Below, piece by piece: positions 1 to 64,000 of a DNA stretch of 64,000 bases. The notes under the pieces were generated by a model. The model had not been told where the DNA came from and did no database searches. It saw nothing but the letters and a program-made list of their open reading frames with translations. Each line of letters starts with the position of its first letter. The first letter of the stretch is position 1. The stretch lies in contig CAWFQB010000008.1 of assembly GCA_963817895.1 (NCBI GenBank), positions 1 to 64,000 on the forward strand, read 5' to 3'. The position numbers were made by a program, and so were the translations under genes. This DNA comes from an uncultured Chthonomonadaceae bacterium. Its GTDB lineage: Bacteria > Armatimonadota > Chthonomonadetes > Chthonomonadales > Chthonomonadaceae.

Positions 1-2
1 GT

Positions 3-1346
3 TATGAAGACTGGCCGAATGGCGGCGCTTATGAAGACACCGCTTCCTCCTACTTCCTGCAAGTTTGGCCTGATTACTACGTGGCTCAAATTTCGGATGA
101 TGGCAGCTACTCCAATTATCAATTGAGTTACACTCTGAAAGACACTTACAACAGGCCGGCAAGCAGCGGCGTTGTGGAAGTGTATAACTCCGACCTTCAA
201 CTGATCGCGAAGAAAACTCTGAGTCCGCAAGACCTGACGCCGGGAATTCATCAAGTCCCCCTCTCCCTATCCGCCTCGCAAGTAAGCGGCGACAACGAGT
301 TCGTTATACGTCTCCAGGACAATGAAAAAGATGTTGACAAGGAGAGGAGAGTCCGAACCGCGCAGGGAGGAGCGTTGGCGCTGCCGCTCGCCATTAACTT
401 CGACGTCATCAATCTGCCCCAGTATAAAACGCCTCCGGCAAACGGGCAGCCGCCGCCAAAAACCGCGCCCTACGCCAATCCGAACCTGCCTGTCACGCTG
501 CTTCCCAACTCGGATATGCCCGACCCCGCCCAATTCGATTACTCCGGCGCGAAGTGGCAAAAGTATTCCAAGCAGTACCAGATTGATCCGACCAACGCTC
601 AAAACCACACCAACCTGACAGCAAAGCAAGCTATGGATCAACTGCTCAAAGTAAAGCCGAAAATCCTCTCTCTGTTTTCGCACGGTGGGCCGGGAGAGGA
701 CGCCATCTTTCCCGGCATGACATTCTGGAACGGCACAACGGAAGACCCCATTAGCGATGCCAACAAAGAGCATGACTGGTGGAACGATGACAATCAGCGC
801 AACCTGTGGTCGTACTGGGTCGGTGCGCAGAAAAATAGGGACGAGGCTCTCGCGCAAAATCCCATGCTTACCCCATCTCAATTCGTGGTCATCAAGAACC
901 TGGGCACAGGCGTTGCGGATACCAAAGCGCTGAATTTTCTGGACTACGCCTGCTTCATCGGCTGCAACACAGCCACGCAGACAGCGCAGGTCGGCAAAGA
1001 AGCACCCACGCAGGCGGCAGTGGAAAAGGGCGCATACGTCGCTTCCGGCTTTCGGGATGTTATCTATTCGCACGTACTCGGCGCGGACGGCACAGTTATT
1101 ACTCCTAAAACCGAAGAGTGGGCCGCCCGCTTCTGGTACTTCCTTCTCGTTCGCAGGCACACAGTCAAAGATGCCTACGATGCCGCATTTGCTGGTATTG
1201 ATAACCTGATGTACAAAATTGACAACTACGGCAAGATAGCTCCACAAGGCACAGGCTTGGAACTGTTTCGCGTCTTTCACTACGATCCCAACGGCAATTG
1301 GGTCATCGATACTGGACTTAACGTTCACGTCCCCTACTGGCATTAG
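3..1346 (+). CDS. Hypothetical protein, 5'-truncated by the window edge; C-terminal region has His-Gly and Gly-Cys motifs reminiscent of clan CD (caspase/gingipain-like) peptidases
   Basis: Frame open from position 3 to stop at 1346; motifs ILSLFSHGG and YACFIGCNTA. Confidence 0.6.
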   Translation, partial: YEDWPNGGAYEDTASSYFLQVWPDYYVAQISDDGSYSNYQLSYTLKDTYNRPASSGVVEVYNSDLQLIAKKTLSPQDLTPGIHQVPLSLSASQVSGDNEFVIRLQDNEKDVDKERRVRTAQGGALALPLAINFDVINLPQYKTPPANGQPPPKTAPYANPNLPVTLLPNSDMPDPAQFDYSGAKWQKYSKQYQIDPTNAQNHTNLTAKQAMDQLLKVKPKILSLFSHGGPGEDAIFPGMTFWNGTTEDPISDANKEHDWWNDDNQRNLWSYWVGAQKNRDEALAQNPMLTPSQFVVIKNLGTGVADTKALNFLDYACFIGCNTATQTAQVGKEAPTQAAVEKGAYVASGFRDVIYSHVLGADGTVITPKTEEWAARFWYFLLVRRHTVKDAYDAAFAGIDNLMYKIDNYGKIAPQGTGLELFRVFHYDPNGNWVIDTGLNVHVPYWH

Positions 1347-1369
1347 CACTGATAACAAGGAGGTGCATT

Positions 1370-2656
1370 GTGCGTAGTTTATTGAACACACTGGCCTTTA
1401 CTCTGCTTTGCGCAAGCGTTTGTGCGCAAACTAATGGTCCCTCGCCCCTGCCGTCTGCCCGCGAGTTGCAGCAACGACATCTGCTGGCCCCTGAACAGGC
1501 CATGCAGAAGGTGCAGCAATTCATTGGCAACACTGATGCTTCAGTTATGTTGGAGGCATTTCTTGACAGCAACGACATTCGCTATAAGGGTACACATTAC
1601 TTGTACGCAATCAAGCAAGGACCCCGCGCTGGCAAATATGCTGTCAGCGCATTGGATGGACAACTCCTTGCCTACCAACCTGAAAACTATGGGGCGCAAC
1701 CTGCTTCCTACAACGATGCGCCCGTTCTCAGCGTAGCCGAGGCGCAAAATATTGCCGAGCGATTCCTGCGCGTCAACTATCCTGGTTTTGTAAAGGCACA
1801 ATGGGAACTGTTGCCGCTGAAGTACATCGAAAGAAATCTGCCAAGCGCATATTCATTCGGCTACTGTCGCATTGTCAACCCGCAAACAGGGGCGCGGTTC
1901 ACTCTTACTTCCGTTGATATAGAGGTGAACGCAACGGATGGAACCATTCAGCGTTTCGACCGCATGCCTGACTACCCATACAACGGTCCTTCGGTTCCGC
2001 AGGTATCACGCGAACAAGCGATACAAATTGCCGCGCAGTTCGCGCCTTATGATGTCAGCCTTGTGCCATTCGATGAGGTATCGCTACAAATCGAATACAA
2101 TATGTACCAGATACCCTATCTAACCTGGCGCCTTCATCAGAAACCGCCGGTTTTTGATTCACGCTTCAATTCACCAGGCTATATGAGCGTGGATGCCATG
2201 ACAGGCCGCTTCAGCCCAGGACCGGCGGCGTTTGGCGGAGGTGGTTGGGGCAAGCCGAGCAAAGAGGCGGAGCGCTACATCAACAAGAACATCAAGCCAC
2301 TGCCCCCGCCTCCTGCCTTCATCGCCATCCGCAAAGCAGGCGACAAGCCCCTCTTCTCTGGTGACAATATTGTCATGCAAAACGGGCAAGTCTGGCTGCG
2401 GGCGGAATTGCTGCGCGGGTTGGGCGCTGTGGTAAACTCGCAACCAAAAACCCTCCGCATCACGCTGGACAAACACGAACTTACCAACAAAAGCATCGGC
2501 GCAAAATTTCACGACTTCGGTTGGTGGGTTCCCCTTGACAAGACGATGCAGGCTGTTGACTGGCGCATGACGTGGAACGAAAAGACGCGGGAAGCGATTG
2601 TAGAACCCGCCGTTTCGCCCACGCCCCAACCTGCGACGCCGAAACCCGCGCCTTAA
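1370..2656 (+). CDS. Secreted protein with PepSY-like repeats and a C-terminal copper-amine-oxidase-N-like (stalk) domain
   Basis: AGGAGG SD, GTG start, signal peptide; repeats LSVAEAQNIA/VSREQAIQIA with VNATDG/VDAMTG; C-terminal WVPL...WNEKTREAIV. Confidence 0.6.
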   Translation: MRSLLNTLAFTLLCASVCAQTNGPSPLPSARELQQRHLLAPEQAMQKVQQFIGNTDASVMLEAFLDSNDIRYKGTHYLYAIKQGPRAGKYAVSALDGQLLAYQPENYGAQPASYNDAPVLSVAEAQNIAERFLRVNYPGFVKAQWELLPLKYIERNLPSAYSFGYCRIVNPQTGARFTLTSVDIEVNATDGTIQRFDRMPDYPYNGPSVPQVSREQAIQIAAQFAPYDVSLVPFDEVSLQIEYNMYQIPYLTWRLHQKPPVFDSRFNSPGYMSVDAMTGRFSPGPAAFGGGGWGKPSKEAERYINKNIKPLPPPPAFIAIRKAGDKPLFSGDNIVMQNGQVWLRAELLRGLGAVVNSQPKTLRITLDKHELTNKSIGAKFHDFGWWVPLDKTMQAVDWRMTWNEKTREAIVEPAVSPTPQPATPKPAP

Positions 2657-2826
2657 CGCCGTCGCGTGGCCTCAAATTCTGCCGCGTGTTCCTTCTTCGC
2701 GCTCCCGCCCGCGCTGCCGATTTTCACATGGCAAGCGCAGACGGGAGCGCGTTTTCGCATGTAAATGCCTCCCCATCTGTATACGCGCCGGAAATTTTTT
2801 GCTTTATTCCCTATTTTTGCGCGGTT

Positions 2827-2842
2827 TGGCATGAATTATGCA
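2827..2842 (+). promoter_or_regulatory. Putative sigma-54 (-24/-12) promoter upstream of ugd
   Basis: TGGCAT-N5-ATGCA compared with consensus TGGCAC-N5-TTGCW. Confidence 0.45.
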
Positions 2843-3104
2843 ATAGTAACAGGGGAAGCCACAGTAAGCGTAACGGTTTTCTCCCCTGCTCCTCCGTGCC
2901 GCTCGAATGTTTCTGCCGGACTACTTTTGTTATCTATGCGCTTTCCCGCCGGATTCAGTCTAAACCCTTTTGAACGATGTGCCGATAATGCTGCATCAGG
3001 CGCTTCTTTCGCACCCATCAGACTTCCGGCGCTTGCGGCACAGCCGCGCCACTTCTTAATATGTACACGTTCTTGTGTGAAAGAACCTGGAGGATTTTGC
3101 AACA

Positions 3105-4415
3105 ATGAATATCTGTGTGATTGGAACGGGCTATGTGGGTCTGGTGACAGGCTGCGTGTTTGCCGACCTGGGCAACGAAGTGGTGTGCGTGGACAACAAT
3201 CCCGCCAAAGTCGCCATGCTGGAACGGGGCGAAATGCCCATTTACGAGCCGGGGCTGGAAGAGATGGTCAAGCGCAACGTGGATGACAAACGCCTGTTCT
3301 TCACGGGCGATCTGGCTGAAGGCGTGGAACGCTCCGACGTGGTTTTTATCTGCGTGGGTACGCCGCCGATGCCAAACGGCGATCCCGACATGAGCTACGT
3401 GCAGGAAGCCGCCAAAGGCGTTGCCCGCAGCCTGAACCGCTACAAAGTGATCGTCAACAAAAGCACGGTTCCCGTCGGCACGGGCAATATGGTGCGCGAA
3501 ATCATTGAAAACAACCGTCGCCGCAACGTGGATTTCGATGTGGTCAGCAACCCGGAATTCCTGCGCGAAGGCTCGGCCATCAAAGACACGCTGGAACCCG
3601 ACCGCATCGTTATCGGCGCTCCCAATCAGGTGGTGGCGATGAAGATTCTGGAACTCTACGCCCCGCTGGAACGGCCCATGATTATCACGGACGTGGCAAG
3701 CGCGGAGATGATCAAGTACGCCAGCAACGGCTTCCTTGCCACCAAAATCAGTTTCGCCAACTCCATCGCCAACATCTGCGACGCGGTAGGCGCGGACGTG
3801 CTGCAAGTGGTCAAAGGCATGGGCATGGACAGCCGCATTGGCAGCGCGTTTCTCAATCCCGGTCTTGGTTACGGCGGCTCCTGCTTCCCCAAAGACAGCA
3901 GCGCGCTTGTCCGCACGGCGGAAAAAGCGGGCGTGGAGTTCAAACTGCTGCAATCTGTGATTGATGTCAACAAAGATCAGGCTGTTCGGTTCATAGACCG
4001 GTTGCGCGTGGCGATGGGCGGCACATTTGAGGGCAAAACCGTCGGCATTTTAGGACTGGCCTTCAAGCCCAATACCGATGATATGCGCGATGCCAAATCC
4101 GTCGAAATCATCGGCGCATTGCTGGCCGAAGGGGCGGAAGTGCAGGCATACGACCCGATTGCCATTGACAACACCAAGCGCATCTTCCCGCAAATCTGTT
4201 ACGCCAACAACGCCTACGAAGTGGCGACAGACGCAGACGCGCTGGTTATCGTCACCGAATGGAACGAGTTCAAGTTGCTCAACATGGAACGGATCAAGGC
4301 CGCGATGAAGACCCCGCTCCTGTTCGATGGCCGCAATATCTACGACCCGCTCAAACTGCGCCGACTGGGTTTTGAATATCACTGCATCGGGCGCACGACG
4401 GCGGTGTTGAAGTAG
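3105..4415 (+). CDS. ugd: UDP-glucose 6-dehydrogenase
   Basis: GTGYVG Rossmann motif, KSTVPVGT, NPEFLREG, GYGGSCFPKD, GLAFKPNTDDMR. Confidence 0.96.
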   Translation: MNICVIGTGYVGLVTGCVFADLGNEVVCVDNNPAKVAMLERGEMPIYEPGLEEMVKRNVDDKRLFFTGDLAEGVERSDVVFICVGTPPMPNGDPDMSYVQEAAKGVARSLNRYKVIVNKSTVPVGTGNMVREIIENNRRRNVDFDVVSNPEFLREGSAIKDTLEPDRIVIGAPNQVVAMKILELYAPLERPMIITDVASAEMIKYASNGFLATKISFANSIANICDAVGADVLQVVKGMGMDSRIGSAFLNPGLGYGGSCFPKDSSALVRTAEKAGVEFKLLQSVIDVNKDQAVRFIDRLRVAMGGTFEGKTVGILGLAFKPNTDDMRDAKSVEIIGALLAEGAEVQAYDPIAIDNTKRIFPQICYANNAYEVATDADALVIVTEWNEFKLLNMERIKAAMKTPLLFDGRNIYDPLKLRRLGFEYHCIGRTTAVLK

Positions 4416-4550
4416 GTAGATAAGTAGATGGTAGATAGGTAGATAGGTAGGGAAAACCCCTTCCAAGTATCACCTGCTCCCTCTACTACCCATAGCATAA
4501 ATGCAGGCAATAGCTGCTTATCTACCTATCTACCCATCTACCTATCTACC
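4415..4550. repeat. Inverted pair of 8-nt tandem repeats (GTAGATAG)n ... (TATCTACC)n
   Basis: About 4 units at 4415-4450 and 4 complementary units at 4519-4550. Confidence 0.9.
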
Positions 4551-4560
4551 GGAGATTGAC

Positions 4561-5493
4561 ATGTCCTTGCTGGAAAAAATGCGGAAAACCGCGCGGAACG
4601 AAGATTACGACAGGGGAATTCGCCTGTTCGATCAGGGGCAGTATGAGGAAGCGATTGCGGCCTTTGCCCGCGCCCGCGAACAGGGCGGGCGACAGGACCC
4701 GCTTAACGCCAAACTGTCCACGTTCTATACCGGGGAAGCGTATGCCCATCTGGGACATGCGGCTCTGAAACGGGGCGTATGGGCGAGGGCGCAGGAGTGT
4801 TTCGTACGAGCGATTGCCGTGCATCCGCACTACGCCGACCTGTATTATCATCTCGCCGTCGCCCGCAAAGCCCTCGCGGAACGGGAAACCGCGCTGGCCG
4901 CGCTCGGACAGGCGCTGGAAATCAATCCGCATTTCGCCAAAGCGCATTTTCTGGAGGGCGTCCTGCGCTACGAGCAGGGCGAACACGAGCAGGGCATCGC
5001 GTGTCTGCGAAGCGCACTGGATTGTGATCCCGGCTTTTGCACGGAAGCCTTCGCTGCCGGTTTGAATTACCATCAATCTGGGCAGAACCGGGCGGCATTG
5101 CAAGCGTTCGAGCAGGTTTCGCATACCGACGTGGATGATATAATTTTCCACTTCCGGCTCGGCGACGATTACTACAAGCGTGGCCTGTTCACGGATGCGG
5201 TCGAGGAGTACCAGAAGGCGCTGACGCTCAACCCCAATTATGCTGATATACGCAACCATCTGGGCATCGCGTACAGCGCGCAGGGTCTGGCGACGGAAGC
5301 GATTACCGAATTCCAGTACGCGCTGTCCATCAACCCGCGCTACGTGGAAGCTATGCTCAACCTCGCCCTGACCTACGCGGAGCAGGGCCAGAAAACGGAA
5401 GCGCACCGCTTGTTTGCGGAGGTGTTGAAAATAGAAGTGGACAACCCCGTCGCGCAGCAACATTTACGGGCAGGTGTACAACGGGCAGCGTAG
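4561..5493 (+). CDS. Tetratricopeptide repeat protein
   Basis: Multiple TPRs (e.g. YQKALTLNPNYADIRNHLGIAY); GGAG SD before ATG 4561. Confidence 0.9.
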   Translation: MSLLEKMRKTARNEDYDRGIRLFDQGQYEEAIAAFARAREQGGRQDPLNAKLSTFYTGEAYAHLGHAALKRGVWARAQECFVRAIAVHPHYADLYYHLAVARKALAERETALAALGQALEINPHFAKAHFLEGVLRYEQGEHEQGIACLRSALDCDPGFCTEAFAAGLNYHQSGQNRAALQAFEQVSHTDVDDIIFHFRLGDDYYKRGLFTDAVEEYQKALTLNPNYADIRNHLGIAYSAQGLATEAITEFQYALSINPRYVEAMLNLALTYAEQGQKTEAHRLFAEVLKIEVDNPVAQQHLRAGVQRAA

Positions 5494-5520
5494 CGTTTTT
5501 GTCTTGAACCAGGATTTTAC

Positions 5521-5673
5521 ACAACTATTCACCACCAAGACGCCAAGTACACCAAGATAAAACAGGCAGCAAAAGGGACAGAACTGGCGACGTTTTCGTT
5601 TTCTTCTGCAATCTCACAACGTCTTTCGTTGAGTTATCTTGGTGTACTTGGCGTCTTGGTGGTGAATAGTTGT
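5521..5673. repeat. Perfect 40-bp inverted repeat built of ~9-nt CACCAAG-type units, between convergent genes
   Basis: 5521-5560 ACAACTATTCACCACCAAGACGCCAAGTACACCAAGATAA is the reverse complement of 5634-5673. Confidence 0.92.
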
Positions 5674-5679
5674 ATGCGA

Positions 5680-6972
5680 TCAAAGCGTTTCGCGGTTGTG
5701 CATGTAGGGGCGCAGCGCGGCGGGGATTGTCACCGAGCCATCCGCGTTCTGGTAGTTTTCCAACACGCCGATTACGATGCGCGGCAGGGCCAATCCCGAA
5801 CCGTTGAGCGTATGGACAAATTCCGGTTTGGCCTGCGGTTCCGGGCGATAGCGCAGGTTGATGCGCCGCGCCTGAAAATCGCGGAAGTTGGAGCAGGACG
5901 ACACTTCCAGCCACTCGCCGCCCTCGTCGCCCTTGCTTGCGGGCGCGTGTATCTCCACATCGAAGGTTACGGCGGACGAGAACGACAAATCCCCGGTACT
6001 CTGCATCACAATCCGATACGGCAGTTCCAGTCCCCGGCACACATCTTCCGCATTGTCTATCAAGCTTACAAGTTCATCGTCCGAAGTTTGGGGCGTGGTC
6101 AGCTTCACCATTTCCACCTTGTCGAACTGATGCCCCCGCTTGATGCCGCGCACGTCACGGCCCGCCGACATTTTCTCTCGCCGAAAACAGGGCGTATACG
6201 CGACATAGTGGATGGGCAGTTGCGCGGCTTCCAGTATCTCGTCCCGATGCAGGTTCGTAACCGGCACTTCCGCGGTAGGAACCATCCAGAAGTCGTCTTC
6301 AACGTCGTGGTACAGGTTGTCGGCGAACTTGGGCAACTGCCCCGTGCCGTACAAACACTCCTGTTTCACGACAAACGGCGGATAAATTTCCGTGTAGCCG
6401 TGCTTTTCGATGTGCAAATCCAGCATGTAGGTGATCAGCGCGCGCTGCAAAGCCGCTCCCGCGCCCTTCAGCACATAAAAGCGCGACCCGCTGATTTTGA
6501 TGCCGCGCTCGATGTCCAGTATGCCCAATTTCGCGCCGATTTCCCAATGCGGCAGGGGCGTAAAATCGAAGGTTCGCGCGCTGCCTTCCGTCCGCGTCAC
6601 AATGTTGGAATGTTCGTCTGCGCCCTGTGGCACATCGTCGCGGGGAGTATTGGCAAATTCCAGCAGCAAGGTTTGCAGAACCCGTTCCGTATCACTGCGC
6701 CGCGCATCCATCTCGCTAATCTGGTCGCCCACAAGACGCAGTTCCGCCCGTTTCGCGTCCTTAGCCTCCGCGCTCAGGGTTTTCATCTGCGCGCCCATCT
6801 GTTTGGTGGCCGCGTTCAGTTCCGCCTTTTTAATTTCGGCTTCAGTTTTCAAGGCGCGCACCTGCTCATCCAATAGGCGTACCCGCTCCACATCCTCCAC
6901 ATCGCCGCCGCGTTTCGCCACTCCGGCCACAATCCGTTCCGGCTGTTCCCGAAACATGCGTATATCCAGCAT
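5680..6972 (-). CDS. serS: Serine--tRNA ligase
   Basis: MLDIRMFRE start, GTGQLPKF, PTAEVP, R..HQFDKVE, EVSSCSNFRDFQARR, HTLNGSGLA. Confidence 0.97.
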   Translation of the reverse strand: MLDIRMFREQPERIVAGVAKRGGDVEDVERVRLLDEQVRALKTEAEIKKAELNAATKQMGAQMKTLSAEAKDAKRAELRLVGDQISEMDARRSDTERVLQTLLLEFANTPRDDVPQGADEHSNIVTRTEGSARTFDFTPLPHWEIGAKLGILDIERGIKISGSRFYVLKGAGAALQRALITYMLDLHIEKHGYTEIYPPFVVKQECLYGTGQLPKFADNLYHDVEDDFWMVPTAEVPVTNLHRDEILEAAQLPIHYVAYTPCFRREKMSAGRDVRGIKRGHQFDKVEMVKLTTPQTSDDELVSLIDNAEDVCRGLELPYRIVMQSTGDLSFSSAVTFDVEIHAPASKGDEGGEWLEVSSCSNFRDFQARRINLRYRPEPQAKPEFVHTLNGSGLALPRIVIGVLENYQNADGSVTIPAALRPYMHNRETL

Positions 6973-7019
6973 CCGTTTTCTCCTCAATAATCAGTAGCGT
7001 CCACAATCTTTTTTGTGTT

Positions 7020-7085
7020 CTTTTTCGTTTATTTCGCGGTTCCCTCTCCTCTTCTCCTCTTCTCCTTTTCTTCTTTTCTTACTCT
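7020..7085. repeat. Composite repeat (AGGAGAAR)n + AACCGCGAAATAAACGAAAA at the moaC 3' end
   Basis: Same composite at 24667-24740 and 63716-63790. Confidence 0.75.
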
Positions 7086-7631
7086 CCCCGCGTGTAGTCG
7101 CCGGATTTCCCCCCGCTTTTCTGTTCCAGCCGGATGTCGGTGATAACGGCGGCTTTGTCTACGGCTTTCACCATGTCGTAGAGCGTCAGGGCGGCGAGAG
7201 AAACAGCGGTCAGGGCTTCCATTTCCACGCCGGTTTTACCGGTTACAGATACTTCCGCCTCAATTTCTACGCCCGTCATCGGTAACAGTCAGGTCTACGC
7301 GCGCTTTGGTGATGGGCAGAGGATGGCACAGGGGAATCAAATCGCTGGTTCGTTTCGCGGCCAGAATTCCGGCAATCCGCGCTACGCCAAGCGCGTCGCC
7401 TTTGGGAATTTTGTTGTCGCGCAGGAGGGCAACGGTTGCGGGCGTGAGCAGAACCCGCCCTCGCGCAATGGCGCGGCGCGAAGTATCCGATTTGGCGGTC
7501 ACATCTACCATCTGCGCGTGTCCCTGCGCGTCCAGATGCGATAGTTCCGGGTTTGCCTTCAAATTTTCCGTTGGTTTTGGTTTCGCGGTTTTCTGCGTGG
7601 CTTCTTTTGGCAGTTTCTTCATGCGCGTCAT
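7079..7631 (-). CDS. moaC: Cyclic pyranopterin monophosphate synthase MoaC, with one frameshift at about 7272-7274 (probable sequencing error)
   Basis: [40 protein letters not shown] in one [27 protein letters not shown] in the next frame. Confidence 0.92.
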
Positions 7632-7774
7632 TTCCTTTTCAACAGCGGTTTTTCCTGCCCATGTTCCAAACGCGGCATATTGCGCAGCCTGCATCCACTG
7701 AAAACCTTTTGAATCAACTTTCTTGTTGACACTTCTGACAGTTCCAGAGCAGGGATAAGTTACAACGTATGGGG

Positions 7775-7803
7775 TTGACAGTACCTATTCGCCTTGCTAT
7801 AAT
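7775..7803 (+). promoter_or_regulatory. Consensus sigma-70 promoter
   Basis: TTGACA-17 nt-TATAAT with extended -10 TG. Confidence 0.7.
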
Positions 7804-7895
7804 GCAGCATTGTAGTCGGGTTTGAATACAGCAGGCGGAAGGCGCGTTTTTCGTTATTCGTTCCTGCTAAAATTCGAGAAAGAGGGGTATCGCTA

Positions 7896-8825
7896 TTGAC
7901 GGAATTGCAGCAAACTATTGAGGAATTGGTACAGCCTGTGCAGGGGATTATGGGCGTGTGCGTTCGGGATGTGGCAAGCGGGCAGGAGATTGGTGTCCGG
8001 CTTGACGAACCGCTGCCAATGGCGAGCGTATGCAAAATTCCCATTCTGGTAACAGCGTATCGCCGCCATGACGCGGGGAAATTAGATTTAACGGAGCGGG
8101 TTGAAATCACGGAAGCCACGCGCTGCTTCGGAAGCGGGCTGTTCAACGCTTTCGACATGGGCCTGCGCCCCACCGTTCACGACCTGCTGATGATGATGAT
8201 CGTTGTTTCCGACAACGCCGCCACCGACCTGATTTTGGGGCAATTGGACGCGGAGGAGGTGACGCGAACGATGCAGGCGCTGGGGCTGAACCATATACGG
8301 GTACAGCGGACAATCGCGCGTCTGATCGGCGATTACTTTATTGCGCTCCACCCCGGCACGAGTGAAATGAAGTTCGGAGAATGGGACGCTTTTTGCGAAC
8401 GTATTCCCGGCCTGAAAGAGCGCGGCGAAGACCCGGACGCTATCCGCGAAGCCGTCAATAAATCAGCATCGGAACAGGATACATCTACCGTCCGCGACAT
8501 GGCAAACCTATGCGCGCAGATTGTCCGGCACGAGTGCGCCATGCCCGAATCATGCGACGCGATGCTGGACATTCTGAACAAGCAGCAGCTAAACAGCCGC
8601 CTGCCGCGCCATCTGCCGCCCTTCACCAAATTCCCGCACAAGACCGGCACATTGGGCTGCGGGGCTGTTTGCAATGACGCGGGCATTTTGTACCTGAACG
8701 GCGAACCGGCAGCGTCTGTTGCGGTACTCAGCCGCGATGTTCGCAATCTCCAATATGAAACCGAAACCGTCCTCGCCCAATTAGGCCGCGCCGTATACGA
8801 TTTTTACAAAGGCATCAGGCATTAA
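7896..8825 (+). CDS. Serine hydrolase, class A beta-lactamase-like (Beta-lactamase2 family)
   Basis: SxxK (ASVCK), SDN and HKTG motifs; no signal peptide. Confidence 0.85.
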   Translation: MTELQQTIEELVQPVQGIMGVCVRDVASGQEIGVRLDEPLPMASVCKIPILVTAYRRHDAGKLDLTERVEITEATRCFGSGLFNAFDMGLRPTVHDLLMMMIVVSDNAATDLILGQLDAEEVTRTMQALGLNHIRVQRTIARLIGDYFIALHPGTSEMKFGEWDAFCERIPGLKERGEDPDAIREAVNKSASEQDTSTVRDMANLCAQIVRHECAMPESCDAMLDILNKQQLNSRLPRHLPPFTKFPHKTGTLGCGAVCNDAGILYLNGEPAASVAVLSRDVRNLQYETETVLAQLGRAVYDFYKGIRH

Positions 8826-8851
8826 CCCTGTTTACCTGATGGCATATTAAC

Positions 8852-9772
8852 CTAAAAACTGACTTCTTGCGGCAGAAGGGCGTGAACGCCGCGCACATCG
8901 TTGACGATTTGCGTGATGCGCAGGTCTACCACAAGACTTGCAAGAGAAAGCGCTTCCAATCGGGAAAGCCCATGCAGTTCCATCATCAATTCCAGCATGG
9001 CGTTCAGAGCAGTATGCGTGGCCGCGTTCAAATCCCGGTCGAAGCCGAACGTGAGCCAGCCGGCGGGCGTAAGGGCGCGGGGCGCGGTCAGTTTCAGATT
9101 TTCATGCAGCGTAAACGTCAGGTCCACCTGCGCCATTGGACACTCGATAGCGATGCCGCACACTTCCCCATCACCCTGCGCCCCGTGTCCATCCCCGACC
9201 GAAAACAGGCCGCCGGTCACCGCTATCGGCAAAAACAGGCTGCTGCCCGCAACCAGTTCCTTGCAGTCAATGTTGCCGCCCGTGACGCGGGGCGGCGTGG
9301 TGGATTGCAGCCCCGGTTCATCCCCCGGCATCCCCATCACGCCCATAAACGGACGCGACGCGACCGTATGCCCGAACTGATTGCGCCAGCGGTTTTGTTC
9401 CGGTTCCAGAGTCCAGTTGAATCGCAGGTCATCGCCTTCGGCAACGCCGAGCGCGAGATTGGTGGGCGAAGACCAGCCGCCTGCCGCCTGCCAGCCCCAT
9501 GTTCCCGGCTGAATAGCGTCAACATGGATTTCCAGCGTCATTCCCGGCTTCGCGTTCGCAATGGCAATGGGTCCGCACAGCGCGTGGCCGTTATCCATTT
9601 CCGGGTCGCGCGGCTCGAATTTGGCGCGGGGCAGTTCCGGCCCTTCTATCCCCCAGCCCGCATCCAGGGTGCGAAACCGTACCGACTCACCCGATTCAAT
9701 CGTCAGTATGGGCGCGCGATCCCGCAAAAACGCCCCGTGCAGCGTTCGTCGTTCCGGTTCTATGGTATGCAT
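8852..9772 (-). CDS. Acetamidase/formamidase family protein
   Basis: GHALCGPI, GGNIDCKEL, GDGHGAQGDGEVCGIAIE. Confidence 0.9.
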   Translation of the reverse strand: MHTIEPERRTLHGAFLRDRAPILTIESGESVRFRTLDAGWGIEGPELPRAKFEPRDPEMDNGHALCGPIAIANAKPGMTLEIHVDAIQPGTWGWQAAGGWSSPTNLALGVAEGDDLRFNWTLEPEQNRWRNQFGHTVASRPFMGVMGMPGDEPGLQSTTPPRVTGGNIDCKELVAGSSLFLPIAVTGGLFSVGDGHGAQGDGEVCGIAIECPMAQVDLTFTLHENLKLTAPRALTPAGWLTFGFDRDLNAATHTALNAMLELMMELHGLSRLEALSLASLVVDLRITQIVNDVRGVHALLPQEVSF

Positions 9773-9786
9773 GCTTTGTCCGCCTT

Positions 9787-10673
9787 CTACGCTTCTTCCA
9801 AGTTTCATGTCCGCCAGCGTATTCGCGGTGAGAACACGTCTGAGCAAAATTGTCAACTGCGCTTCGTCGGTGATGCTGCGAACTCTGATTTCAGCCTCCT
9901 CGGGTAGTTCACCAAACTTAGTTTGCAATAAATCAAGCAACACTTTGCGCGTACCCTTAACCATGCCACGCTCTTCGTAAATACTCAGCATCTCTCCTAC
10001 CTCCGGTTCCTCTGACTCTGAGACAAGGTTTTGAAAATCCGAAGATTCCTCCGCGCTCAATGTGAGATACGTCTCAATAATGTTGGTGAGCAGCACCTTC
10101 CGCGCTTCATCCACATCACTGACCGCCACTTGCTGCAAACTCACTTGCTTCTGGCGCGGACGCCCTTCTCGACTGGCTTTCATCAGGGCGGTCAGCGCGG
10201 CGGCAAGCGGATTGTCGCGGTACAGATAGTCGTCGGCTTGCAGTTCCGGCAGGCCGATAGCCGCATAGTGGAAGGTGAGTATCTCTGTGTCGAACAAACT
10301 CTCCTGATACGTCTCATGCGTGATGCCGCCCGTCCCCGGCACGATGTAGAGCGCGATGGGAAATACGGGCAGTTTGTAGCGCAGTGCACAGCAGCATGTA
10401 ATACTCGAACACGCGGAACCGCACTTCACTGCGGCGCTCGGATTGCGTTTCCACGTTGATCAAGACCAGTTCCGGGTCGCCGTCCAGCGTGGGCACAAGC
10501 GCAACCGTATCGGCGCGGCGAACGCTGCCCTCCGGCACATCCGTAAACAGTTCCGTGTTCGGGAACGTCACCTGCTCCCAATCCAGACGGGCGGCGATGT
10601 CGGGAAAGAACAGTTCCATGAACTCGCGCAGAAAGGCTTGCAGCAGTTCCTTGAACAGTTGGTCGTGTGCCAT
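9787..10673 (-). CDS. Rpn-family recombination-promoting nuclease/putative transposase with DUF4351-like C-terminus; two apparent frameshifts (about 10389 and 9799)
   Basis: HDQLFKELL..FLREFMELFFP, RRAD, INVETQ, RVFEYY; C-terminal LLQTKFGELP; a 1-nt correction gives ...DMKLEEA-stop at 9787. Confidence 0.8.
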
Positions 10674-10865
10674 ACCGATCTATTCGGCAAGGAATAAGAT
10701 TATGCCTGCATTGTACGCCGAAATATGCGTTTCTTTATCAAATTCGCTTCAGCAAACGTATTGAGTATGGAGCCGGCACAGACCCGCTAAAGGAAGACCC
10801 TCACGCGTTGCAACGGCGGAACTTAAACGACTGAAAACCTGCATTTGTGATACAATAGAACACTT

Positions 10866-13251
10866 ATGGACGCACATTCCCTACACATACTTGAATATAA
10901 AAAAGTGCTGGATCGGCTGGTCACGCACACAAGCAACGGCATCGGGCGCGAATTCGCGCGGCAGTTGGAACCCCTGCCCTATCCCGAAACCGTCACGCGA
11001 CGCCTACAGGAAACGCGAGAAGCGCGGGAACTGCGCGACAACGACAGCGGCCTGCCGCTTGGCGGTATCCACGACATTCGCGCTACGGCGGAACGCGCCC
11101 GCATCCAGACGCGCCTGACCGGACACGAACTGCTGACGGTGATGCACACGGCAGGCGCGGCGCGGCGTATGCGCCAATTTCTGCTGAACCGGCAGGAAAA
11201 GGTTCCCCTGCTTGCGGAAATGGCGACCAACCTGCCCATTTTGCAGATCGTGGAATCGCGCATCGAATCCAGCATCAGCGAGTCGGGCGATGTGCGCGAC
11301 TCCGCCTCGCCGGAACTCGGACGCTTGCGCAGCGCGATTAAAGTGGCAAGCGCGCGGCTGACCGACCGCCTGCAAAGCATTTTGAGCAGTGAGCGCGTCC
11401 GAACGTTTATTCAGGATGGCGTGATTACGGTGCGCGAAGGCCGCTACTGTATTCCCGTCAAGGCCGAATACGCCAAAGCGTTCGGCGGGATTGTGCATGA
11501 CGCCAGCCAGTCGGGCGCGACCGTTTTCATCGAGCCGCAGGGCACGGTAGATTTGGGCAACGAACTCAAGCAACTGCACATCAAGGAAGAGCAGGAAGTT
11601 TCCCGCATTTTGGGAGATTTGGGCGGGCTTGTCGGCAGTTTTTATGACGAGTTGCAGCGCGTGATTTCCATTTTGGGGCATTTGGACGTGATACACGCCA
11701 AAGCGGTTCTGGCCGAAGAGATGGACGGGATCGAGCCGAAAGCTGAACCGACGCGGGATCGTGAAACTGTACGACGCCCGCCATCCGCTTTTGCCCGGGA
11801 AAGTGGTTCCGATTGACGTGGTATTGGGCGAGAAGTTTACCACACTGCTCATCACCGGGCCGAACACGGGCGGCAAAACCGTCACGCTGAAAACGCTCGG
11901 ACTGCTAACGCTTATGACGCTTGCCGGAATGCAGATACCGGCGGGGCCAAACAGCGAAATCGCCCTGTTCGATCAGGTGTACGCGGATATTGGCGACGAG
12001 CAGGACATTCAGCAATCCCTTTCCACATTCAGCGCGCATCTCAAAAACATCGCCCGGATTATGGATACGATTGGCGGAAACGCGCTTGTTCTGCTGGATG
12101 AAGTGGGTTCGGGAACCGATCCGGCGGAGGGGGCCGCGCTTGCCAAAGCCCTGCTTGACAACCTGATGGCGCACAATGCCCGCGTTGTCGCGACCACGCA
12201 CTATGGCGAACTGAAAGAGTACGCCTACGCCCGACCGGGCATCGAAAACGCCAGCGTGGAGTTCGATACGGAAACGCTGTCGCCCACGTACCGCATTTTG
12301 CAGGGCGTTCCGGGCATGTCCAACGCCTTTTACATCGCGGCGCGATTGGGCCTGTCTTCGGATATTATCGAAGACGCGCGCTCGTTCCTGTCCCGCCGCG
12401 AACTGGAAACCGGGGAACTGCTACAACAGATAGAGGCCAGCAGGCGGCAGGCGAAGGCCGCGGAACGGGACGCTTTGCAGGCGCGCGAAGACGCGACAAA
12501 GGCGCGGGACGAGTACCAGAAGCGGGTTCAGCAGATTGCGGACGTACAGCGCACGGTTCGGCAGGAGGCGCAGGAAGAAGCGCGAACCATTCTGCGCCGC
12601 GCGACCGACAAGGCCGACAACATTCTCAAGGATTTGCAGCGCATCAGCAAGGGAACCCGAACGGGAACGTCCACGCGCAAAAGACTGAATACGCTGCGAT
12701 CCGATACGTTGGGTGACCTGGATACGCATACGGAACTGCCGCAGGAGGATCTGGCCCCGCTGGAACCCGGCCACAAATACAAACAGGGCGACCGCGTTCG
12801 GGTAATGACGCTGAACATGGACGGGCAATTGCTGGAAACGCCCCGTGACGGCGTGGTTGCGGTGCAAATCGGTAATATGCGGGCCACGCTGCCCATCGAG
12901 CAACTGCGCCCGCTGAAAAAGGTGGAGGTTGCCGCCGTCGAGCGCAAAGCCATGCAGCCTGCAGGGAGTTCCGGCGTAAGTGAAATCGCTATGCGCAAGC
13001 AGATGCACATCTCTCCCGAACTGATGCTCCGCGCCATGCGGGCGGACGAAGCGCAATCCCTCTTAGACAAGTACGTGGACGACGCTTTCGCCGCCGGGTT
13101 AAATCAAGCGCGGATTGTTCACGGCAAGGGTACGGGCGCATTAAGAAAAGTGGTGCAGGAGTATCTCAGCGGGCATCCGGCAGTCGCCTCGTACCGGTTG
13201 GGCAAGGAGGACGAGGGCGGCGACGGCACTACCATCGTAATCTTCAAGTAA
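10866..13251 (+). CDS. mutS2: Endonuclease MutS2, frameshift in AAA at 11739-11741 (probable sequencing error)
   Basis: GIVHDASQSGATVFIEP, ITGPNTGGKT, QSLSTFS, LLDEVGSGTDP, TTHY, Smr domain HGKGTGALR. Confidence 0.95.
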
Positions 13252-13263
13252 CCACCTTTAAGT

Positions 13264-13731
13264 TCAGACAGGCAGGGGTACAATCTCCAATGCCTGTTTG
13301 AACTTGTCGTAGCATCTGGAAACGAGTTCTATTTCCGCGCGTTGTCCTTCACGGTTTATGTATGCGATAATCAACAATCTGGTGAATATGATGCTTTTTT
13401 CACGTACAGCAATAATGTTTTGTTTCAGAATGCGGTGTTCGAGGTCATAGAAGTCTGTGAATAGCGTGAAGGGAAAGAAGGAAGTCACCCACACTTCGTT
13501 CGTCGTCACAATTAGTCTCAAGCAATAGCTCGCTCCGCCAAGTCGGGTGATAACGTTTTTGCGCGAGCGCCCGGAGGCAAAATTCTCCTGATAGAGTATC
13601 GGCGCGTCAAGAAGGGCCGGGAAAAGCGGCCCGCGTTTTCGCTTCTCCTCCCAGCGCCAGCTAAAATACAACGCGCCGACTATCGCGCAGAGACACCATG
13701 CCGTCCAGAAGAGCGTGTCGTTGAACCTCAT
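13264..13731 (-). CDS. Hypothetical membrane-anchored protein
   Basis: 155-aa ORF with N-terminal TM segment; 4-nt overlap with the upstream ORF. Confidence 0.6.
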   Translation of the reverse strand: MRFNDTLFWTAWCLCAIVGALYFSWRWEEKRKRGPLFPALLDAPILYQENFASGRSRKNVITRLGGASYCLRLIVTTNEVWVTSFFPFTLFTDFYDLEHRILKQNIIAVREKSIIFTRLLIIAYINREGQRAEIELVSRCYDKFKQALEIVPLPV

Positions 13732-13955
13732 TCCATCTCCTCAAAATGGTCGTGTAACTCATCCATACTTTTGGCGAGACGCGCCTCACATTCCGGGCTG
13801 CAAAATTGCCCCTGCCAGATGACCGATGCCGTGCCGCAAACGCTGCAATGCGTACGCGAGTTTTGGCTGTTTACCGGCTTCTGAACGGAACGATACCCGG
13901 CGATGAAATGATAAACTATTAGCGAGCCAACAACAACAAAAGCAATTATGAACAT
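13728..13955 (-). CDS. Small protein with TM anchor and Zn-ribbon
   Basis: HCSVCG...FCSPEC. Confidence 0.5.
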   Translation of the reverse strand: MFIIAFVVVGSLIVYHFIAGYRSVQKPVNSQNSRTHCSVCGTASVIWQGQFCSPECEARLAKSMDELHDHFEEME

Positions 13956-14155
13956 GTTTCATCATCCTTTTGCAGCGTAAGTTATGGTGGTAGTCTGCCC
14001 TCCGTAACAGAATACGCGAACCGCTCGTATATTCCTGCAAGCGGTCAATGAAATCCTCTCAGAAGCGTTTAGAAGAGGGTAGGGAATTGACGCTTTACCG
14101 GGCATACAAGCCTGCTGCTGAACGCTCGATGCGCGACGCTTTTTCGGAGACTACA

Positions 14156-14452
14156 ATGACTTTATGGGGATGGTGGCTGATACTGGTTGGGACGGGGTTA
14201 CTCGTCGGGGCGTTGGGCGCGTGGACAACACAGGCCGCCCGCGTGTTTATGAAAACGTTGGGAGTTCCGCTTGTGCTGATCGTGATGCACCTGCTGCTGC
14301 CGCCCGACTTTCCCGCCCGTACCAATATCTGGCTGATTTTGATGGATATTGTGCTGTTCGCGCCGTTCGCGCTGCTCGGCGATTACGTGGTCGGCCTGCT
14401 GCTTGGACGGCATGACAAAGCGGGGTTTCGCTCGGATTCGGTAGGACATTAA
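14156..14452 (+). CDS. Small membrane protein (start uncertain)
   Basis: Three hydrophobic segments; GGAG before ATG 14156. Confidence 0.55.
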   Translation: MTLWGWWLILVGTGLLVGALGAWTTQAARVFMKTLGVPLVLIVMHLLLPPDFPARTNIWLILMDIVLFAPFALLGDYVVGLLLGRHDKAGFRSDSVGH

Positions 14453-14468
14453 GCAGGGAGAAAACGAT

Positions 14469-15176
14469 TTGGATGAGTTGATTGAGGGCGTGCAGGAATT
14501 TCAGGCGGAGGTATTTCGTGAGCGGCAGGCGTTGTTCGAGCGGCTGAAAACCGGGCAGAATCCCGACGCGCTGTTTATTACGTGTTCCGATTCCCGCGTC
14601 AATCCCAACCTGATTACGCAGACGGACCCCGGCCAATTGTTCATTATACGCAACGCGGGCAACATCATTCCGCCGCACGGCGCGGCCAATGGCGGCGAGG
14701 GCGCGACGGTGGAATACGCGGTGCTGGCGCTTGGTATCCGTGACATCATCGTGTGCGGACACTCGCACTGCGGAGCCATGCGCGGCCTGACGCATCTTGA
14801 GGAGTTGAGCGAAATGCCCGCCGTCACGCGCTGGCTGCGCCATGCCGAGGCCACGCGGCTGATTGTGCGCGACAAATATCCCCATCTACACGGTGAAGAG
14901 CTGCAAACGCAGGCGGCGCGCGAAAATGTGCTGATACAGATTGAAAACCTGCAAACCCATCCGACTGTTGCCGCCAAACTCTCTATGGGCCAACTGAAAC
15001 TGCATGGCTGGATGTACCATTTTGAAACGGGCGAGGTATCCGCGTACAATGCTGCCGCGCGCCGCTTTGTTCCTATCGCGCAGGGCGGCGACAGCGCGGG
15101 AGAGTTTCAGGTTCTCGATCATTTGCCGGAAGCGGCCACGCCAAAGGCAGGCGCATTGCCGGGAGCGGGCAAATAA
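14469..15176 (+). CDS. Beta-class carbonic anhydrase
   Basis: CSDSR, RNAGN, GHSHCGAM zinc ligands. Confidence 0.93.
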   Translation: MDELIEGVQEFQAEVFRERQALFERLKTGQNPDALFITCSDSRVNPNLITQTDPGQLFIIRNAGNIIPPHGAANGGEGATVEYAVLALGIRDIIVCGHSHCGAMRGLTHLEELSEMPAVTRWLRHAEATRLIVRDKYPHLHGEELQTQAARENVLIQIENLQTHPTVAAKLSMGQLKLHGWMYHFETGEVSAYNAAARRFVPIAQGGDSAGEFQVLDHLPEAATPKAGALPGAGK

Positions 15177-15179
15177 CGT

Positions 15180-15381
15180 TTAATCGCGTTTCGCCTCGAT
15201 GAATTGCCCCGCAAGAATACCCGCAGCGCAGGCGGACAGGAAGAAGGGGCGTTCGGCCTCTATATCGCGCCCCATGTGGTCACGTTCATTTCGAGGGATT
15301 GTAGGAGGTCGAGGGCGCTGTCGGCCATGATGAAGACGGATTGATGCGATTCTTCCAATCCGGTCTCTTCCAGCGTGTTCA
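15180..15381 (-). pseudogene. Orphan duplicate of the last ~67 codons of the DUF3866 gene
   Basis: Aligns with 18192-18394; same C-terminus AERPFFLSACAAGILAGQFIEAKRD; many substitutions are synonymous. Confidence 0.88.
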
Positions 15382-15412
15382 TTCTGCGGATACGTCACCG
15401 GCTCCGATTCCA

Positions 15413-15724
15413 TCAGCCTGTGATTGGGGACAGTGCCTGCTCGTTTACCCATCCCCGTAAGCGCTCCATCATCTGCACGATAGACACGTTCTCTTTACGG
15501 GCTAAATCATAGATTGCATCCATGATACGGCGCTCATGATCCACAAAGTCGGGGCGCAGAGGAATGAGCAGCTGCGCCTTGCTTCCCTGGGTGGGGCGCA
15601 TCAGAACGAAATGCGGCGAGGGCGAGGGGACCTCGCGCCATCCGCTGGCGAAGGCATATTGACGGAGCGCTTCATGTGATATTTTCTTGACATCTTCGGC
15701 AGATAGGGCATTAGGATAAATCAT
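15413..15724 (-). CDS. Hypothetical protein (likely truncated partner of the DUF4365 gene)
   Basis: 103-aa ORF overlapping the stop of the upstream ORF. Confidence 0.5.
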   Translation of the reverse strand: MIYPNALSAEDVKKISHEALRQYAFASGWREVPSPSPHFVLMRPTQGSKAQLLIPLRPDFVDHERRIMDAIYDLARKENVSIVQMMERLRGWVNEQALSPITG

Positions 15725-16050
15725 CAGAGTGTCTCCTGTCTCGCAACGCGCAGCAAGAGATTCCGCAAAGCGGAAGGAGAAAAGACATTACTCACCGGAA
15801 TTGAGATGCGCTGTGTCTTGCTATTTGTTGAAGCGGGAAGTCCCGCAAGATTGTACCAATAGGCGCAGCGCCGCAAAATCAACTCCTGCCTGCTCTGAAC
15901 CGCCCAGTGTTCGCGTTGTTCCGGCAGATGGAGCAGCACGAGGAGTGCAGGAATGTGCCGATTATCGATACGCAACTCATTGTAGTTTTTGATCGGCAGA
16001 TCGAAAAGAAGGGTTTCATCGCGTATCTCGACCTTTGCCGAAGATTTCAC
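15724..16050 (-). pseudogene. DUF4365 (PD-(D/E)XK-like) protein, C-terminal fragment
   Basis: KNYNELR...PALLVLLHLP...W...LRRCAYWYNLAGLP; N-terminus missing. Confidence 0.65.
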
Positions 16051-16118
16051 ATGATGCCCGCAAGCGCGCTCATATCAGGGAGGCTGCATTCGTCCTCCGA
16101 ATGTCATCGCCACCTACA

Positions 16119-16242
16119 ATAAATCACCGTTCTCCTGCGCAGCGACAGCCAGAGACAGAACAAGGGCAGAGTCATTCACTCTGCCCTCATCACCTCTTCG
16201 CCGTTATTCGAAATGTCCAGCGTTAATATCAGAATGGTTAAC
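16119..16242. repeat. 124-bp direct repeat, copy 1 (abuts the attC R' site)
   Basis: 6 mismatches against 17586-17709; internal hairpin AGGGCAGAGT-CATTC-ACTCTGCCCT. Confidence 0.93.
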
Positions 16243-16324
16243 ACACAGATCAGCGGCGGCCACTGAAACCTCTGAATTGGCAACCAAGCTGACGGCGGCC
16301 GTCCGTTGCACTGCCTGGTTGGGC
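16236..16324 (-). mobile_element. Integron attC site
   Basis: Minus strand GCCCAAC-CAGGC-AGTGCAAC...GCTGATC-TGTGT-GTTAACC; imperfect palindrome 15 nt after a stop codon. Confidence 0.7.
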
Positions 16325-16339
16325 CACCTGCGGAACCGC

Positions 16340-16672
16340 TTATTCGGCGTGATAGACCGGGAACGCCACGACCAGGATGGCTTCTTCCGCTAACGCCTCA
16401 AACGTGGCGCGGCGCACAATATCTACATAGCCTGAAAGTCGGTCGAACCCTTCCGTGAAGGTGAACGGCGTGTCGGTATACAGCAGATTGACCCTATCTT
16501 CCACAGGCAGGCCTAACTGCGATTGATAACTGCCGCTCAGTCCTCGTATCAGTGTGCAACCCCCGAAGGCGTAGGTGAACTCCTGTATCAGAGCCTCCTG
16601 CAAATCCTGATACGCAGCCGAGGGCAGGTCAGGAAGGTAGATTTCGATCCTGGCTTTTGCGGATAGCGGCAA
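16340..16672 (-). CDS. Hypothetical protein, second gene of a TA-like overlapping pair in a cassette
   Basis: TTG start overlapping the upstream small ORF; ARIEIYLPD...EFTYAFGGCT. Confidence 0.6.
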   Translation of the reverse strand: MPLSAKARIEIYLPDLPSAAYQDLQEALIQEFTYAFGGCTLIRGLSGSYQSQLGLPVEDRVNLLYTDTPFTFTEGFDRLSGYVDIVRRATFEALAEEAILVVAFPVYHAE

Positions 16673-16811
16673 TGAACTGCTCCTTGCGTTCGGGGAAGGC
16701 TTCCATGCGCTTGAGCAACTCCTCGGCACTGAGTTTGAGACGTTTGGGCCGTTGCACCTTGATTTCCTGGACTTCCTGGACTTCCTTTGGTTTTTGCAGT
16801 TGGGTAGGCAT
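16629..16811 (-). CDS. Small hypothetical protein (antitoxin-like position)
   Basis: 60 aa; AAGGA SD and upstream TATAAT on the minus strand. Confidence 0.55.
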   Translation of the reverse strand: MPTQLQKPKEVQEVQEIKVQRPKRLKLSAEELLKRMEAFPERKEQFIAAIRKSQDRNLPS

Positions 16812-16905
16812 AGTTTTTTCCTTACAGATTAAAGATGGGGTCGGGTTGTTTATTTCTATTATACCCTATAAATCGCCGTTTGGTTGAAGTTCTCAGCGAG
16901 AATGG

Positions 16906-17508
16906 CAAGGCCGGCGCATCTAAAATAGTTCGACACAGGAAGTTGGAGCCTTCAAGGGGAGTGAGGTACCATTCCCCTTTAGGAGCTTGCCTGATGTTTA
17001 CGTCTGCCTTTCCCACGCTTGTGGAGTGCCCGTCGGACTTACCCGATCCGCGCCTGGAGCGTACCCGCCTGCACTCGTTACTGGACATTCTCGAGATTGC
17101 CAAGCGTGAGTGGCTGCAAGGACGCTTGGAGTTGCACAACGGCATTCCTTCCGCTGAGACCTTTCGGCGCGTCTTTGCCCGCCTGCAACCGAGGGCGCGG
17201 CAAACCTGTTTTCGGCTGTGGCCCCGAACCCTGCATCAACTCACCGAAGGCGAAACCATTTCCCTCGATAGCAAGGTGTTGCGGCACAGTTCCGACCTCG
17301 CCTGCGGGCAAAGCGCCATCCATGTGGTCAGCGCGTGGGCAGCGAGTACGCGTCTGGTATTGGAACAACTGCGGTTCTGCGCCACATCGCCCTCAACCTG
17401 ATCCGGCAGGAGAAGACCTGTGAGCGCGGCATCAAGGCACGGCAGAAGAAAGCGGGGGACAACGCCTATTTAGAGCAAATTCTCCTCAGTTAAGATGCGT
17501 CGGCCCTG
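16906..17508 (+). mobile_element. Internally deleted ISAs1-family insertion sequence
   Basis: Terminal IRs CAAGGCCGGCGCATCT / AGATGCGTCGGCCCTG (14/16 match); fragments LPDPR, GIPSAETFRRVF, IHVVSAW, LRHIALNLIRQ. Confidence 0.85.
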
Positions 17509-17585
17509 CGATTGCATCGGGCTTCGCCCGATGCAATTTTGTATCCCACATGGCTAAAGTCAAGAGTCTTAAAATCACGGTTTCT

Positions 17586-17709
17586 ATAAATCACCGTTCT
17601 CCTTCGCAGTGACAGCCAGAGACAGAACAAGGGCAGAGTCATTCACTCTGCCCTCATCACCTCTTCGCCGTTATTCGAAATATCCGGCGTTAATACCAGA
17701 GTGGTTAAC
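17586..17709. repeat. 124-bp direct repeat, copy 2 (abuts the attC R' site)
   Basis: Matches 16119-16242. Confidence 0.93.
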
Positions 17710-17792
17710 GCTCGGCATCACCCGCCGCCCCACATCTTTGCCAGAGCATGACAGGCAGCGTGTCGGCGGTCGGGTGCATGCCGTTGTTGGGC
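17703..17792 (-). mobile_element. Integron attC site
   Basis: Minus strand R'' GCCCAAC, 5-nt spacer, L'' CATGCACC pairing with L' GGTGATG (one extrahelical base), 6-nt spacer, R' GTTAACC. Confidence 0.85.
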
Positions 17793-17817
17793 GCGTCTTG
17801 TAGAGAACAATCACCTT

Positions 17818-18180
17818 TTAGGCTTTGTCCTTTCCGACCACGAACCTTCCCCAGCGCCGTGTGTAATAGTTTAACAGGACATAGCTAAGAATGAAGACAA
17901 ATGCCAGCGAAACAGACAGGCTATGTATCAGAAACACTATCACGGAGACCGCCGTAGCTAAAGCCCAAGACAATATCACCGTACTCTTCGGCACCACGCC
18001 ATCTTCGATTACTAAGGCACTTGCCCCAACACAGGCGAAGAGAAGCCCTACAAGAGGCGGCAAGATGAAAGATGAGATCGCCAAATTCAGATTGGAGGTT
18101 AACGTATAGACCGGCAATCCACACAGTAGCCCCATAAGGAGCGCGACGCCGATATATTTGTAGCCTCTGTTAATCTTCAT
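17818..18180 (-). CDS. Membrane protein, probable gene-cassette ORF
   Basis: 120 aa, about 4 TM segments, lower GC, followed by attC. Confidence 0.65.
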   Translation of the reverse strand: MKINRGYKYIGVALLMGLLCGLPVYTLTSNLNLAISSFILPPLVGLLFACVGASALVIEDGVVPKSTVILSWALATAVSVIVFLIHSLSVSLAFVFILSYVLLNYYTRRWGRFVVGKDKA

Positions 18181-18191
18181 ATTTTTAATTC

Positions 18192-19346
18192 TTAATCGCG
18201 TTTCGCCTCTATAAACTGTCCTGCCAGAATGCCCGCAGCGCAGGCGGACAGGAAAAAAGGGCGTTCGGCCTCCAGATCGCGTCCCATGGTGGTGACGTTC
18301 ATTTCGAGGGATTGCAGCAGTTCGAGGGCGCTGTCAGCCATGATGAAGACAGGCTGATGCGATTCTTCCAGCCCGCTGGCTTCCAGCGTATTCAGCAGAA
18401 TCTGCATCTCTTCGCCTGCCAGAACAGGCAGGGGCAGCATGGCCTGCGCCAATGCCGCTGTTTTCAGCACAGTCAGCGTGTGGTGGCTGATGCCCCGATG
18501 CCGTTCCCGCGTATCTGTAAAACTGATGCGGGCAACCGCAATCGCCGTTCCGCTCAGGGAAGCGACCGCATTGATCGCCTGCCCCTGCTCCAGTCCGGAA
18601 AAACCGAGCGGCGTACCGGTTCCTACATTTCCCGGCCCCTGACAGACAATCGCCATATCCGCGCCGACAACCGTATACGCCGTCGCCAGCGCGGAATACA
18701 CGTTCACGCACTCGTGATCGCCGCCGAACGCCTGTCCTGCCGTAATGGTGGCGGATATCCAGCTCTTTTCCCGCAGTTCGGGGATAAGGCGACTCAGCGC
18801 AAGGGGCAGAGCCGCGCCATCGGTCATAATGTACGCAATCCGCGGGCGATGCCCGCCATGATGCATCAACGCCCAACGAACGCCCGCGCAAATCGCGGGA
18901 ATCTGACTGTGCAGTTGGGCGCACACAACCGGCATCTCATTAAGCGATTGAAAGCGGCGCAACATTTCATGGTAGGGGCTTTCCGGCGACTCGACGGCGA
19001 GTACCGGCACTTGCAGGGGCGTGTAGCGCAGTTTCAGAATGTGGCCGGGGGCGGGCGCGTCCGGTTCCTCGTCCCGCAGAATGGCAACCACAAAATCTTT
19101 CCCGCCGGTTCCCAATCCCAGTTCGACGGCAACCGTGTTCAGCAGGATTCTGTCGCCCACCTCCACACGCCCGCACAATTCCACCAGATTGATGGCAGGC
19201 CGAAGTTCGCCCCTCTCCCTCTGGTTGGGTTCGGCGGCGTTTGCTTCCCGGCGCGACTCTCCTGTGGCAACGCGCGCGAGTATCTCCTGCGCGCCCTGCC
19301 GTTCCGCCGTTATCGTTTCCACTTGTCCTGCAACACGTCGCTTCAT
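18192..19346 (-). CDS. DUF3866 family protein
   Basis: LNTVAVELGLGTGG, GHILKLRYTPLQ, LHSQ, MTDGAALP, GQAFGGD, RHRGISHH. Confidence 0.88.
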   Translation of the reverse strand: MKRRVAGQVETITAERQGAQEILARVATGESRREANAAEPNQRERGELRPAINLVELCGRVEVGDRILLNTVAVELGLGTGGKDFVVAILRDEEPDAPAPGHILKLRYTPLQVPVLAVESPESPYHEMLRRFQSLNEMPVVCAQLHSQIPAICAGVRWALMHHGGHRPRIAYIMTDGAALPLALSRLIPELREKSWISATITAGQAFGGDHECVNVYSALATAYTVVGADMAIVCQGPGNVGTGTPLGFSGLEQGQAINAVASLSGTAIAVARISFTDTRERHRGISHHTLTVLKTAALAQAMLPLPVLAGEEMQILLNTLEASGLEESHQPVFIMADSALELLQSLEMNVTTMGRDLEAERPFFLSACAAGILAGQFIEAKRD

Positions 19347-19361
19347 GGCGGAAATCCGTGT

Positions 19362-19452
19362 TAGGGAGTAGGGAGTAGGTTGTAGGGAGTAGGAAAAACG
19401 ATGTTTAACTCGCGCATTGTCCTATTCCCTACTCCCTACTCCCTACTCCCTA
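19362..19452. repeat. Inverted pair of 7-nt tandem repeats (GGGAGTA)n/(TACTCCC)n
   Basis: 19362-19394 and 19420-19452. Confidence 0.9.
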
Positions 19453-19457
19453 TCCTC

Positions 19458-20495
19458 CTATCTCGTCAGCGTTACTTTCGATAATCCGCGCGGCTTGTCG
19501 GGGTTCTGGCCGCGCGCGTGGGCGAGATGGAAAGCCCATAATTGCCCCGGCACGATATACAGCAGGGGACTGAGCAGTTCGTCGCAATCCACAGGGATAT
19601 GCAGGGGGCGCTGCGCCATTTCCAGCGCCTCATGCGAACGGGCGACTACAATCATCTCGGCTGCGCGTTCCCGTAGTTTCAGGGCCAGTTCCAGCATCAT
19701 GGGGTAGGCCCGTCCGTCCGGCACGTACAAAAAGCACGGAAACCCTTCGCCCACAATAGCTATCGGGCCGTGCAGAAAGTCCGCGCCGCTATAGGACTTG
19801 GCTACGAGGTAACTGGTTTCCGTCATTTTCAGGGCGGCTTCCAGCGCGGTCGCGTGATTTAGCCCGCGCGCCAGTACCGCGCACTCGTTTATGTACCGAT
19901 ACCGCTCTACAGCCTGCGCGATCTCGTCATCCAGATTCAGCACACTGCGCATCTGTTCGGGAATCAGTTTCAAGCCGTTCAGCAGGCTGCTCCGGTTGGC
20001 CCACTGCCCCGCCAGCAGCGCGACAAGGGCAAGCGCGGTGGTATACGTTTTGGTGGCGGCAACCGCTTTTTCTTCCCCGGCATGGCACAGCAGAACGTGG
20101 TCGCTGACATGGGTAATGGGCGAGTCAGCGACATTGGTGATGCAGGCGGTCAAGGCGCCGGTTGCCCGCGCGGTGGAAAGCGTTTGTACCACGTCCGTTG
20201 CCTGTCCCGACTGCGAAATGCCAATCATCAGGCAGCCGCCCAATTGCACTTTGGCGTCATAGAGCGTATAAACAGAGGGCGCGGCAAGGGAAACGGGAAC
20301 GCCGCACACGATTTCGAGCAGGTATTTGGCATACGTGGCGGCGTTGTCGGACGTGCCGCGCGCCGCGATTATGACGTGCCGAATGTCGCGTTCGCGCAGT
20401 TCGGACACCAGCCGGGACACATTGGCGTATTCCTGCTCCACCGCCGACGCAATCGCCTGCGGCTGCTCATAGATTTCATCCAGCATCAACGCCAT
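19458..20495 (-). CDS. Double SIS-domain sugar-phosphate isomerase/deaminase (GlmS isomerase-like)
   Basis: EIYEQP, ARGTSDNA, ISQSG, EAALKMTE, HGP, NPDKPRGLSKVT. Confidence 0.9.
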   Translation of the reverse strand: MALMLDEIYEQPQAIASAVEQEYANVSRLVSELRERDIRHVIIAARGTSDNAATYAKYLLEIVCGVPVSLAAPSVYTLYDAKVQLGGCLMIGISQSGQATDVVQTLSTARATGALTACITNVADSPITHVSDHVLLCHAGEEKAVAATKTYTTALALVALLAGQWANRSSLLNGLKLIPEQMRSVLNLDDEIAQAVERYRYINECAVLARGLNHATALEAALKMTETSYLVAKSYSGADFLHGPIAIVGEGFPCFLYVPDGRAYPMMLELALKLRERAAEMIVVARSHEALEMAQRPLHIPVDCDELLSPLLYIVPGQLWAFHLAHARGQNPDKPRGLSKVTLTR

Positions 20496-20526
20496 TAGCC
20501 TGTACGCTTTCCATTAAGAACGAAGT

Positions 20527-20558
20527 TAGCCGCGAATGAACGCGAATAGACGCGAATA
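20527..20558 (+). repeat. Solo 10-nt tandem array TAGC(CGCGAATGAA)~3
   Basis: Same unit as the GxxExxY terminal repeats. Confidence 0.85.
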
Positions 20559-20567
20559 AGATGTCGG

Positions 20568-21809
20568 TTAAAAGCCGTCGGCTCCGTAGTAGACACAGGC
20601 TTGTGGTGGGAACAGGACATTCAGAAGTACGCGCGTTTCTGATTGTGCTGTTACCTGCTCCGGCATTTGCAATCCGAACAGCAGGCCGAACAGGGCGGAT
20701 TGCGGCAATAATTCTTCCCCCATAGTTGGTGTTTCCACGGACGAAACGCGCAGGAACGCGCCCGTCGCATCCAATTTAACCGCGCCGTAGGGAGTGGCGA
20801 ACGTCACGCTTCCGAGCGGCTGTTGTCCGGTTTGCCAGTGGTCGTTCAGGCCCATTGTCAGGCTGCGTAACAGGTTATCGAGATGCAGCAGTCGCGCCAT
20901 GCCGCTTGTTCGCGTCGCCTGTTCCGGTTCCACAACGATATTTTTAAATGCCTGCCGTACCGGTGGGGTCAGCGCGATTTGTAATCTCAAGCCTGTTCCG
21001 CCGGTGGCAAGCGTTTCCGTTGCTACGGCTCCCAATAGATCGCTTGTTACTTCATTTTCTTCTATCGCGTTCAACCCGCCCCGCGTTCCAAACTCGATGA
21101 TGCTTGCGCCAACCTCGTCCGGGCTGTACGGAATCGCGCTTTTGAATACGCCCGTATTCACGTAACCAACAACATGTCCGTCGGGTTCCACTGCTGTCAG
21201 CAAAGTATCGGGAATATGCTCCGCGTCAACGTTCATCCAGTCGCGCCAGTAGCTCGAAGTCCGCTGCACAGCAATCGGGCGATGGCGGTTATAGTCGTCG
21301 TAACACGCTTGTATTCCGCTCAAATCGCCTGCGACAGCGCGGCGAATGGTATACTTTGCGACAGAAGGCGTGAAGTCGGAACGGATTACGCCCGACAGCC
21401 ATGCCTGCTCCAGTGTCTCAAACCCGTGCCGCGCGTAATACTCGTGGATGCCCGTGAACAGGAGGGAGAAATCCATCGCGTCGGCTTCCATTATGGCAAT
21501 CGCGCTTTGCAGGCATTGCGTATTGTACCCCCGGCCCCGATATTCCGGCAGCGTCGCCACGTTTGCGATGCCGCCCATCGTCAACCGGGCGTCGCCACAG
21601 GCCACGATTCGCTTGCAAATCTGTACCGCGCTGACGATTTTACCGTCCAGAACCCCGACCTGCGTGTAGTACGGCAGCCACTCCACATCGCCATAAAAGT
21701 AGCGGCGAAAATAGGCCGGGCTGCCTTCGCCCGGCCACACCGCGCACCACAGGTTCAGGCACTCCTCACGCTCCTCCGCCCGAACCGCCCGAACCAAAAA
21801 CTCAGCCAT
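20568..21809 (-). CDS. GNAT acetyltransferase (Eis-like)
   Basis: GGIANVATLPEYRGRG, YYARHGF; Eis-like length and C-terminus. Confidence 0.85.
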   Translation of the reverse strand: MAEFLVRAVRAEEREECLNLWCAVWPGEGSPAYFRRYFYGDVEWLPYYTQVGVLDGKIVSAVQICKRIVACGDARLTMGGIANVATLPEYRGRGYNTQCLQSAIAIMEADAMDFSLLFTGIHEYYARHGFETLEQAWLSGVIRSDFTPSVAKYTIRRAVAGDLSGIQACYDDYNRHRPIAVQRTSSYWRDWMNVDAEHIPDTLLTAVEPDGHVVGYVNTGVFKSAIPYSPDEVGASIIEFGTRGGLNAIEENEVTSDLLGAVATETLATGGTGLRLQIALTPPVRQAFKNIVVEPEQATRTSGMARLLHLDNLLRSLTMGLNDHWQTGQQPLGSVTFATPYGAVKLDATGAFLRVSSVETPTMGEELLPQSALFGLLFGLQMPEQVTAQSETRVLLNVLFPPQACVYYGADGF

Positions 21810-21846
21810 TACCGCGCTCCAATGCAAAGTTCACCACCTGCCTGCG

Positions 21847-22068
21847 GCTAGAGACATAGAGACACAGAGGAAAAACCGATACGAGGAAAGGAGAGACGAA
21901 CCGCAAAGGGGCAAAGGAACACAAAGAACTACAAAGAGAAAGGAGTGTTAAGAGAAGAGCCAGTCTTACCGTAAACTCTTGTTGTTCTTGTTGAATTCTC
22001 TTTGCGTCCCTTTGCCCCTTTGCGATTCGTTTGTTTCTCTTCTCTTGTTCTTTCTCTGTGTCTCTAGC
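21847..22068. repeat. Nested inverted tandem repeats (outer CACAGAGA-type, inner GCAAAGG-type)
   Basis: GCTAGAGACATAGAG.../...CTCTGTGTCTCTAGC and CGAACCGCAAAGGGGCAAAGG/CCTTTGCCCCTTTGCGATTCG. Confidence 0.8.
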
Positions 22069-22085
22069 GTAGCGGGTGGTTTATT

Positions 22086-22877
22086 TTATCCTCTTGCGCC
22101 TTTGGCCGCGTCCGCCACTGCTGCCGCGACTTTGAGGTTGGCGTTCACGGCGTCCCAATCTATCACCTGAAAGAAGGCGTCAATGTATTTGGCGCGGGCG
22201 GTCTGGAAGTCCAGCCAGTAGGCGTGTTCATACACATCGAGGCCAAGAATGGGCGTGGCGTGCCAGACGGGGAAAGCGTTTTGGGCGTCGCCGATGTAGT
22301 TGAACAGGCTGCCGTCCGTGTGGTCGTGCGCGAGCCACACCCAACCGCGCGCGGCAATGCCCGTCGCTTTTAGGTCGGCTTTCCAGTTGGCGTAGCTGCC
22401 AAACGCGCTTTTAATCAGGTCGCCTGCCATGCCGGTCGGTTCGCCGCCGTTTCCGCCAAGATGCCCGAAGTACAGTTCGTGGTTCTTCACGCCGCCGAGC
22501 GCGAAACTATATTCTACTTTCAGTTCGCGAATGTCGCTGTAGGTGGCATTGGCTTTAGTCGGATCGGGAACGCCCAATCCGGCCAGTTTGGTTCGGATTT
22601 CGTTGACCTTGTTGACGTAGCCCACATACAGTTTGTAATGCTCATCATGGGTTTTGCGGCTGATGCCGAATTTTTCCGTGTTATACACCTTCTGCGGCAG
22701 GGGTTTGGCGGTTATCATGGCGGGCGTGCTGCCTTTGGCGGGCGCGTCCTGCGCGTCTGCCGGGTACAAAACGCCCGATGCGCCTAATGCGGTCAGACTT
22801 GCCGCGCCCAGTGTCAGGAAGCGGCGGCGGTCAACGCCATTGGTTTCCTGTGTGTCTTGCTCGTTTTCAAGGCTCAT
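22086..22877 (-). CDS. Fe/Mn superoxide dismutase with Tat signal
   Basis: DRRRFL twin-arginine; metal ligands EHYKLY, NHELYF, DVYEHAYW. Confidence 0.9.
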   Translation of the reverse strand: MSLENEQDTQETNGVDRRRFLTLGAASLTALGASGVLYPADAQDAPAKGSTPAMITAKPLPQKVYNTEKFGISRKTHDEHYKLYVGYVNKVNEIRTKLAGLGVPDPTKANATYSDIRELKVEYSFALGGVKNHELYFGHLGGNGGEPTGMAGDLIKSAFGSYANWKADLKATGIAARGWVWLAHDHTDGSLFNYIGDAQNAFPVWHATPILGLDVYEHAYWLDFQTARAKYIDAFFQVIDWDAVNANLKVAAAVADAAKGARG

Positions 22878-22912
22878 GTTTTTGATCTCCCTTAAAGAGC
22901 GTCTCTCGATTG

Positions 22913-23092
22913 GCCGGGTACAAAGAACGTACCCGTCTGTGTGGCGTTCCGCCAGGCGTCCTTCGGACGCAAATGCAGCATCCCTGTAGAGCACAGGCGC
23001 TTACAGTGGACGCTTTTGAACATAGCGCAAAGCCACGTCCAAAGGACGTTAACGCGAAGGCTACTCAGACGGGTACGTTCTTTGTACCCGGC
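22913..23092. repeat. REP-doublet/MITE-like element with 27-bp perfect inverted repeats
   Basis: GCCGGGTACAAAGAACGTACCCGTCTG at 22913-22939 and its reverse complement at 23066-23092; inner hairpins GCGTCCTTCGGACGC/ACGTCCAAAGGACGT. Confidence 0.88.
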
Positions 23093-23143
23093 AACGCAAT
23101 CGTTCAATGTTCTACTGAAATACTGTTAAGCGTGGTACTTCGT

Positions 23144-24444
23144 TCAGCCTACTTTGTTCAAATCCTGCGGGTCTATGGCGTCGGGGGAGTGATCCGTCAG
23201 CATGGCGCGGCGCAAACGGCGCATTACTCGGCCCGATACATCCTTGAAGTTCAGATCGCCCGCCAGCAGGCGCGTGGCCGTGCGCGTGGCGGCGGGACGC
23301 TTCACGCCATGCCTGTAGATGAAACCGGGCCACTGGTAAAACACTTTCGCCAGTTTCAGCGCGGCATCGAAATTGGTTTTGAACTCGTCCCGTATGGCGC
23401 GGGTGTAGCCCGCTTGATTGTTTGCCAGAATACAGTTTGCCGCAATCTGTCCACTTTTCAGGGCGTGAAGGATGCCGTCCCCGAAAAATGGATTGATTAA
23501 TCCCGCCGCGTCGCCCGCCAGCAGAACGCGGTTGTCGCGGGTTTGCAGCGTATCCATGCCGTCCCAGATCGGCAGCGGGTGCGCGTAAAAGGTGAGTTCC
23601 ACTTCAGTTTTAGGTACTTCCAGCAGTTGCAGGTAGTCGAGAATGGCGCGGCGCAGTTCATCCCGAACCGAATTATCGCCCCTGCCCTGTTCGCCGCGTG
23701 GACGGAACACGCCCGCGCCGACGTTAAGATGGTCACTTTTGGGGAACACCCACGCATAGCCGCGCTTCACCGCCCCGTATTCCAGATGGCACACGTCCGG
23801 GCGCAGGTCGGCATGACCATCCCCCCACGTATGCGGCACTTCGGCTTCAATGGCAATCGCAAGGGCGCGTTCCCGCCGCAATCCAACGGTTTTCGCCACA
23901 ATGCCGTTCGCGCCGTCCGCGCCAATCACGGTATCGGCGGTTGCTTCCCAATTAGTCGGCGCGGTTCCGGTTCCCCGGCCCTCCGCCCGAACCACAACCG
24001 GCTTGTTTCCATTCCGATTTCCAGCGTTTTCACCGCAAGCCCGTCCCGCAATTCCGCGCCCGCGCTTGCCGCCCGTTGCGCCAGAGCATTGTCGAATACG
24101 GATCGCCGCACCATCCAAAGCGACAACTGCCGCCCCTCGCCCGCGCTGCCTGCATCGCCCGTATCCCCCATATTCATCGGCGCGAGATATGGGTCTTCAA
24201 AATTGAAAGTGTGGCGCATCCAGCGCGTATCGGCCTCGACAAATGCTTCGGGCGCAAGATCGCGCATAGTATCCAGACCAAGCACCTGCGAAACCACCAT
24301 CGGCATCCCGCCGCCGCAAGTTTTATGGCGCGGCAGAACCTGCTTTTCCAGCAACGCGACGGTTTTGCCCGCCCGCGCCAATTCATACGCGGCGACATTC
24401 CCCGCCGGTCCCGCCCCTACCACAATCACATCGTAATGCTTCAT
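23144..24444 (-). CDS. Geranylgeranyl reductase family FAD oxidoreductase, frameshift at about 24012
   Basis: VVGAGPAG, PRHKTCGGG, IGADGANG, GYAWVFPK, LAGDAAGLINPFFGDGI. Confidence 0.9.
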
Positions 24445-24458
24445 AAGTCAAATAAGGA

Positions 24459-24740
24459 ACCGCGAAACACGCGAAACACGCGAAAAAGAACGCTGCAAAA
24501 ATGTCCGTTTGAAAAACGAGTGTCCCATTATAGCACAAGGTTCGCTTAACCGGCATATAAAATGCCGGTTAAGCAGACCTGCGGCCAACCGTCCTGCGGA
24601 CGAGCAAACGCTTCTGTTTATAAGCCGTAATGCCCTGTTACCCGAATGTCCTCTGCTTTTTGTTCCTTTTTCGTTTATTTCGCATATTTCGCGGTTTATT
24701 TCTCCTCTTCTCCTTTTCTCCTTTTCTCCTTTTCTTCCTC
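24459..24740. repeat. Inverted pair of 9-nt repeats (ACGCGAAAC) with an internal 13-bp palindrome and an adjacent (TTTTCTCC)n array
   Basis: AACCGCGAAACACGCGAAACACGCGAAA at 24459; complementary TTTCGCATATTTCGCGGTT near 24678-24696; GCTTAACCGGCAT/ATGCCGGTTAAGC at 24544-24574. Confidence 0.82.
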
Positions 24741-26441
24741 TCCGATTCGTTTCCACACCCGAACTCCGCTGCCGTTCGGGTCGGTCCAGACGGGCTGCCA
24801 TTTGTCGCCATACTCGCGCAGGTAGTTGTCAAAGATTTGGCGGCTTGGTGGGACGCCCCATTGCCACGAGTCCTGAAGCAGATAGCGGACATGATGGGGC
24901 GCGATATACGCTTTTTCCTGCGCCCGCGCGCTGGTGGTGGGTTCCAGTTGCGCGGTAACGTTACCTGCATACAGGTGCAGCAGGTATTGCGGCTTGCCCA
25001 TGACAATTTGGCGCGGGTTGGAGTTTTGGCGCAGCCATGCGCAGGCAGCGTAAAACCCGGCCTCGTCGCGATTTCTGCCGAAGTCGTAACCGGCCAGTGT
25101 CGGACGATGCTCCTGCCGTATCACGCGCCAATGCACATTGGCAAAGTAGATGAGCAGCGCGGCGATACCAATAGTTTGTACGGCGGTTACAACTGTCGCA
25201 TTGGAACGCTTTTGCAGCCATTCGGACGCCTGCTCCACGCCGAGCATCAGGAACAGAATCATAAACGGGATCAGCGGAACCAGAAACCGCGCGTTTTGCC
25301 AGGGCCACATCGCCGCCACAAACCAGAACAGTATGCTGAATCCGACGGACAACTTCATGCCGCGCTTCCACGCTTCACGGATACCCACGAACATCAGCAG
25401 CGTAAGTGGCACGGCTATTATATAGAAAAGCGCCAGCCAGACGGTGCGCGGCGGAGCCATCATGTACAGCGAAGTCCGGGGTATCAGGCCGATATAGGTG
25501 GGCAGGCCGAACTTCATGCGCGACAAAATTCCGCGCGCATTGAGCGGTATGCGTCCCGCGTCCGCCTGCATCGGGTTTTTCAGCGTGAATTGGTCTACGT
25601 AACTGGAATAGCGTATTTCCGGGTGCGCCTTCACGATATGCGAGTTGCGCTTCAGCCACCCGCCTACCACAAGCAGCGTCACCAGCAATGCCCCCATCCC
25701 CCACTTCCACCCGAACCGCTTCCAAAACCAAACAATTTGCGCCAGCAGAAGGGCGATGCCGGAGGTTCGCATGAGGAAGGCCGTTGCTGCGCAGAGGAGA
25801 GAAAAGGAGATTTTAGATGGGGGTTGATGGTTGATAGTTGAAAGAGACTCCTCTCCTTCTTGTACCTCCTTTTCTCCTTTTCTCCTTTTCTCCTTTTCTC
25901 CTTTTCTTTCTACTAAAACAACCGACGCCAGACACAAAAACAGCAACGGCATTTCCGACATGACTTCGTTGGCGTAGGAGATCAGGGAGGGACAGGTAGC
26001 GGCGAAAAGCAGACCGGCGGCAATATAGCGGTTGGGCAGTCGGGCGCGTTTCAGGAGAGCATACAGCATGGGCAGTGTGCCGAGCAGCAGGGCCAGCAAT
26101 GTCAGTTTGACGGGAAGAATCACGCCCATTGCGTCCCGCCCCGTTATCCGCATCCAAAAAGCAATGATGGCGGGGAAACCGGGCGGGTACAGCGTGTCGA
26201 GCGGCTGCCGAACGTCATTGAGTAGCCGTAAATCGCCGGTACGCGCCAGCGACTCGCCCAAAACCATATAACGCCCGGAGTCGTTGGCGACATTGAGATA
26301 CGGCGTCCATTGCAGCAGCCACAGTATGACAATAATTGCGCCACACAAAGCAAACAAAAATAGCCGCGAATGAACGCGAATGAACGCGAATATAGATGCA
26401 AAGGATTTAGAAATGAAAGGCAACTCGTTTCCATTCGACAT
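24696..26441 (-). CDS. Polytopic membrane glycosyltransferase (GT-C/ArnT/PMT-like); start uncertain
   Basis: NDSGRY...YPPGFP, VMSEMP, many TM segments, RFLVPLIP; contains in-frame repeat-derived peptides. Confidence 0.75.
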   Translation of the reverse strand: MSNGNELPFISKSFASIFAFIRVHSRLFLFALCGAIIVILWLLQWTPYLNVANDSGRYMVLGESLARTGDLRLLNDVRQPLDTLYPPGFPAIIAFWMRITGRDAMGVILPVKLTLLALLLGTLPMLYALLKRARLPNRYIAAGLLFAATCPSLISYANEVMSEMPLLFLCLASVVLVERKGEKEKRRKGEKEVQEGEESLSTINHQPPSKISFSLLCAATAFLMRTSGIALLLAQIVWFWKRFGWKWGMGALLVTLLVVGGWLKRNSHIVKAHPEIRYSSYVDQFTLKNPMQADAGRIPLNARGILSRMKFGLPTYIGLIPRTSLYMMAPPRTVWLALFYIIAVPLTLLMFVGIREAWKRGMKLSVGFSILFWFVAAMWPWQNARFLVPLIPFMILFLMLGVEQASEWLQKRSNATVVTAVQTIGIAALLIYFANVHWRVIRQEHRPTLAGYDFGRNRDEAGFYAACAWLRQNSNPRQIVMGKPQYLLHLYAGNVTAQLEPTTSARAQEKAYIAPHHVRYLLQDSWQWGVPPSRQIFDNYLREYGDKWQPVWTDPNGSGVRVWKRIGEEEKEKRRKGEEEK

Positions 26442-26865
26442 GGGGATTTTGAAAGTTGACCAGCATAGCAAGAGTGCGGTTGGTGGCGCGCAGGTAATTC
26501 AAGCACTGCGCAATGTGTATGTTGGTTAGAGACGAAACACACTTCAACTCCACAATCAGTTTACCTTCAACCAGCACATCCGCGAAATACTCGCCAATCA
26601 TTTCGCCTTTGTACTCCACTTGAATGGGAACTTGCGCCTCCGCTTTCAGGCCTCGCGTCTGCAATTCCTTCACCAGAGCGCGTTCATAGAGTTTTTCCAG
26701 AAACCCCGCGCCAAGCACGTTAGAAACTTCAAACACTGCTCCAACAGTTTCTCGAAACAGCCTATCCAACTCCTGCCGCTCTTTCTGTCGGGCGCTACCA
26801 TATCTGCTTCCATTGGTTTCCTCCTCATCCCATTCGCGTTCATTCGCGTTCATTCGCGGCTATTT
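26358..26865. mobile_element. GxxExxY gene unit bounded by perfect 34-bp terminal inverted repeats made of a 10-nt tandem unit
   Basis: AAATAGCCGCGAATGAACGCGAATGAACGCGAAT at 26358-26391 is the reverse complement of 26832-26865. Confidence 0.75.
26407..26853 (-). CDS. GxxExxY protein (PD-(D/E)XK nuclease superfamily, PDDEXK_3)
   Basis: LGAGFLEKLYERAL, ADVLVEGKLIVELK, QCLNYL, LVNF. Confidence 0.93.
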   Translation of the reverse strand: MNANEREWDEEETNGSRYGSARQKERQELDRLFRETVGAVFEVSNVLGAGFLEKLYERALVKELQTRGLKAEAQVPIQVEYKGEMIGEYFADVLVEGKLIVELKCVSSLTNIHIAQCLNYLRATNRTLAMLVNFQNPHVEWKRVAFHF

Positions 26866-26887
26866 CCTTTCTGTGCTTTGCATCAGG

Positions 26888-28303
26888 CTACCAGTCCATG
26901 ACCGAGCCGTCGGCGCGACGGGTGTTGGGCAGGTAGGCGCGTTTGTACGGATAGCGTTTTGCCGCTTCTTCGTTGACATCCACGCCCAACCCGGGCGCGT
27001 CCGACACGTTGAGATAGCCGTTGTGGAAAGTGGGCGCGCCGGGTAGGACTTCGTGAACCGCGTCGGAAAACAGGACCATCTCCTGAACGCCGAAGTTGGG
27101 AATAGCAAGGTCTACGTGAACATTGGCGGCGTGCATGGCAGGGCCGATGTCGCCCGGTCCGTGCCACGCGGTTTGAATATAGTAACATTCGGCAATGGCG
27201 GCGATCTTTTTGGCTTCCGTAATGCCGCCGATGTGTCCCAAATCGCAGCGAATAAAATCTATGAGTTGTTCGGTCAGCAGGGGCAGGCAGTCCCATTTGG
27301 TATGAAACAGTTCGCCCATTGCCAGCGGGGTTGTCGTGTGCTGCCGAATCAGCCGGAAGCTCTCTTTATGTTCGGGGCGCAGGCAGTCTTCCAGAAAGAA
27401 CAGGTGGTACGGTTCCAGTTCCCGCGCCAGCCGAGCCGCCTGTATGGGCGTCAATCGCTCATGCACATCATGGAACAGTTCAATCTCCTCCCCTAACTTA
27501 TCCCGCAGATGCGCGAACAGACGGGGAATCGTCCGCAAGTACGGCCCCGGCTCCCAAGTCTCTATCTGTGGCATCGGCCCACCATCACCGGAGGTGATAA
27601 AGGATGAGGGATGTGTCCTTCCCTGCGGGTGGACGCCCGGGACGAGGGATAAATTGGATTGTCTCTCCTCTTCTACTTTTCTCCTTTTCTCCTTTTCTTC
27701 CCCTTCCGGTGACGGGGAAGCCGACTCGCCCTGCGTTTCTGCCGGGTCGCGGGGTTCGGGGAGGGATTGAGAAGGTGGGGCGCTCCAGGTGGCGGACGCG
27801 GCTTCTCTGGCTCCGCCTACGCCATACGTTCCCACTGTGCCGGGAATGGCGACCTGCGCGCGAACCACTTTGAAGCCCCGTTCCATGCACTGCCGGACGC
27901 TGTCTTCCACTTCCGCGAAATCGCGCCCGCCCGCATGGGTGTAGGCCAATGCGCCTGTTCGCGTTCTGCCGCCGAGAAGGGAGTAGACGGGAAGACCGGC
28001 GCGTTTGCCCTTGATGTCCCACAGGGCAATATCAATTCCGGCAAGCGCGGTCATCAGAACGGGGCCGCCGCGCCAGTAGGTTCCCCGGAACAGCATTTGC
28101 CAGATGTCTTCAATCTGGTCGGGGTCGCGCCCGATGAGCAGGGGCGCGATATGTTCGGTCAGGGCAGACGCGACGGCAAGTTCGCGCCCGTTGAGCGTGG
28201 CGTCCCCCACTCCATACAGGCCGGGTTCATCCGTCAGGATTTTCACGACGACATAGTTGCGGGTAGGACAGGTGACAATCACGCGCACATCAGTTATTTT
28301 CAT
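26888..28303 (-). CDS. D-mannonate dehydratase (ManD/RspA subgroup, enolase superfamily) with an in-frame loop insertion
   Basis: VTCPTRNYV, GVGDATLNGRELAV, YWRGGPV, HDVHERLTP, FFLED, HGPGD, NFGVQE, RADGSVMDW. Confidence 0.88.
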   Translation of the reverse strand: MKITDVRVIVTCPTRNYVVVKILTDEPGLYGVGDATLNGRELAVASALTEHIAPLLIGRDPDQIEDIWQMLFRGTYWRGGPVLMTALAGIDIALWDIKGKRAGLPVYSLLGGRTRTGALAYTHAGGRDFAEVEDSVRQCMERGFKVVRAQVAIPGTVGTYGVGGAREAASATWSAPPSQSLPEPRDPAETQGESASPSPEGEEKEKRRKVEEERQSNLSLVPGVHPQGRTHPSSFITSGDGGPMPQIETWEPGPYLRTIPRLFAHLRDKLGEEIELFHDVHERLTPIQAARLARELEPYHLFFLEDCLRPEHKESFRLIRQHTTTPLAMGELFHTKWDCLPLLTEQLIDFIRCDLGHIGGITEAKKIAAIAECYYIQTAWHGPGDIGPAMHAANVHVDLAIPNFGVQEMVLFSDAVHEVLPGAPTFHNGYLNVSDAPGLGVDVNEEAAKRYPYKRAYLPNTRRADGSVMDW

Positions 28304-28323
28304 GAGATAATGGCTCCATTGAC

Positions 28324-28358
28324 AAAAAACAGGCTGAAATTTCTTACGTTTCAGCCTG
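28324..28358 (-). terminator. Intrinsic terminator after the XRE regulator
   Basis: CAGGCTGAAA...TTTCAGCCTG stem followed by T6 on the minus strand. Confidence 0.6.
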
Positions 28359-28413
28359 ATTCATCATTTATGGAGTTTTTACCTGCTCAATCTCTCCACG
28401 ATTGGCGTATGCT

Positions 28414-29679
28414 TCACAATCTCTGTCTCAGGGCTTGCGTGGACGCGCTATAGTGAGCCGCTACGGGGTAAGCGGCAATGATATTATCCATTTGCTGAAG
28501 CCAATCCGCCGCTTCCGCAGAACGGTCTATCACTGCCAGCGCCTGCGCTCCCGTCAGCAGAAACGGCAGACCTTCCACGAGCGGGTGTTCCAAACTCAAG
28601 TATGCGCTGCACTCCTCCAGCGCCTGCCCGCCACGTCCGGTCGCCAGCAACACCCGCGCATAATCGCCCCGCCGCCACCAGGGTTCCGAATCATCCACAT
28701 CTTCGGCGAACCGAATGGCCTGTTGGCTCAAAAGCAGAGCCGAATCCACTTCTCCCATTTTCAGCAAACATTTCGCCATTTCGCTGCGCATCCATGCTCT
28801 GTACTCTTTGCGCTCCGTGAGGAGGGGGCTGTCAACCCACGTTCGCAATATTTGCATGGCGCGTTCAGGATGGGGAACACGCCCGCCCGCGCCTGCGATT
28901 CGCGCTTCGGCAATCACGACCGACGCCAAGCCTACGGCCTCTCGATACCCGCTGCGCGCCAACTGATGAACACGCTTCACATAAACGGAAGCCTCGGCAA
29001 AGCGTTGATGTTCCACCAGAAAACGGGCATGACTGCCATAAGTATAAATCAATTGGCGTTTCGCGGCTTCCTCTTTCTGAGCAAGAGGCCAGAGCTGCGC
29101 TTCAAATGACAGGAACTCGACATCCGCCAGAGAAGAGGAGAACATATAATGCGCGATTGTTGTACGCACCGTCTCGTTGTCCAGCATCGCCTCCACAGGC
29201 AGCGCTGCCGTCACCAACCCCTGCGTGAGCGCGATTAACTCCGCTTCCTGCGCGTGAAGCGCGTAGCATAGCGCATGAAGGCGCTCCGTGGAGGGCCAGT
29301 CTTCCGACCGCTCCCACCGGGCAAGCGTCCCCTGCGCAATCCCCGCTCGCTTCGCCGTATTCTGCTGCGTCCATCCCTGCCGCAATCGCATAGCGCGGAG
29401 CAGGTCGCCGCGAACAGGAGGAGATTCGCCCGCCACTTCACGCAATCGCTGCACCGCGCGGGGCGCTTCAATATGGGCGAGAGCCTCCTGTCGCTGTGCA
29501 GGCGAGACTTCCAGCGCAGTCAAAACCGCTTCCAGTTCCGCTATGCGCGGCTGCGTTTGTCCCGCTTCCCAGCGCGTCAGAGTGGTTCGGCTGATCCGGG
29601 CTTGACGGGATAAATTTCCGCTCGTTAATTTTTTACGTTTGCGCCACGCTATCAACAGTTCCCCAACATGGCTGGTCAT
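28414..29679 (-). CDS. Transcriptional regulator with two XRE HTH domains and a TPR-like C-terminus
   Basis: ISRTTLTRWEAGQTQP and IAQGTLARWERSEDWP. Confidence 0.85.
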   Translation of the reverse strand: MTSHVGELLIAWRKRKKLTSGNLSRQARISRTTLTRWEAGQTQPRIAELEAVLTALEVSPAQRQEALAHIEAPRAVQRLREVAGESPPVRGDLLRAMRLRQGWTQQNTAKRAGIAQGTLARWERSEDWPSTERLHALCYALHAQEAELIALTQGLVTAALPVEAMLDNETVRTTIAHYMFSSSLADVEFLSFEAQLWPLAQKEEAAKRQLIYTYGSHARFLVEHQRFAEASVYVKRVHQLARSGYREAVGLASVVIAEARIAGAGGRVPHPERAMQILRTWVDSPLLTERKEYRAWMRSEMAKCLLKMGEVDSALLLSQQAIRFAEDVDDSEPWWRRGDYARVLLATGRGGQALEECSAYLSLEHPLVEGLPFLLTGAQALAVIDRSAEAADWLQQMDNIIAAYPVAAHYSASTQALRQRL

Positions 29680-29948
29680 CTCACCTGCTCCCCTCTGCAA
29701 ATCTGATCCTGCGAAGAAGACAATAAGAGTTTTGATCCGTTGATAGTCGCTCAGTTGCGGGTAAGGCCACATCCGCAATCAAGACAACGCTTTTATTGGG
29801 AATGACGCACTTTCGCGTATAACGCCTCTGCCGTCTGGCATGCCTACCCGCTTTATAGTATACTCGCAATCCCTATAAATGGATTATTACTTCTTACCTC
29901 TAAAGCTAAAGAAAGAAGAATGATGCATAATCGCGTATATTTGTCGCC

Positions 29949-29964
29949 TGGCACGATTCTTGCA
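29949..29964 (+). promoter_or_regulatory. Sigma-54 promoter
   Basis: TGGCACGATTCTTGCA, exact -24/-12 consensus, 122 nt before the PEP-CTERM gene. Confidence 0.75.
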
Positions 29965-30085
29965 AACAATCTTTATCAAGAGCGAACGAAACCATCTATG
30001 CGGCAGCCTTGTGGATGGCGAAGGCGCTTTTCACTTTTTTGGCGGTCACTCTCGTTTATTAAGAACTCTCTCGAAAGGTCATTGT

Positions 30086-30809
30086 ATGTACAAAAAACTT
30101 GCTGTGCTTGTATGCGTCCTCGTCTGCCTGGTTGGGGCTAATATTGCTTACGCCCAATCCATCTTCTACAACAATTCCATCGACGACAACTTTTTCTCTC
30201 CTGTCGGCGTCGAGATTGCCATGCCCGTCGCTTTTTCCGGCTCTTATGAGGTGGACAGTTTCACCTTCGGCTATTTCCTCCCGCTCAACAGCGCCAACGG
30301 TCCCACCACCGATGTGATTGTCAACTTTTACACCGCCGCGCAGCCTTTGGGGGACGCCTATAGTGGCTACGATCACGTTCAGATGTATTTCCCCAACCTC
30401 GTCTCGTCCACGCGCCTGACGAACCTGCCCTCGGATCCTACGGGCGCAACTAACATCGTCAATTATGACCTGACACCCTTCGGCGACTTCTTCCAGTGGG
30501 ACGCCGCGCTGCTTGCCACCGGGGAGACAGGCGGCTGGGTCAGCCTCTTTTTCACCAACCCGGATGCCGGTTGGGAAAACGCTCGCGGCGACAGCCAGGA
30601 TGATGTTTTTCAGGACATGACCAACGGGGACTTCTTCGACTTTGGCGGATCACCCCAGGCAGCCTTCTACCTACAACTGTCCGGGCAGAATTTGACTCCG
30701 CAGACCCCACCGATGGATACTCCTGAGCCAGGCACCGGCCGCGCTGCTTGCCGGACTGCTTGCGCCCGGCAGCCTGCTCTGTCTGTGGCGACGCAATCGT
30801 CGCGGCTAA
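30086..30809 (+). CDS. PEP-CTERM sorting-signal protein (1-nt frameshift at about 30737)
   Basis: Signal peptide; TPEPGT, then +1 frame AALLAGLLAPGSLLCLWRRNRRG-stop. Confidence 0.82.
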
Positions 30810-30874
30810 GGGCTGATAGGAGCCACAGTCCCTGAGAATCACGCATCTTTCCGCATCAACCAAAAGGAAGACCC

Positions 30875-33800
30875 ATGAACTCAACACCATTATCCCGTAT
30901 GCTCGGCGCATCCCTGGCCCTGACCGGGTTGGTCCTGCCACTGGCAGGGCAAGCGGCAGGAACCCGCCATGTGGCTAAATTGCACGGCCATGCGACAGCA
31001 AAATCCAAACGCAAACAGACAGCGCATAACGTTGCAAAAAAAGTCGTTCCATTATCCGCGCTGGACAGGATGGCCCTTGCCCATACCGCCCGACGCGCCG
31101 CTATCGCCCGTTCCACGAAGGGGCTGAAGACAGAGGGAGAGGACAAAGACAAAGAGGAAGAGCGCGAAGGCAAAGAAAAGAACCCGCGCGGCATCACGGG
31201 CGGCGAAGAGTTTATGCGGCAACTGCGCGCCTGGCCCAACAACTTTATTGATCCGACCGCCTTTGACCGCGCCGTAGCCCAACGGGCGCGTATGCCTGTA
31301 GGCTATATCGGTTATGCCCAGAGCAGCAAGGGCGGCATCGGCGTCCAATCCCTCTTTCCCAGCGCCACATGGTCGTTCGTCGGTCCCATTAACTGGTATC
31401 CCACCAGCCAACGCGCCTACTACGGCCCGGAGTCCATGAATGGACACCTGGAGGGCATCGTTGCCGATCCCACCAACCGCCTGATAATCTATGTCGCGTC
31501 GGCAACGGGCGGGGTTTTCAAGACCACAGACGGCGGCGTGAACTGGAAAGCGCAGTCGAACAACTGGCTGTACCTCAGCACTAACACGCTCGCCATTGAT
31601 CCCAAAAACCATTTGATTGTGTACGCGGGACCGGGCAAATCGCCAGTTGGCTCCGGCAACGCCATTGGACTGATGAAGACGACGGACGGCGGCCTCACCT
31701 GGAAGAATATCGGCGCAGACAAAGACGGAGACGGCAATAATCTCTATTTTGCAGGCACGAACGTCACCAAGATACTGGTGGATCCGACGAACTCCAACAG
31801 CGTTACCGTTTTGACGACAGCCAACGGCAGTGGGTCTAATATCTGGAATTCGACAGATGGAGGCACGACCTGGAGCAAAAAAGTAGATGGCTTCCCCGTA
31901 GATCCCAACGACCCTTCACAAGGCGCCTATTCGGCAAACTGGCAGGATGGCGTTGTCACCAAAAGCGGCAACTATCTGGCGGCGGGAAATTCCTTCACGG
32001 CAGCCTCGAACTTTCTGCTGTATCGCTCCACCGATCAGGGAAAGACCTGGGCGCAATTGCCCAATGCTCCTATTGCGCCTACCGCGACACCAACGGCCAA
32101 TGGGGTGCGTCTGGCCGTATCCGCGATTGACAGCAACACCATCTATCTGGCCTATTCTTTCACCGACCACGTTACCCTCTTCAAGACGACGAACAATGGT
32201 AACAGTTGGACAGACATTACCGCCAGCACGGGATTAAACAGCGGTTTCCTGACGAGCAAACAACTGGATCAAGTGCCATACGACTACTATCTCGCCTGTT
32301 CCAGGCGGACGGTGAGCGGCGTGGCGAAAGACGTCTTGTACCTGGGTCTCAAGAACGTGTATCAGCAGGTACAGACCGCAGGCAACACCGCCTGGGTGAA
32401 TTTTGGCGACGCGGATGGCGATAACTCCAATACACACTCCGATCAGCATAACATCGCTTTCGACCCCACCAACCCAGATCGGGGCTGGCTTTGCAATGAT
32501 GGGGGCATCTACCAGTTCTACTCCAGTCCTACGGCCGGAGTGGCGGCCACCTTCCTGTCGCTCAACGACAGCTTGCAGACAACTCAGTTTTACAATACGG
32601 CCTACCATCCGACCAATCAGAACATCATGATCGGCGGGACACAAGACAATGGCACGGCAGGCGCCTTCGGCGATCTGAATGCCTGGCAAATGCCCACAGG
32701 AGGGGATGCCTTCAGTGTGCTGATCAATCCGCAGAATCCGCAGACGATGTACAGCACCTACACTAATGGCTCTATCTCTCGAACGGACGACATGTATCTC
32801 TCCGGCAGGTACGAGATTGCGCCCGATCTGACCAGCGCGGGTGTCGGTTCGGTTGCTTTTATCACTCCGTTGACGATGGATGTCACCAATCCCAAATTCG
32901 TGTATACGGCAGGGCAAAAGCTCGGTCGCTATGATGCTACCAAGCCGCTGGAGACGGCCTGGACTTACTTCCCGACTGTCCTCACGACCAGTAAGGCCAC
33001 TACGCTCGCCGTCTCGTCCGCAAATGGCAACCGCATCTATGTTGCCACTTTGGACGGCAAATTGCTGACGACAGGGGACGGCGGCACAACCTTTGTCACC
33101 CTCAAGGCAGGCAACGCAAACGACGCGCTGCCCACTAATAACGTCGGAGCCATTCTGCCCGACCCCGCCAACGCCAATGCCGTATTCGTCGGCATCAGTG
33201 GCGTTAATGTTCCCGGCCATCTCTACTACTGCGCGGATGTCACAGCAGTCACTCCGACCTGGACCAACCTGAGCGGCGCAAATGCCACCGCGCTGCCGGA
33301 TGCGGCTCTGAACACCATTGCCATTGACCCTGCAGATGCCAGTATCCTGTATATCGGCAACGATGTCGGCGTGTTCCAGTCCGCGAATCGGGGCCAGACC
33401 TGGGCGAATGCCACCGCGCCGCTCGGCCTTCCCAACGTAATGGTCACGGACCTGAAAGCCATGCCCCTGCAAGGCTACCTCTATGCCGGGACATTCGGGC
33501 GCGGCATCTACCGTATTCGCATCCGCAACAACGATCCCTTATCGGGACTGCTGTTCAACCCGGAGCGCGTCAATGGCGGAACGTCCATTGCGGGAACCGT
33601 GCTGTTGGGAAGCAATGCGCCGACAGGCGGCACAACCGTGACCCTGACCAGCAGCGCGCCGGGAAGCGCCAGCGTACCGGCGACGGTGTTCGTGCCGCAG
33701 GGACAGAGTCAGACCGGCTTCACCGTCACAACCAGCGCGGTTAGCTTTACGACGCCCGTGAACATCACCGCCTCCATCGGTGGGGGAGCGGGACAGACCA

Positions 33801-34141
33801 AAGTCGGCACGATCACGGTTCTATCGGGAACGGTTCTGCCCTTCCTTCAGAGCATTACCTTCGTGGAAGATCCTAATGGTTTTGGCTATCCAATCGGCGG
33901 CAGCACAACTGAAACTGTACAGGTGGCGTTGAACAAGGCTGCCACTTCGCCAATTACGGTCACTCTCACGACTAATGATTCCATCGGAGTGACCATCCCG
34001 GCGTCCGTGACTATTCCCGCCGGACAATCTACGGCACAGTTCACGGCCACATTCAATCCGGTCGCCGCTCCGGAGACGGTCACGATCACGGCCCAGCTTG
34101 GCAGTTTCCGCAAGACCAGTCCCCCGGTAACTCGCAACTAA
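30875..34141 (+). CDS. Large secreted BNR/Asp-box beta-propeller protein with C-terminal Ig-like repeats
   Basis: Repeated KTTDGG.W / STDGGTTW / SANRGQTW motifs, HSDQH, GTQDNG, AGTFGRG. Confidence 0.85.
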   Translation: MNSTPLSRMLGASLALTGLVLPLAGQAAGTRHVAKLHGHATAKSKRKQTAHNVAKKVVPLSALDRMALAHTARRAAIARSTKGLKTEGEDKDKEEEREGKEKNPRGITGGEEFMRQLRAWPNNFIDPTAFDRAVAQRARMPVGYIGYAQSSKGGIGVQSLFPSATWSFVGPINWYPTSQRAYYGPESMNGHLEGIVADPTNRLIIYVASATGGVFKTTDGGVNWKAQSNNWLYLSTNTLAIDPKNHLIVYAGPGKSPVGSGNAIGLMKTTDGGLTWKNIGADKDGDGNNLYFAGTNVTKILVDPTNSNSVTVLTTANGSGSNIWNSTDGGTTWSKKVDGFPVDPNDPSQGAYSANWQDGVVTKSGNYLAAGNSFTAASNFLLYRSTDQGKTWAQLPNAPIAPTATPTANGVRLAVSAIDSNTIYLAYSFTDHVTLFKTTNNGNSWTDITASTGLNSGFLTSKQLDQVPYDYYLACSRRTVSGVAKDVLYLGLKNVYQQVQTAGNTAWVNFGDADGDNSNTHSDQHNIAFDPTNPDRGWLCNDGGIYQFYSSPTAGVAATFLSLNDSLQTTQFYNTAYHPTNQNIMIGGTQDNGTAGAFGDLNAWQMPTGGDAFSVLINPQNPQTMYSTYTNGSISRTDDMYLSGRYEIAPDLTSAGVGSVAFITPLTMDVTNPKFVYTAGQKLGRYDATKPLETAWTYFPTVLTTSKATTLAVSSANGNRIYVATLDGKLLTTGDGGTTFVTLKAGNANDALPTNNVGAILPDPANANAVFVGISGVNVPGHLYYCADVTAVTPTWTNLSGANATALPDAALNTIAIDPADASILYIGNDVGVFQSANRGQTWANATAPLGLPNVMVTDLKAMPLQGYLYAGTFGRGIYRIRIRNNDPLSGLLFNPERVNGGTSIAGTVLLGSNAPTGGTTVTLTSSAPGSASVPATVFVPQGQSQTGFTVTTSAVSFTTPVNITASIGGGAGQTKVGTITVLSGTVLPFLQSITFVEDPNGFGYPIGGSTTETVQVALNKAATSPITVTLTTNDSIGVTIPASVTIPAGQSTAQFTATFNPVAAPETVTITAQLGSFRKTSPPVTRN

Positions 34142-34154
34142 GGCAAGCCGTCAG

Positions 34155-34201
34155 ACAACAGGGAGCAGGCACATCGGACATGTTCCCCTGCTCCCTGTTG
34201 T
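34155..34201. terminator. 15-bp stem-loop between genes
   Basis: ACAACAGGGAGCAGG...CCTGCTCCCTGTTGT. Confidence 0.55.
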
Positions 34202-34228
34202 TTACCCTCCTCTACCAGGAAATCATCC

Positions 34229-35035
34229 ATGAAATATCGCGCCTTCACTCTGATCGAACTGCTCGTGGTTATCGCCATTATCGCGATTCTCGCTGCCATT
34301 CTGTTTCCCGTTTTTGCGCAGGCCCGCGAAAAGGCCCGACAAACCGCCTGTCTCAGCAACGGCAGGCAAATCGGGCTTGGCCTGAGCATGTACCTTCAGG
34401 ACAATGACGAGCAGTTCCCGCCCGCCGATTACGGTGGCGCTGTTACATCGCCGCCGTATACGCAGTTCGCCTGGTACAGCGGCGCGGGCGGCAGCGTCTT
34501 CTATCCGCCCTGCTGCTTCGACCTGCTTCAGCCCTACGAAAAGAGTGTACAAATACACAAATGCCCTTCCGACGCCTCCGGGCTTCCGGCTGCACTGCCT
34601 CTCAAAGTCAATGGAGCCGGACAGCCGCTGCAGCCGCTGTCGTATGCGCTGAATCGCTATTTCTTCTACGATTACGCCACGTTTAAATTCAATCCCGCCG
34701 CCGGCACCCCGTTGGCTGCCATTGTCGCGCCTGCCAATCGTATCTTCGTCACGGAGAGCGTGTCCAGTCTGGGACGGGAACTCATCGCGCCCAACAATTT
34801 GAGCCTGGTCAAGGGCGGTGAGCCTCCGCTTTTTACCCGGCATACGGGGGGTGGCATCTATCTCTACGCGGACGGCCATGCCAAATGGCATAAAATGCCC
34901 GCGTCCTGGGACCCAGCCTCTCCGGGCGGCATCCCTTCGGCTTCCTGGAGCGCCATTCCGGCAGCAGCAACGACCGCGCCGACCAGTCAGTACGCGCAAT
35001 GGTTTCCCTGGGTAGACGGCCCGGAAACCTGGTAG
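34229..35035 (+). CDS. Prepilin-type N-terminal cleavage/methylation protein (DUF1559, H-X9-DG)
   Basis: [50 protein letters not shown]. Confidence 0.93.
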
Positions 35036-35083
35036 CCACGCCGCGCAATCAGAATTCATCCCCAATTCCAACAGGAGTAAAAC

Positions 35084-35818
35084 ATGTTGCGAACGGTCTT
35101 TTCACGCATCGCCATTGCTTCAATTTTTTGTTTTTTGGGAGTACAGGCCGCGCCTGCCCAGGACAAACCTGCCGGAGACACGCCAAAGACGAGCGAGGTC
35201 AAAGCAACGTCTGCGCCTGTCGCCCCCAAACCGGGCAAAGACCGCTGGCTGGTAAAAACGGCGTCCGACCCCGACGCGAAAAAAATAAACACCCGGACGC
35301 AGCAAACAACCATCGAGAAGCTGCTGGCGCTTCCCCGTCCGAAGGAGATGCCACTGGATGGCAGTAATCCGGCCTATCAGGAAAAACGCGCCGTCCCGGT
35401 CGAAATGACGATCTACTCTGTTGAAGCGGACATTGTGGAGTGCCAACTCATGCGAGACGGCGATTACCGCGTTGTTCTCAAGGGGGCGTCGGGCAAAACG
35501 CTCATTCTGGAAATGCCCGATCCCGCGCCCGATTTTGTCAGCCCCGATAGTCCATTCTTCTATAGTATCAAAGCGGCGCGCGAACAGTTCAATGCGCGCG
35601 TCAAGCCTGAAATAACGGTCACTCCGGTACAGGCTCATGCGCGCGTCACGGGTATTGGCTACTTTGCCCGCGCCTACGGCAAGCAAAAACCGGAAGGCAA
35701 CCTTATCCAACTGCATCCGGTTCTGCAAATAGAATGGATGGCGCAGCCAGGCAAAGAGTTTGCAAAAGCAGCGCAAAACGAGCGAACAAAAAGCGGCACT
35801 GAGTTTAAAAAACCATAA
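35084..35818 (+). CDS. Hypothetical secreted protein
   Basis: AGGAG SD, signal peptide, 244 aa. Confidence 0.7.
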   Translation: MLRTVFSRIAIASIFCFLGVQAAPAQDKPAGDTPKTSEVKATSAPVAPKPGKDRWLVKTASDPDAKKINTRTQQTTIEKLLALPRPKEMPLDGSNPAYQEKRAVPVEMTIYSVEADIVECQLMRDGDYRVVLKGASGKTLILEMPDPAPDFVSPDSPFFYSIKAAREQFNARVKPEITVTPVQAHARVTGIGYFARAYGKQKPEGNLIQLHPVLQIEWMAQPGKEFAKAAQNERTKSGTEFKKP

Positions 35819-35875
35819 GCCAACACAAAACACTTGTTTTAAGTACATCAATGTTTGTCAGGAGGTATGGTCAAC

Positions 35876-36874
35876 ATGAACAGTTTGCGTCAGTCTTTCG
35901 GCAACAAAGCATTTCTGGTTGCCACAATCACAGGGATTATTGCCCTCACGCCCTCTTCTTCTCGCGCTCAAATTAGCTTGAGCGCCGACTACTCTTCCCT
36001 CGGAACGGTCTATCAAGATGCGGCGGGGCTGTTCTACAACAGCGCGGGGGTGGGTCGTAACGACATCACAACTGTTTTCAAAACCGACATCTCCGCTGCC
36101 TTTGACTACTTTTCCCATTCGCTGCTGACGCCCGCCGGCACCTGGAACGAACAGATCAATTTCACCCTGGCTGATTTAGGGTTAAGCACTGTCAGGAGAC
36201 TCTGGTATTGATACGATTGACGCCAATGGTCGCCCTGCTACATCGTCTATCCGCTTCAACATAGGAAACGGAATTAACTACTTCGTTGATCCCACGCCCT
36301 TCGACAACTCGGAATTCAACATGTCGTTCGGTGACGCCAATCTGGGCGGTGGCACTGTGAACAATAAGCGGTTCGGAGATGCCATTGCGGGGGGCCGGAC
36401 GAGGGCCGGTGGGATTTCCTGACACTCGTTTTACATGAAGCCGAACACTCGCTTGGCATCAGCAGGGGCCAGAATTCCGGTTTCACCAGATTTCTGGATC
36501 TGGTAGGGCCAGATGGCACTGCCGGGCGTCAACTAACGATCCCGAACACTCTCAGCGGCTTGCCCAACAACTTTGATATTCCGGTCGTGACAACCGGCGC
36601 TCACTTCATCGGTTCGCCCGTTCCCGGCGATACATTCGGCTACATGGTCACCGCCGATCCTGGCTGGCAAGAGGGTCAGAGGGCTTTACCGACAGCGTTG
36701 GACTTCCTGGCCCTGGCCCGGGTAGAGGGCCTTACGGCAGGGCAACTCAACACGAATTTGTACAACCCTGCCGCAGTTCCTGAACCCGGCAGCATCGCGC
36801 TTCTCGCAGGAATGGCAACCGTTGGCGCCAGCGTTCTGCGGAAGCGCCGGAAACAGTCTATGCCTTCGGTTTGA
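35876..36874 (+). CDS. PEP-CTERM protein with HExxH metallopeptidase motif; two compensating frameshifts (about 36193 and 36389-36394)
   Basis: Signal peptide; LTLVLHEAEHSLGI in the terminal frame; VPEPGSIALLAG...LRKRRK. Confidence 0.75.
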
Positions 36875-36903
36875 TCCTTCACTGGCAAAGAATGGTGACC
36901 GTT

Positions 36904-36943
36904 AAAGCAAGCCTTCCGCATCTTCGCGTGAGGCTTGCTTTTT
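36904..36943 (+). terminator. Intrinsic terminator
   Basis: AAAGCAAGCCT...AGGCTTGCTTTTT. Confidence 0.7.
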
Positions 36944-37077
36944 GCTTGCGCTTATGTTTAGCGCCGCTATGATAAGGAACTCTTGAAACTGTCGGCAAGT
37001 AGTGTCAACTAACAGAATAAGTCTGATTCCGCCTTTCCTATGGAGAGGCTTTTTGCGTAGTGGAAGAGTACATCATC

Positions 37078-37110
37078 ATTCGCGTGTATTCGCGTTCATT
37101 CGCGGCTAAA
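37078..37110 (-). repeat. Solo 10-nt tandem array (GxxExxY TIR unit)
   Basis: ATTCGCGTGTATTCGCGTTCATTCGCGGCTAAA. Confidence 0.85.
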
Positions 37111-37150
37111 TTGTTTTTCTGTGAAGAACGCGGCAGAAGGAGTTCCCGGC

Positions 37151-37840
37151 ATGTGTGGACGCTATACTTTGCATCATACGCCACAACAAATATCCCTGCG
37201 TTTCGGCGTGGAGGAGGTTCTGGCCGAACCGCAGGAACGGTACAACATCGCGCCGTCGCAGGCGATTCCGGTTGTGGTGACAAGCGTTGTGGAAGACAAA
37301 GAGGTTCGGGCGCTGGAAGCGTACAAGTGGGGATTGGTTCCGTTCTGGGCCAAAGACCCGGCTATCGGCAACAAGTTGATTAACGCGCGGGCAGAAACGC
37401 TGGCGGAAAAGCCGTCGTTCAAGAACGCGCTGACGCGCCGCCGGTGTCTGATACCGAGTGACGGGTTTTACGAGTGGAAGAAGGAGGACGGGGCGCGGCA
37501 GCCGATGTACATTCGGCGGCGGGACGGGGATTTGTTCGCGTTTGCCGGGTTGTGGGAGGAGTGGAAATCGCCGGACGGGGTTCCGCTACGCACCTGTTCC
37601 ATTATCACGGTCGCGCCCAACGCGCTGATGGCCGACATTCACGACCGGATGCCCGCCATGCTGCACCCGGATTTGGAAGCGGATTGGCTGAACCCGTCCA
37701 ACAATAAGATACCGGACTTGCTGACAATGCTACAGCCGTACTCGCCCGCCGATATGGAAGCGTATGCTGTTACCAAACGGGTCAATGCCCCGGTAAACGA
37801 CGGCCCCGCCTGCATCGAGAGTCTGGCGGCGTCCGCGTAG
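37151..37840 (+). CDS. SOS response-associated peptidase (SRAP/HMCES/YedK family)
   Basis: MCGRY N-terminus, WGLVPFW, INARAET, GFYEW, IHDRMP. Confidence 0.95.
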   Translation: MCGRYTLHHTPQQISLRFGVEEVLAEPQERYNIAPSQAIPVVVTSVVEDKEVRALEAYKWGLVPFWAKDPAIGNKLINARAETLAEKPSFKNALTRRRCLIPSDGFYEWKKEDGARQPMYIRRRDGDLFAFAGLWEEWKSPDGVPLRTCSIITVAPNALMADIHDRMPAMLHPDLEADWLNPSNNKIPDLLTMLQPYSPADMEAYAVTKRVNAPVNDGPACIESLAASA

Positions 37841-37845
37841 CGGTT

Positions 37846-39057
37846 TCAATTGGCGGGAACGATATACAGGTCGCCTTTATAGTTGAAACTCAGTTGTTTG
37901 CCGCCGGGAAGCCACGCGAGTTGCTGCGGGCGGGACTCGTCCGGTTTGTGCGCGACGTGTCCGATCTCATGCGCGTCGATTCCGTCCAATTTGCTCACCC
38001 ATATCGCAGTTTCCTGATGCGGTTTATCGCCCAATCGGGCGCGTAACTGTTTCAGCAACGGAAAACCGGTCGGCTCGTAATGGCGCGTCACCAGCCAGCC
38101 TATCCGGTCGCAATTCGGGGCAAAGACAATCTCCTGTTGTGTAACCTTCGTCACCTGTGGTAAGCACGGGGAGTAACGACGCGCAGGCTTTCCGCCCTCG
38201 GTTGAAAGTTCCGCCAGTTCACAACTGCATTTCTCCGTGATTGTTTCCGCTTCGCCTGTATCTACCGGAATATCGTCCGGTTTGCGCTTTTCTATCTCCG
38301 TCAGGAAGGTTCCTGTGGGTGTAAGCGCGCGAAGAGTCACATCGTAACCTGACAGATTGGCGGGCCGAGATACGACTTCCACATGGCGGGTTCCATCCAA
38401 CGCGCAGGTTGCTATTTCCAACATGCCATGCTCGTTAAATCTCCATTCTTTCCAATGTCGGCTGTCCGCCTCCCAAAACGCGCTTACTTCGTTTCGTTTC
38501 CACTTGTCGGTATGCGCGTAAGAGCCATCCACAGCAATAATCGTGCTGCGACTGCTGGCATAATCCGGCGGACCGAAACAGGCTGGACCTACGGTTTCGG
38601 TAATCAGAGCGAATTTGCCATCCGGTGATATGCAACAGGGAATACTCAACCGCAGACTTACACCCGACGCTGGCTGGAACAACGCTCTTAAATTGGGAGT
38701 GCGAGCTGTAAATATCTTTGTAAACTCCGGCATCGGTTGATACACGCCTGTAGTTGCATTGATACGGAACACGCTGCTGCCCTCTGACCAGCGGGGCGTG
38801 ACAAAGTTCCGGGTTGCGGGATGCTGAAAGGCGATAGCCTCTCGGTCCGAAAGCCAGTAGCAGGGATAGTTTACGCGCACCTTTCCGGCCCAGAGGAAAG
38901 AAGCGGGCGCAATGCGTCGGGCGCGGGACAGCAGCAGAGGTCTGCGCGGGAAGGTGATAACAGTAATAGCGACGAACAGGCTAACTGCCGCTACGATTGC
39001 GCCCGCATACTTCAGCGCCGTTTTTGCCCGTATGCTTGTGCCGTCTCTTCGCCGCAT
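37846..39057 (-). CDS. Hypothetical protein with N-terminal TM and TolB-like C-terminus
   Basis: ISPDGK, LAWLPGGKQLSFNYKGDLYIV. Confidence 0.65.
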   Translation of the reverse strand: MRRRDGTSIRAKTALKYAGAIVAAVSLFVAITVITFPRRPLLLSRARRIAPASFLWAGKVRVNYPCYWLSDREAIAFQHPATRNFVTPRWSEGSSVFRINATTGVYQPMPEFTKIFTARTPNLRALFQPASGVSLRLSIPCCISPDGKFALITETVGPACFGPPDYASSRSTIIAVDGSYAHTDKWKRNEVSAFWEADSRHWKEWRFNEHGMLEIATCALDGTRHVEVVSRPANLSGYDVTLRALTPTGTFLTEIEKRKPDDIPVDTGEAETITEKCSCELAELSTEGGKPARRYSPCLPQVTKVTQQEIVFAPNCDRIGWLVTRHYEPTGFPLLKQLRARLGDKPHQETAIWVSKLDGIDAHEIGHVAHKPDESRPQQLAWLPGGKQLSFNYKGDLYIVPAN

Positions 39058-39136
39058 AATTGCCCCTTTGTCGCGCCTGCAAATTCCCCTGCTTACTTTG
39101 TTGCGGGTTTATCGACAAAGGTTCGTTTTATACTAA

Positions 39137-39205
39137 CGGCGTGTCAGAAGTTCATGTTGGTAGGGGCGTTGCTTGCTGCGCCCAACATGAACTTCTGACA
39201 CGCCG
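39137..39205. repeat. 24-bp inverted repeat enclosing a GTAG-type REP
   Basis: CGGCGTGTCAGAAGTTCATGTTGG / CCAACATGAACTTCTGACACGCCG around GTAGGGGCGTTGCTTGCTGCGCCC. Confidence 0.85.
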
Positions 39206-39284
39206 CTGTATACGATGGGTTCCCCTTCTCTCAGGCTTTTTTGGGAGAAGGGGTATGTCCACAAGTGGACGCCCGGGTTGAGGG

Positions 39285-41009
39285 CTACTCCCCGTAAATC
39301 ACTGTAGAAGACAGGTCGGCATTTTGCGTGGACACGCCCCAGATAGCGCGGTCACTCCAAACGCTGGTTCCCCAGATGGCGCGGCTGGCGCTCAGTTGAT
39401 TGTCGCTCGTTCCCCAGATAGCGCGGGTTCCCCACACGGCGCGCAGGTCATTGATACCGCTCACGCCCCACAACGCGCGGCTGCCATCCACGCTGCTCAC
39501 GCCCCAGATGGCGCGATCCATGGTGACGTAGACATTTCCTGAGCCGTCCGTCGTCATGCTCGGACTCATCGCCGATTGCGTGGGGACGGCTTTGGATTGA
39601 AGCGCGGCCAGAATGTTGAGGTAGCCGGCTCCGTAGGTGCAGGGATCGGAATTGCCGCTCGGGTCGCTCCACTTGTCGGCGGAAAGCATCAGCCGCGCTT
39701 TTACGGTATCCGGCGATAATGTGGGATACTTTTGCAGCAGCAGCGCGGCGGCCCCGGAAACAACGGGCGCGGCCATAGACGTGCCGGAAAGCATGTAGTA
39801 CGTTCCCGCCGTCTCAGGGACGCAGTTGCCCGAATAGTAGTTGTACAGATACGAGCCGATAGAATTGTCCGAAACCACTTTGTTGCCCGGCGCGACTATG
39901 TCCGGCTTCATTACCAGATCAAGTCGGGTTGGCCCCCGGCTGGAATACGTGGCGATACGATCATCGGCGCGGCTGCCGGTCATGCTTTTCATCGCGCCAA
40001 CGGTAATCACGTAAGGGTCGTTGCCCGGACACTGGATAGAACCGTAGTTGACGCCGTACCCCTCGTTTGCCATGCCGTACGCAGCCGCCGCATTCAGGCG
40101 TCCGTTATTGCCCGCCGCCACAACCACGACAATTCCGGCTTTCCACGCCTGTTCGACGATCTGGCAAAGCGGGTCGGTCGTATAACTCTCCCCGACGGGA
40201 TGCCCGACGGACATGTTCAAAACGCGGATGTTGAGCGCGGCCCGGTTGTTGATAGCCCACTGTACGCCCGAAATCACGTTGCTGACGGTTCCCTGCCCCT
40301 GCTTATTTAACACGCGCACATCCGCGAGATTTGCGCCCGCCGCGATGCCCATTACCTGACGGTTGCTCAACGATCCGTTTCCGGCCACGATGCCGGCCAC
40401 ATGGCTGCCATGCCCGCAGGTGTCGCCATTACTCGTGATGGTATCCGCAAAGTTGACTTTCGCTTTGATGCGCAGCGCGCCCGTTTTTGGGTCGGCAAAG
40501 TCGCTTAACGTTCGTATGCCGCTATCCACAACGGCGACGGTAACGCCCGCGCCATTGAGCGTAAAACTGCTCGTGCTGTACTGCTGCGCGGCAAGGTCGG
40601 CGACGCTGGAGGAAACCGTAAAAGCGTCCGTTTTGGATACGGACACATCGGCAGAAAGATGTCGCACAAACGGGAGAGCGGCGAGTTCGCCCAATCGCTT
40701 CAGGGGGATGCGCAGCGCGACGGAATCAATCAGGGGCAGATGGCGGTACACGTATCCGTGTAGTTGCTTCTCTTGCCGGGGAGTCAGCGGGCCGGAAATC
40801 TTCGCGATCACGGAAGTCCAGCCGGACGCGGAGGGCGACTGCGCCTGCCGTTCCAGAAACCGGTCGTATTTTGTAGAACAGGCGCGCGCGGCGGACGCGT
40901 CAGCGCCCCTGCTCAAAACGCCCGCTCCCAATCCCAGCGTCAGCAGGCTTGCCGCCAGTTTGCGCCCAATAACTGGCGATAGATGGAATGGCATATTCTT
41001 GTACTTCAT
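39285..41009 (-). CDS. Subtilisin-like S8 serine peptidase with C-terminal RAIWG repeats
   Basis: VAVVDSG, GHGSHVAG, AAGN, SGTSMAAP. Confidence 0.93.
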   Translation of the reverse strand: MKYKNMPFHLSPVIGRKLAASLLTLGLGAGVLSRGADASAARACSTKYDRFLERQAQSPSASGWTSVIAKISGPLTPRQEKQLHGYVYRHLPLIDSVALRIPLKRLGELAALPFVRHLSADVSVSKTDAFTVSSSVADLAAQQYSTSSFTLNGAGVTVAVVDSGIRTLSDFADPKTGALRIKAKVNFADTITSNGDTCGHGSHVAGIVAGNGSLSNRQVMGIAAGANLADVRVLNKQGQGTVSNVISGVQWAINNRAALNIRVLNMSVGHPVGESYTTDPLCQIVEQAWKAGIVVVVAAGNNGRLNAAAAYGMANEGYGVNYGSIQCPGNDPYVITVGAMKSMTGSRADDRIATYSSRGPTRLDLVMKPDIVAPGNKVVSDNSIGSYLYNYYSGNCVPETAGTYYMLSGTSMAAPVVSGAAALLLQKYPTLSPDTVKARLMLSADKWSDPSGNSDPCTYGAGYLNILAALQSKAVPTQSAMSPSMTTDGSGNVYVTMDRAIWGVSSVDGSRALWGVSGINDLRAVWGTRAIWGTSDNQLSASRAIWGTSVWSDRAIWGVSTQNADLSSTVIYGE

Positions 41010-41134
41010 ATAGGTGGCTCCCTTATACTCTTGTTTGAGGTGAATTAGACATCACACAAGGGATTGTGCCAATATACGAGGGCGGCATTGCTGTGCAATA
41101 TGCGGTTTGGGACATAAAGCGTGGGTATGTAACG

Positions 41135-41170
41135 CGAACAGAGGCAGGAATAGTTTCCTGCCTCTGTTCG
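41135..41170. terminator. 16-bp perfect stem-loop downstream of 41207..42172
   Basis: CGAACAGAGGCAGGAA-TAGT-TTCCTGCCTCTGTTCG. Confidence 0.6.
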
Positions 41171-41206
41171 TTGTGAACGTTATGAAGTTTGTTCCGCGCA
41201 GCGCGA

Positions 41207-42172
41207 TTACGGGTTCAGCACAAAGCCGTAGAATATCGAGCCATTGTCATTGAACGTGCCGAGGCTGTAGTAACCGACGACCTGCCCCAGGGCATTAATC
41301 CCGAACGTGGTGGTATTCACAGCATTGGGCGTATCGAGATAGGTATACTTTCCGCAGCTCCACACGAACCCATGTGTTGCTCCATCCGTGTCCACATAGA
41401 TACCGACAACCTGCCCCAACAGGTTGATGCCGGTGGCCTGCGTTCCGGCCCCATACGTGCCGTTGAGAGCGCCGGGAACATCCAGCGTAGTGGTTGTGTG
41501 GCCGCTCAGGACAAAGCCGTGCGCCGCGACAGTCAGGGGATCGCCGTTAATATCGGTGGTATAAAACCCGGTGATCTGCCCCAGGTCGTTGATACCGGCG
41601 GGAAGCGTGGCGTTCACGCGGATGCTCGGATCGGCGACATGAATGTCGAAGGACGTGTACACGCCATTGGACAGGAGAAAGCCGCGCGTCACGCCGTTGT
41701 AATCCAGATAATTGCCCACGACCTGACCGAAATCGTTGATACCCAGCGCATACGTGGTATTCGGCACCGCGTTGGCAAGCGTGACGGTAAAGGTGGTGTA
41801 CACCCCGTTGTTCAGCACAAAGCCGCGTTCGCCGAAGTTCACGCCGTCCTGATAAGAGCCGACGACCATGCCGAACTCGTTGATGCCGCTCGGGGCCGTC
41901 GTACCCGGATACCCGCCGGGAACGTCCACTTTGGTATACGCGCCATGCGTTGACACAAACCCGTGCTGTACGAGGTGAGTATCCGTATACACGCCGACGA
42001 TTTGATCTGAGGAGTTCAGCGCGGTAGGAACGATGTTGGTCTTGTGGGGCTTGCTCAGAACCGTGTAGGAAGAGTACGGCGGGGAAGCGGCTTCGGCCTT
42101 AGAAGCCGTAATTCCGGCGCAAACAATGCCGGCGAGAGTCAGGAAGAGACCGAGATTGCGAAACAAATTCAT
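41207..42172 (-). CDS. Secreted repeat protein (HAF-like extracellular repeats)
   Basis: Signal peptide; about 6 repeats of GIN..GQ.VG.Y....HGF. Confidence 0.8.
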   Translation of the reverse strand: MNLFRNLGLFLTLAGIVCAGITASKAEAASPPYSSYTVLSKPHKTNIVPTALNSSDQIVGVYTDTHLVQHGFVSTHGAYTKVDVPGGYPGTTAPSGINEFGMVVGSYQDGVNFGERGFVLNNGVYTTFTVTLANAVPNTTYALGINDFGQVVGNYLDYNGVTRGFLLSNGVYTSFDIHVADPSIRVNATLPAGINDLGQITGFYTTDINGDPLTVAAHGFVLSGHTTTTLDVPGALNGTYGAGTQATGINLLGQVVGIYVDTDGATHGFVWSCGKYTYLDTPNAVNTTTFGINALGQVVGYYSLGTFNDNGSIFYGFVLNP

Positions 42173-42500
42173 GCAGGATTCCTTTGGCGGTCTGATTATA
42201 TCAGAACGCAGATAAAGTAGGACATTTGAAACGCGCTTGCAAGAGCGGCAAAGAGTAATACAGCGGGGTATTAGAGCAGGATACAAGACCAGTTTACCCC
42301 ATAAGTCTTATTTCATCATCGGTTTTCTTACCGGTAAACCGTACTTTTTTGACATTCTGGAACGTTTACCTGCGCAGGCAGGAAAAGAACGATACAAGCG
42401 CGAATGATGGCGGCAGAAACATTCCTGAACCCATTTTTCTATAAATTCTGTAATGAATACTATGCGACAAAAATGGTAACGCGAAAGAGCAGGCGGCATC

Positions 42501-43460
42501 ATGGCGAACACGCTTTTCCTGGGCATTGACATTGGCGGCACAAAGTGCGGGGTTGTCCTTGCGCAGGCGGACGGCAGCATTGTGCAGCGCATTGGCGAGC
42601 CGACCCGCTCCGGCGAACGGGGACCGAACGACGTTCTGGAACAGCTTGCCGTTCACGCCCGCGCGTTGATGCAGCATGCGCGCGAACAGGGATTGTCCGT
42701 TCAGGGCGTGGGCGTGTCGTGTGGCGGGCCGTTGGACACCAAAACCGGAGTTATTCACGCGCCGCCGAACCTGCCCGACTGGCAAAACGTGCCGGTGAAA
42801 GCGTTCTTTGAACACGCGCTCGGCCTGCCGACGGTTGTGGAAAACGACGCCAACGCCACCGTTCTTGCCGAATGGCGCTTTGGCGCGGGACAGGGCGCGA
42901 ACAACCTGGTTTTCGTTACGATGGGGACGGGTATCGGCGGCGGCATCATTCTGGACGGTAAATTGTACCGGGGAACCAACGATCTGGCGGGCGAAATGGG
43001 ACACCAGACCATTCTGCTCAACGGCCCGAAATGCGGATGCGGCAAGCGCGGCTGTCTGGAAGCCCTTGCCTCCGGCCCTGCCATTGCTCGCCTTGCCCGC
43101 GAAAGTATGCGGTATGGACGGCAGAAGCGCGTTCTCGCGCTTGCGGGCGGCAAACCCGATGCCATTACCGCCGCGCATGTGGTGGATGCCGCGCGGGAGG
43201 GCGACGCTTTCGCGCGGGAGGTTCTGGAAGAGGCGGGAACGTACATGGGCATCGGGCTGGCAAACATCATCCAAATCCTGAACCCGGAACGCATCATTTT
43301 AGGCACGATTGCCGTTCATGCGGGCGACCTGATACTGGAGCCGATACGGGCCGCCGTTCGCGAATACGCTTGGAAGCGCAGCGCGGACGTGTGCCAGATT
43401 GTACCTGCTGCGCTCGGCGACCGCGGGCAGGATTTAGCCGCGATTGCGCTATTGCTTTAG
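42501..43460 (+). CDS. ROK family sugar kinase (glucokinase-like)
   Basis: GIDIGGTK, ENDANA, GTGIGGG, GEMGH, CGCGKRGCLE. Confidence 0.93.
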   Translation: MANTLFLGIDIGGTKCGVVLAQADGSIVQRIGEPTRSGERGPNDVLEQLAVHARALMQHAREQGLSVQGVGVSCGGPLDTKTGVIHAPPNLPDWQNVPVKAFFEHALGLPTVVENDANATVLAEWRFGAGQGANNLVFVTMGTGIGGGIILDGKLYRGTNDLAGEMGHQTILLNGPKCGCGKRGCLEALASGPAIARLARESMRYGRQKRVLALAGGKPDAITAAHVVDAAREGDAFAREVLEEAGTYMGIGLANIIQILNPERIILGTIAVHAGDLILEPIRAAVREYAWKRSADVCQIVPAALGDRGQDLAAIALLL

Positions 43461-43528
43461 GAATTTTGCCGCGAATACACGCGAATACAAATCATTATAG
43501 ATAGGATTAGAACAGGAGAGGCGCGAAG

Positions 43529-44162
43529 ATGGATTTAGACCCGATGGGAGCGGTGGAAGACGCGAAGGGCGATCAGGATGGACAGGACGCGAAAGCCCGT
43601 ACCGCCGATGACCGCCGCAAAAGCCATCTCAATAACCTTGTCGCGATTACTGTCGCGCTGCTGGCGACCTTTCTGGGCATCTGCCACATCAAGGATGATA
43701 AACATCGTTCAGGCCATGCAACAGGCGCAGGCAGACCGCATTGACAGTTGGAGTTACTATCAGGCGCGAAACATCCGCGAGGAGATCGCCAATTCAACGG
43801 TTGTGCAATTGAAATTACAGGCTGCCGCCGCCCCCGCCCGCCTGCAAAAAGATTACAACGCGCAGATTGCCTCCTATACCAAAATCGCGGCGGAGCAGCA
43901 CGAGAAAAAAGACGATCAGAAAAAGGCGGCGGAGGCGGCGGAGAAACTCTATGACGCGAAGAATATTCATGATGACCAGTTCGATCTGGCCGACGCGCAA
44001 ATTGCTATCGCTATTTCCCTGCTCGCGCTGACATCGCTGACGCAGAAACGCTGGCTGTACGCGCTCGCGCTCGTGCCGACGTTTTTTGGTATCCTGATGG
44101 GGCTTTCCGGCCTGCTCGGATGGGGTCTGCATCCGACGTGGCTTACCAATCTGCTGTCCTGA
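43529..44162 (+). CDS. DUF4337 family membrane protein, frameshift in AAA at 43700-43702
   Basis: VAITVALLATF...WSYYQARNIRE...HDDQFD...IAISL. Confidence 0.8.
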
Positions 44163-44216
44163 AAATTCGGTTTGCCTTTGATATAACTACTTTGAAGTGG
44201 CTGAAGAGAGGCTGAT

Positions 44217-44846
44217 ATGATATACCTGCAAACTGTGTCGCAATGGCTGTATCCCGTTATGATACTCATGGCGCTGTTCGCCAGCGCGCGCTATATCCGC
44301 CTGACGAAATCTTCACCCCTGCTTGCGGGCGGCTTTGGGATGTTGCTGGCCTCCAATATCCTCGGCAAAATGATGCCCATGATATCGCGATTGCTCCATA
44401 TCTATCCATATCATGCTTTCGACCTCCCCACGTCCTATCCTATACCCATGACGCCATATTATTTGTTCATCGTCGCGCTGTCCCTGATCGGGAGTTGCGG
44501 GTGGGCGTTGATTGCGTATGGAACGTATGCGGTGCTGGAAGAGGTGAGCAAGAAGCTCGCGCTCCTGCAACTGGCTTCGCAAAACGGCTGGAACTATCAG
44601 GCCGCGCCCAACGCATTTCAGACGCAAACGGCGCAAAATCCACAGGCTCAGAGTGCATTTATTCAGAACCAGCCGTCGCAAAACCCACTCAACCAGCCAA
44701 TTCAGGAACAAGTTCGTGAGGAAACCCATGCGCCCGCCTATGTATCCTCTGCCGCGCCCGCGCCAACTGTTGCGGACAATCGCCCTGTTGTGTCTGTGCA
44801 GCCTGAGCAACCTACCGGTCCCCTCACGCTCGGCTCCTCCCGGTAA
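44217..44846 (+). CDS. Hypothetical membrane protein with Gln/Pro-rich tail
   Basis: Three hydrophobic segments; GAGG SD. Confidence 0.6.
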   Translation: MIYLQTVSQWLYPVMILMALFASARYIRLTKSSPLLAGGFGMLLASNILGKMMPMISRLLHIYPYHAFDLPTSYPIPMTPYYLFIVALSLIGSCGWALIAYGTYAVLEEVSKKLALLQLASQNGWNYQAAPNAFQTQTAQNPQAQSAFIQNQPSQNPLNQPIQEQVREETHAPAYVSSAAPAPTVADNRPVVSVQPEQPTGPLTLGSSR

Positions 44847-45840
44847 GGACGCGCAGTATTCGACCCGAACCGTCCATGTGGGCGGAACCAGTTTTCGCTG
44901 CAACATCGTCACGCTGAATCTGGCTTCCGGGCATTTGTGGGCGCATACCGCTGTTGCCGCAGGCGGCGTCGGGAAAACGGAACCGTTCGAGTCGCTGATA
45001 AAGGGTCAGGGGAGTGTTGTCGCGGCGATCAATGGCACGTTCTTCGACGCTTACAACAAAACGGGGGATAAAGACCCCAACATGACCCTGATTCGCAACG
45101 GACAGGTAATCCACAAAGGAACACTGGGTACGGTTGTGGGCTTCACCAACCGCCGCGCCATTATGGGGCGTCTGGAAATGCCGATACGCGGCACGATTGA
45201 AACGCGTGGCAGCCGTCGCCCCGATTTCTGGTACGGCTACTGGCTCAACCACACCCCGACCGCGCCTAATAACATCGCCATTTTCACCCCGGCGCGGGGG
45301 CAACGCTGCCGTCTGACGGGCGGCATTTCGGTTGTCGTGGATAAAACAACGGTTTCCAGTGTGGTTCGGGGCGACGCGGTAATTCCTGCGATTGGGTTTG
45401 TCATTAATTTTCGGGGACAGGAAGAGATCGAGGCGGGTAAGTTCCCGGTGGGGGCGCAAGTGGGTTTTCGTACGGAGATCAAGCCGGATCGCGACCCGCA
45501 GATATGGCGGGACGTGCATGACGCGATTGGAGCCGGGCCGCGTCTGTTGACGGACGGGCGCGTGGGCGTGGACGCGGCGGGCGAAGGCTTTGCCGACCCA
45601 AAAGTGCTGACGGACAGGGGCCAGCGCAGCGCCATCGGCATCCTGCCCAACGGCAACGCTATGCTTGTCACAGTTGCCGGCCCGACGTGCAATGAACTCG
45701 CGGAGATTATGAAGCAGTTGGGCGCGGTTCAAGCCCTGAATTTAGACGGCGGCGCGTCCAGCGGCCTGTACGTCAACGGCCAGATGATTACGCATCCGGG
45801 CCGTGACCTGAGCAACGCCCTGCTGTTTGTGCGGAAATAG
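44740..45840 (+). CDS. Phosphodiester glycosidase (NAGPA/DUF2233) family protein; start uncertain
   Basis: AAINGTFF, IGAGPRLL, RSAIG, ALNLDGGASS. Confidence 0.85.
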   Translation: MYPLPRPRQLLRTIALLCLCSLSNLPVPSRSAPPGKDAQYSTRTVHVGGTSFRCNIVTLNLASGHLWAHTAVAAGGVGKTEPFESLIKGQGSVVAAINGTFFDAYNKTGDKDPNMTLIRNGQVIHKGTLGTVVGFTNRRAIMGRLEMPIRGTIETRGSRRPDFWYGYWLNHTPTAPNNIAIFTPARGQRCRLTGGISVVVDKTTVSSVVRGDAVIPAIGFVINFRGQEEIEAGKFPVGAQVGFRTEIKPDRDPQIWRDVHDAIGAGPRLLTDGRVGVDAAGEGFADPKVLTDRGQRSAIGILPNGNAMLVTVAGPTCNELAEIMKQLGAVQALNLDGGASSGLYVNGQMITHPGRDLSNALLFVRK

Positions 45841-45884
45841 CCCTCATCCCCCGGCCCCTTCTCCCAACTTTGGGAGAAGGGGAG
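45841..45884 (+). repeat. Palindromic intergenic repeat/terminator (similar to 39221-39253)
   Basis: CCCCTTCTCCCAA-CT-TTGGGAGAAGGGG followed by a T-tract. Confidence 0.6.
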
Positions 45885-45962
45885 TTTTTCATTTTTGGGG
45901 TAAAATCTAACACAACAAACTTTTTCGCGCTACGCCATTTTGGGCAAACATGAGGCTGAAAC

Positions 45963-46262
45963 ATGTCGGATAAGAAAGAGCCGCGCTCGTTGGGAACGAT
46001 GAACATTCGCGGCAATAAGATCAAGATCATCTCGCAGGAGGACGCGGAAGAGGTGGATTGCGTAATCTGCCTGCGCATTTCGGAACTGCCCGACGGCAAG
46101 CCGTATTTCAAGGACGACGTGCGCGTCCCGTGCGCAGGCTGCGGCGCGCCCATTCTGCACCGCCCGACCGCGCCCCGCAAGCCGCCCAAAGTGTGCGGGC
46201 AGTGCGCCCTGATGCTGTTCCCGCCCGACAGCGACGACAAGAAAAAGAAGACGATGCACTAA
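45963..46262 (+). CDS. Small Zn-ribbon protein
   Basis: CAGC...CGQC. Confidence 0.6.
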   Translation: MSDKKEPRSLGTMNIRGNKIKIISQEDAEEVDCVICLRISELPDGKPYFKDDVRVPCAGCGAPILHRPTAPRKPPKVCGQCALMLFPPDSDDKKKKTMH

Positions 46263-46300
46263 ATAAGGGTACGAATACCGGTGTTATGGCAGGAGGGTCG

Positions 46301-46636
46301 TTAGGCCACAGCATAGTCGGTGTCCGGGCGCACATCAGGCGGCTGGAATCCGAGAACGATATGCTCACGCGGAACGCCTGCCTTGACCAGTTCTTCGGCA
46401 ACGCGCGTTTCCGTCCAGTTGCGCTGTATCCAAATGGTGTCCCCTACCAGATCAATATGAACCAGAACGCTGTCAATACGCCGGTCTTTCTTCCAGCCGA
46501 CTTCTCCATAGTGATAATGTCCGCGTTCCTCGTCAAAAATCAGTTCCGTTTGCAGGGAAGGAGAAGACGCGGAATTGCCAGCCATCTCCTGTAACAGATG
46601 GCGTATCAGGGCGCGATAGTGGGCGTTTCGATCCAT
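46301..46636 (-). CDS. xisI: XisI family protein
   Basis: LIFDEERGHY..VGW...LVHIDL....IWIQRNWTE..VAEELV.AGVPREHIVLGF. Confidence 0.9.
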   Translation of the reverse strand: MDRNAHYRALIRHLLQEMAGNSASSPSLQTELIFDEERGHYHYGEVGWKKDRRIDSVLVHIDLVGDTIWIQRNWTETRVAEELVKAGVPREHIVLGFQPPDVRPDTDYAVA

Positions 46637-47041
46637 TCAACTACCTCTTCAGTTTCAGTATCAAAGAAAATTAAGCGAACTTGAAGTTCTCGCAGGACAT
46701 AACGAAAGTCGCTTTCTAAAAGCAGCAGGTCTCGCAACCTCTTCGGAACCGCCAGATAGAGAACGCGATCCGGTTCCTCTCTGAGAAGCATTAAGCGATA
46801 GAGGCTGAATTGTCCCAAAGCGTTCTCGAGATCATTGATTTCCAGAGTCACCCAGAAAACTTTTCACCTCGACAGCGATTTTCCTGTGTTCTCTTTCCGC
46901 CCCAATCGCCTGTTCCGCGCCGAGGTCAATTTCCAGCCGTTTCAAAGCGATGGGAATACGAAAAGGGTCGTGGGTAATCGTCCAGCCGTCGCGGATAAGG
47001 GCATTTTTCACAGCGTTATGGTACTTGTCTCTGGCAGACAC
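46606..47041 (-). CDS. xisH: XisH family protein (PD-(D/E)XK), frameshift at 46842-46843
   Basis: SARDKYHNAVKNALIRDGWTITHDP, IDLGAE, IAVEVKSF, ALGQF, EPDRVLYLAVP. Confidence 0.88.
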
Positions 47042-47211
47042 GGCTTCCTTCTTTCAGTCAACCCTTATGGACAATCACCATAGAAGATGGACATTTAGCG
47101 GCAAGAAGCCCTCTCGTCATTGTCCAATGTTTAACTGATTTGTTCATAAGGTAATTTGCTAAACATACGTTCAGGTCTGAGGCAGGCGCGTACTTCACTC
47201 TTCGGTAGGTT

Positions 47212-47769
47212 CTAACGTACAAATGTTGAAAGAACCCATCCAGTTCTGCCATTATGCTCACCTGTAATAACTTTGACCTTTACGAGATGCTCGGCATCAT
47301 CTCGTTCGAGTAGTTGTGCTTGTGTTCCGTTCACGCACATAGTCATGCCAACAGCAAGTCTTATGCCTTCTTGTGCTTCCACACTCCCGTTTTGTTCTTT
47401 CTGGATGCGTATTACCTGCCAGAAATCTTCTTTTGTTGCAAAAAGTAACACATCAAAGTTTTGACCTGTATCAAGCATTACGGAATTATCGGGATGAACA
47501 GAGTTATCGGGATGAAATGAAGATTTATTGCTATTTATTGAACTAACATTAGATGTAGAGACGGAATGGCTTCTGCTCTTGCCGACTACGAAAATATTAC
47601 AGACTGCGAAAAGTAAGATGAAGAACAGCCCGCCAATGAGCAAAAAGCTGGTCAAATCTATGTTATTTGCCTGCTTCGTTTTCTCAGAAAGTTTCTGTCT
47701 AACTCTTTTTTTACGTTCAGCCAACTCCTCTTGGTAGATATGTTCGCGTTCTTCGGATGTGAGGGACAT
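47212..47769 (-). CDS. Hypothetical membrane-anchored protein, low GC
   Basis: AGGAG SD; TM segment; C-terminal VKVITGEHNGRTGWV (SH3-like). Confidence 0.6.
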   Translation of the reverse strand: MSLTSEEREHIYQEELAERKKRVRQKLSEKTKQANNIDLTSFLLIGGLFFILLFAVCNIFVVGKSRSHSVSTSNVSSINSNKSSFHPDNSVHPDNSVMLDTGQNFDVLLFATKEDFWQVIRIQKEQNGSVEAQEGIRLAVGMTMCVNGTQAQLLERDDAEHLVKVKVITGEHNGRTGWVLSTFVR

Positions 47770-47820
47770 AGTATTCTCCTATACAATTAATCGTAAAATA
47801 CCGTTTTGGAATTCCTTGCT

Positions 47821-48318
47821 TTACCCGCTTCCACTCGCATCGCGATAATGTTCAAGGTTAAGATTTAATAGAGGCTTATGCGATGTTCTAATGGCTCTAG
47901 ATACATTTTTCCATAGTTCATCACGGAGAGTGTCAGGACGTTCGCGTACATCACGTTGATGAGCGTAGTCTGACAGTTGCCCTGACAATATAGGACATTC
48001 ATCAAGTTTTCGTTTGGCGTCACCAGTGATCTCCATTACCGCCACGCGACGAGAACCTTTACCAACTAATATGACTAGATCGCCCTTTTCTATCTCGTTG
48101 TAAAAACTCCACAGGCTTGGCCCACCATCAAAGCGAGGAGGATCATCATATTCTCCACTCATGCGTATTTTGACTTCAATACATTCCGGTGAATCGCAGT
48201 GTGGAATGACTTCAATTTTGCCCCATCCAAGAGCAATACATCCATTAGAGCGCGACCACTTTAGCATGTCCTGTCGGTTATCTTCCTCATGGTGTAAAAT
48301 CAGTTTCCAGATAGCCAT
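47821..48318 (-). CDS. Hypothetical protein resembling N-terminal domains of McrB/Mrr-type restriction proteins
   Basis: WKL...CIALGW...FYNEIEKGDLVIL; GAGGA SD. Confidence 0.45.
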   Translation of the reverse strand: MAIWKLILHHEEDNRQDMLKWSRSNGCIALGWGKIEVIPHCDSPECIEVKIRMSGEYDDPPRFDGGPSLWSFYNEIEKGDLVILVGKGSRRVAVMEITGDAKRKLDECPILSGQLSDYAHQRDVRERPDTLRDELWKNVSRAIRTSHKPLLNLNLEHYRDASGSG

Positions 48319-48747
48319 GCCTCAGTCCTCCCGTCCCCAACTGTTTCACTCTTGCTCGGTACATCAGTATTGACCGAAAGCGCAGCCAGATCGTACCCGC
48401 CAAACTGCCTGTTACATCTTCACTTGTTGCACAAGGGTAGCCGCTTACTGTATATCACGCGATAGCCAACGTAACCTTATGTTCGAGGCTGGACTTCATC
48501 ATAATTTGCGCCAAAATGCCAACACTTCTGCCTGACATCCCCAAACCGCTATTCGCGCAATGAAAACAAAATACCTCCCTCTCCCTTCGTGTACTTTTTC
48601 ATTATCTTTCTTCTGCTCTTTTGTAAGGCCACAGGCAACAGCAGGCATAGCAACGCCGAAAATCAGTGCGGCTACAGGGGCGAAAAACGACATACTCACC
48701 AAGCATGTCGGGGGCGGAAACATCCGCAGGAAGCGCAAAATCATTGT

Positions 48748-49170
48748 TTATTCGGGCGGGGGATGCAGCCCAAGTTGGTGCAGCACTTCGCGCTGGCGGA
48801 CAACGCCACTATGGTTCGTTTGCAATCGAAAAATAGTCGCTCGCCCCGTTGGAGTCAGGCCGATTATGAAACGAAAATCGCTGCTCCACGCGAAATGATC
48901 TTCCCAACGTTCCCGGCGCGGATGGAACAACGGCACAATGTCTTCCGTCAAGGGGTCTTGTGCCTCCGTCGCGTCCTGCTTCCGCTCGTTGCAACTGCGG
49001 CACGAAAGCGCAAGGTTGTTCAAGTCATCTGCGCCGCCACGAACGCGCGGGAGGATGTGATCTACTGCGAATCGCCCGGAATTAAACTCCTCCGGGTAAC
49101 GGCAGTATTCGCAAACGCCGCCAGACTGCGTCACAACACGGGCGCGAATGGCTTCTGAAACGACCGCCAT
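48748..49170 (-). CDS. HNH endonuclease
   Basis: CEYC, VDHILP..RGG, NLALSCRSCNERK, LFHPR..RW.DHF.W. Confidence 0.9.
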   Translation of the reverse strand: MAVVSEAIRARVVTQSGGVCEYCRYPEEFNSGRFAVDHILPRVRGGADDLNNLALSCRSCNERKQDATEAQDPLTEDIVPLFHPRRERWEDHFAWSSDFRFIIGLTPTGRATIFRLQTNHSGVVRQREVLHQLGLHPPPE

Positions 49171-49176
49171 AGAACG

Positions 49177-49572
49177 CTACTCCGGTCGAACGCCAAGTTG
49201 CGCCATCATATCACGCAGGGAAACGCCCCGCTGTTGGGCGAGTTCCGCGAGGATTTTAAGGCGTTCGGCATTCTGGTGGTCACGTTGTTCGAGAATAGCA
49301 AGAAACCGTTCCCGCTCATCGTGGTTGAGCGTTCCGGCATCACTTTTTTCACAGAGCGCGCGATATTCGCTCGTCTGCTCTGGCGTAAACAGGGTTTGCA
49401 AACGCAACAGCAGTTCGCTTTCACCGTTCGGCAAGCCGGGATAGCGACGCGCCCCATCCCATCTCTCTACAATCGTGCGCGTGAGCAGCGTTTCGACAGG
49501 AACCCCGACGCGCAGCGCATGGTTCTGTAGAAACTGTTCTAATTCGTTCGGCAGCGTAATGGTTAATGACAT
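49177..49572 (-). CDS. Hypothetical protein, partner of the HNH gene (antitoxin-like position)
   Basis: MSLTITLPNELE...LAELAQQRGVSLRDMMAQLG; 6 nt before the HNH start. Confidence 0.65.
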   Translation of the reverse strand: MSLTITLPNELEQFLQNHALRVGVPVETLLTRTIVERWDGARRYPGLPNGESELLLRLQTLFTPEQTSEYRALCEKSDAGTLNHDERERFLAILEQRDHQNAERLKILAELAQQRGVSLRDMMAQLGVRPE

Positions 49573-50072
49573 GGCACTACTCCCACCCATAAGAGGATCG
49601 AATATAATCCGGTGTTTGCTTCTCACATTATACCATGCCCGGTAGTAGATACCTCACGCAGTCATCCCATTCAAAGCCGGATAAGCGGGAGTTGAAACAG
49701 GTAACGACTATCAGGCTCAAACGCGGATACGGATTCAAAAGCGTCTCTCGTTGAGAATCAAGGATATTCGCGGTAAGAAAATCAACCGCATCCTTCTGGC
49801 TTCTAAATATAGCAGCGAACTAGAAAAACCTGTGGTATAATGCGTTTACATAGCGAAAATCACGGCGTTTTTACCGCCCTGTTGCCGCCATACAGGAATC
49901 TCGCGCCCCGATGCCGAATCCTTTCCCTAGAGGAACTCAGCGCAGCCTTCGTTCGCGCTCTAGCGCTCGCAATTTTTCCTCCCCCCGTATCGTCAAACTT
50001 GTCCGGCCGGATCGCGCCTGCCCCCGCTCGCCCGTTCGCGCCGCGCCAATGCGAAGACTGTCGCCAAAGAGA

Positions 50073-50196
50073 AGATACGAGATACGAGATACGAGATACG
50101 AGAACTCCAAAATACCGGCTTTTAGTAGTTCCTATTACTGCCGCTTCATTCAACACTTTGGGACTTCTCGTATCTCGTATCTCGTATCTCGTATCT
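50073..50196. repeat. Inverted pair of 7-nt tandem repeats (AGATACG)4
   Basis: 32-bp perfect inverted repeat, 50073-50104 / 50165-50196. Confidence 0.92.
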
Positions 50197-50220
50197 CTCC
50201 TATCGCGCAGGGTGGAACCC

Positions 50221-53200
50221 ATGCTCAAGTCTTACCAACGTCGCGCTTTTCTCGCTCTCGCTGTGGTTGCGCTGGAACCGATTGCCGTTCCTATTGCCCG
50301 CGCCGAAGAACCCAAAACCTCCGAACCCGAAACGCTGTGGGAAACGCTCAACCACGTTGACCGCAACGCCGACAAGAAAAACAAAGCCGCTGTGGACCCG
50401 GACGAGCCGACGATGGTTCCGCTCGGCGCGGTTCCCGGCTTCAGCCTGCCCTCGCTGGATCGCGTCGGCAGCACCGCGTATTCCACTTCAAACTCCAAAA
50501 AGAAAAGCTATCGCGGCCCGTTCGGGACTTTTTCCCGATTGTGGGACTCGTTCCTGACCTCGACCGGCAGCAAGGTAGACATCAAGGGCGATGCCTCCCT
50601 GTCCCTCCGGCAGGACAATGTTTCCGGCGGGGCGCAGGCTTCGCAAACGTATCAGGATCAGTATTATTACGGGCAGGGTTCCAACGGCATCTACACCAAC
50701 ACCAGTATGCACGTAGATGCCACCCTGTTCAAGTATTTCCACTACGACAGCACCATCAGCAACAGCCCTTACCGTTCGCCCGGTGAAAACCGCGTTAAAT
50801 TAGACTATAACACCAAATCAACGCGCTTTCAGGTGGGCGACATCAACGCGGGCTTTCAGGGCAACAGCCTGATTGACTTCAACCGCTACCTGAGCGGCGT
50901 CGAACTGGAAAACAAGTGGACGAAATCGCTCAAAACCACGATGCTGTTTTCGCACACCAAATCGGAAACCAAAACCCTTACGTCAGCGGGCAACGACTCG
51001 GCCGGTCCCTATTATCTGTTTTCCGGCCAGATCGTGGACGGCAGCGCGCACGTTCGCGTGGACAATCGCGACATGGTTCCGGGCAAAGATTATACGCTCG
51101 ACTCCAATACCGGCCTGCTTCAGTTCCTCAACGGCAACGTGGTTCTCCATTCGCAGACCATTGCCGTCACGTATGAGACGCAGGGCTACAACCAGTCGCA
51201 GGGAACCATCTACGGCTTCCGCACCCAGTACACCGCGCATGGCGGCAACAACGTCGGCCTGACCTATGTGACGCAGCAGACCCGCGCTCTGGCCGGAAAT
51301 TCGCAGCGGACACAGCAATTCTACGGCGTGGAAAACGCGGGCGGCACGTACACGATGGACTCGGCCATTGACAGCACCAAGCCGCTCGATGTCACCGTCA
51401 ACGGCGTGCCGCTGGCGCAGGGCAGCGCGGCGGCGGGCGAGTTCTGGCTCGACAGCGTGTTCCCTACCGTGATCCACATCCGCCAACCAATCCCCACCAC
51501 GCAGCAGGTGATTGTCAAATACGTGCCGCTGGACACCGATCCCAACCCCGGCAACCGCAGCGTGATGGGGCTTGACGGCCACCTGAGCATGGGCAAATGG
51601 GGCGGGCTGACGCTGGAATCGGCCTTTTCCGGGCTGGATTTGGGCAGCAAAACGTTCACGGGCAAAGCCGCGCAGGTACGCGCCGACCTGACGCCCCTGC
51701 GCAATCTGACAACCCGTATCACGGTTCGCGATGTGGGGGCCGCGTATTCTTCCATTCAAACGCCCGGCTTCAACCGCAACGAGAAATCGCTGGAAATCGG
51801 CGGCGATTACACCCCGATTTCGCGCCTGCACCTCAACTACGACTGGCAGAACGCCAAACGCCCCTCCTATACTTATGGAACCGGGGTCGTGACGGGATCG
51901 CAGTACAACATCATCAGCGCGGGCAACGACAGCTACAAGTCGTACACGCTTGGCGTCGCTTATGACGTCGCCCGCAACGCCAAACTCAGCCTGACCCGCA
52001 ACACGCTTGGAACGGATTACCTCGTCGGCGGCTTCAGCAAATCTACCAGCGACACGCTGGACTTCAACTGGACGTTCCACAAATTCTCCGTAGACACCGC
52101 CCTGAGCCGCAATGTCGCCGACACCAACGCGCCCAACGGCTATTACGGCGTCAGTCTGGCTCCTACAGCGACAGGTACAACCGCCACTACCGGCGCGTAC
52201 AATGCGCAGTCGTCCACGCTCACCAAGCGCATCGGCCTGACCTATACGCCGCTGAAATGGCTGAACCTGAACACCAGTCTGTCGGACAACGACATTCACA
52301 ATGCGGGAACGGGGTACACCGGAGCGCTGGCGCACACCAACGCGACGGACAAGCAAATCACGGCCCGCATCACGCCGGGACGCGGCCTCTCCTTCGTATA
52401 CTCCTATGACCTGTCGGATACGGGTACGGCCAACACGCTGGGGGCCGTAACGGGAACCGGAACCACCACAACCGGAACCGGGCTGACAGGAACCGGAACA
52501 ACGGGTACGACAACTACGGGAACCACAGGAACCACGACAACCGGCGTATCGGGAACAGGCGTGGCCGGAACGCGCATGTCGTTCTTCCGCCCCTGGATAA
52601 CGCCCATTACGCGGGACAACACCACCGGCAATACCACAACGGGCTTCGGCACAACAACTTTGCCAACCGTTCTGACGCCCGTTTCCAGTCTCGCGGGCGG
52701 CGGCATCAATTCCAATCTGGGCGCGGCGGGCAACTACAGCGGCTATCTGAACAACGGCTCCAACGTTCTGGGCGTGACCAGTCTGGGCGGGCGCAGTTCC
52801 ACCAACCGGTTCGGCATGGATTACGCGGTTTCCCATGCCCTGCACCTGAATATGAGCTACGATCTTGCCAGCAGCGTGGGCGATTACCAGTACAACAGCA
52901 ACCGCAACAACACCACGCTGGGCATGAACTACAATCCGTCCGACCGCTGGGCCTTCAACTTCAATATCAACGCGCAGAAGGTCGCCTACAACGGCACAAT
53001 CGGCGGCACGAACAGCAACACCATGCAGTTCGGGTTTACGGGCCGGCCCTTCGGCAACAAAATCAGCACCACGATCAACTGGCAGAGCGTTCGCAGCAAA
53101 AGCGCGCTGAATCTGGCCGGACTGACAACAGGGACAACGCCCACCGGAAGCATCACCGGAGGAACCGTGACGAATCCTCTGATCGCCTCCTCCAACAACT

Positions 53201-53472
53201 CCAACTCGAACTTGAATTCGCTCGGCGCGCGCATAGATGTTCCCGTTTCCAGCCGCTACACCCTGTTCGTGGACTGGCTGGCTTCCAACGCGACAGGCTA
53301 TCTCGGCAATACGGAAAGCGACCTGCGTTTCGGCACGGACATCTACCTTAATCAGGTACTCAAGTTCTCGCTCGGCTGGCAGACCGTCAACCGCGTCAAC
53401 ACCGACAGCACCCTTTCCAACTACAACTACCATTCCAGCAGCCTGCTCGCCGAATTCGGCCTGCACTTCTAA
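50221..53472 (+). CDS. Large exported, probable outer-membrane beta-barrel protein with Thr/Gly-rich inserts
   Basis: Signal peptide, amphipathic beta-strand pattern, C-terminal Phe (EFGLHF). Confidence 0.7.
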   Translation: MLKSYQRRAFLALAVVALEPIAVPIARAEEPKTSEPETLWETLNHVDRNADKKNKAAVDPDEPTMVPLGAVPGFSLPSLDRVGSTAYSTSNSKKKSYRGPFGTFSRLWDSFLTSTGSKVDIKGDASLSLRQDNVSGGAQASQTYQDQYYYGQGSNGIYTNTSMHVDATLFKYFHYDSTISNSPYRSPGENRVKLDYNTKSTRFQVGDINAGFQGNSLIDFNRYLSGVELENKWTKSLKTTMLFSHTKSETKTLTSAGNDSAGPYYLFSGQIVDGSAHVRVDNRDMVPGKDYTLDSNTGLLQFLNGNVVLHSQTIAVTYETQGYNQSQGTIYGFRTQYTAHGGNNVGLTYVTQQTRALAGNSQRTQQFYGVENAGGTYTMDSAIDSTKPLDVTVNGVPLAQGSAAAGEFWLDSVFPTVIHIRQPIPTTQQVIVKYVPLDTDPNPGNRSVMGLDGHLSMGKWGGLTLESAFSGLDLGSKTFTGKAAQVRADLTPLRNLTTRITVRDVGAAYSSIQTPGFNRNEKSLEIGGDYTPISRLHLNYDWQNAKRPSYTYGTGVVTGSQYNIISAGNDSYKSYTLGVAYDVARNAKLSLTRNTLGTDYLVGGFSKSTSDTLDFNWTFHKFSVDTALSRNVADTNAPNGYYGVSLAPTATGTTATTGAYNAQSSTLTKRIGLTYTPLKWLNLNTSLSDNDIHNAGTGYTGALAHTNATDKQITARITPGRGLSFVYSYDLSDTGTANTLGAVTGTGTTTTGTGLTGTGTTGTTTTGTTGTTTTGVSGTGVAGTRMSFFRPWITPITRDNTTGNTTTGFGTTTLPTVLTPVSSLAGGGINSNLGAAGNYSGYLNNGSNVLGVTSLGGRSSTNRFGMDYAVSHALHLNMSYDLASSVGDYQYNSNRNNTTLGMNYNPSDRWAFNFNINAQKVAYNGTIGGTNSNTMQFGFTGRPFGNKISTTINWQSVRSKSALNLAGLTTGTTPTGSITGGTVTNPLIASSNNSNSNLNSLGARIDVPVSSRYTLFVDWLASNATGYLGNTESDLRFGTDIYLNQVLKFSLGWQTVNRVNTDSTLSNYNYHSSSLLAEFGLHF

Positions 53473-53518
53473 CCAACACTGGCTGCCATACCTGTATAAT
53501 CCTGGAATATTAAAGATA

Positions 53519-53549
53519 GGCCGCTTGCTTTGAGTACGAGCAAGCGGCC
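53519..53549. terminator. Stem-loop after the large outer-membrane gene
   Basis: GGCCGCTTGCT...AGCAAGCGGCC. Confidence 0.55.
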
Positions 53550-53622
53550 ATCAGATTTGCTATACCCATTTCTGCTGAACAAGAACCGAACAGAGTATTC
53601 GCTATTCAACGAGAGGTAAGTT

Positions 53623-54357
53623 ATGAATTGGGTTTTGCATACGGAGAACTTCTGGCGTTCCTATTTTACTCTGAAGCCCGTTGACTTTTTCGAGGACGAC
53701 TTTGAAGTCCAGATAGCAGGTCTTGGTGAAGATTACACAATTCGCACAGATTTTATCAAGTGGGAGAGGGAGGGCAAAGAGCATTCCGCAGTGCGGCGCG
53801 TAGTTGAGTTTCCTTTCGTCTGCGGAGAGAACTTTACCCTGCTTCTTGAGTACGAGCCAGACACTTATGGATGTCAGAAAGAGCTGTTTCTTGTTGATGC
53901 GCGTTCTGGAACGAAAAGCAGGATGGGCTGGTGGGACTTGATATGCTGGCATCCTTACTGTTTACGATTAAGCGAATTTGAAATACTCTTACACTTCTGG
54001 AACCGATATGACCCATCGTGGTCAAACTCAGAAATTCCTCTGCTTCTACTCGGCGATTTTGTAGGTATATGCGATATTGCCGACCTTTACAGATTAAATG
54101 AGCGCTTCAAAACCGCCTTCCAAAATTTAGGGTTGCAAGGGTTTACCCCAGAGAAGACGACTGCCTCGCTTGAAATCAAGACAGATTACCGATGGGAAGT
54201 TGATGCTGAGCTCGGATGGATTTTCACAGGCGACTTATGCTGGAGTTACTCCATTCGCAATCGTCCTCACATGGAGGCTGATGAGAAAACGTTTCCCTTC
54301 CAACCTTTCCGTGAAATGTTAGCGCAGATTGAAGATCAGATTCGCAATGAAATTTGA
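53623..54357 (+). CDS. Hypothetical protein, low GC (possibly Imm19-like immunity protein)
   Basis: GAGG SD; 244 aa; YSIRN motif near the C-terminus. Confidence 0.55.
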   Translation: MNWVLHTENFWRSYFTLKPVDFFEDDFEVQIAGLGEDYTIRTDFIKWEREGKEHSAVRRVVEFPFVCGENFTLLLEYEPDTYGCQKELFLVDARSGTKSRMGWWDLICWHPYCLRLSEFEILLHFWNRYDPSWSNSEIPLLLLGDFVGICDIADLYRLNERFKTAFQNLGLQGFTPEKTTASLEIKTDYRWEVDAELGWIFTGDLCWSYSIRNRPHMEADEKTFPFQPFREMLAQIEDQIRNEI

Positions 54358-54488
54358 ATTAACTCGTCTAGATTAAATAGTTGTGACCTGTAAGCCTCTT
54401 GGCAAATGTTCTTCTCTGTGCTACACTAAATACAAATGGCACAGGCCGATAAAAACAGTATTTACCACATACGCGGGGAGGTAAAGCA

Positions 54489-54764
54489 ATGAACGCTTCG
54501 AAGTCGCGATACAGCAATGAGGAGATCGGGCGAATCGGGGAAGAACTCTATCGCCGCGATATTCGCCCACAGGTGATGCCGGAACACAAGGGCGAGTTTC
54601 TGGTTCTGGATATTGAAACCGGTGATTATGAGATGGGCGCGGACGACTTGCAAACGGAAAAATGCCTCCGCGCCCGTCGGTCTGATGGCGTTCTCTATGG
54701 TATCCGAATTGGCTATACTTCCGCTTACTCGCTGTCGGGAGGAATGGTGGAAGATCGCCCATGA
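54489..54764 (+). CDS. Small hypothetical protein (DUF5678-like)
   Basis: GEELY...HKGEFLVLDIETGDYE...IRIG; GGAGG SD. Confidence 0.7.
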   Translation: MNASKSRYSNEEIGRIGEELYRRDIRPQVMPEHKGEFLVLDIETGDYEMGADDLQTEKCLRARRSDGVLYGIRIGYTSAYSLSGGMVEDRP

Positions 54765-54810
54765 TGACCGGAATAGTCAACGAATTTCTGGAACCCACTC
54801 TGCCCCCGCA
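54761..54810 (+). pseudogene. 5' remnant of a clan AA aspartic protease gene
   Basis: ATGA-coupled start MMTGIVNEFLEP, then loss of similarity. Confidence 0.4.
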
Positions 54811-54890
54811 ACTATCTATTCTGCCTGCCCCGAATTTCTCTGTTTAAGCGTTGTCAGAATCGGACGATACCCGCTATAATAAGGGAGTGA

Positions 54891-56501
54891 ATGGAAACTT
54901 ACCCATCCGTTCGCTCCCTGTTTTGCTGTCAAGCCGTTTTCAGGAGGTTTCGCGCCATCAACGCTCCACGCTTATCCCGCTCTGCCTGTCATCGCCGCGC
55001 TTTCCGCCCCAAAGTCGGTTTCTTTTCTTTGCTGCCGCTTTCCCGCCTGCTGTTGCCGACGTGTGGCCTGCTGCTGCCGTTGTCTCTGGCGCAGGGCCAG
55101 CATACGTCCTATGCCGCCGCGACGCGACACAAGCAGGTTAATGCAGAAAAGGAGAAAAGGAGAAAAGGAGAAGAGGAGAGAAATGCGGACGCTACGCCGG
55201 ATGAAGAGGCGGATAGTGGAACCGATACGGGACAAACTACTCAGGATAATGCCCCCGATACGCTTCCGCGCCCAAACGACAATCTCAACGCGCAACGCTC
55301 AACGCTCAACGCTCCTCTGATTAAGTCCGCAAGCGCTATTTTGATTGACGCGGTATCAGGGCAGGTGTTGTATGAGAAGAACGCCGATCAGCCGCGTCCT
55401 ATGGCAAGCACGACGAAAATTATGACCGCGCTGCTGCTGTGCGAGCGCGTTCCGAACGAAGACACGCTGATTACCGCCAGCAAGGTTGCCGCGAGTACGC
55501 GGGAGAGTTCGCTGCATTTGAAGGCGGGGGAGAAGGTTTCGGCGCATGACCTGCTCCGCGCCATTCTGATGCGTTCCGCCAATGACGCCTGCGTCGCCGC
55601 TGCGGAAAATGTTGGCGGTAGCGTGTCCGGCTTTGCCGACCTGATGAATGCCCGCGCGCAACAGTTAGGCTGTACGCATACCCACTTTGTCAATCCGCAC
55701 GGCCTGCAAAACAAAGAACACTACACCAGCGCGCGTGACCTTGCTATGATTGCGCGGCAGGCCATACAGGAACCGCGCATCAGCGAGGTGACGCAACTGC
55801 GCAAATGCCGCATCAAGCGCTCGATGGACAAGTTCGACGTGACCATGCGCAACCACAGCCACAAGTTTCTGGAAAAGTATCCGGGCGCGGACGGCATTAA
55901 AACGGGCTGGACGGTTCCCGCCGGACACTGCTTTGTCGGCTCGGCCACCCACAACGGCTGGAAACTGATTGCCGTCGTGCTGAAAAGCCCCGATTTTGTA
56001 CAGGAAACGGGCGCGCTACTGAATTACGGGTTCGGGAGGTTTGAGCCTCGCTCCCTCGCCAAAGCCGGGGATGTTCAGTCCCCCTGCCCCGTGACGAATG
56101 GCGTTGCGCCCAATGTGTCCACGTCGGCGAAACAGGCGTTACAGGTCGTTCTGCCCAAAAACACATCACTGCCCACGCCCGTGATTCAAACCCATGTTAC
56201 CCTGCGCCCGCAAACCGCCCCGGTTAAGACCGGCGCGGAAGTGGGAACACTGGAAGCGCAAATTGACGGCAAGACCGTTTGCGCTACGCCCCTTGTCGCC
56301 ACAGCAAGCGTTCCCGTCGCCGTCGCGCCCGCTTTGCTGACCAAAAGCAAGGGTTCCGGTAAATCGTTATTATTTCTCACTTCCATTTTTCTTGCTGTCG
56401 TGGTATCCTTAAAGTATGGAAAAGGAATTACCACGTCTACAAAAAACGCTCGCCGCCGCTGGCGTCGCCTCAAGAAGAGCATGCGAGGCTCTTATCGCTG
56501 A
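54891..56501 (+). CDS. D-alanyl-D-alanine carboxypeptidase (peptidase S11); start uncertain
   Basis: MASTTKIMT, SAND, NPHGL, IKTGWT. Confidence 0.92.
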   Translation: METYPSVRSLFCCQAVFRRFRAINAPRLSRSACHRRAFRPKVGFFSLLPLSRLLLPTCGLLLPLSLAQGQHTSYAAATRHKQVNAEKEKRRKGEEERNADATPDEEADSGTDTGQTTQDNAPDTLPRPNDNLNAQRSTLNAPLIKSASAILIDAVSGQVLYEKNADQPRPMASTTKIMTALLLCERVPNEDTLITASKVAASTRESSLHLKAGEKVSAHDLLRAILMRSANDACVAAAENVGGSVSGFADLMNARAQQLGCTHTHFVNPHGLQNKEHYTSARDLAMIARQAIQEPRISEVTQLRKCRIKRSMDKFDVTMRNHSHKFLEKYPGADGIKTGWTVPAGHCFVGSATHNGWKLIAVVLKSPDFVQETGALLNYGFGRFEPRSLAKAGDVQSPCPVTNGVAPNVSTSAKQALQVVLPKNTSLPTPVIQTHVTLRPQTAPVKTGAEVGTLEAQIDGKTVCATPLVATASVPVAVAPALLTKSKGSGKSLLFLTSIFLAVVVSLKYGKGITTSTKNARRRWRRLKKSMRGSYR

Positions 56502-57997
56502 AGGCCGCGTCACGGTCAACGGCAAAGTGATACGCGAAATGGGCGCGAAACCCGACCCGGCTAAGGACGACATCCGCGTGGATGGGCAGCCTATCGGCGC
56601 TCAGGAAAAGCGTAAACCGCTTTATATCATGCTCAACAAGCCGGCAGGCTATACCAGCACGGTCAGCGATCCCCACGCGGAACGCGCCGTGCTGGACTTG
56701 CTGCTTCAGGTGGAAGAGCGCATCTATCCCGTCGGGCGTCTGGATGTGGACAGCGAGGGCATGCTCCTGCTGACCAATGACGGCGAGTTCGCTAACCGTC
56801 TCACCCACCCCCGCTACCATGTCCCCAAATTGTATCAGGTTCGGGCGCGCGGCTTTGTGGGCCGCGAGGCCGCCACGCGACTGGCTGAAGGCGTCGAGTT
56901 GGAGGACGGCATAACCGCGCCCGCCGAAGTGCGCTACATCGAGTACGATACGGCCACGCAGTCTACCATTATTGAAATCACGCTTTACGAGGGTCGTAAC
57001 CGGCAGGTGCGCCGCATGTTCGATCAGATCGGGCATCCGGTTCGGCAACTGACGCGAATTGGTTTCGGAACCCTGCGCCTGCAAAACCTGAATCCCGGCA
57101 CATGGCGCAAACTCCGTCCCGAAGAGGTGGACGCGCTGCTTGCCCTCGCGCAGCCTACCGCCACGCCGCCCAAATCCGCCCGCAAGCTGAAAGCCACCGG
57201 CCCCTACCGCCCACGCAATGCGGGGAAGATAGAAGAGGTGAAGAGGAGAAGAGGAGAAGAGGAGACAGGGGCCGGGAAAACTGTTGGCGCGCCGTCTATG
57301 CCGCCTGTTGCGAAAGCGGCTCCTAATGTGAGGCATGAGGAAGACCGAACGCAAAAGTCGGAAGACCGAACACCGAACACCGAACACCGAACACCGAACG
57401 TTCGGAAAACTGCGCCGGGTACGCAAACGGCGTCCGATGCGAAGTATGCGCCCATTTCCCGGCCTGTTTTTGCGCCTGATGCCGCGCCCCGCGTAAAACC
57501 GGCGTTTGGCGGTAAGCCTGCCCGTCCCGCAGGGAAACCTTTTGTCGGCAGACCTGCGCCGGTAGACGGGAACCGAAACGGCCCCGGAAACAGGCCCGCG
57601 CCCGGAAACGCCCCTGCTGGCCGAAACGCTTCTGCGCGAAACGCGCCTGCGGTCCGTCCCGCGTATGGGGCTGCAAAAGCGCCTGTCCCCACCCCGGTGT
57701 TTGAAGTGGGCAACCCGCGCTTTGCCAATCCGCTCAATAACCCCTTGCTCAAAGCCCGTCCCGCCAAATTCATGCCCTGCCCGCCCCGCGTCCGAAACAG
57801 GAAACAGTGAAGTAGGAAAACGGGGTAAGGGAAAAGGGAAAAACGGAAAGTCAATCGAAAATCGAAAATCGAAAATCGAAAATCCCAACGGCGCGGTGGA
57901 TTTCTCCTCCAACAGCACGGCGGGGCGCAAAGCCGGACTGCCGTTTCAGCCCCGGCCCAAGCAGGGGCATCGCGCGTTCGGGAGGGCCAAGCCATAA
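56416..57997 (+). CDS. rluB: 23S rRNA pseudouridine synthase RluB with a long low-complexity tail (stop at 57810 as sequenced, or 57997 if CCC at 57775 carries an extra base)
   Basis: S4 domain RLQKTLA.AGVASRR, LNKPAG, VGRLDVDSEG, EGRNRQVRRM. Confidence 0.88.
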
Positions 57998-58023
57998 AAC
58001 GCCAAAAATCGTTCGCGCCCAAC

Positions 58024-58977
58024 ATGCTGCTGCTGGCCTGCATCCTTCTGATTGGGTGGACGCTGCTGCACAAGTCCAAAAAGCCGACTATTTCCACGCC
58101 TGACACATCGGGCAGGATTGCTGCGACGGCTTCAACTCCGATGGTGGATGCAAACCTGCCCACGTTTCCGCTTACCGTAATGGATGGGCGGGGCAAATCC
58201 ATTACGATTAAAGCGTTGCCTGCGCACATTGTTTCGCTCGCGCCGAGCGTGACGGAGATTCTGTATGCGCTGAAACGTGGCGATCAGCTTGCGGCGGACA
58301 CGCCCTCGTGCGATTATCCGGCAGAAGCCAAACTGAAGTCGCATGTGGACCCGCTGAAAGGCGACCGCGAAAAGATCGAGGTGTATAATCCCGACCTGAT
58401 TCTCGCCGTTGACAAAATTGACAGCCCGAAACTGATTGCCGCATTGGAAAATGACGGCTTTCCGGTTGTCGTGATGAAGGCGGAAACTCTACAGGAAACC
58501 TATGACGGCATCAAATTGATGGGACAGGTGACCGGGCAGGTCACGGAAGCGGCGCGTATCGCGCAGGACATGCAGACGCGCATCGCCAAGGTGGAGAAAA
58601 CCGTCGGCGCGGCTCCCAACAAACCCGGCGTTCTGCTGATGTACAGCGACAATCCCATTTATACGACGGGCGCGAACAGCTACCTGACGGAAATTATTCA
58701 TAGCGCGGGCGGAACCAACATCGTGACGGAACCGCTCCCCTCCGAAGTAATCGCGCCGGAAAAAGTCGTTGAGCGGCAGCCGGACGTGATTATCTGCTCC
58801 AAAATGCTGATCCCCAAAGTGAAAACGTTGCCGGGTTGGAACGTGGTTCCCGCTGTGGCGCAAAATCGGTTCTTTCAAACGGGAACGGAGAGTTCGCTCG
58901 TGCGTCCCGGCCCGCGATTGGGACAGGCGGCGGAAGAACTGGCGCGTTACCTGCATCCCGAACTGTTTCCGAAATGA
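58024..58977 (+). CDS. ABC transporter substrate-binding protein (BtuF/iron-siderophore type)
   Basis: IVSLAPSVTEILYAL, CDYPAE, RPGPRL. Confidence 0.88.
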   Translation: MLLLACILLIGWTLLHKSKKPTISTPDTSGRIAATASTPMVDANLPTFPLTVMDGRGKSITIKALPAHIVSLAPSVTEILYALKRGDQLAADTPSCDYPAEAKLKSHVDPLKGDREKIEVYNPDLILAVDKIDSPKLIAALENDGFPVVVMKAETLQETYDGIKLMGQVTGQVTEAARIAQDMQTRIAKVEKTVGAAPNKPGVLLMYSDNPIYTTGANSYLTEIIHSAGGTNIVTEPLPSEVIAPEKVVERQPDVIICSKMLIPKVKTLPGWNVVPAVAQNRFFQTGTESSLVRPGPRLGQAAEELARYLHPELFPK

Positions 58978-60095
58978 CGGCTGATGTGACCACTGCCCCC
59001 GCCAAGCGCGTCACCGCAACCCTGTCAGGCGACCATCTGGCCGACCTGTGGCAGCGCAGGCGCGTGTTGTGGACGCTCCTGGCCCTGCTGCTGTCCATGA
59101 TTGTGATCAACATCGGCGCGGCTCCCAATGAAGTGGCCCTGCAAACGCCCGCGCCCGTTGTGATCGGCGTTATCGCGCAGCACATCCCGTTCATCGGCAA
59201 GCATATCACTTTGCCGCCCACTGTCCGTGATGTAGATCGCGGCATCGCGTGGAATATCCGCCTGCCCCGCGCTTTATGCGGCGTAGGCGTGGGGATTCTG
59301 CTGGCATTAGCAGGCGTGGCGTTCCAATCCCTGCTGATGAACCCGCTTGCCGACCCTTATACAACGGGCGTGGCGTCCGGTTCCGCGTTGGGAACCATCG
59401 CCCTGACCTTAGCGGGATATGCGGCGTACTGGGGCGGCTACGCGCTTGTGGGCGCGTCGTTCGCGTCGGGGTTGCTGGCGGTCAGCATCGTGTACCTGCT
59501 GGCGCGAATAAACGGGCGCGTGTCGGCGCAAACCTTTCTGCTGTCGGGAACCATTGTCGGTTCGTTCTTTTTCGCGCTGATTCCCCTGCTGCTGTCGCGC
59601 GCCGCCAATGGTGGCGGGGATGCCAAAGCCGTGATTATGTCCAGCCTGTTCGGCAGTTTGAACACGGTAGGCTGGCCGCAGGCGGGAATTCTCGCGCCCT
59701 TTTGCGTGTTGGGAGTTTTTCTGATGTGGCGCGGCTCGTCCGAACTGGACATGATGACGCTGGGCGAGGAGAGCGCAGCGCATCTCGGCGTGGATACCGA
59801 ATCCTTCAAGCGGCGCATCATAGTGCTTGGTTCCCTGCTCACGGCGGCGGCAGTCTCGGTTGCGGGCATCATCGCGTTTGTCGGTTTTCTGGTTCCGCAT
59901 CTCGCCCGCCGCCTTGTCGGTCCCAACCATCGCGATCTGGTATTAGCGTCCGCCCTGCTCGGCGGCTTCACGCTCACGCTGACGGATTACCTGTCCCGCG
60001 TGTGGCTGGACGACCTGCAAATCGGCGTGGTCACGTCCCTGCTCGGCGTCCCGTTCTTCTGCGCCCTGTTACGCCGCCGAATGTTAAAGGGCTAA
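58974..60095 (+). CDS. FecCD/BtuC-family ABC permease
   Basis: IRLPR, NPLADPY..GVASG, LGEESAAHLGVD, GIIAFVG..VPH. Confidence 0.92.
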   Translation: MTADVTTAPAKRVTATLSGDHLADLWQRRRVLWTLLALLLSMIVINIGAAPNEVALQTPAPVVIGVIAQHIPFIGKHITLPPTVRDVDRGIAWNIRLPRALCGVGVGILLALAGVAFQSLLMNPLADPYTTGVASGSALGTIALTLAGYAAYWGGYALVGASFASGLLAVSIVYLLARINGRVSAQTFLLSGTIVGSFFFALIPLLLSRAANGGGDAKAVIMSSLFGSLNTVGWPQAGILAPFCVLGVFLMWRGSSELDMMTLGEESAAHLGVDTESFKRRIIVLGSLLTAAAVSVAGIIAFVGFLVPHLARRLVGPNHRDLVLASALLGGFTLTLTDYLSRVWLDDLQIGVVTSLLGVPFFCALLRRRMLKG

Positions 60096-60104
60096 ATGCA
60101 AATC

Positions 60105-60245
60105 TTCACCACAGAGACACAGAGACACAGAGGTTTCACAGGGGGAGAGACGAGGCAAGGAAATGCTTATACGTAGGTTCTCCCTCTCTCTTATTTCTGT
60201 TCTTTTCTCTGTGACCCCTCTGTGTCTCTGTGTCTCTGTGGTGAA
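60105..60245. repeat. Inverted pair of 8-nt tandem repeats TTCAC(CACAGAGA)3
   Basis: 29-bp perfect inverted repeat, 60105-60133 / 60217-60245. Confidence 0.92.
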
Positions 60246-60268
60246 AAATTACTTTCGGGAGTCAGCGC

Positions 60269-60793
60269 GTGACGCAATATCAGCAGACGGTTTCCAATCA
60301 GATGACGTTTACGATTACGGAGCAGGATTACCAGAAGTCCATGATGCTGCACATGAAGCAGAAAAGTCTGCGAACGGCGGCGATTGTGTGCGTCGCTATG
60401 GTGGTCTTTTTCGGCGCTGTCAGCGGCCTTGCCACCGCGCTTACGATGGGCGTGTTTTTCGCGCTGTATCTTGGGTTCCTGATGTGGCTGGTGCGGCGCA
60501 ACATCGGCAAAATCTACCGCAGTATGCCGCAACTGCATGGCGAACAGACCATTCAGTTTAACGAGGAGGGGCTTGTCTGGCACAATTCCTACGCGCTATC
60601 GAAAGTAAAGTGGCAGTTATTCCAGAAGTTCGATGTGGATGAAAATTTGTATCTGCTGTATCAGGCTCCGCACATGTTCAACATGATTCCGCGCAACGCC
60701 TTCCAAAGCGAGGCGCAGGAAGAGGCGTTCCGCATGATGCTGGAAATCAATGTCAAACCCGCCCGCGTTCGCAAACCAAAACGCGCTCGATAG
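60269..60793 (+). CDS. YcxB family membrane protein
   Basis: Two TM segments, then KVKW...LYLLY...MIPRNAF. Confidence 0.75.
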   Translation: MTQYQQTVSNQMTFTITEQDYQKSMMLHMKQKSLRTAAIVCVAMVVFFGAVSGLATALTMGVFFALYLGFLMWLVRRNIGKIYRSMPQLHGEQTIQFNEEGLVWHNSYALSKVKWQLFQKFDVDENLYLLYQAPHMFNMIPRNAFQSEAQEEAFRMMLEINVKPARVRKPKRAR

Positions 60794-60907
60794 TAGGGGC
60801 GCTGCTTGCTGCGCCCTGCATTGATTGCTGCGCCTCGCTTTGATTGTTGCGCCTTGTTTTGAAAATCTCAGCGATATTGAGGAGGGTTCAGCAAGCAGAA
60901 CCCCTAC
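60793..60907. repeat. GTAG-type REP doublet
   Basis: GTAGGGGCGCTGCTTGCTGCGCCC at 60793-60816 and inverted GTAGGGGTTCTGCTTGCTGAACCC at 60884-60907. Confidence 0.85.
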
Positions 60908-60934
60908 AACGCACCCTTCTTTTACACCTTCACG

Positions 60935-61501
60935 ATGTCCCGAATACCTTCCCGACCGGGCCGTAAACGCCCGCCCCAACCGAAAACAAAGCGTTCCGCG
61001 ATGGCGTTGCCAAAAGCGGGTTCCACTTCTCTTGACCCGGAAATGGAAAAGGCCGTCAATCGCCTGTTTCTGCGCCTGATTCGCCGCGTCGCGCTGACGT
61101 GCGCGGTGATGCTGGTAACGGGTTGGCTGGTAACGTGGGCGACGAAATCTTCCCATGCCGCCAGCGCGCCCGTAATTTACTACGCCATTCTGCTCGGCGT
61201 CGCGATTGTGTATCAGCGGGGCGTGGAACAGGTGTTTACGCAGGTGCGGCAGTTGGGCATTGATAAACTGAAGCAGCGGCGATATGCGGATGCCGTGTTC
61301 GCGCTGGACAACTTTCACCGATTGGGCAACATGAACCGTGACCGAACCGGCGAAGCGCACTACTATCTGATGCAGGCATATCAGGGCATGGGGCAGACAG
61401 AGAAAGCCACGGAAATACGCGACTGGCTGCAAAAGCATCGCGTTAAATCGGAGTGGGCAACGCGCGCCATACAGGAAAACCCTGCCGTTTCCACTATCTA
61501 A
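60935..61501 (+). CDS. Hypothetical membrane protein with TPR-like C-terminus
   Basis: Two TM segments; EAHYYLMQAYQGMGQTEKA. Confidence 0.65.
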   Translation: MSRIPSRPGRKRPPQPKTKRSAMALPKAGSTSLDPEMEKAVNRLFLRLIRRVALTCAVMLVTGWLVTWATKSSHAASAPVIYYAILLGVAIVYQRGVEQVFTQVRQLGIDKLKQRRYADAVFALDNFHRLGNMNRDRTGEAHYYLMQAYQGMGQTEKATEIRDWLQKHRVKSEWATRAIQENPAVSTI

Positions 61502-61570
61502 AAGTAGTGACGTCCCTGTTGTCAACAGGGGCGTCTTGCTGCCTGCCATTTCTGCCAATATTCTATCGTT

Positions 61571-62608
61571 CTAATCTGGCAACGCGCCTTTTTGCCGTCG
61601 GGCGCGTCGGGCCAATGTCGCGCCGCTGCAACCTAGAACCAACAGCAGTATCCACGCGCCGGGTTCGGGAACTTGTGTGATACGCAAATCGCTGCCCAGC
61701 GTTTGCCGGATAAAATTTTCCCGTGAGGAGATTTGGGTGGCATAGGAACTGAGCGGAACCGGCAATGTGTCGCTAATCAAATCGGGGCCACCGTAAAAAC
61801 CGCGCGCGTCGAACAGAGCCGCCGTGAACGCTGGCCCGTTGGGAGTGGAACTGATGGCGTCCACAAGGCTGTTGATGCCCGCCAGTTCATAAACGTTCGT
61901 GGCCGGATCAAGCACAAAGGTAGGCCCGCCCGAATCCCCGCCGGAAAAGATGCCCTCATCGGGGTTCAGCAGATTGCCCTGCGCGTCCACTTCGCGATTA
62001 AAGTCGAACGTGAGGATGCCGCCGCCGAATCCATTCGGAGCGCCAATGTCCTGTCCGTTCACGACCATGCCCACCGTATTTGTCTGCCAACTGTGATACG
62101 TCCCGCCAGTCCCATCGAACCACCCCGCAAGCTGGCCGTTGATGGTGACCGCGCCGCCCCGCGTGGTTCCATTCCCCACGCTGACGAGCGGCTGATTGAT
62201 CTCATTGGACTGGAAATACAGCGGAGCGTACACGCTGAACGCGCCCGATCCGCTGATTTTCCAGATCGCCAGATCGTCCTGCGTCGCCGCCAGAGTCACG
62301 CCATAGGAAGTTGATACGGAAGCGCCATTGGCGAAATTGAATTGCCCGCCGCCCGCATTGCCGATGTGGTTGGCGGTCACAAAGTAGTGTGGAGAGATAG
62401 GCGTTCCCAAAAATCCGCCGAAATCGCCAATGTATTGGCCCAGTGAAAAGGGAACCGGATTTTTGTTGGTGCCGGAGTTGTCTATCGCGCCACTCGCATC
62501 GCGTCCGCTCATCACGATCTCGGCACGGACAGGCATGATTGCGCCCATGCCCAAACCGGCAAGCCACAGACCGCAACAAACCAACCGACGATTGTAACGG
62601 ATGCTAAT
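61571..62608 (-). CDS. PEP-CTERM protein with trypsin-like (S1) serine protease motifs; start is ATT 62608 or TTG 62584
   Basis: VTANH, DDLAI, GDSGGP; VPEPGAWILLLVLG...RRARR. Confidence 0.85.
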   Translation of the reverse strand: MSIRYNRRLVCCGLWLAGLGMGAIMPVRAEIVMSGRDASGAIDNSGTNKNPVPFSLGQYIGDFGGFLGTPISPHYFVTANHIGNAGGGQFNFANGASVSTSYGVTLAATQDDLAIWKISGSGAFSVYAPLYFQSNEINQPLVSVGNGTTRGGAVTINGQLAGWFDGTGGTYHSWQTNTVGMVVNGQDIGAPNGFGGGILTFDFNREVDAQGNLLNPDEGIFSGGDSGGPTFVLDPATNVYELAGINSLVDAISSTPNGPAFTAALFDARGFYGGPDLISDTLPVPLSSYATQISSRENFIRQTLGSDLRITQVPEPGAWILLLVLGCSGATLARRARRQKGALPD

Positions 62609-62669
62609 TCTCTTCCTCCTGATTCAGTTACGTATAATGCAGCAAATGTGCAGGCGAACTAACCCGTAG

Positions 62670-63506
62670 TTACCAGCCGGGATAGATGTCTTTGCGGCAG
62701 GAGAACCAGGGGCGTTTGAGCGTGTCGTAGATAACGTGTTTAACATGGCCGTCGCACCACAGGCAGGTCGCGCCGTTGCGGTGCAGCAGATGAAAATGGT
62801 CGCGGTAAGGGCCATCGGGCGGCGTGGTCAGCCAGTTGGGGGATTGAAGAAAGTTACATTCGGGGGCGGGGTTTTCGTGTTCCCACGCCATGAGGGTACT
62901 GGACGGCTGCTGTATCTCCGAGTCGAGCGCGCCGACGAGAATAGTCTGCCCGGTCGCGGGGTCGGTAATCTGTAAACGGAAGGCGGGGCCGAACTCATTT
63001 GCGGACGCTGCGGGATTGACAGCGTAGTAGTCGGAATCGAGATACATGTTGAACGCATTCAGCCCCAGCGCCATTTGCCACGAGTTGGGCGCGTCCGGGC
63101 ATTTCTTAACCTGATCGTTTTTGATGTACGGATCGAGCGAACCGGGATGAATAGTGTGAGTGGCAGGTTGCGTCATATCGCCGCCAATGGGCGATGCGCT
63201 GACCGCGTTGTTGTTGTCGAACCCGATCCAGGGCTGAATGTTGGAGCCGTTCGGCCCCGGCCCCCGCGTATACGCGCCCACCCAGAACTCGTCGTTGTCC
63301 TGACAATACATCCGCGCCGCAAGCCCGATTTGCTTCATGTTACTCGCGCACGACGCCTGCCGCGCCGTTTCCCGCGCCTGCGCGAACACAGGAAACAAAA
63401 TCGCCGCCAGAATGGAGATAATAGCGATAACGACAAGCAGTTCAATCAGGGTGAAAGCGTGGTTTTGGGTGGTTGGTGATTGGTGGTTGGTGGTTGGTGT
63501 GATCAC
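62670..63506 (-). CDS. Prepilin-type N-terminal cleavage/methylation protein (DUF1559, H-X9-DG); start uncertain
   Basis: [45 protein letters not shown]. Confidence 0.9.
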
Positions 63507-63711
63507 GCGATTGTGAGAGGCGGACTGAAGGCGTGAAATCAGATGCTGTTGAAAACGAAATGAGCCAAGCATGAGCATTTTTCCTTGTGCGGGAGGCAAC
63601 GCAAGGGTCAACCGGGAATAGTCAACAAGCAACAGGCAAAAATTTGAGGACACAACATGTTGTGTCCCTACTTTCTTTACCGCTTCTCAATATACCTGCC
63701 TTTATTTGTTT

Positions 63712-64000
63712 TTATTTTCGTTTATTTCGCGTGTTTCGCGGTTTATCTCTCCTCTTCTCCTCTTCTCCTCTTCTCCTTTTCTCCTCTTCTGCCTTTTCCG
63801 CGCGGCGCAGGCGGTTTACGTATTCATGCGCCTGTCGCGTGGTTTCAGGGACGCGCGTATTACCCAGGCAGCGCAGGACAAGCGCAATCGCGCTTTCCAG
63901 ATCAACGCGGTGGCCGACGGAGATGAAGACCGGCGAGGCTTTGCGCCGGGTACGCAGCGCGGCTCCCACGACTTCATTCTTATCCAGCAGGGGCATCCAG
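63712..64000 (-). CDS. nfi: Endonuclease V, 3' part (runs off the window)
   Basis: VGAALRTR...PVFISVGHRVDL...RVPETTRQAH; C-terminus derived from tandem repeats. Confidence 0.88.
   Translation of the reverse strand, partial: WMPLLDKNEVVGAALRTRRKASPVFISVGHRVDLESAIALVLRCLGNTRVPETTRQAHEYVNRLRRAEKAEEEKRRRGEEEKRRDKPRNTRNKRK

Follow-up and report, generated by a model that had tools for sequence, protein, structure and literature searches.

Across a stretch of 64,000 nt (the window), short tandem arrays stand as inverted pairs at gene junctions, and their repeated word changes from site to site. What are these pairs, and how could so many share one design under different words? We find the eight window pairs to be part of a family of some 500 hairpin-forming inverted pairs present throughout the genome, and we propose, with a probability of roughly one half, that they are gene-less relatives of cassettes of the rRNA-intervening-sequence type, which carry GxxExxY or four-helix-bundle genes as cargo.

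Window pairs and their genome-wide family

Paired arrays had been placed at eight sites in a preliminary description, and all eight are present at, or a few bases from, those positions (Table 1); both arms of five were reported by Tandem Repeats Finder and all eight pairs, imperfect-unit pairs included, by the inverted-repeat finder. The paired family had also been extended to 63790, where we find a solo array and no pair. RNA folding of five window pairs gave long hairpins (z -8.0 to -13.2, with 0 of 200 shuffles as stable), a stability far above chance.

Table 1. Paired arrays, solo arrays and cargo gene of the window (TRF, Tandem Repeats Finder; IRF, inverted-repeat finder)
Position	Strand	Feature	Source
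4413..4550 (arms 4413-4450/4519-4550)		hairpin pair, word GTAGATAG, 8-mer, 4.9/4.0 copies, 68-nt spacer	TRF, IRF
5521..5673 (arms 5521-5560/5634-5673)		hairpin pair, three imperfect CACCAAGNN units behind TTCACC outer motif, 73-nt spacer	IRF
7045..7079	-	solo AAAGGAGA array, 4.4 copies, immediately past stop of small gene upstream of serS	TRF
19362..19452 (arms 19362-19393/19421-19452)		hairpin pair, word GGGAGTA, 7-mer, 4.6/4.6 copies, 27-nt spacer	TRF, IRF
20531..20559		solo CGCGAATAAA array, 2.9 copies, between two minus-strand genes	TRF
21849..22066		nested hairpins, outer arms TAGAGACA/CACAGAG-type 21857-21876/22047-22066, inner CGCAAAGG-type 21896-21927/21999-22030	IRF
24458..24696 (arms 24458-24488/24666-24696)		degenerate pair, CGCGAAAC-type 9-mer arms, 84% complementary, 177-nt spacer	IRF
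24699..24735		solo TTTCTCCT array, 4.6 copies, adjoining right arm of 24458-24696 pair	TRF
25866..25907		solo CTCCTTTT array, 5.2 copies	TRF
26358..26865 (arrays 26365-26391/26831-26858)		cargo-bearing cassette, CGCGAATGAA 10-mer arms, 2.7/2.8 copies, around GxxExxY gene	TRF, IRF
26407..26853	-	GxxExxY protein gene, predicted PD-(D/E)XK nuclease fold, 148 aa	PF13366 E 9.8e-40; TIGR04256 E 1.9e-39
27664..27698	-	solo AAAGGAGA array, 4.4 copies, inside enolase-superfamily gene 26888-28303	TRF
37077..37104		solo CATTCGCGTG array, 2.8 copies, CGCGAAT word group	TRF
50073..50197 (arms 50073-50103/50166-50197)		hairpin pair, word AGATACG, 7-mer, 4.4/4.6 copies, 62-nt spacer	TRF, IRF
55145..55314		two adjacent solo arrays of different words: AGAAAAGG 4.4 copies 55145-55179; CTCAACG 4.4 copies 55284-55314	TRF
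57231..57884	+	four arrays: AGAAGAGG x4.4, GAACACC x5.6, GGAAAAG x3.9, AATCGAA x4.6	TRF
60095..60255 (arrays 60110-60132/60218-60240)		hairpin pair, word CACAGAGA, 8-mer, 2.9/2.9 copies, behind TTCACC outer motif	TRF, IRF
63748..63790		solo TCTCCTCT array, 5.4 copies	TRF

The 4413 pair (fold z -7.98) begins at the TAG stop of a UDP-glucose dehydrogenase gene, its right end lying 4 nt upstream of the GGAG-N7-ATG of a TPR gene; the 5521 pair (z -12.98), whose 40-nt arms are 100% complementary, is flanked by the TPR and serS genes, which converge on it; and the 19362 pair (z -8.41) reaches from the stop of a SIS-domain gene to the start of a DUF3866 gene, both on the minus strand. The 50073 pair (z -13.22) is immediately upstream of a 1086-aa gene, and the 60095 pair (z -10.76) begins at the TAA stop of a FecCD gene and ends 14 nt ahead of a YcxB-like gene. 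The nested hairpins at 21849 are enclosed by a GC-rich outer stem. The 24458 pair is an older, degenerate one; part of its spacer is conserved in all three species compared below, and a hairpin insertion in it is limited to the window genome. The arms of the 26358 cassette, perfectly complementary over 34 nt, comprise the arrays and 7 flanking nt.

The genome (7.48 Mb; Armatimonadota, Chthonomonadaceae-like; assembly 81% complete) holds 3310 arrays of period 6-12 and at least 2.5 copies, with heptamers the predominant word length, and 509 inverted same-word pairs. The host is a soil-type bacterium. Same-word neighbours up to 1500 nt apart were inverted in 544 cases and direct in 72 (448 versus 4 at gaps below 100 nt), an excess over random orientation. 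The 509 pairs use 91 canonical words, and array length is about 30 nt regardless of period (7-, 8- and 10-mers), so the proposed constancy of architecture under a changing word stands. A generative mechanism had been suggested for it: the words do change, but they are not free, since some 13 account for most pairs (AGATACG 64 pairs, GGGAGTA 48 and AAGGATG 33 being the commonest), and of 220 AGATACG arrays, 207 begin at phase 0 or 6 and 180 finish at phase 1 or 2. Arms are thus phase-locked modules of about 30 nt, which, with the restricted vocabulary, makes a purely local generative process unlikely.

Of the left arms, 436 are rich in purines, 53 in pyrimidines and 20 in neither, a polarity that reads identically from either strand and is therefore a real asymmetry; the purine-rich left arm described earlier thus holds genome-wide but is weak in the 5521 arm (22/40 bases, counted by eye), and the 3-4 units once given per arm fail for heptamer arms, which have about 4.3-4.6. 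Spacers are unique, as had been described for the window (97 similar spacer pairs in 66,430), so whole elements are not copied in the manner of MITEs. Partner arms exceed non-partner arms of the same word only slightly in complementarity (for AGATACG 21.6 versus 19.3), and in three of eight word families tested the excess is absent.

Siting at gene junctions was borne out. With our own crude gene caller, the 470 pairs with gaps of up to 150 nt fell into 331 co-directional, 63 convergent and 25 divergent contexts, 419 between genes in all, and 51 within a called gene; divergent contexts are underrepresented (25/419, against 801/4240 background gaps). Over 332 co-directional contexts, the median distance from the stop codon to the beginning of the 5' arm is 2 nt (IQR -3 to 12), and that from the end of the 3' arm to the called start downstream is 19 nt.

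Cargo genes and the design of the arms

Four PF13366 (GxxExxY) and two PF05635 (four-helix-bundle, S23p/Avd-like) genes are present in this genome, and all six are bracketed by inverted pairs, each with its own word, which also occurs as 6-16 gene-less pairs elsewhere in the genome. This cargo association is stronger than the preliminary description knew, extending to most of the genes sampled in the phylum. At order level, inverted 7-8-mer arrays stand at 13/13 PF05635 loci, and 20 PF13366 loci gave 12 clear cases, 3 partial and 5 with none or cut. At phylum level an array adjoins all 26 complete PF05635 loci, and Tandem Repeats Finder calls an inverted pair at 18 of them (period 7 in 13, 8 in four and 9 in one; median 4.3 copies); PF13366 loci have pairs in 12/29 (period 9 in six, 8 in three, 10 in two and 6 in one), rising to 18/29 when exact inverted repeats of 14 nt or longer are counted too. 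Across the phylum, then, four-helix-bundle genes go with 7-8-nt words at about 4.3 copies per arm, and GxxExxY genes with 8-10-nt words at about three.

The gene-less pairs follow the same division: those with 7-8-nt words match four-helix-bundle cassettes (four to five words per arm), and those with 8-10-nt words match GxxExxY cassettes (about three). The suggestion that cargo-less pairs may be versions of the GxxExxY unit fits the longer words only and is not supported for the shorter. The 4413 pair has four-helix-bundle-type arms, and its word family also flanks the genome's four-helix-bundle gene at C1:1459220-1459648; the 5521 and 60095 pairs have GxxExxY-type arms, and the word and outer motif of the former also flank a GxxExxY gene at C3:444680-445240. 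That such pairs are emptied versions was not supported: a genome search found no gene remnants outside the 4+2 intact cargo genes, and at the window cassette's site the sister species hold a solo array rather than an empty pair (see below).

Related cargo proteins keep related words. Among four-helix-bundle proteins, words agree within one mismatch in 10/24 pairs at 60% identity or more, against 4/321 below it, the matches including cross-family pairs such as L224/L147 and L225/L145; among GxxExxY proteins they agree within two mismatches in 13/16 related pairs, against 37/178. This covariation could also stem from cassettes being inherited or transferred whole, without binding. Three observations count against kinship of the pairs with cassettes: AGATACG (the word of the 50073 pair), GGGAGTA and AAGGATG have no cognate cargo gene in the 81%-complete assembly; in the sister species G001 (97% complete, 3 contigs) heptamer pairs occur at 3 per 100 kb, although a search at E 1e-8 or better finds no PF05635 gene; and array-poor genomes such as G005 hold a cassette without a genome-wide spread of arrays.

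The window GxxExxY protein has no close kin (best match 54% identity, own paralogues 36-45%). In an alignment of 24 sequences G50, Y56, D92, E102 and K104 are invariant and E53 nearly so, and the predicted model (pLDDT 90.6; nearest folds Cas4 SSO0001, lambda-type exonucleases and Hjc) indicates a PD-(D/E)XK nuclease fold. Modelling as a complex supports, but does not show, self-association: the score was 0.49 against 0.02 for the best of three controls, at least 80% of contacts agreed between runs and partner pLDDT was at least 86; that mark is reached by 20/30 proteins solved as one-chain pairs versus 1/23 solved as single chains, counts that hold only roughly here, because our run used its own alignment and three copies. 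A correspondence of three subunits to three words was not supported, the ring being open in the three-copy model.

Orthologous sites and hairpins in 23S rRNA

We compared orthologous window sites in two sister species, G002 and G001. The sites are common to the species and the word is often different: the 4413 pair is TAGTCAG in G002 and ACAGGGA in G001, and the 19362 pair GGCATTA in G002 and GGAGAAA/CCTTTTT in G001. At 21849 G002 has the same outer arms around a different interior and G001 only about 47 nt; at 24458 both have a pair of the same word family; at 50073 G002 has an AGGCATT pair and G001 none; and at 60095 the arms recur in G002, where AGAGGAGA arrays are nested in addition, and G001 has no pair. 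G001 lacks a pair at three of the seven orthologous sites, and the window cassette is absent from both species. At 26358 each has one solo array of the cassette's word, with neither gene nor empty pair: the window cassette was gained beside a resident solo array of its own word. Words also spread within a genome; in G002, TAGTCAG stands in a four-helix-bundle cassette, in the 23S rRNA insert and at the 4413 orthologue, and AGGCATT at two window orthologues. Array density is 16-33 per 100 kb within the genus and 0 to 8.6 in 12 genomes sampled outside it in the same family.

Family hairpins also occur in the 23S rRNA gene and in frame within a protein gene. The 23S insert, of about 90 to 135 nt, has TAGGGAT arms in the window genome, TAGTCAG in G002 and GGGAGTA in G001, and is not found in G005 or G013. 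The 27664 array is translated in frame; the resulting GEEKEKRRKVEEERQ-type segment separates the two domains of its enolase-superfamily gene and is missing from the G001 orthologue. Other solo arrays are similarly variable: neither the 7045 nor the 24699 array is found in G002 or G001 at these places, and the four arrays at 57231, which lie within the open frame 56416-57810 and just 3' of it, correspond to other words at those places in G002 and to none in G001. The 20531 word belongs to the same word group as the cassette arms.

Origin of the pairs

We propose that the elements would be the intergenic counterpart of 23S rRNA intervening sequences, with insertions persisting wherever the hairpin is harmless. 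The Coxiella intervening sequence has a 28-bp stem cut by RNase III and an S23p ORF in its loop (PMC4990558); by analogy, the 23-40-bp RNA stems of the present family may be cut likewise, which could make the elements tolerable inside operons and rRNA. We predict that the cassette proteins (five four-helix bundles in a ring; a nuclease oligomer joined head to tail) read the words, and arms might be copied in trans to sites that already carry a hairpin or a cognate array; such copying would account for sites being shared between species and for single words having multiplied in particular genomes.

A possible, if unlikely, alternative is that the host selects the hairpins as intercistronic RNA elements with a regulatory or protective role, whether in mRNA processing, in stabilising 3' ends or in translational coupling, for which a ribosome that finishes at the neighbouring stop codon would open the stem; they would have grown in place by slippage and been retained for a useful stem, with the cargo genes merely lodged in them. 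Both arms change word together at 4413 and 19362 in all three species with the stem kept, the classic signature of selection on structure; the placement between stop codon and ribosome-binding site, the depletion between divergent genes and the strong folds agree with it, as do the transcript-stability or translational-coupling role proposed for cyanobacterial STRR hairpins between genes (PMC2670836) and the report that Xanthomonas arrays are mostly transcribed (PMC4692102). However, no mRNA role would apply in a 23S rRNA helix or in frame in a protein gene, the rest of the taxonomic family does without the arrays, G001 lacks several of the pairs, partner arms are hardly better matched than non-partners, and phase-locked modules of few words at dozens of unrelated sites are unexpected from local slippage. 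Distinctly unlikely, in our estimation, is a neutral replication by-product, in which slippage favours 7-nt units and intrastrand template switching inverts them, with no dedicated protein and the cargo genes as bystanders. Among long simple-sequence repeats, heptamers are the most frequent in many bacteria, and slippage tied to the polymerase footprint has been proposed (Mrazek 2007, via PMC4679880 and PMC4692102); heptamer pairs persist in G001 without a four-helix-bundle gene, the top words of the window genome lack a cognate gene, and the cassette's right arm is a perfect inverted copy of the left, flanking bases included, much as template switching would leave it. Such a process would not account for the narrow arm length and fixed phase, one word at many sites with dominant words differing between sister species, the arm polarity, the cargo association with its cargo-specific period, the protein-word covariation or the restriction to one genus within the family.

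Conventional small transposons, REPINs mobilised by a RAYT-type Y1 transposase or MITEs by an IS transposase, are very improbable. Inverted doublets of conserved 23-35-nt hairpin modules do recall REPINs (PMC3116915), and the genome has three Y1_Tnp genes; but the 600 nt to either side of each are free of arrays, array-poor relatives carry Y1_Tnp equally (23 of 31 genomes, G005 and G013 included), spacers are unique, about 90 words would need many transposases, and target-site duplications are lacking (none at all in 304/471 pairs, 3 nt or more in just 7), in keeping with the earlier judgement that the pairs are unlike REP or MITE families. We give equally little credence to bidirectional intrinsic terminators, despite the position after stops, the enrichment at convergent and co-directional junctions and a 5'-purine/3'-pyrimidine polarity that recalls A-tract/U-tract symmetry: TTTT follows within 10 nt of the right end in 27/471 pairs (5.7%; among random intergenic 10-mers 3.8%), the 23-40-bp stems and loops as long as 80 nt do not resemble intrinsic terminators, many pairs stand just ahead of the next start in tight co-directional junctions, and others lie in rRNA and coding sequence.

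The reading as gene-less relatives of intervening-sequence-type cassettes also has published parallels. Likeness to cyanobacterial STRR hairpins had been called only superficial; it is close, as is that to Xanthomonas GGGAATC pairs. With STRR hairpins the family shares an intergenic position, heptamers predominating here; with the Xanthomonas arrays, described as four-unit in size, placed after stop codons, underrepresented between divergent ORFs and forming 70-75 convergent inverted pairs (PMC4692102), it shares array size, post-stop position, divergent-gene depletion and inverted pairing. The Xanthomonas S23p protein is a homopentamer (PMC4990558), a G002 cassette protein matches PDB 2GSC, XCC0516 (E 8.9e-19, 5 chains), and the supplementary table of Rehm et al. 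places GGGAATC array no. 15 across the start of XCC0516.

Inverted pairs of repeat words and their place between genes

All eight pairs of inverted tandem-repeat arrays that the preliminary description had listed in the window, each made of two arms of a short repeated word around a spacer, were present (8/8), and an inverted-repeat finder found every one of them, even the nested pair and the two whose units are imperfect; Tandem Repeats Finder recovered both arms for five of the eight. Their arms measure 23-40 nt and provide the terminal-inverted-repeat stem typical of an intervening-sequence-type element, and RNA folding of five of the pairs gave long hairpins (z -8.0 to -13.2). Rfam and tRNA scans of the window gave no matches. 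The genome as a whole (7.48 Mb in 14 contigs, GC 0.57, the window being from contig C8; the assembly is 81% complete by marker count) holds 3310 arrays with a period of 6-12 nt and at least 2.5 copies by Tandem Repeats Finder, and heptamer arrays are the commonest (1430 of 2.7 copies or more, with a median of 4.3), and octamers (648) come next.

Pairing is far in excess of what random orientation would give: same-word neighbours within 1500 nt are inverted in 544 cases and direct in 72, and at gaps below 100 nt these counts become 448 and 4. Genome-wide we found 509 inverted pairs within 700 nt, drawn from 91 canonical words; 300 of them are heptameric, and about 13 words account for most of the 509 (AGATACG 64, GGGAGTA 48, AAGGATG 33). 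The purine-rich left arm, noticed at first in the window only, recurs in 436 of the 509 pairs (53 are pyrimidine-rich and 20 neutral), and this polarity is a true one, since either strand of such an inverted repeat shows a purine-rich left arm. The claim of a constant architecture with a changing word was likewise borne out, array length staying near 30 nt at any period (median 30 for 7-mers, 32 for 8-mers and 28 for 10-mers). The arms are also phase-locked: among 220 AGATACG arrays, the start falls at phase 0 or 6 in 207 and the end at phase 1 or 2 in 180, and arms of other word families behave likewise.

The spacers, with a length mode of 40-60 nt and a GC of 0.44, are as unrelated as had been thought from the window, since similarity was seen in only 97 of 66,430 spacer pairs and a second genomic match for 37 of 365 spacers. 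They are barely more folded than shuffles (198/305), and the idea that they are decayed older arms (‘onion’ growth) was rejected, the left and right purine fractions of 305 spacers being 0.511 and 0.489 (143 versus 148). For a given word, an arm matches its own partner only slightly better than it matches other arms. Co-variation of variant units in strict mirror image from one partner to the other was weak and was also set aside, partners exceeding non-partners in five of eight word families and not in the other three.

Placement at gene junctions, by gene contexts from our own crude gene caller, extends to the genome: the 470 pairs whose gap does not exceed 150 nt comprise 331 between co-directional genes, 63 convergent, 25 divergent and 51 within a called gene, and background gaps of at least 80 nt are divergent in 801 of 4240 cases. 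For 332 co-directional cases, the median distance is 2 nt from the stop codon to the beginning of the 5′ arm and 19 nt from the end of the 3′ arm to the called start. Solo arrays, which have no partner, are placed likewise: if purine-rich on the sense strand they lie a median 12 nt past the stop, and if pyrimidine-rich, nearer the next start. The first pair of the window is placed in just this way: the first triplet of its left arm is the TAG stop of a dehydrogenase gene, and its right arm ends just before GGAG-N7-ATG.

Cassette genes and the design of their arms

One window pair, with arms of (CGCGAATGAA)3, is a cassette, meaning that it brackets a cargo gene, here for a GxxExxY nuclease-like protein (PF13366, 136 bits against a cut-off of 22; TIGR04256, 134.6 bits against 35). 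G50, Y56, D92, E102 and K104 of this protein are invariant in 24 sequences; alignment indicates a conserved PD-(D/E)XK core, and nuclease activity is predicted. A search of solved structures with the protein sequence gave 0 matches, and the nearest folds to its structural model (pLDDT 90.6) are Cas4, lambda-type exonucleases and Hjc. Modelled as a complex, the protein scored 0.49 against 0.02 for the best control, a mark attained by 20 of the 30 solved pairs of one chain and by one of 23 solved single chains (counts that hold roughly here), with runs agreeing in at least 80% of contacts at a pLDDT of at least 86. This modelling supports, but does not show, a head-to-tail self-association of the nuclease. 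The notion of ‘three subunits for three words’ was rejected, the three-copy model being an open head-to-tail chain in which copies 1 and 2 each have a free face.

Family searches found four PF13366 genes and two PF05635 genes in the genome, the latter encoding four-helix-bundle S23p/Avd-like proteins (one with its own arm of (GGTAGATG)4-5). The association with cargo genes that the preliminary description had suspected holds for all six, each being bracketed by inverted arrays of its own word, and each cassette word recurs as 6-16 gene-less pairs. Its further suggestion, that such gene-less pairs are emptied cassettes, did not survive: tblastn with the window GxxExxY protein found only four intact genes, and the family searches gave four and two matches.

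The same association extends beyond this genome. Every PF05635 locus of the order (13/13) has inverted 7-8-mer arrays, even where the genome is otherwise poor in arrays, and 20 PF13366 loci of the order divide into 12 with clear 9-10-nt periodic arms, three partial and five with none or cut. In the phylum (251 genomes), an array adjoins all 26 complete PF05635 loci, with a strict inverted pair at 18 (period 7 in 13, 8 in four and 9 in one; median 4.3 copies); 12 of 29 PF13366 loci have pairs (period 9 in six, 8 in three, 10 in two and 6 in one), counting exact inverted repeats of 14 nt or more together with pairs raises this to 18 of the 29, and these arms or inverted repeats often stand behind a TTCACC or GAACC outer motif. 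Thus arm design depends on the cargo family, and the window pairs fall into the same two designs (Table).

Related proteins also keep related words. Four-helix-bundle proteins of at least 60% identity have words at most one base apart in 10 of 24 pairs, compared with 4 of 321 below 60%, and three of eight cross-genus pairs, counted by hand, are within one base; among GxxExxY proteins, words are within two bases in 13 of 16 pairs versus 37 of 178. This covariation could reflect either: binding of the words by the proteins; or just inheritance or transfer of the whole cassette, related genomes not being independent. The window GxxExxY protein is without a close relative in the sampled loci (best 54%; own paralogues 36-45%). 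Nevertheless its cassette is found next to a resident array that has the same word as its arms, a sign that integration may be directed by the word.

Very long arms occur in four-helix-bundle cassettes of some array-poor genomes, with up to 26-28 heptamer copies at loci L141, L144 and L149 compared with about 4.4 in the window genome, and one relative has a GxxExxY gene and a four-helix-bundle gene 1.2 kb apart. Many four-helix-bundle genes in fragmented assemblies lie within 100-300 nt of a contig end (loci L214, L218, L234, L237 and others), as expected if repeat arms break short-read assemblies, so gene and array counts in metagenome-assembled genomes are likely too low.

Sister species, rRNA and protein genes

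Arrays and pairs occur at similar density in two sister species of the same genus: per 100 kb, G001 has 16 arrays of 7/8-mers and 3 pairs, and G002 has 33 and 6. In 12 genomes from other genera of the family, sampled over only 6-100 kb each and many of them fragmented, the density lies between 0 and 8.6 arrays per 100 kb. A comparison with the sister species is possible at seven window sites out of eight (Table). The pairs are not fixed across relatives, three having nothing at their sites in G001; sites are often shared, and it is often the word that differs. This sharing is far above that from independent insertion of some 500 pairs among some 6000 gaps. The new word at a shared site is one common elsewhere in that genome; G002 has TAGTCAG in a cassette, in its 23S insert and in its orthologue of the pair at 4413, and AGGCATT at two window orthologues. 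Arrays around serS have no counterparts in G002 or G001. A four-helix-bundle gene as a requirement for pairs was rejected, as G001 has pairs and none of those genes.

Positions of repeat pairs and other features, with the corresponding sites in two sister species. Positions without a contig are in the window; G000 is its genome, and G005 and G024 are genomes of other relatives.
Position	Feature	Arm type	G002	G001
4413	pair	four-helix-bundle	pair, different word	pair, different word
5521	pair; synteny broken	GxxExxY		
19362	pair	four-helix-bundle	pair, different word	pair, different word
21849	pair	GxxExxY	outer arms shared, interior differs	nothing
22913-23092	37-nt inverted repeat, 92% complementary, 106 nt apart, without tandem words; junction of genes 22086-22994 and 23144-23995			
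24458-24696	pair	GxxExxY	pair, same word family	pair, same word family
24515-24535	segment CCCATTATAGCACAAGG in spacer of 24458-24696 pair		conserved	conserved
24538-24602	in same spacer, extra 19-nt-arm hairpin (24538-24556 / 24562-24580), then GTCCTGCGGAC palindrome; own genome only			
26358-26865	pair enclosing GxxExxY gene 26407-26853	GxxExxY	solo array of same word, no gene	solo array of same word, no gene
39137-39205	24-nt perfect inverted repeat, 21-nt loop, without tandem words			
49826-50064	non-coding stretch upstream of 1086-aa gene (TTCCTCCCCCC ... GCGCCTGCCCCCGCTCGCCCG); adjoining hairpin not conserved		conserved	conserved
50073	pair (AGATACG)	four-helix-bundle	AGGCATT pair	nothing
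60095	pair	GxxExxY	same arms and extra nested arrays	nothing
60806-60862	19-nt unit x3.0 (TTGCTGCGCCTTGCTTTGA), flanked by 25-nt inverted repeat 60793-60817 / 60883-60907			
C1:1459284-1459589	four-helix-bundle protein of window genome			
G000:C4:874972-875046	AGATATT inverted pair			
G000:C6:132948-133580	RVT_1 gene			
G005:C1:955000-956250	cassette locus L141	four-helix-bundle		
G024:C3:264478-266382	GxxExxY gene and four-helix-bundle gene			

Elements of this class have other homes in the genome. A repeat-armed hairpin sits in both 23S rRNA copies, some 1.3 kb in from the 5′ end; in G002 and G001 a hairpin of other words occupies the same place, and two further relatives (G005 and G013) have a short helix there. 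We infer that this insert lies at helix 45, its position fitting the 1.2 and 1.7 kb fragments that passages of a published account give for a helix 45 intervening sequence (PMC4990558). The eight window pairs are themselves outside 23S rRNA and so not at an rRNA helix tip; it is the same repeat-armed class that is found there. In the gene of an enolase-family protein, a AAAGGAGA array forms part of the reading frame, and its translation lies between the two domains; G001 lacks this insert. The elements thus appear wherever a hairpin or floppy loop is tolerated, so that they look like insertions rather than site-specific signals.

Upstream of one 23S rRNA gene, at a distance of 2.7 kb, is the AGATATT pair, which may fall within the 16S rRNA gene; no counterpart is listed near the other rRNA operon. 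Each of three array-rich genomes (that of the window, G001 and G002) has one or two genes for an RVT_1 reverse transcriptase. RVT_1 is absent from two array-poor genomes. As a generator of arrays this enzyme was considered and not adopted, five related genomes being too few to make it more than a lead.

Known systems and competing explanations

The closest known elements are the 23S intervening sequences, which occur with or without an S23p ORF in Coxiella burnetii (helix 45), Leptospira, Salmonella and others; passages of the same account describe a 28-bp stem in C. burnetii, cut mid-stem by RNase III and with the S23p ORF in its loop, and a homopentameric S23p in Xanthomonas (PMC4990558). 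The likeness lies in the terminal inverted repeats, which pair into a stem of some 28 bp, in the loop, where a small PF05635 ORF may be found, in a sporadic distribution and in gain by insertion, and both PF05635 genes of the genome (2/2) sit in such hairpins, the cargo in the window being PF13366 instead. In contrast to intervening sequences, the window copies lie between protein genes, stems are built of tandem words, hundreds of copies are gene-less, and there is a second cargo family, GxxExxY, with its own arm design.

Among tandem heptamer arrays in intergenic DNA, STRR have been reported since 1990. For the GGGAATC arrays of Xanthomonas campestris and X. axonopodis, and for arrays of Nostoc, passages of Rehm et al. 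2015 give mostly four heptamer units, 89-93% intergenic position, scarcity between divergent ORFs, 70-75 convergent inverted pairs, and an array length and sequence that vary between sister species at conserved sites (PMC4692102). Our arrays share the tandem 7-nt unit, the roughly four units and the intergenic position, and also the placement, with the purine/G-rich strand after the stop and its complement upstream of the next ORF, rarity between divergent ORFs and convergent pairs. They differ in having some 90 words in one genome, compared with one word per genome there, and the G-quadruplex reading does not transfer, a GGG tract being absent from most common words (AGATACG, AAGGATG, AACAACCT, CACAGAGA). 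A G002 cassette protein matches the S23p homologue XCC0516 (PDB 2GSC, E 8.9e-19), and a supplementary table of Rehm et al. has GGGAATC array no. 15 overlapping the start of XCC0516 (PMC4692102). 23S, intervening sequences and helix bundles have 0 occurrences in that paper, so the link to cassettes was not made there, and no paper linking the repeats to these genes was found in the literature searched, subscription journals lying mostly outside its coverage. For cyanobacterial STRR, passages of PMC2670836 describe 7-nt units in several word families that form hairpins between genes (e.g. in hupS-hupL and upstream of hoxW), with stability, coupling and termination proposed as functions, and contain no cargo association or polarity rule. 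STRR1-3 are heptamer words of filamentous cyanobacteria. The window host belongs to Armatimonadota instead, its closest named relative by seryl-tRNA synthetase being a Chthonomonadaceae MAG at 74% identity; the two are set apart by host phylum only.

Avd is a pentamer that binds nucleic acid and reverse transcriptase. It is a PF05635-like four-helix-bundle protein, an accessory to diversity-generating retroelements, and passages of PMC10053308 indicate homology of PDB 4DWL and 2GSC. Neither a reverse transcriptase nor a template repeat or variable repeat was seen beside the cassettes here. PF13366 is listed as ‘unknown, multiple transfers’ in PMC3424549.

Our main reading, to which we give a probability of roughly one half, is that the window pairs are gene-less relatives of intervening-sequence-type cassettes, persisting where they are harmless. 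On this reading RNase III would, by analogy, trim the stems, and the cassette proteins would read the words. Cassette arms and gene-less hairpins share their design and words, and three separately described oddities (heptamer arrays, 23S intervening sequences and the widespread small S23p/Avd-like and GxxExxY proteins) are here tied together in one genome and one phylum. A more tentative and rather doubtful step beyond this is that the tandem words are addresses read by cassette proteins and copied with host replication or repair, as a class of mobile element lacking a transposase. By predicted binding, a five-subunit ring of Avd-like four-helix bundles would hold four to five heptamer words and a GxxExxY head-to-tail oligomer about three nonamer words; together with host replication or repair, these proteins might duplicate their arms, and occasionally themselves, at new sites: hairpin loops and cognate arrays behind stop codons, rRNA helix tips and protein linkers. 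Address reading, if true, would offer one explanation for STRR, the Xanthomonas GGGAATC arrays and rRNA intervening sequences. Against the main reading stand the commonest words, which have no cognate gene in this 81%-complete assembly, the pairs of G001, which occur without a four-helix-bundle gene, and the fact that spacers are not copied.

The pairs might instead be mRNA hairpins kept by selection, and strong folding and a position just behind stop codons can be set beside this; as insertion-like elements rather than site-specific signals they fit it less well, and we consider it unlikely. Were they transcription terminators, a U-tract would be expected, but TTTT lies within 10 nt in 27 of 471 pairs versus 3.8% in controls, and this explanation is hardly credible. 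Neutral slippage with template switching would need no dedicated protein, but the phase-locked arms argue that each arm is a defined module and not the product of local slippage of random extent, which makes it quite improbable. A transposon of REPIN or MITE type has a resemblance in its favour, as Bertels and Rainey 2011 describe REPIN-RAYT elements as inverted doublets of short conserved modules, intergenic, hairpin-forming and varying between relatives (PMC3116915). However, the pairs have no link to Y1 transposases (none of three Y1_Tnp genes has an array within 600 nt, and Y1_Tnp, found in 23 of 31 relatives, occurs irrespective of how many arrays they have), direct repeats at the flanks are no commoner than by chance, with no target-site duplication, and spacers are unique (97/66,430 similar); the arms, moreover, are tandem words of many families per genome, and the cargo is a nuclease or four-helix-bundle protein. 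The preliminary description was therefore right to separate the pairs from REP and MITE families, and we regard such an origin as very improbable.

For annotation the arrays matter as well, since they cause inflated ORFs and broken assemblies and can lie within rRNA and protein genes, and they are relevant to the turnover of intergenic regions.

Among features of the window that are not arrays (Table), the conserved stretch upstream of the 1086-aa gene had no Rfam match and could be a leader or regulatory RNA. Within the spacer of the 24458-24696 pair, the extra hairpin and its GTCCTGCGGAC palindrome may represent a second, REP-like repeat family, and a similar CGTCCTGCGGACG motif lies upstream of serS in G002. 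The CCCATTATAGCACAAGG segment of this spacer could be the -10 region of a promoter, with the arms on either side.

What the first reader, a model, noticed from the sequence alone, without database searches (positions are those of the whole stretch)
26358..26883. GxxExxY nuclease gene in a 508-bp unit with tandem-repeat terminal inverted repeats; precise removal restores the host gene
Seen: a GxxExxY ORF is bracketed by perfect 34-bp inverted repeats, each AAATAGC plus about 3 copies of the 10-mer CGCGAATGAA, and its ATG lies inside one repeat. Deleting exactly 26358-26865 joins ATG CAA AGC ACA GAA AGG (26883-26866, just after the dehydratase stop at 26888) in frame to TTG TTT GCT TTG TGT of the glycosyltransferase, giving MQSTERLFALCGAII; no target-site duplication is visible. 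Known: GxxExxY proteins belong to the PD-(D/E)XK superfamily and have no established function. Inference: a compact selfish element inserted in a gene 5' end, possibly excised or bypassed at DNA or RNA level because the transcript can form a 34-bp stem. The frame match alone has a 1-in-3 chance.
Basis: partly seen in the sequence, partly recalled or inferred. Interest (0 to 1): 0.85.

Follow-up and report, generated by a model that had tools for sequence, protein, structure and literature searches.

The report
Nuclease cassette's repeat arm becomes protein
A small gene for a predicted DNA-cutting enzyme sits between mirror-image repeats that also occur about 150 times elsewhere in this genome; close relatives lost the enzyme gene but kept one repeat in frame at the start of the next gene, so the unit is likely read through as protein rather than cut out, and the enzyme likely maintains its own repeat family.

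Summary
The excision reading fails. Both same-genus orthologous loci lack the nuclease and left arm but keep the right arm in frame in the glycosyltransferase. One keeps the nuclease's 3' stub, and another genus keeps a decayed arm in the same register. Precise removal gives an in-frame ATG in 1 of 29 scorable cassettes (this one), at chance level. What is there is a cassette inherited in place. Its CGCGAAT arm occurs 157 times in the genome, mostly alone at gene ends. All 4 GxxExxY genes carry their own word. The closest nuclease among 300 phylum genomes lies in one of only 3 others with this word. Likely mechanism: the nuclease cuts at its own word, and repair copies arms. Reads and RNA stayed unchecked. 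This scan noted the nuclease-arm system before (141 notes); my searches found no paper on it.

The parts
26888..28303 (-). D-mannonate dehydratase ManD, upstream gene; stop 26890-26888
   Evidence: NF043051 555.8 bits, cut-off 550
26860..26883 (-). 7-codon leader ORF (MQSTERK) whose TAG lies inside the left arm, 6 nt before and in frame with the nuclease ATG; possible translational relay (inferred); not conserved in orthologous loci
26866..26885 (-). Purine-rich outer leader that pairs imperfectly with the bases just past the right arm and extends the stem
26832..26865 (-). Left arm: AAATAGC + 2.7 x CGCGAATGAA; encodes the nuclease N-terminus MNANERE
   Evidence: 30 of 120 homologues (query included) carry MNANERE near the N-terminus
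26407..26853 (-). GxxExxY protein, 148 aa, predicted PD-(D/E)XK nuclease fold with D92, E102 and K104 intact
26670..26813 (-). Out-of-frame 47-codon ORF inside the nuclease gene, behind a strong Shine-Dalgarno match (-11.2 kcal/mol); role unknown
26407..26441 (-). Nuclease 3' end holding the candidate glycosyltransferase starts ATG 26441 and TTG 26423 (+1 frame); 27 of 33 nt survive in G002, TTG included
26358..26391 (-). Right arm, read in the glycosyltransferase frame as FAFIRVHSRL; likely supplies the basic residues ahead of the first hydrophobic segment
24696..26441 (-). Membrane glycosyltransferase-like gene (weak PF03901 and NF047440 hits, both below cut-off); start inferred

Best explanation
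This is a GxxExxY cassette inherited in place between two operon genes, whose right arm is likely translated as part of the glycosyltransferase N-terminus, so no excision would be needed, and whose predicted nuclease likely maintains the genome-wide CGCGAAT repeat family. SHOWN: the anatomy; 157 arms in the genome; a different arm word for each of the 4 GxxExxY genes; loss of the nuclease with retention of the in-frame right arm in both same-genus relatives; co-occurrence of this nuclease lineage with this word. INFERRED, expression: ribosomes leaving manD re-start on the leader ORF or the arm ATG, open the stem and make the nuclease, and the glycosyltransferase re-starts inside the nuclease 3' end (TTG 26423 favoured, ATG 26441 possible). 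INFERRED, action: the enzyme binds its own triple word, probably in hairpin or single-stranded form, and nicks or cuts in or beside it; repair from another arm keeps paired arms alike and now and then writes an arm at a new gene end or over an arm of another word. The cassette itself rarely moves, like RAYT, and is lost by one-sided deletions that spare the translated arm. Odds: no excision needed about 0.85; the nuclease acts on its own word about 0.6.
For: (1) manD and the glycosyltransferase are adjacent in 9 of the 14 orthologous loci examined, own included. G002 (84% identical protein) and G001 (69%) keep the right arm in frame. G021, another genus, has MKDVFAFIRSRLRL from an ATG, with a DNA match of 25/33 to the arm; the next best was 21 among 136,580 windows. 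In all four genomes the arm peptide lies the same five residues before a conserved Cys. (2) G002 keeps 27 of 33 nt of the nuclease 3' end, including the derived KRVA (A in 4 of 120 homologues, V in 92), so the cassette predates the G000/G002 split and was lost imprecisely. (3) The other three cassettes are syntenic in relatives (C3 with G002; C6 with G002 and G015; C1 with G001). At C6 both arms change word together across three genomes, and the next gene has a strong SD (-8.5 to -11.5) plus GTG inside the nuclease 3' end, in the same +1 frame, reading through the arm. (4) Word matches: G000 229, G002 106, G001 13, and 0 in 38 other relatives. Among 300 phylum genomes only G001, G306 and G069 have the word. 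G069 holds the closest nuclease (62%, E 1e-49; next 2.7e-36), and its left arm starts with the same word. (5) Paired arms differ at 2.35 positions against 4.45 for random arm pairs (17 pairs). Of 29 mapped G002 arm sites, 19 have the same word in G000, 9 none and 1 another word; 7 more could not be mapped. (6) Catalytic residues are conserved in 119 sequences; model pLDDT is 89.6 and nearly all structural neighbours are PD-(D/E)XK-type nucleases.
Against: No activity, read or RNA data. The SD matches of both proposed glycosyltransferase starts are weak (-3.3 and -2.7; median of predicted genes -4.35), so the true start is unsettled; a TTG just past the arm (26357) is also possible and would leave the arm untranslated. 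The word occurs without a close nuclease in G001, G002 and G306 (best 41-43%), so arms persist without it; G002 has 106 matches. The word-nuclease link outside the genus rests on one genome (G069, right arm cut by the contig end). 123 of 157 arms are unpaired, unlike REPINs. Most arms upstream of genes are followed by that gene's own ATG, so translation of the arm is not general. Fold matches are middling (best Z 8.0, rmsd 3.0, 96 aligned) and name no activity. Gene calls came from my own simple script. No new insertion was caught at a truly empty site in a near-identical strain.
Confidence: 0.62

Rival explanations
1. One reading: the 508-bp unit interrupts the glycosyltransferase and is removed precisely (DNA excision, RNA splicing or ribosome bypass) to restore a protein starting at ATG 26883.
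For: The join is in frame. The leader ATG sits 5 nt after the manD stop. The transcript can form a very stable stem. The alternative starts have weak SD matches. Short N-termini exist in homologues (G015, MIRRTLI).
Against: No such allele or leader in any orthologous locus examined, and the closest relatives keep the arm in frame. 1 of 29 scorable cassettes gives such a join, with about 9% expected by chance. Leader ATGs show no frame preference (6/5/8). The leader is partly complementary to the far flank, so it looks like element sequence.
Confidence: 0.06
2. The cassette is an autonomous insertion-sequence-like element that transposes as a whole, and solitary arms are its scars.
For: Terminal inverted repeats around a single nuclease gene. 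GxxExxY genes occur at many unrelated gene junctions across phyla. G001 and G002 show directly that a cassette can decay to one arm. PF13366 is listed with multiple transfers (PMC3424549, one table passage).
Against: One copy per word in this genome; no target duplication; all four cassette sites are shared with other species. No nuclease remnants at other arm sites were found by tblastn (4 hits in all).
Confidence: 0.15
3. The arms are host-domesticated regulatory or RNA-processing signals at gene junctions (protein-binding sites or mRNA structures), and the GxxExxY protein binds or cleaves them for the host without spreading them.
For: The arms cling to gene ends: 109 of 157 have coding sequence within 60 nt on the outer side, against 33 on the inner side. 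About two thirds of mapped sites are shared between species. Ssn/NTS is a precedent for a host role (PMC11893778). Paired tandem arrays in Geobacter were read as regulator sites (PMC2700814, passages).
Against: The word is confined to 4 of 301 genomes and different words replace each other at one site. Relatives lose the nuclease.
Confidence: 0.17

Closest known systems
REPIN/RAYT (REPtron) systems (Bertels and Rainey 2011, PMC3116915; passages read)
   Same: A single-copy, sedentary nuclease gene flanked by its own repeat; several nuclease-repeat pairs per genome; many gene-less copies between genes.
   Different: The enzyme is PD-(D/E)XK, not an HUH tyrosine transposase. Arms are tandem triples of a 10-mer, not palindromes. 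123 of 157 arms are single, whereas REPs are mostly doublets. The arm encodes the nuclease's own N-terminus and can be translated into neighbours.
Ssn nucleases with NTS/SRM repeats (Chenal et al. 2025, PMC11893778; abstract and Discussion read)
   Same: A small single-domain nuclease in repeat-gene-repeat layout; cognate enzyme-repeat pairs; hundreds of genome copies.
   Different: Ssn is GIY-YIG. Its repeats are hairpins in themselves and rarely lie inside genes. Cleavage is proven for Ssn and only inferred here.
TIRtrons/TIRYT (PMC3733652; passages read)
   Same: A nuclease/transposase gene between terminal inverted repeats whose sequence also forms a dispersed family.
   Different: TIRYT is a tyrosine transposase; no tandem-word arms were described in the passages seen.
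Paired tandem hepta/octanucleotide arrays of Geobacter metallireducens (PMC2700814; passages read, supplements not opened)
   Same: Tandem short-word arrays on opposite strands, in and between genes.
   Different: Read there as regulator sites; no nuclease link in the passages seen.
GxxExxY family (TIGR04256 / PF13366 PDDEXK_3)
   Same: The protein is a clear member.
   Different: Function is listed as unknown (PMC3424549, table passage); the arms appear in none of the papers found.

Membership tests
GxxExxY (TIGR04256/PF13366) | Profile score above the curated cut-off | tested here: met
   134.6 vs 35 bits; 136 vs 22 bits
PD-(D/E)XK nucleases | Restriction-endonuclease fold with D...(D/E)xK residues | tested here: met
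   D92, E102, K104 conserved; neighbours 3ijm (Z 8.0, rmsd 3.0, 96 aligned), 4ic1 Cas4-like, Hjc
PD-(D/E)XK nucleases | Demonstrated nuclease activity | not testable with these tools
   needs purified protein
REPIN/RAYT | HUH tyrosine transposase | tested here: not met
   only PF13366/TIGR04256 hit; PD-(D/E)XK fold
REPIN/RAYT | Repeats mostly as inverted doublets | tested here: not met
   34 of 157 arms in 17 pairs
REPIN/RAYT | Single-copy sedentary gene with cognate dispersed repeat | tested here: met
Ssn/NTS | GIY-YIG domain | tested here: not met
   Pfam gives PF13366 only
Ssn/NTS | Site-specific cleavage of single-stranded DNA at the cognate repeat | not testable with these tools
   needs assay
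Classical insertion sequences | Terminal inverted repeats | tested here: met
Classical insertion sequences | Target-site duplication and multiple near-identical copies | tested here: not met
   no duplication; one copy, paralogues 36-45% identical
Gene-interrupting excisable elements (introns, bypassed or excised inserts) | Uninterrupted allele in relatives that matches the precise-removal product | tested here: not met
   0 of 13 orthologous loci; the two closest keep the arm
Gene-interrupting excisable elements (introns, bypassed or excised inserts) | Junction present in RNA or DNA reads | not tested
   no RNA holder listed, best share 0.12; no reads laid
Known structured RNA families (Rfam) | Match above the gathering score | tested here: not met
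   one hit, 18.1 vs 34.7 bits, E 0.34

The most novel reading that the evidence does not exclude
GxxExxY proteins are a large family of word-specific nucleases, each encoding its own recognition word as its N-terminus, that write and overwrite triple-repeat arms at gene ends. The arms outlive the enzyme and become permanent parts of host proteins, as in this glycosyltransferase, where the arm has held the same register across two genera.
Probability: 0.35. Interest if true: 0.8.

Novelty: new variant of a known kind. Interest (0 to 1): 0.58.

Why it matters
GxxExxY is a very common family with no known function (3,396 hits in one search). The cognate arm gives it a concrete substrate and three built-in negative controls, the other words in the same genome, so its function becomes directly testable; a panel of small word-specific nucleases could be useful tools, as Ssn proved. 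This locus adds a visible series: full cassette, nuclease stub plus arm, arm only, decayed arm. It shows how a selfish repeat can become the N-terminus of a host membrane protein. The more striking claim, a new self-excising gene insert, is not supported.

Tried and rejected
Precise excision as a family rule: rejected. 84 GxxExxY loci were examined; 29 had both an arm pair (score >=16) and a downstream ORF of at least 80 codons, and 1 of these gave an in-frame ATG within 60 nt. The other 55 were not scored, and two short partial hits (L079, L080) were left out. Only the boundary of maximal complementarity was tested. Sequence search of solved structures: 0 hits at E<=10. Rfam: nothing above gathering score. 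Solitary arms as halves of mixed-word pairs: only 5 of 157 have an opposite arm of another tested word within 200 nt, and 8 have a same-direction one. General outer-flank complementarity in paired arms: not seen (8.7 vs 8.4); this pair is only a mild outlier. A frameshift making ATG 26813 the true nuclease start was considered, but the two closest homologues have in-frame arm-type N-termini of similar length. Literature: 'GxxExxY' gave 2 listed papers with one mention each (listing only); PF13366/TIGR04256/PDDEXK_3 gave 2; searches found no description of GxxExxY arms. The library lacks most subscription papers, and supplements (for example those of PMC2700814) were not opened. The phylum name used was my guess from one homologue's label.

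Full report
Observation. The sequence is as described. Two 34-nt arms (26358-26391 and 26832-26865) are 100% complementary. Between them on the minus strand runs a 148-aa GxxExxY ORF (26853-26407; TIGR04256 134.6 bits) whose ATG is in the left arm. Upstream is D-mannonate dehydratase ManD; downstream is a membrane glycosyltransferase-like gene with only sub-threshold family hits. Deleting 26358-26865 joins the ATG at 26883 in frame to that gene, and no target duplication is present. The transcript folds far better than shuffles (z -6.85), and the stem continues imperfectly outside the arms, pairing the supposed host N-terminus with the codons past the right arm.

The arm is a genome-wide repeat. 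A pattern search finds 157 arms in this genome (a looser count gave 156). Only 17 inverted pairs exist, most about 100-210 bp long, and this is the only one holding a nuclease. The arms face gene ends with their outer side: 78 lie at 3' ends, 53 at 5' ends, 25 were unassigned and 1 is inside a gene (my own simple gene calls). 109 of 157 have coding sequence within 60 nt on the outer side, against 33 on the inner side. The other three GxxExxY genes of the genome each have inverted arms of a different word. Across relatives and other phyla, 47 of 84 GxxExxY loci have such arms.

Test of the excision idea at this locus. 14 of 40 relatives gave a match to the glycosyltransferase (one of them marginal), and I inspected 14 5'-end loci including my own (part of the output was cut). 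Both same-genus species lack the nuclease and left arm, yet keep the right arm in the glycosyltransferase frame. G002 reads TFAFIRVHSRLVLLFSC. G001 reads LFAFIRVHLRLSLLVFC and can start at a GTG overlapping the manD stop. G021, another genus, begins MKDVFAFIRSRLRLTLILAC, and its DNA matches the arm at 25 of 33 positions; nothing else exceeded 21 in 136,580 windows. The distance from arm peptide to the conserved Cys is the same in all four. G002 also keeps 27 of 33 nt of the nuclease 3' end, with the uncommon KRVA shared with this protein (4 of 120 homologues). No locus shows the precise-removal allele or the leader ATG. The cassette is therefore older than the G000/G002 split, and it was lost by one-sided deletion that spared the arm.

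Test of the excision idea across the family. Of 84 cassettes, 29 could be scored, and only this one yields an in-frame ATG on precise removal (1 of 18; 0 of 11). ATGs occur in 16 of 60 leaders between a stop codon and an arm with no frame preference, so about 9% is expected by chance. Only the maximal-complementarity boundary was tested. Reads could not decide the matter: no RNA holder was listed and the best share was 0.12, and no reads were laid.

How the downstream gene is likely made. Its frame is open from inside the nuclease gene through the arm. Candidate starts are ATG 26441 and TTG 26423; the TTG is kept in G002. Both have weak SD matches (-2.7 and -3.3 kcal/mol; median -4.35), which counts against certainty, and a TTG just past the arm cannot be excluded. 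The C6 cassette of this genome shows the design more clearly: in three genomes a strong SD (-8.5 to -11.5) and GTG lie in the last nuclease codons, in the same +1 frame, and read through the arm into a signal-peptide-like stretch. The idea of a built-in restart came from note e1-9864017; I tested it here. The leader ORF 26883-26860 stops at the arm's TAG, 6 nt before the nuclease ATG, and may simply relay ribosomes from manD (inference).

Link between nuclease and word. The arm encodes MNANERE, found near the N-terminus of 30 of the 120 best hits. The word occurs in G000 (229 matches), G002 (106) and G001 (13), and in none of 38 other relatives. In 300 phylum genomes it occurs in G001, G306 and G069 only. 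The closest nuclease in those 300 (62%, E 1e-49; next 2.7e-36) is in G069 and starts in an arm of this word. Against this, G001, G002 and G306 have the word with no close nuclease found. Paired arms are more alike than random arms (2.35 vs 4.45 mismatches). Of 36 G002 arms taken from the 34 loci fetched (the listed part of its 106 matches), 29 mapped to G000: 19 same word, 9 no arm, 1 other word. Sites are thus mostly old, with some turnover. The other three cassettes are syntenic in relatives, and at C6 both arms changed together.

Protein. The model is confident (pLDDT 89.6). D92, E102 and K104 are conserved. Structural neighbours are PD-(D/E)XK nucleases: 3ijm (Z 8.0, rmsd 3.0, 96 aligned), Cas4-like SSO0001 and the Holliday-junction resolvase Hjc. 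None is close enough to name the substrate.

Mechanism. My best reading (0.62) is a RAYT-like arrangement built on a PD-(D/E)XK enzyme: a sedentary cassette whose nuclease recognises its own triple word, cuts in or beside it, and through repair homogenises arms and seeds new ones at gene ends; arms that fall into coding frames become part of host proteins. Recognition, cutting and copying are inferred. Rivals are a host regulatory role (0.17), whole-cassette transposition with arms as scars (0.15) and precise excision or bypass (0.06).

Comparison with known systems. It works like REPIN/RAYT (PMC3116915, passages), Ssn/NTS (PMC11893778, abstract and Discussion) and TIRtrons (PMC3733652, passages), but fails membership in each on enzyme family, and in REPINs also on doublet structure. 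Similar paired tandem arrays were noted in Geobacter without a nuclease link (PMC2700814, passages). PF13366 is listed as of unknown function (PMC3424549, one table passage). Eight paper searches found no description of GxxExxY arms; most subscription papers are not in the library. This scan's unchecked notes record the system in 141 findings from at least 121 genomes, including other cassettes of this genome; none matched the excision wording.

Verdict. A real feature and a new variant of a known kind. The headline claim of a gene restored by precise removal is most likely coincidence. The lasting value is a testable substrate for a common orphan nuclease family and a clear case of a repeat arm absorbed into a protein N-terminus. 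Interest 0.58.

Noticed in passing
window 26813-26670 (-): A strong Shine-Dalgarno match (-11.2 kcal/mol) and ATG sit just inside the left arm but are out of frame with the nuclease, giving a 47-codon ORF. In the other three cassettes of the genome the ATG just after the left arm is in frame. It could be chance, a decoy that damps nuclease output, or the trace of a frameshift.
   Followed up: partly
window about 27780-27580 (-): ManD is 471 aa against a 403-position profile and matches in two stretches, which implies an in-frame low-complexity insert of roughly 65 aa containing short tandem repeats.
   Followed up: no
window 24444-23144 (-): A geranylgeranyl-reductase-like FAD enzyme is split over two overlapping frames (24444-23926 and 24118-23144): frameshift, pseudogene or assembly error.
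   Followed up: no
window 20531-20557, 37078-37104, 43470-43486: Three more solitary CGCGAAT arms in this window; the one at 37078 is shared with G002.
   Followed up: partly
L082 (G001:C2:2993794-2995406): A GxxExxY gene with CACAGAT-type arms is split by an insert of about 1.2 kb that looks like an insertion sequence.
   Followed up: no
L116 (G002:C44:243480) vs G000:C5:523591: The orthologous gene end carries a CGCGAAT arm in G002 and a CAGGAT arm in G000: a direct word swap.
   Followed up: partly
L004 and L009 (G017, G024), manD-glycosyltransferase spacer: The same junction holds other, unrelated repeat-like sequence in these genomes, so it may be a hotspot for small inserts.
   Followed up: no
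L006 (G016), glycosyltransferase start: The N-terminus reads LRAHFKL in the same register as the arm peptide IRVHSRL: a far-decayed arm, convergence, or a pre-existing motif that the arm overwrote.
   Followed up: no
G000:C12:63056-63175, C4:712435-712557 and others: Arms of different words are stacked at one gene end; 8 of 157 have a same-direction arm of another word on the inner side, against 1 on the outer side.
   Followed up: partly
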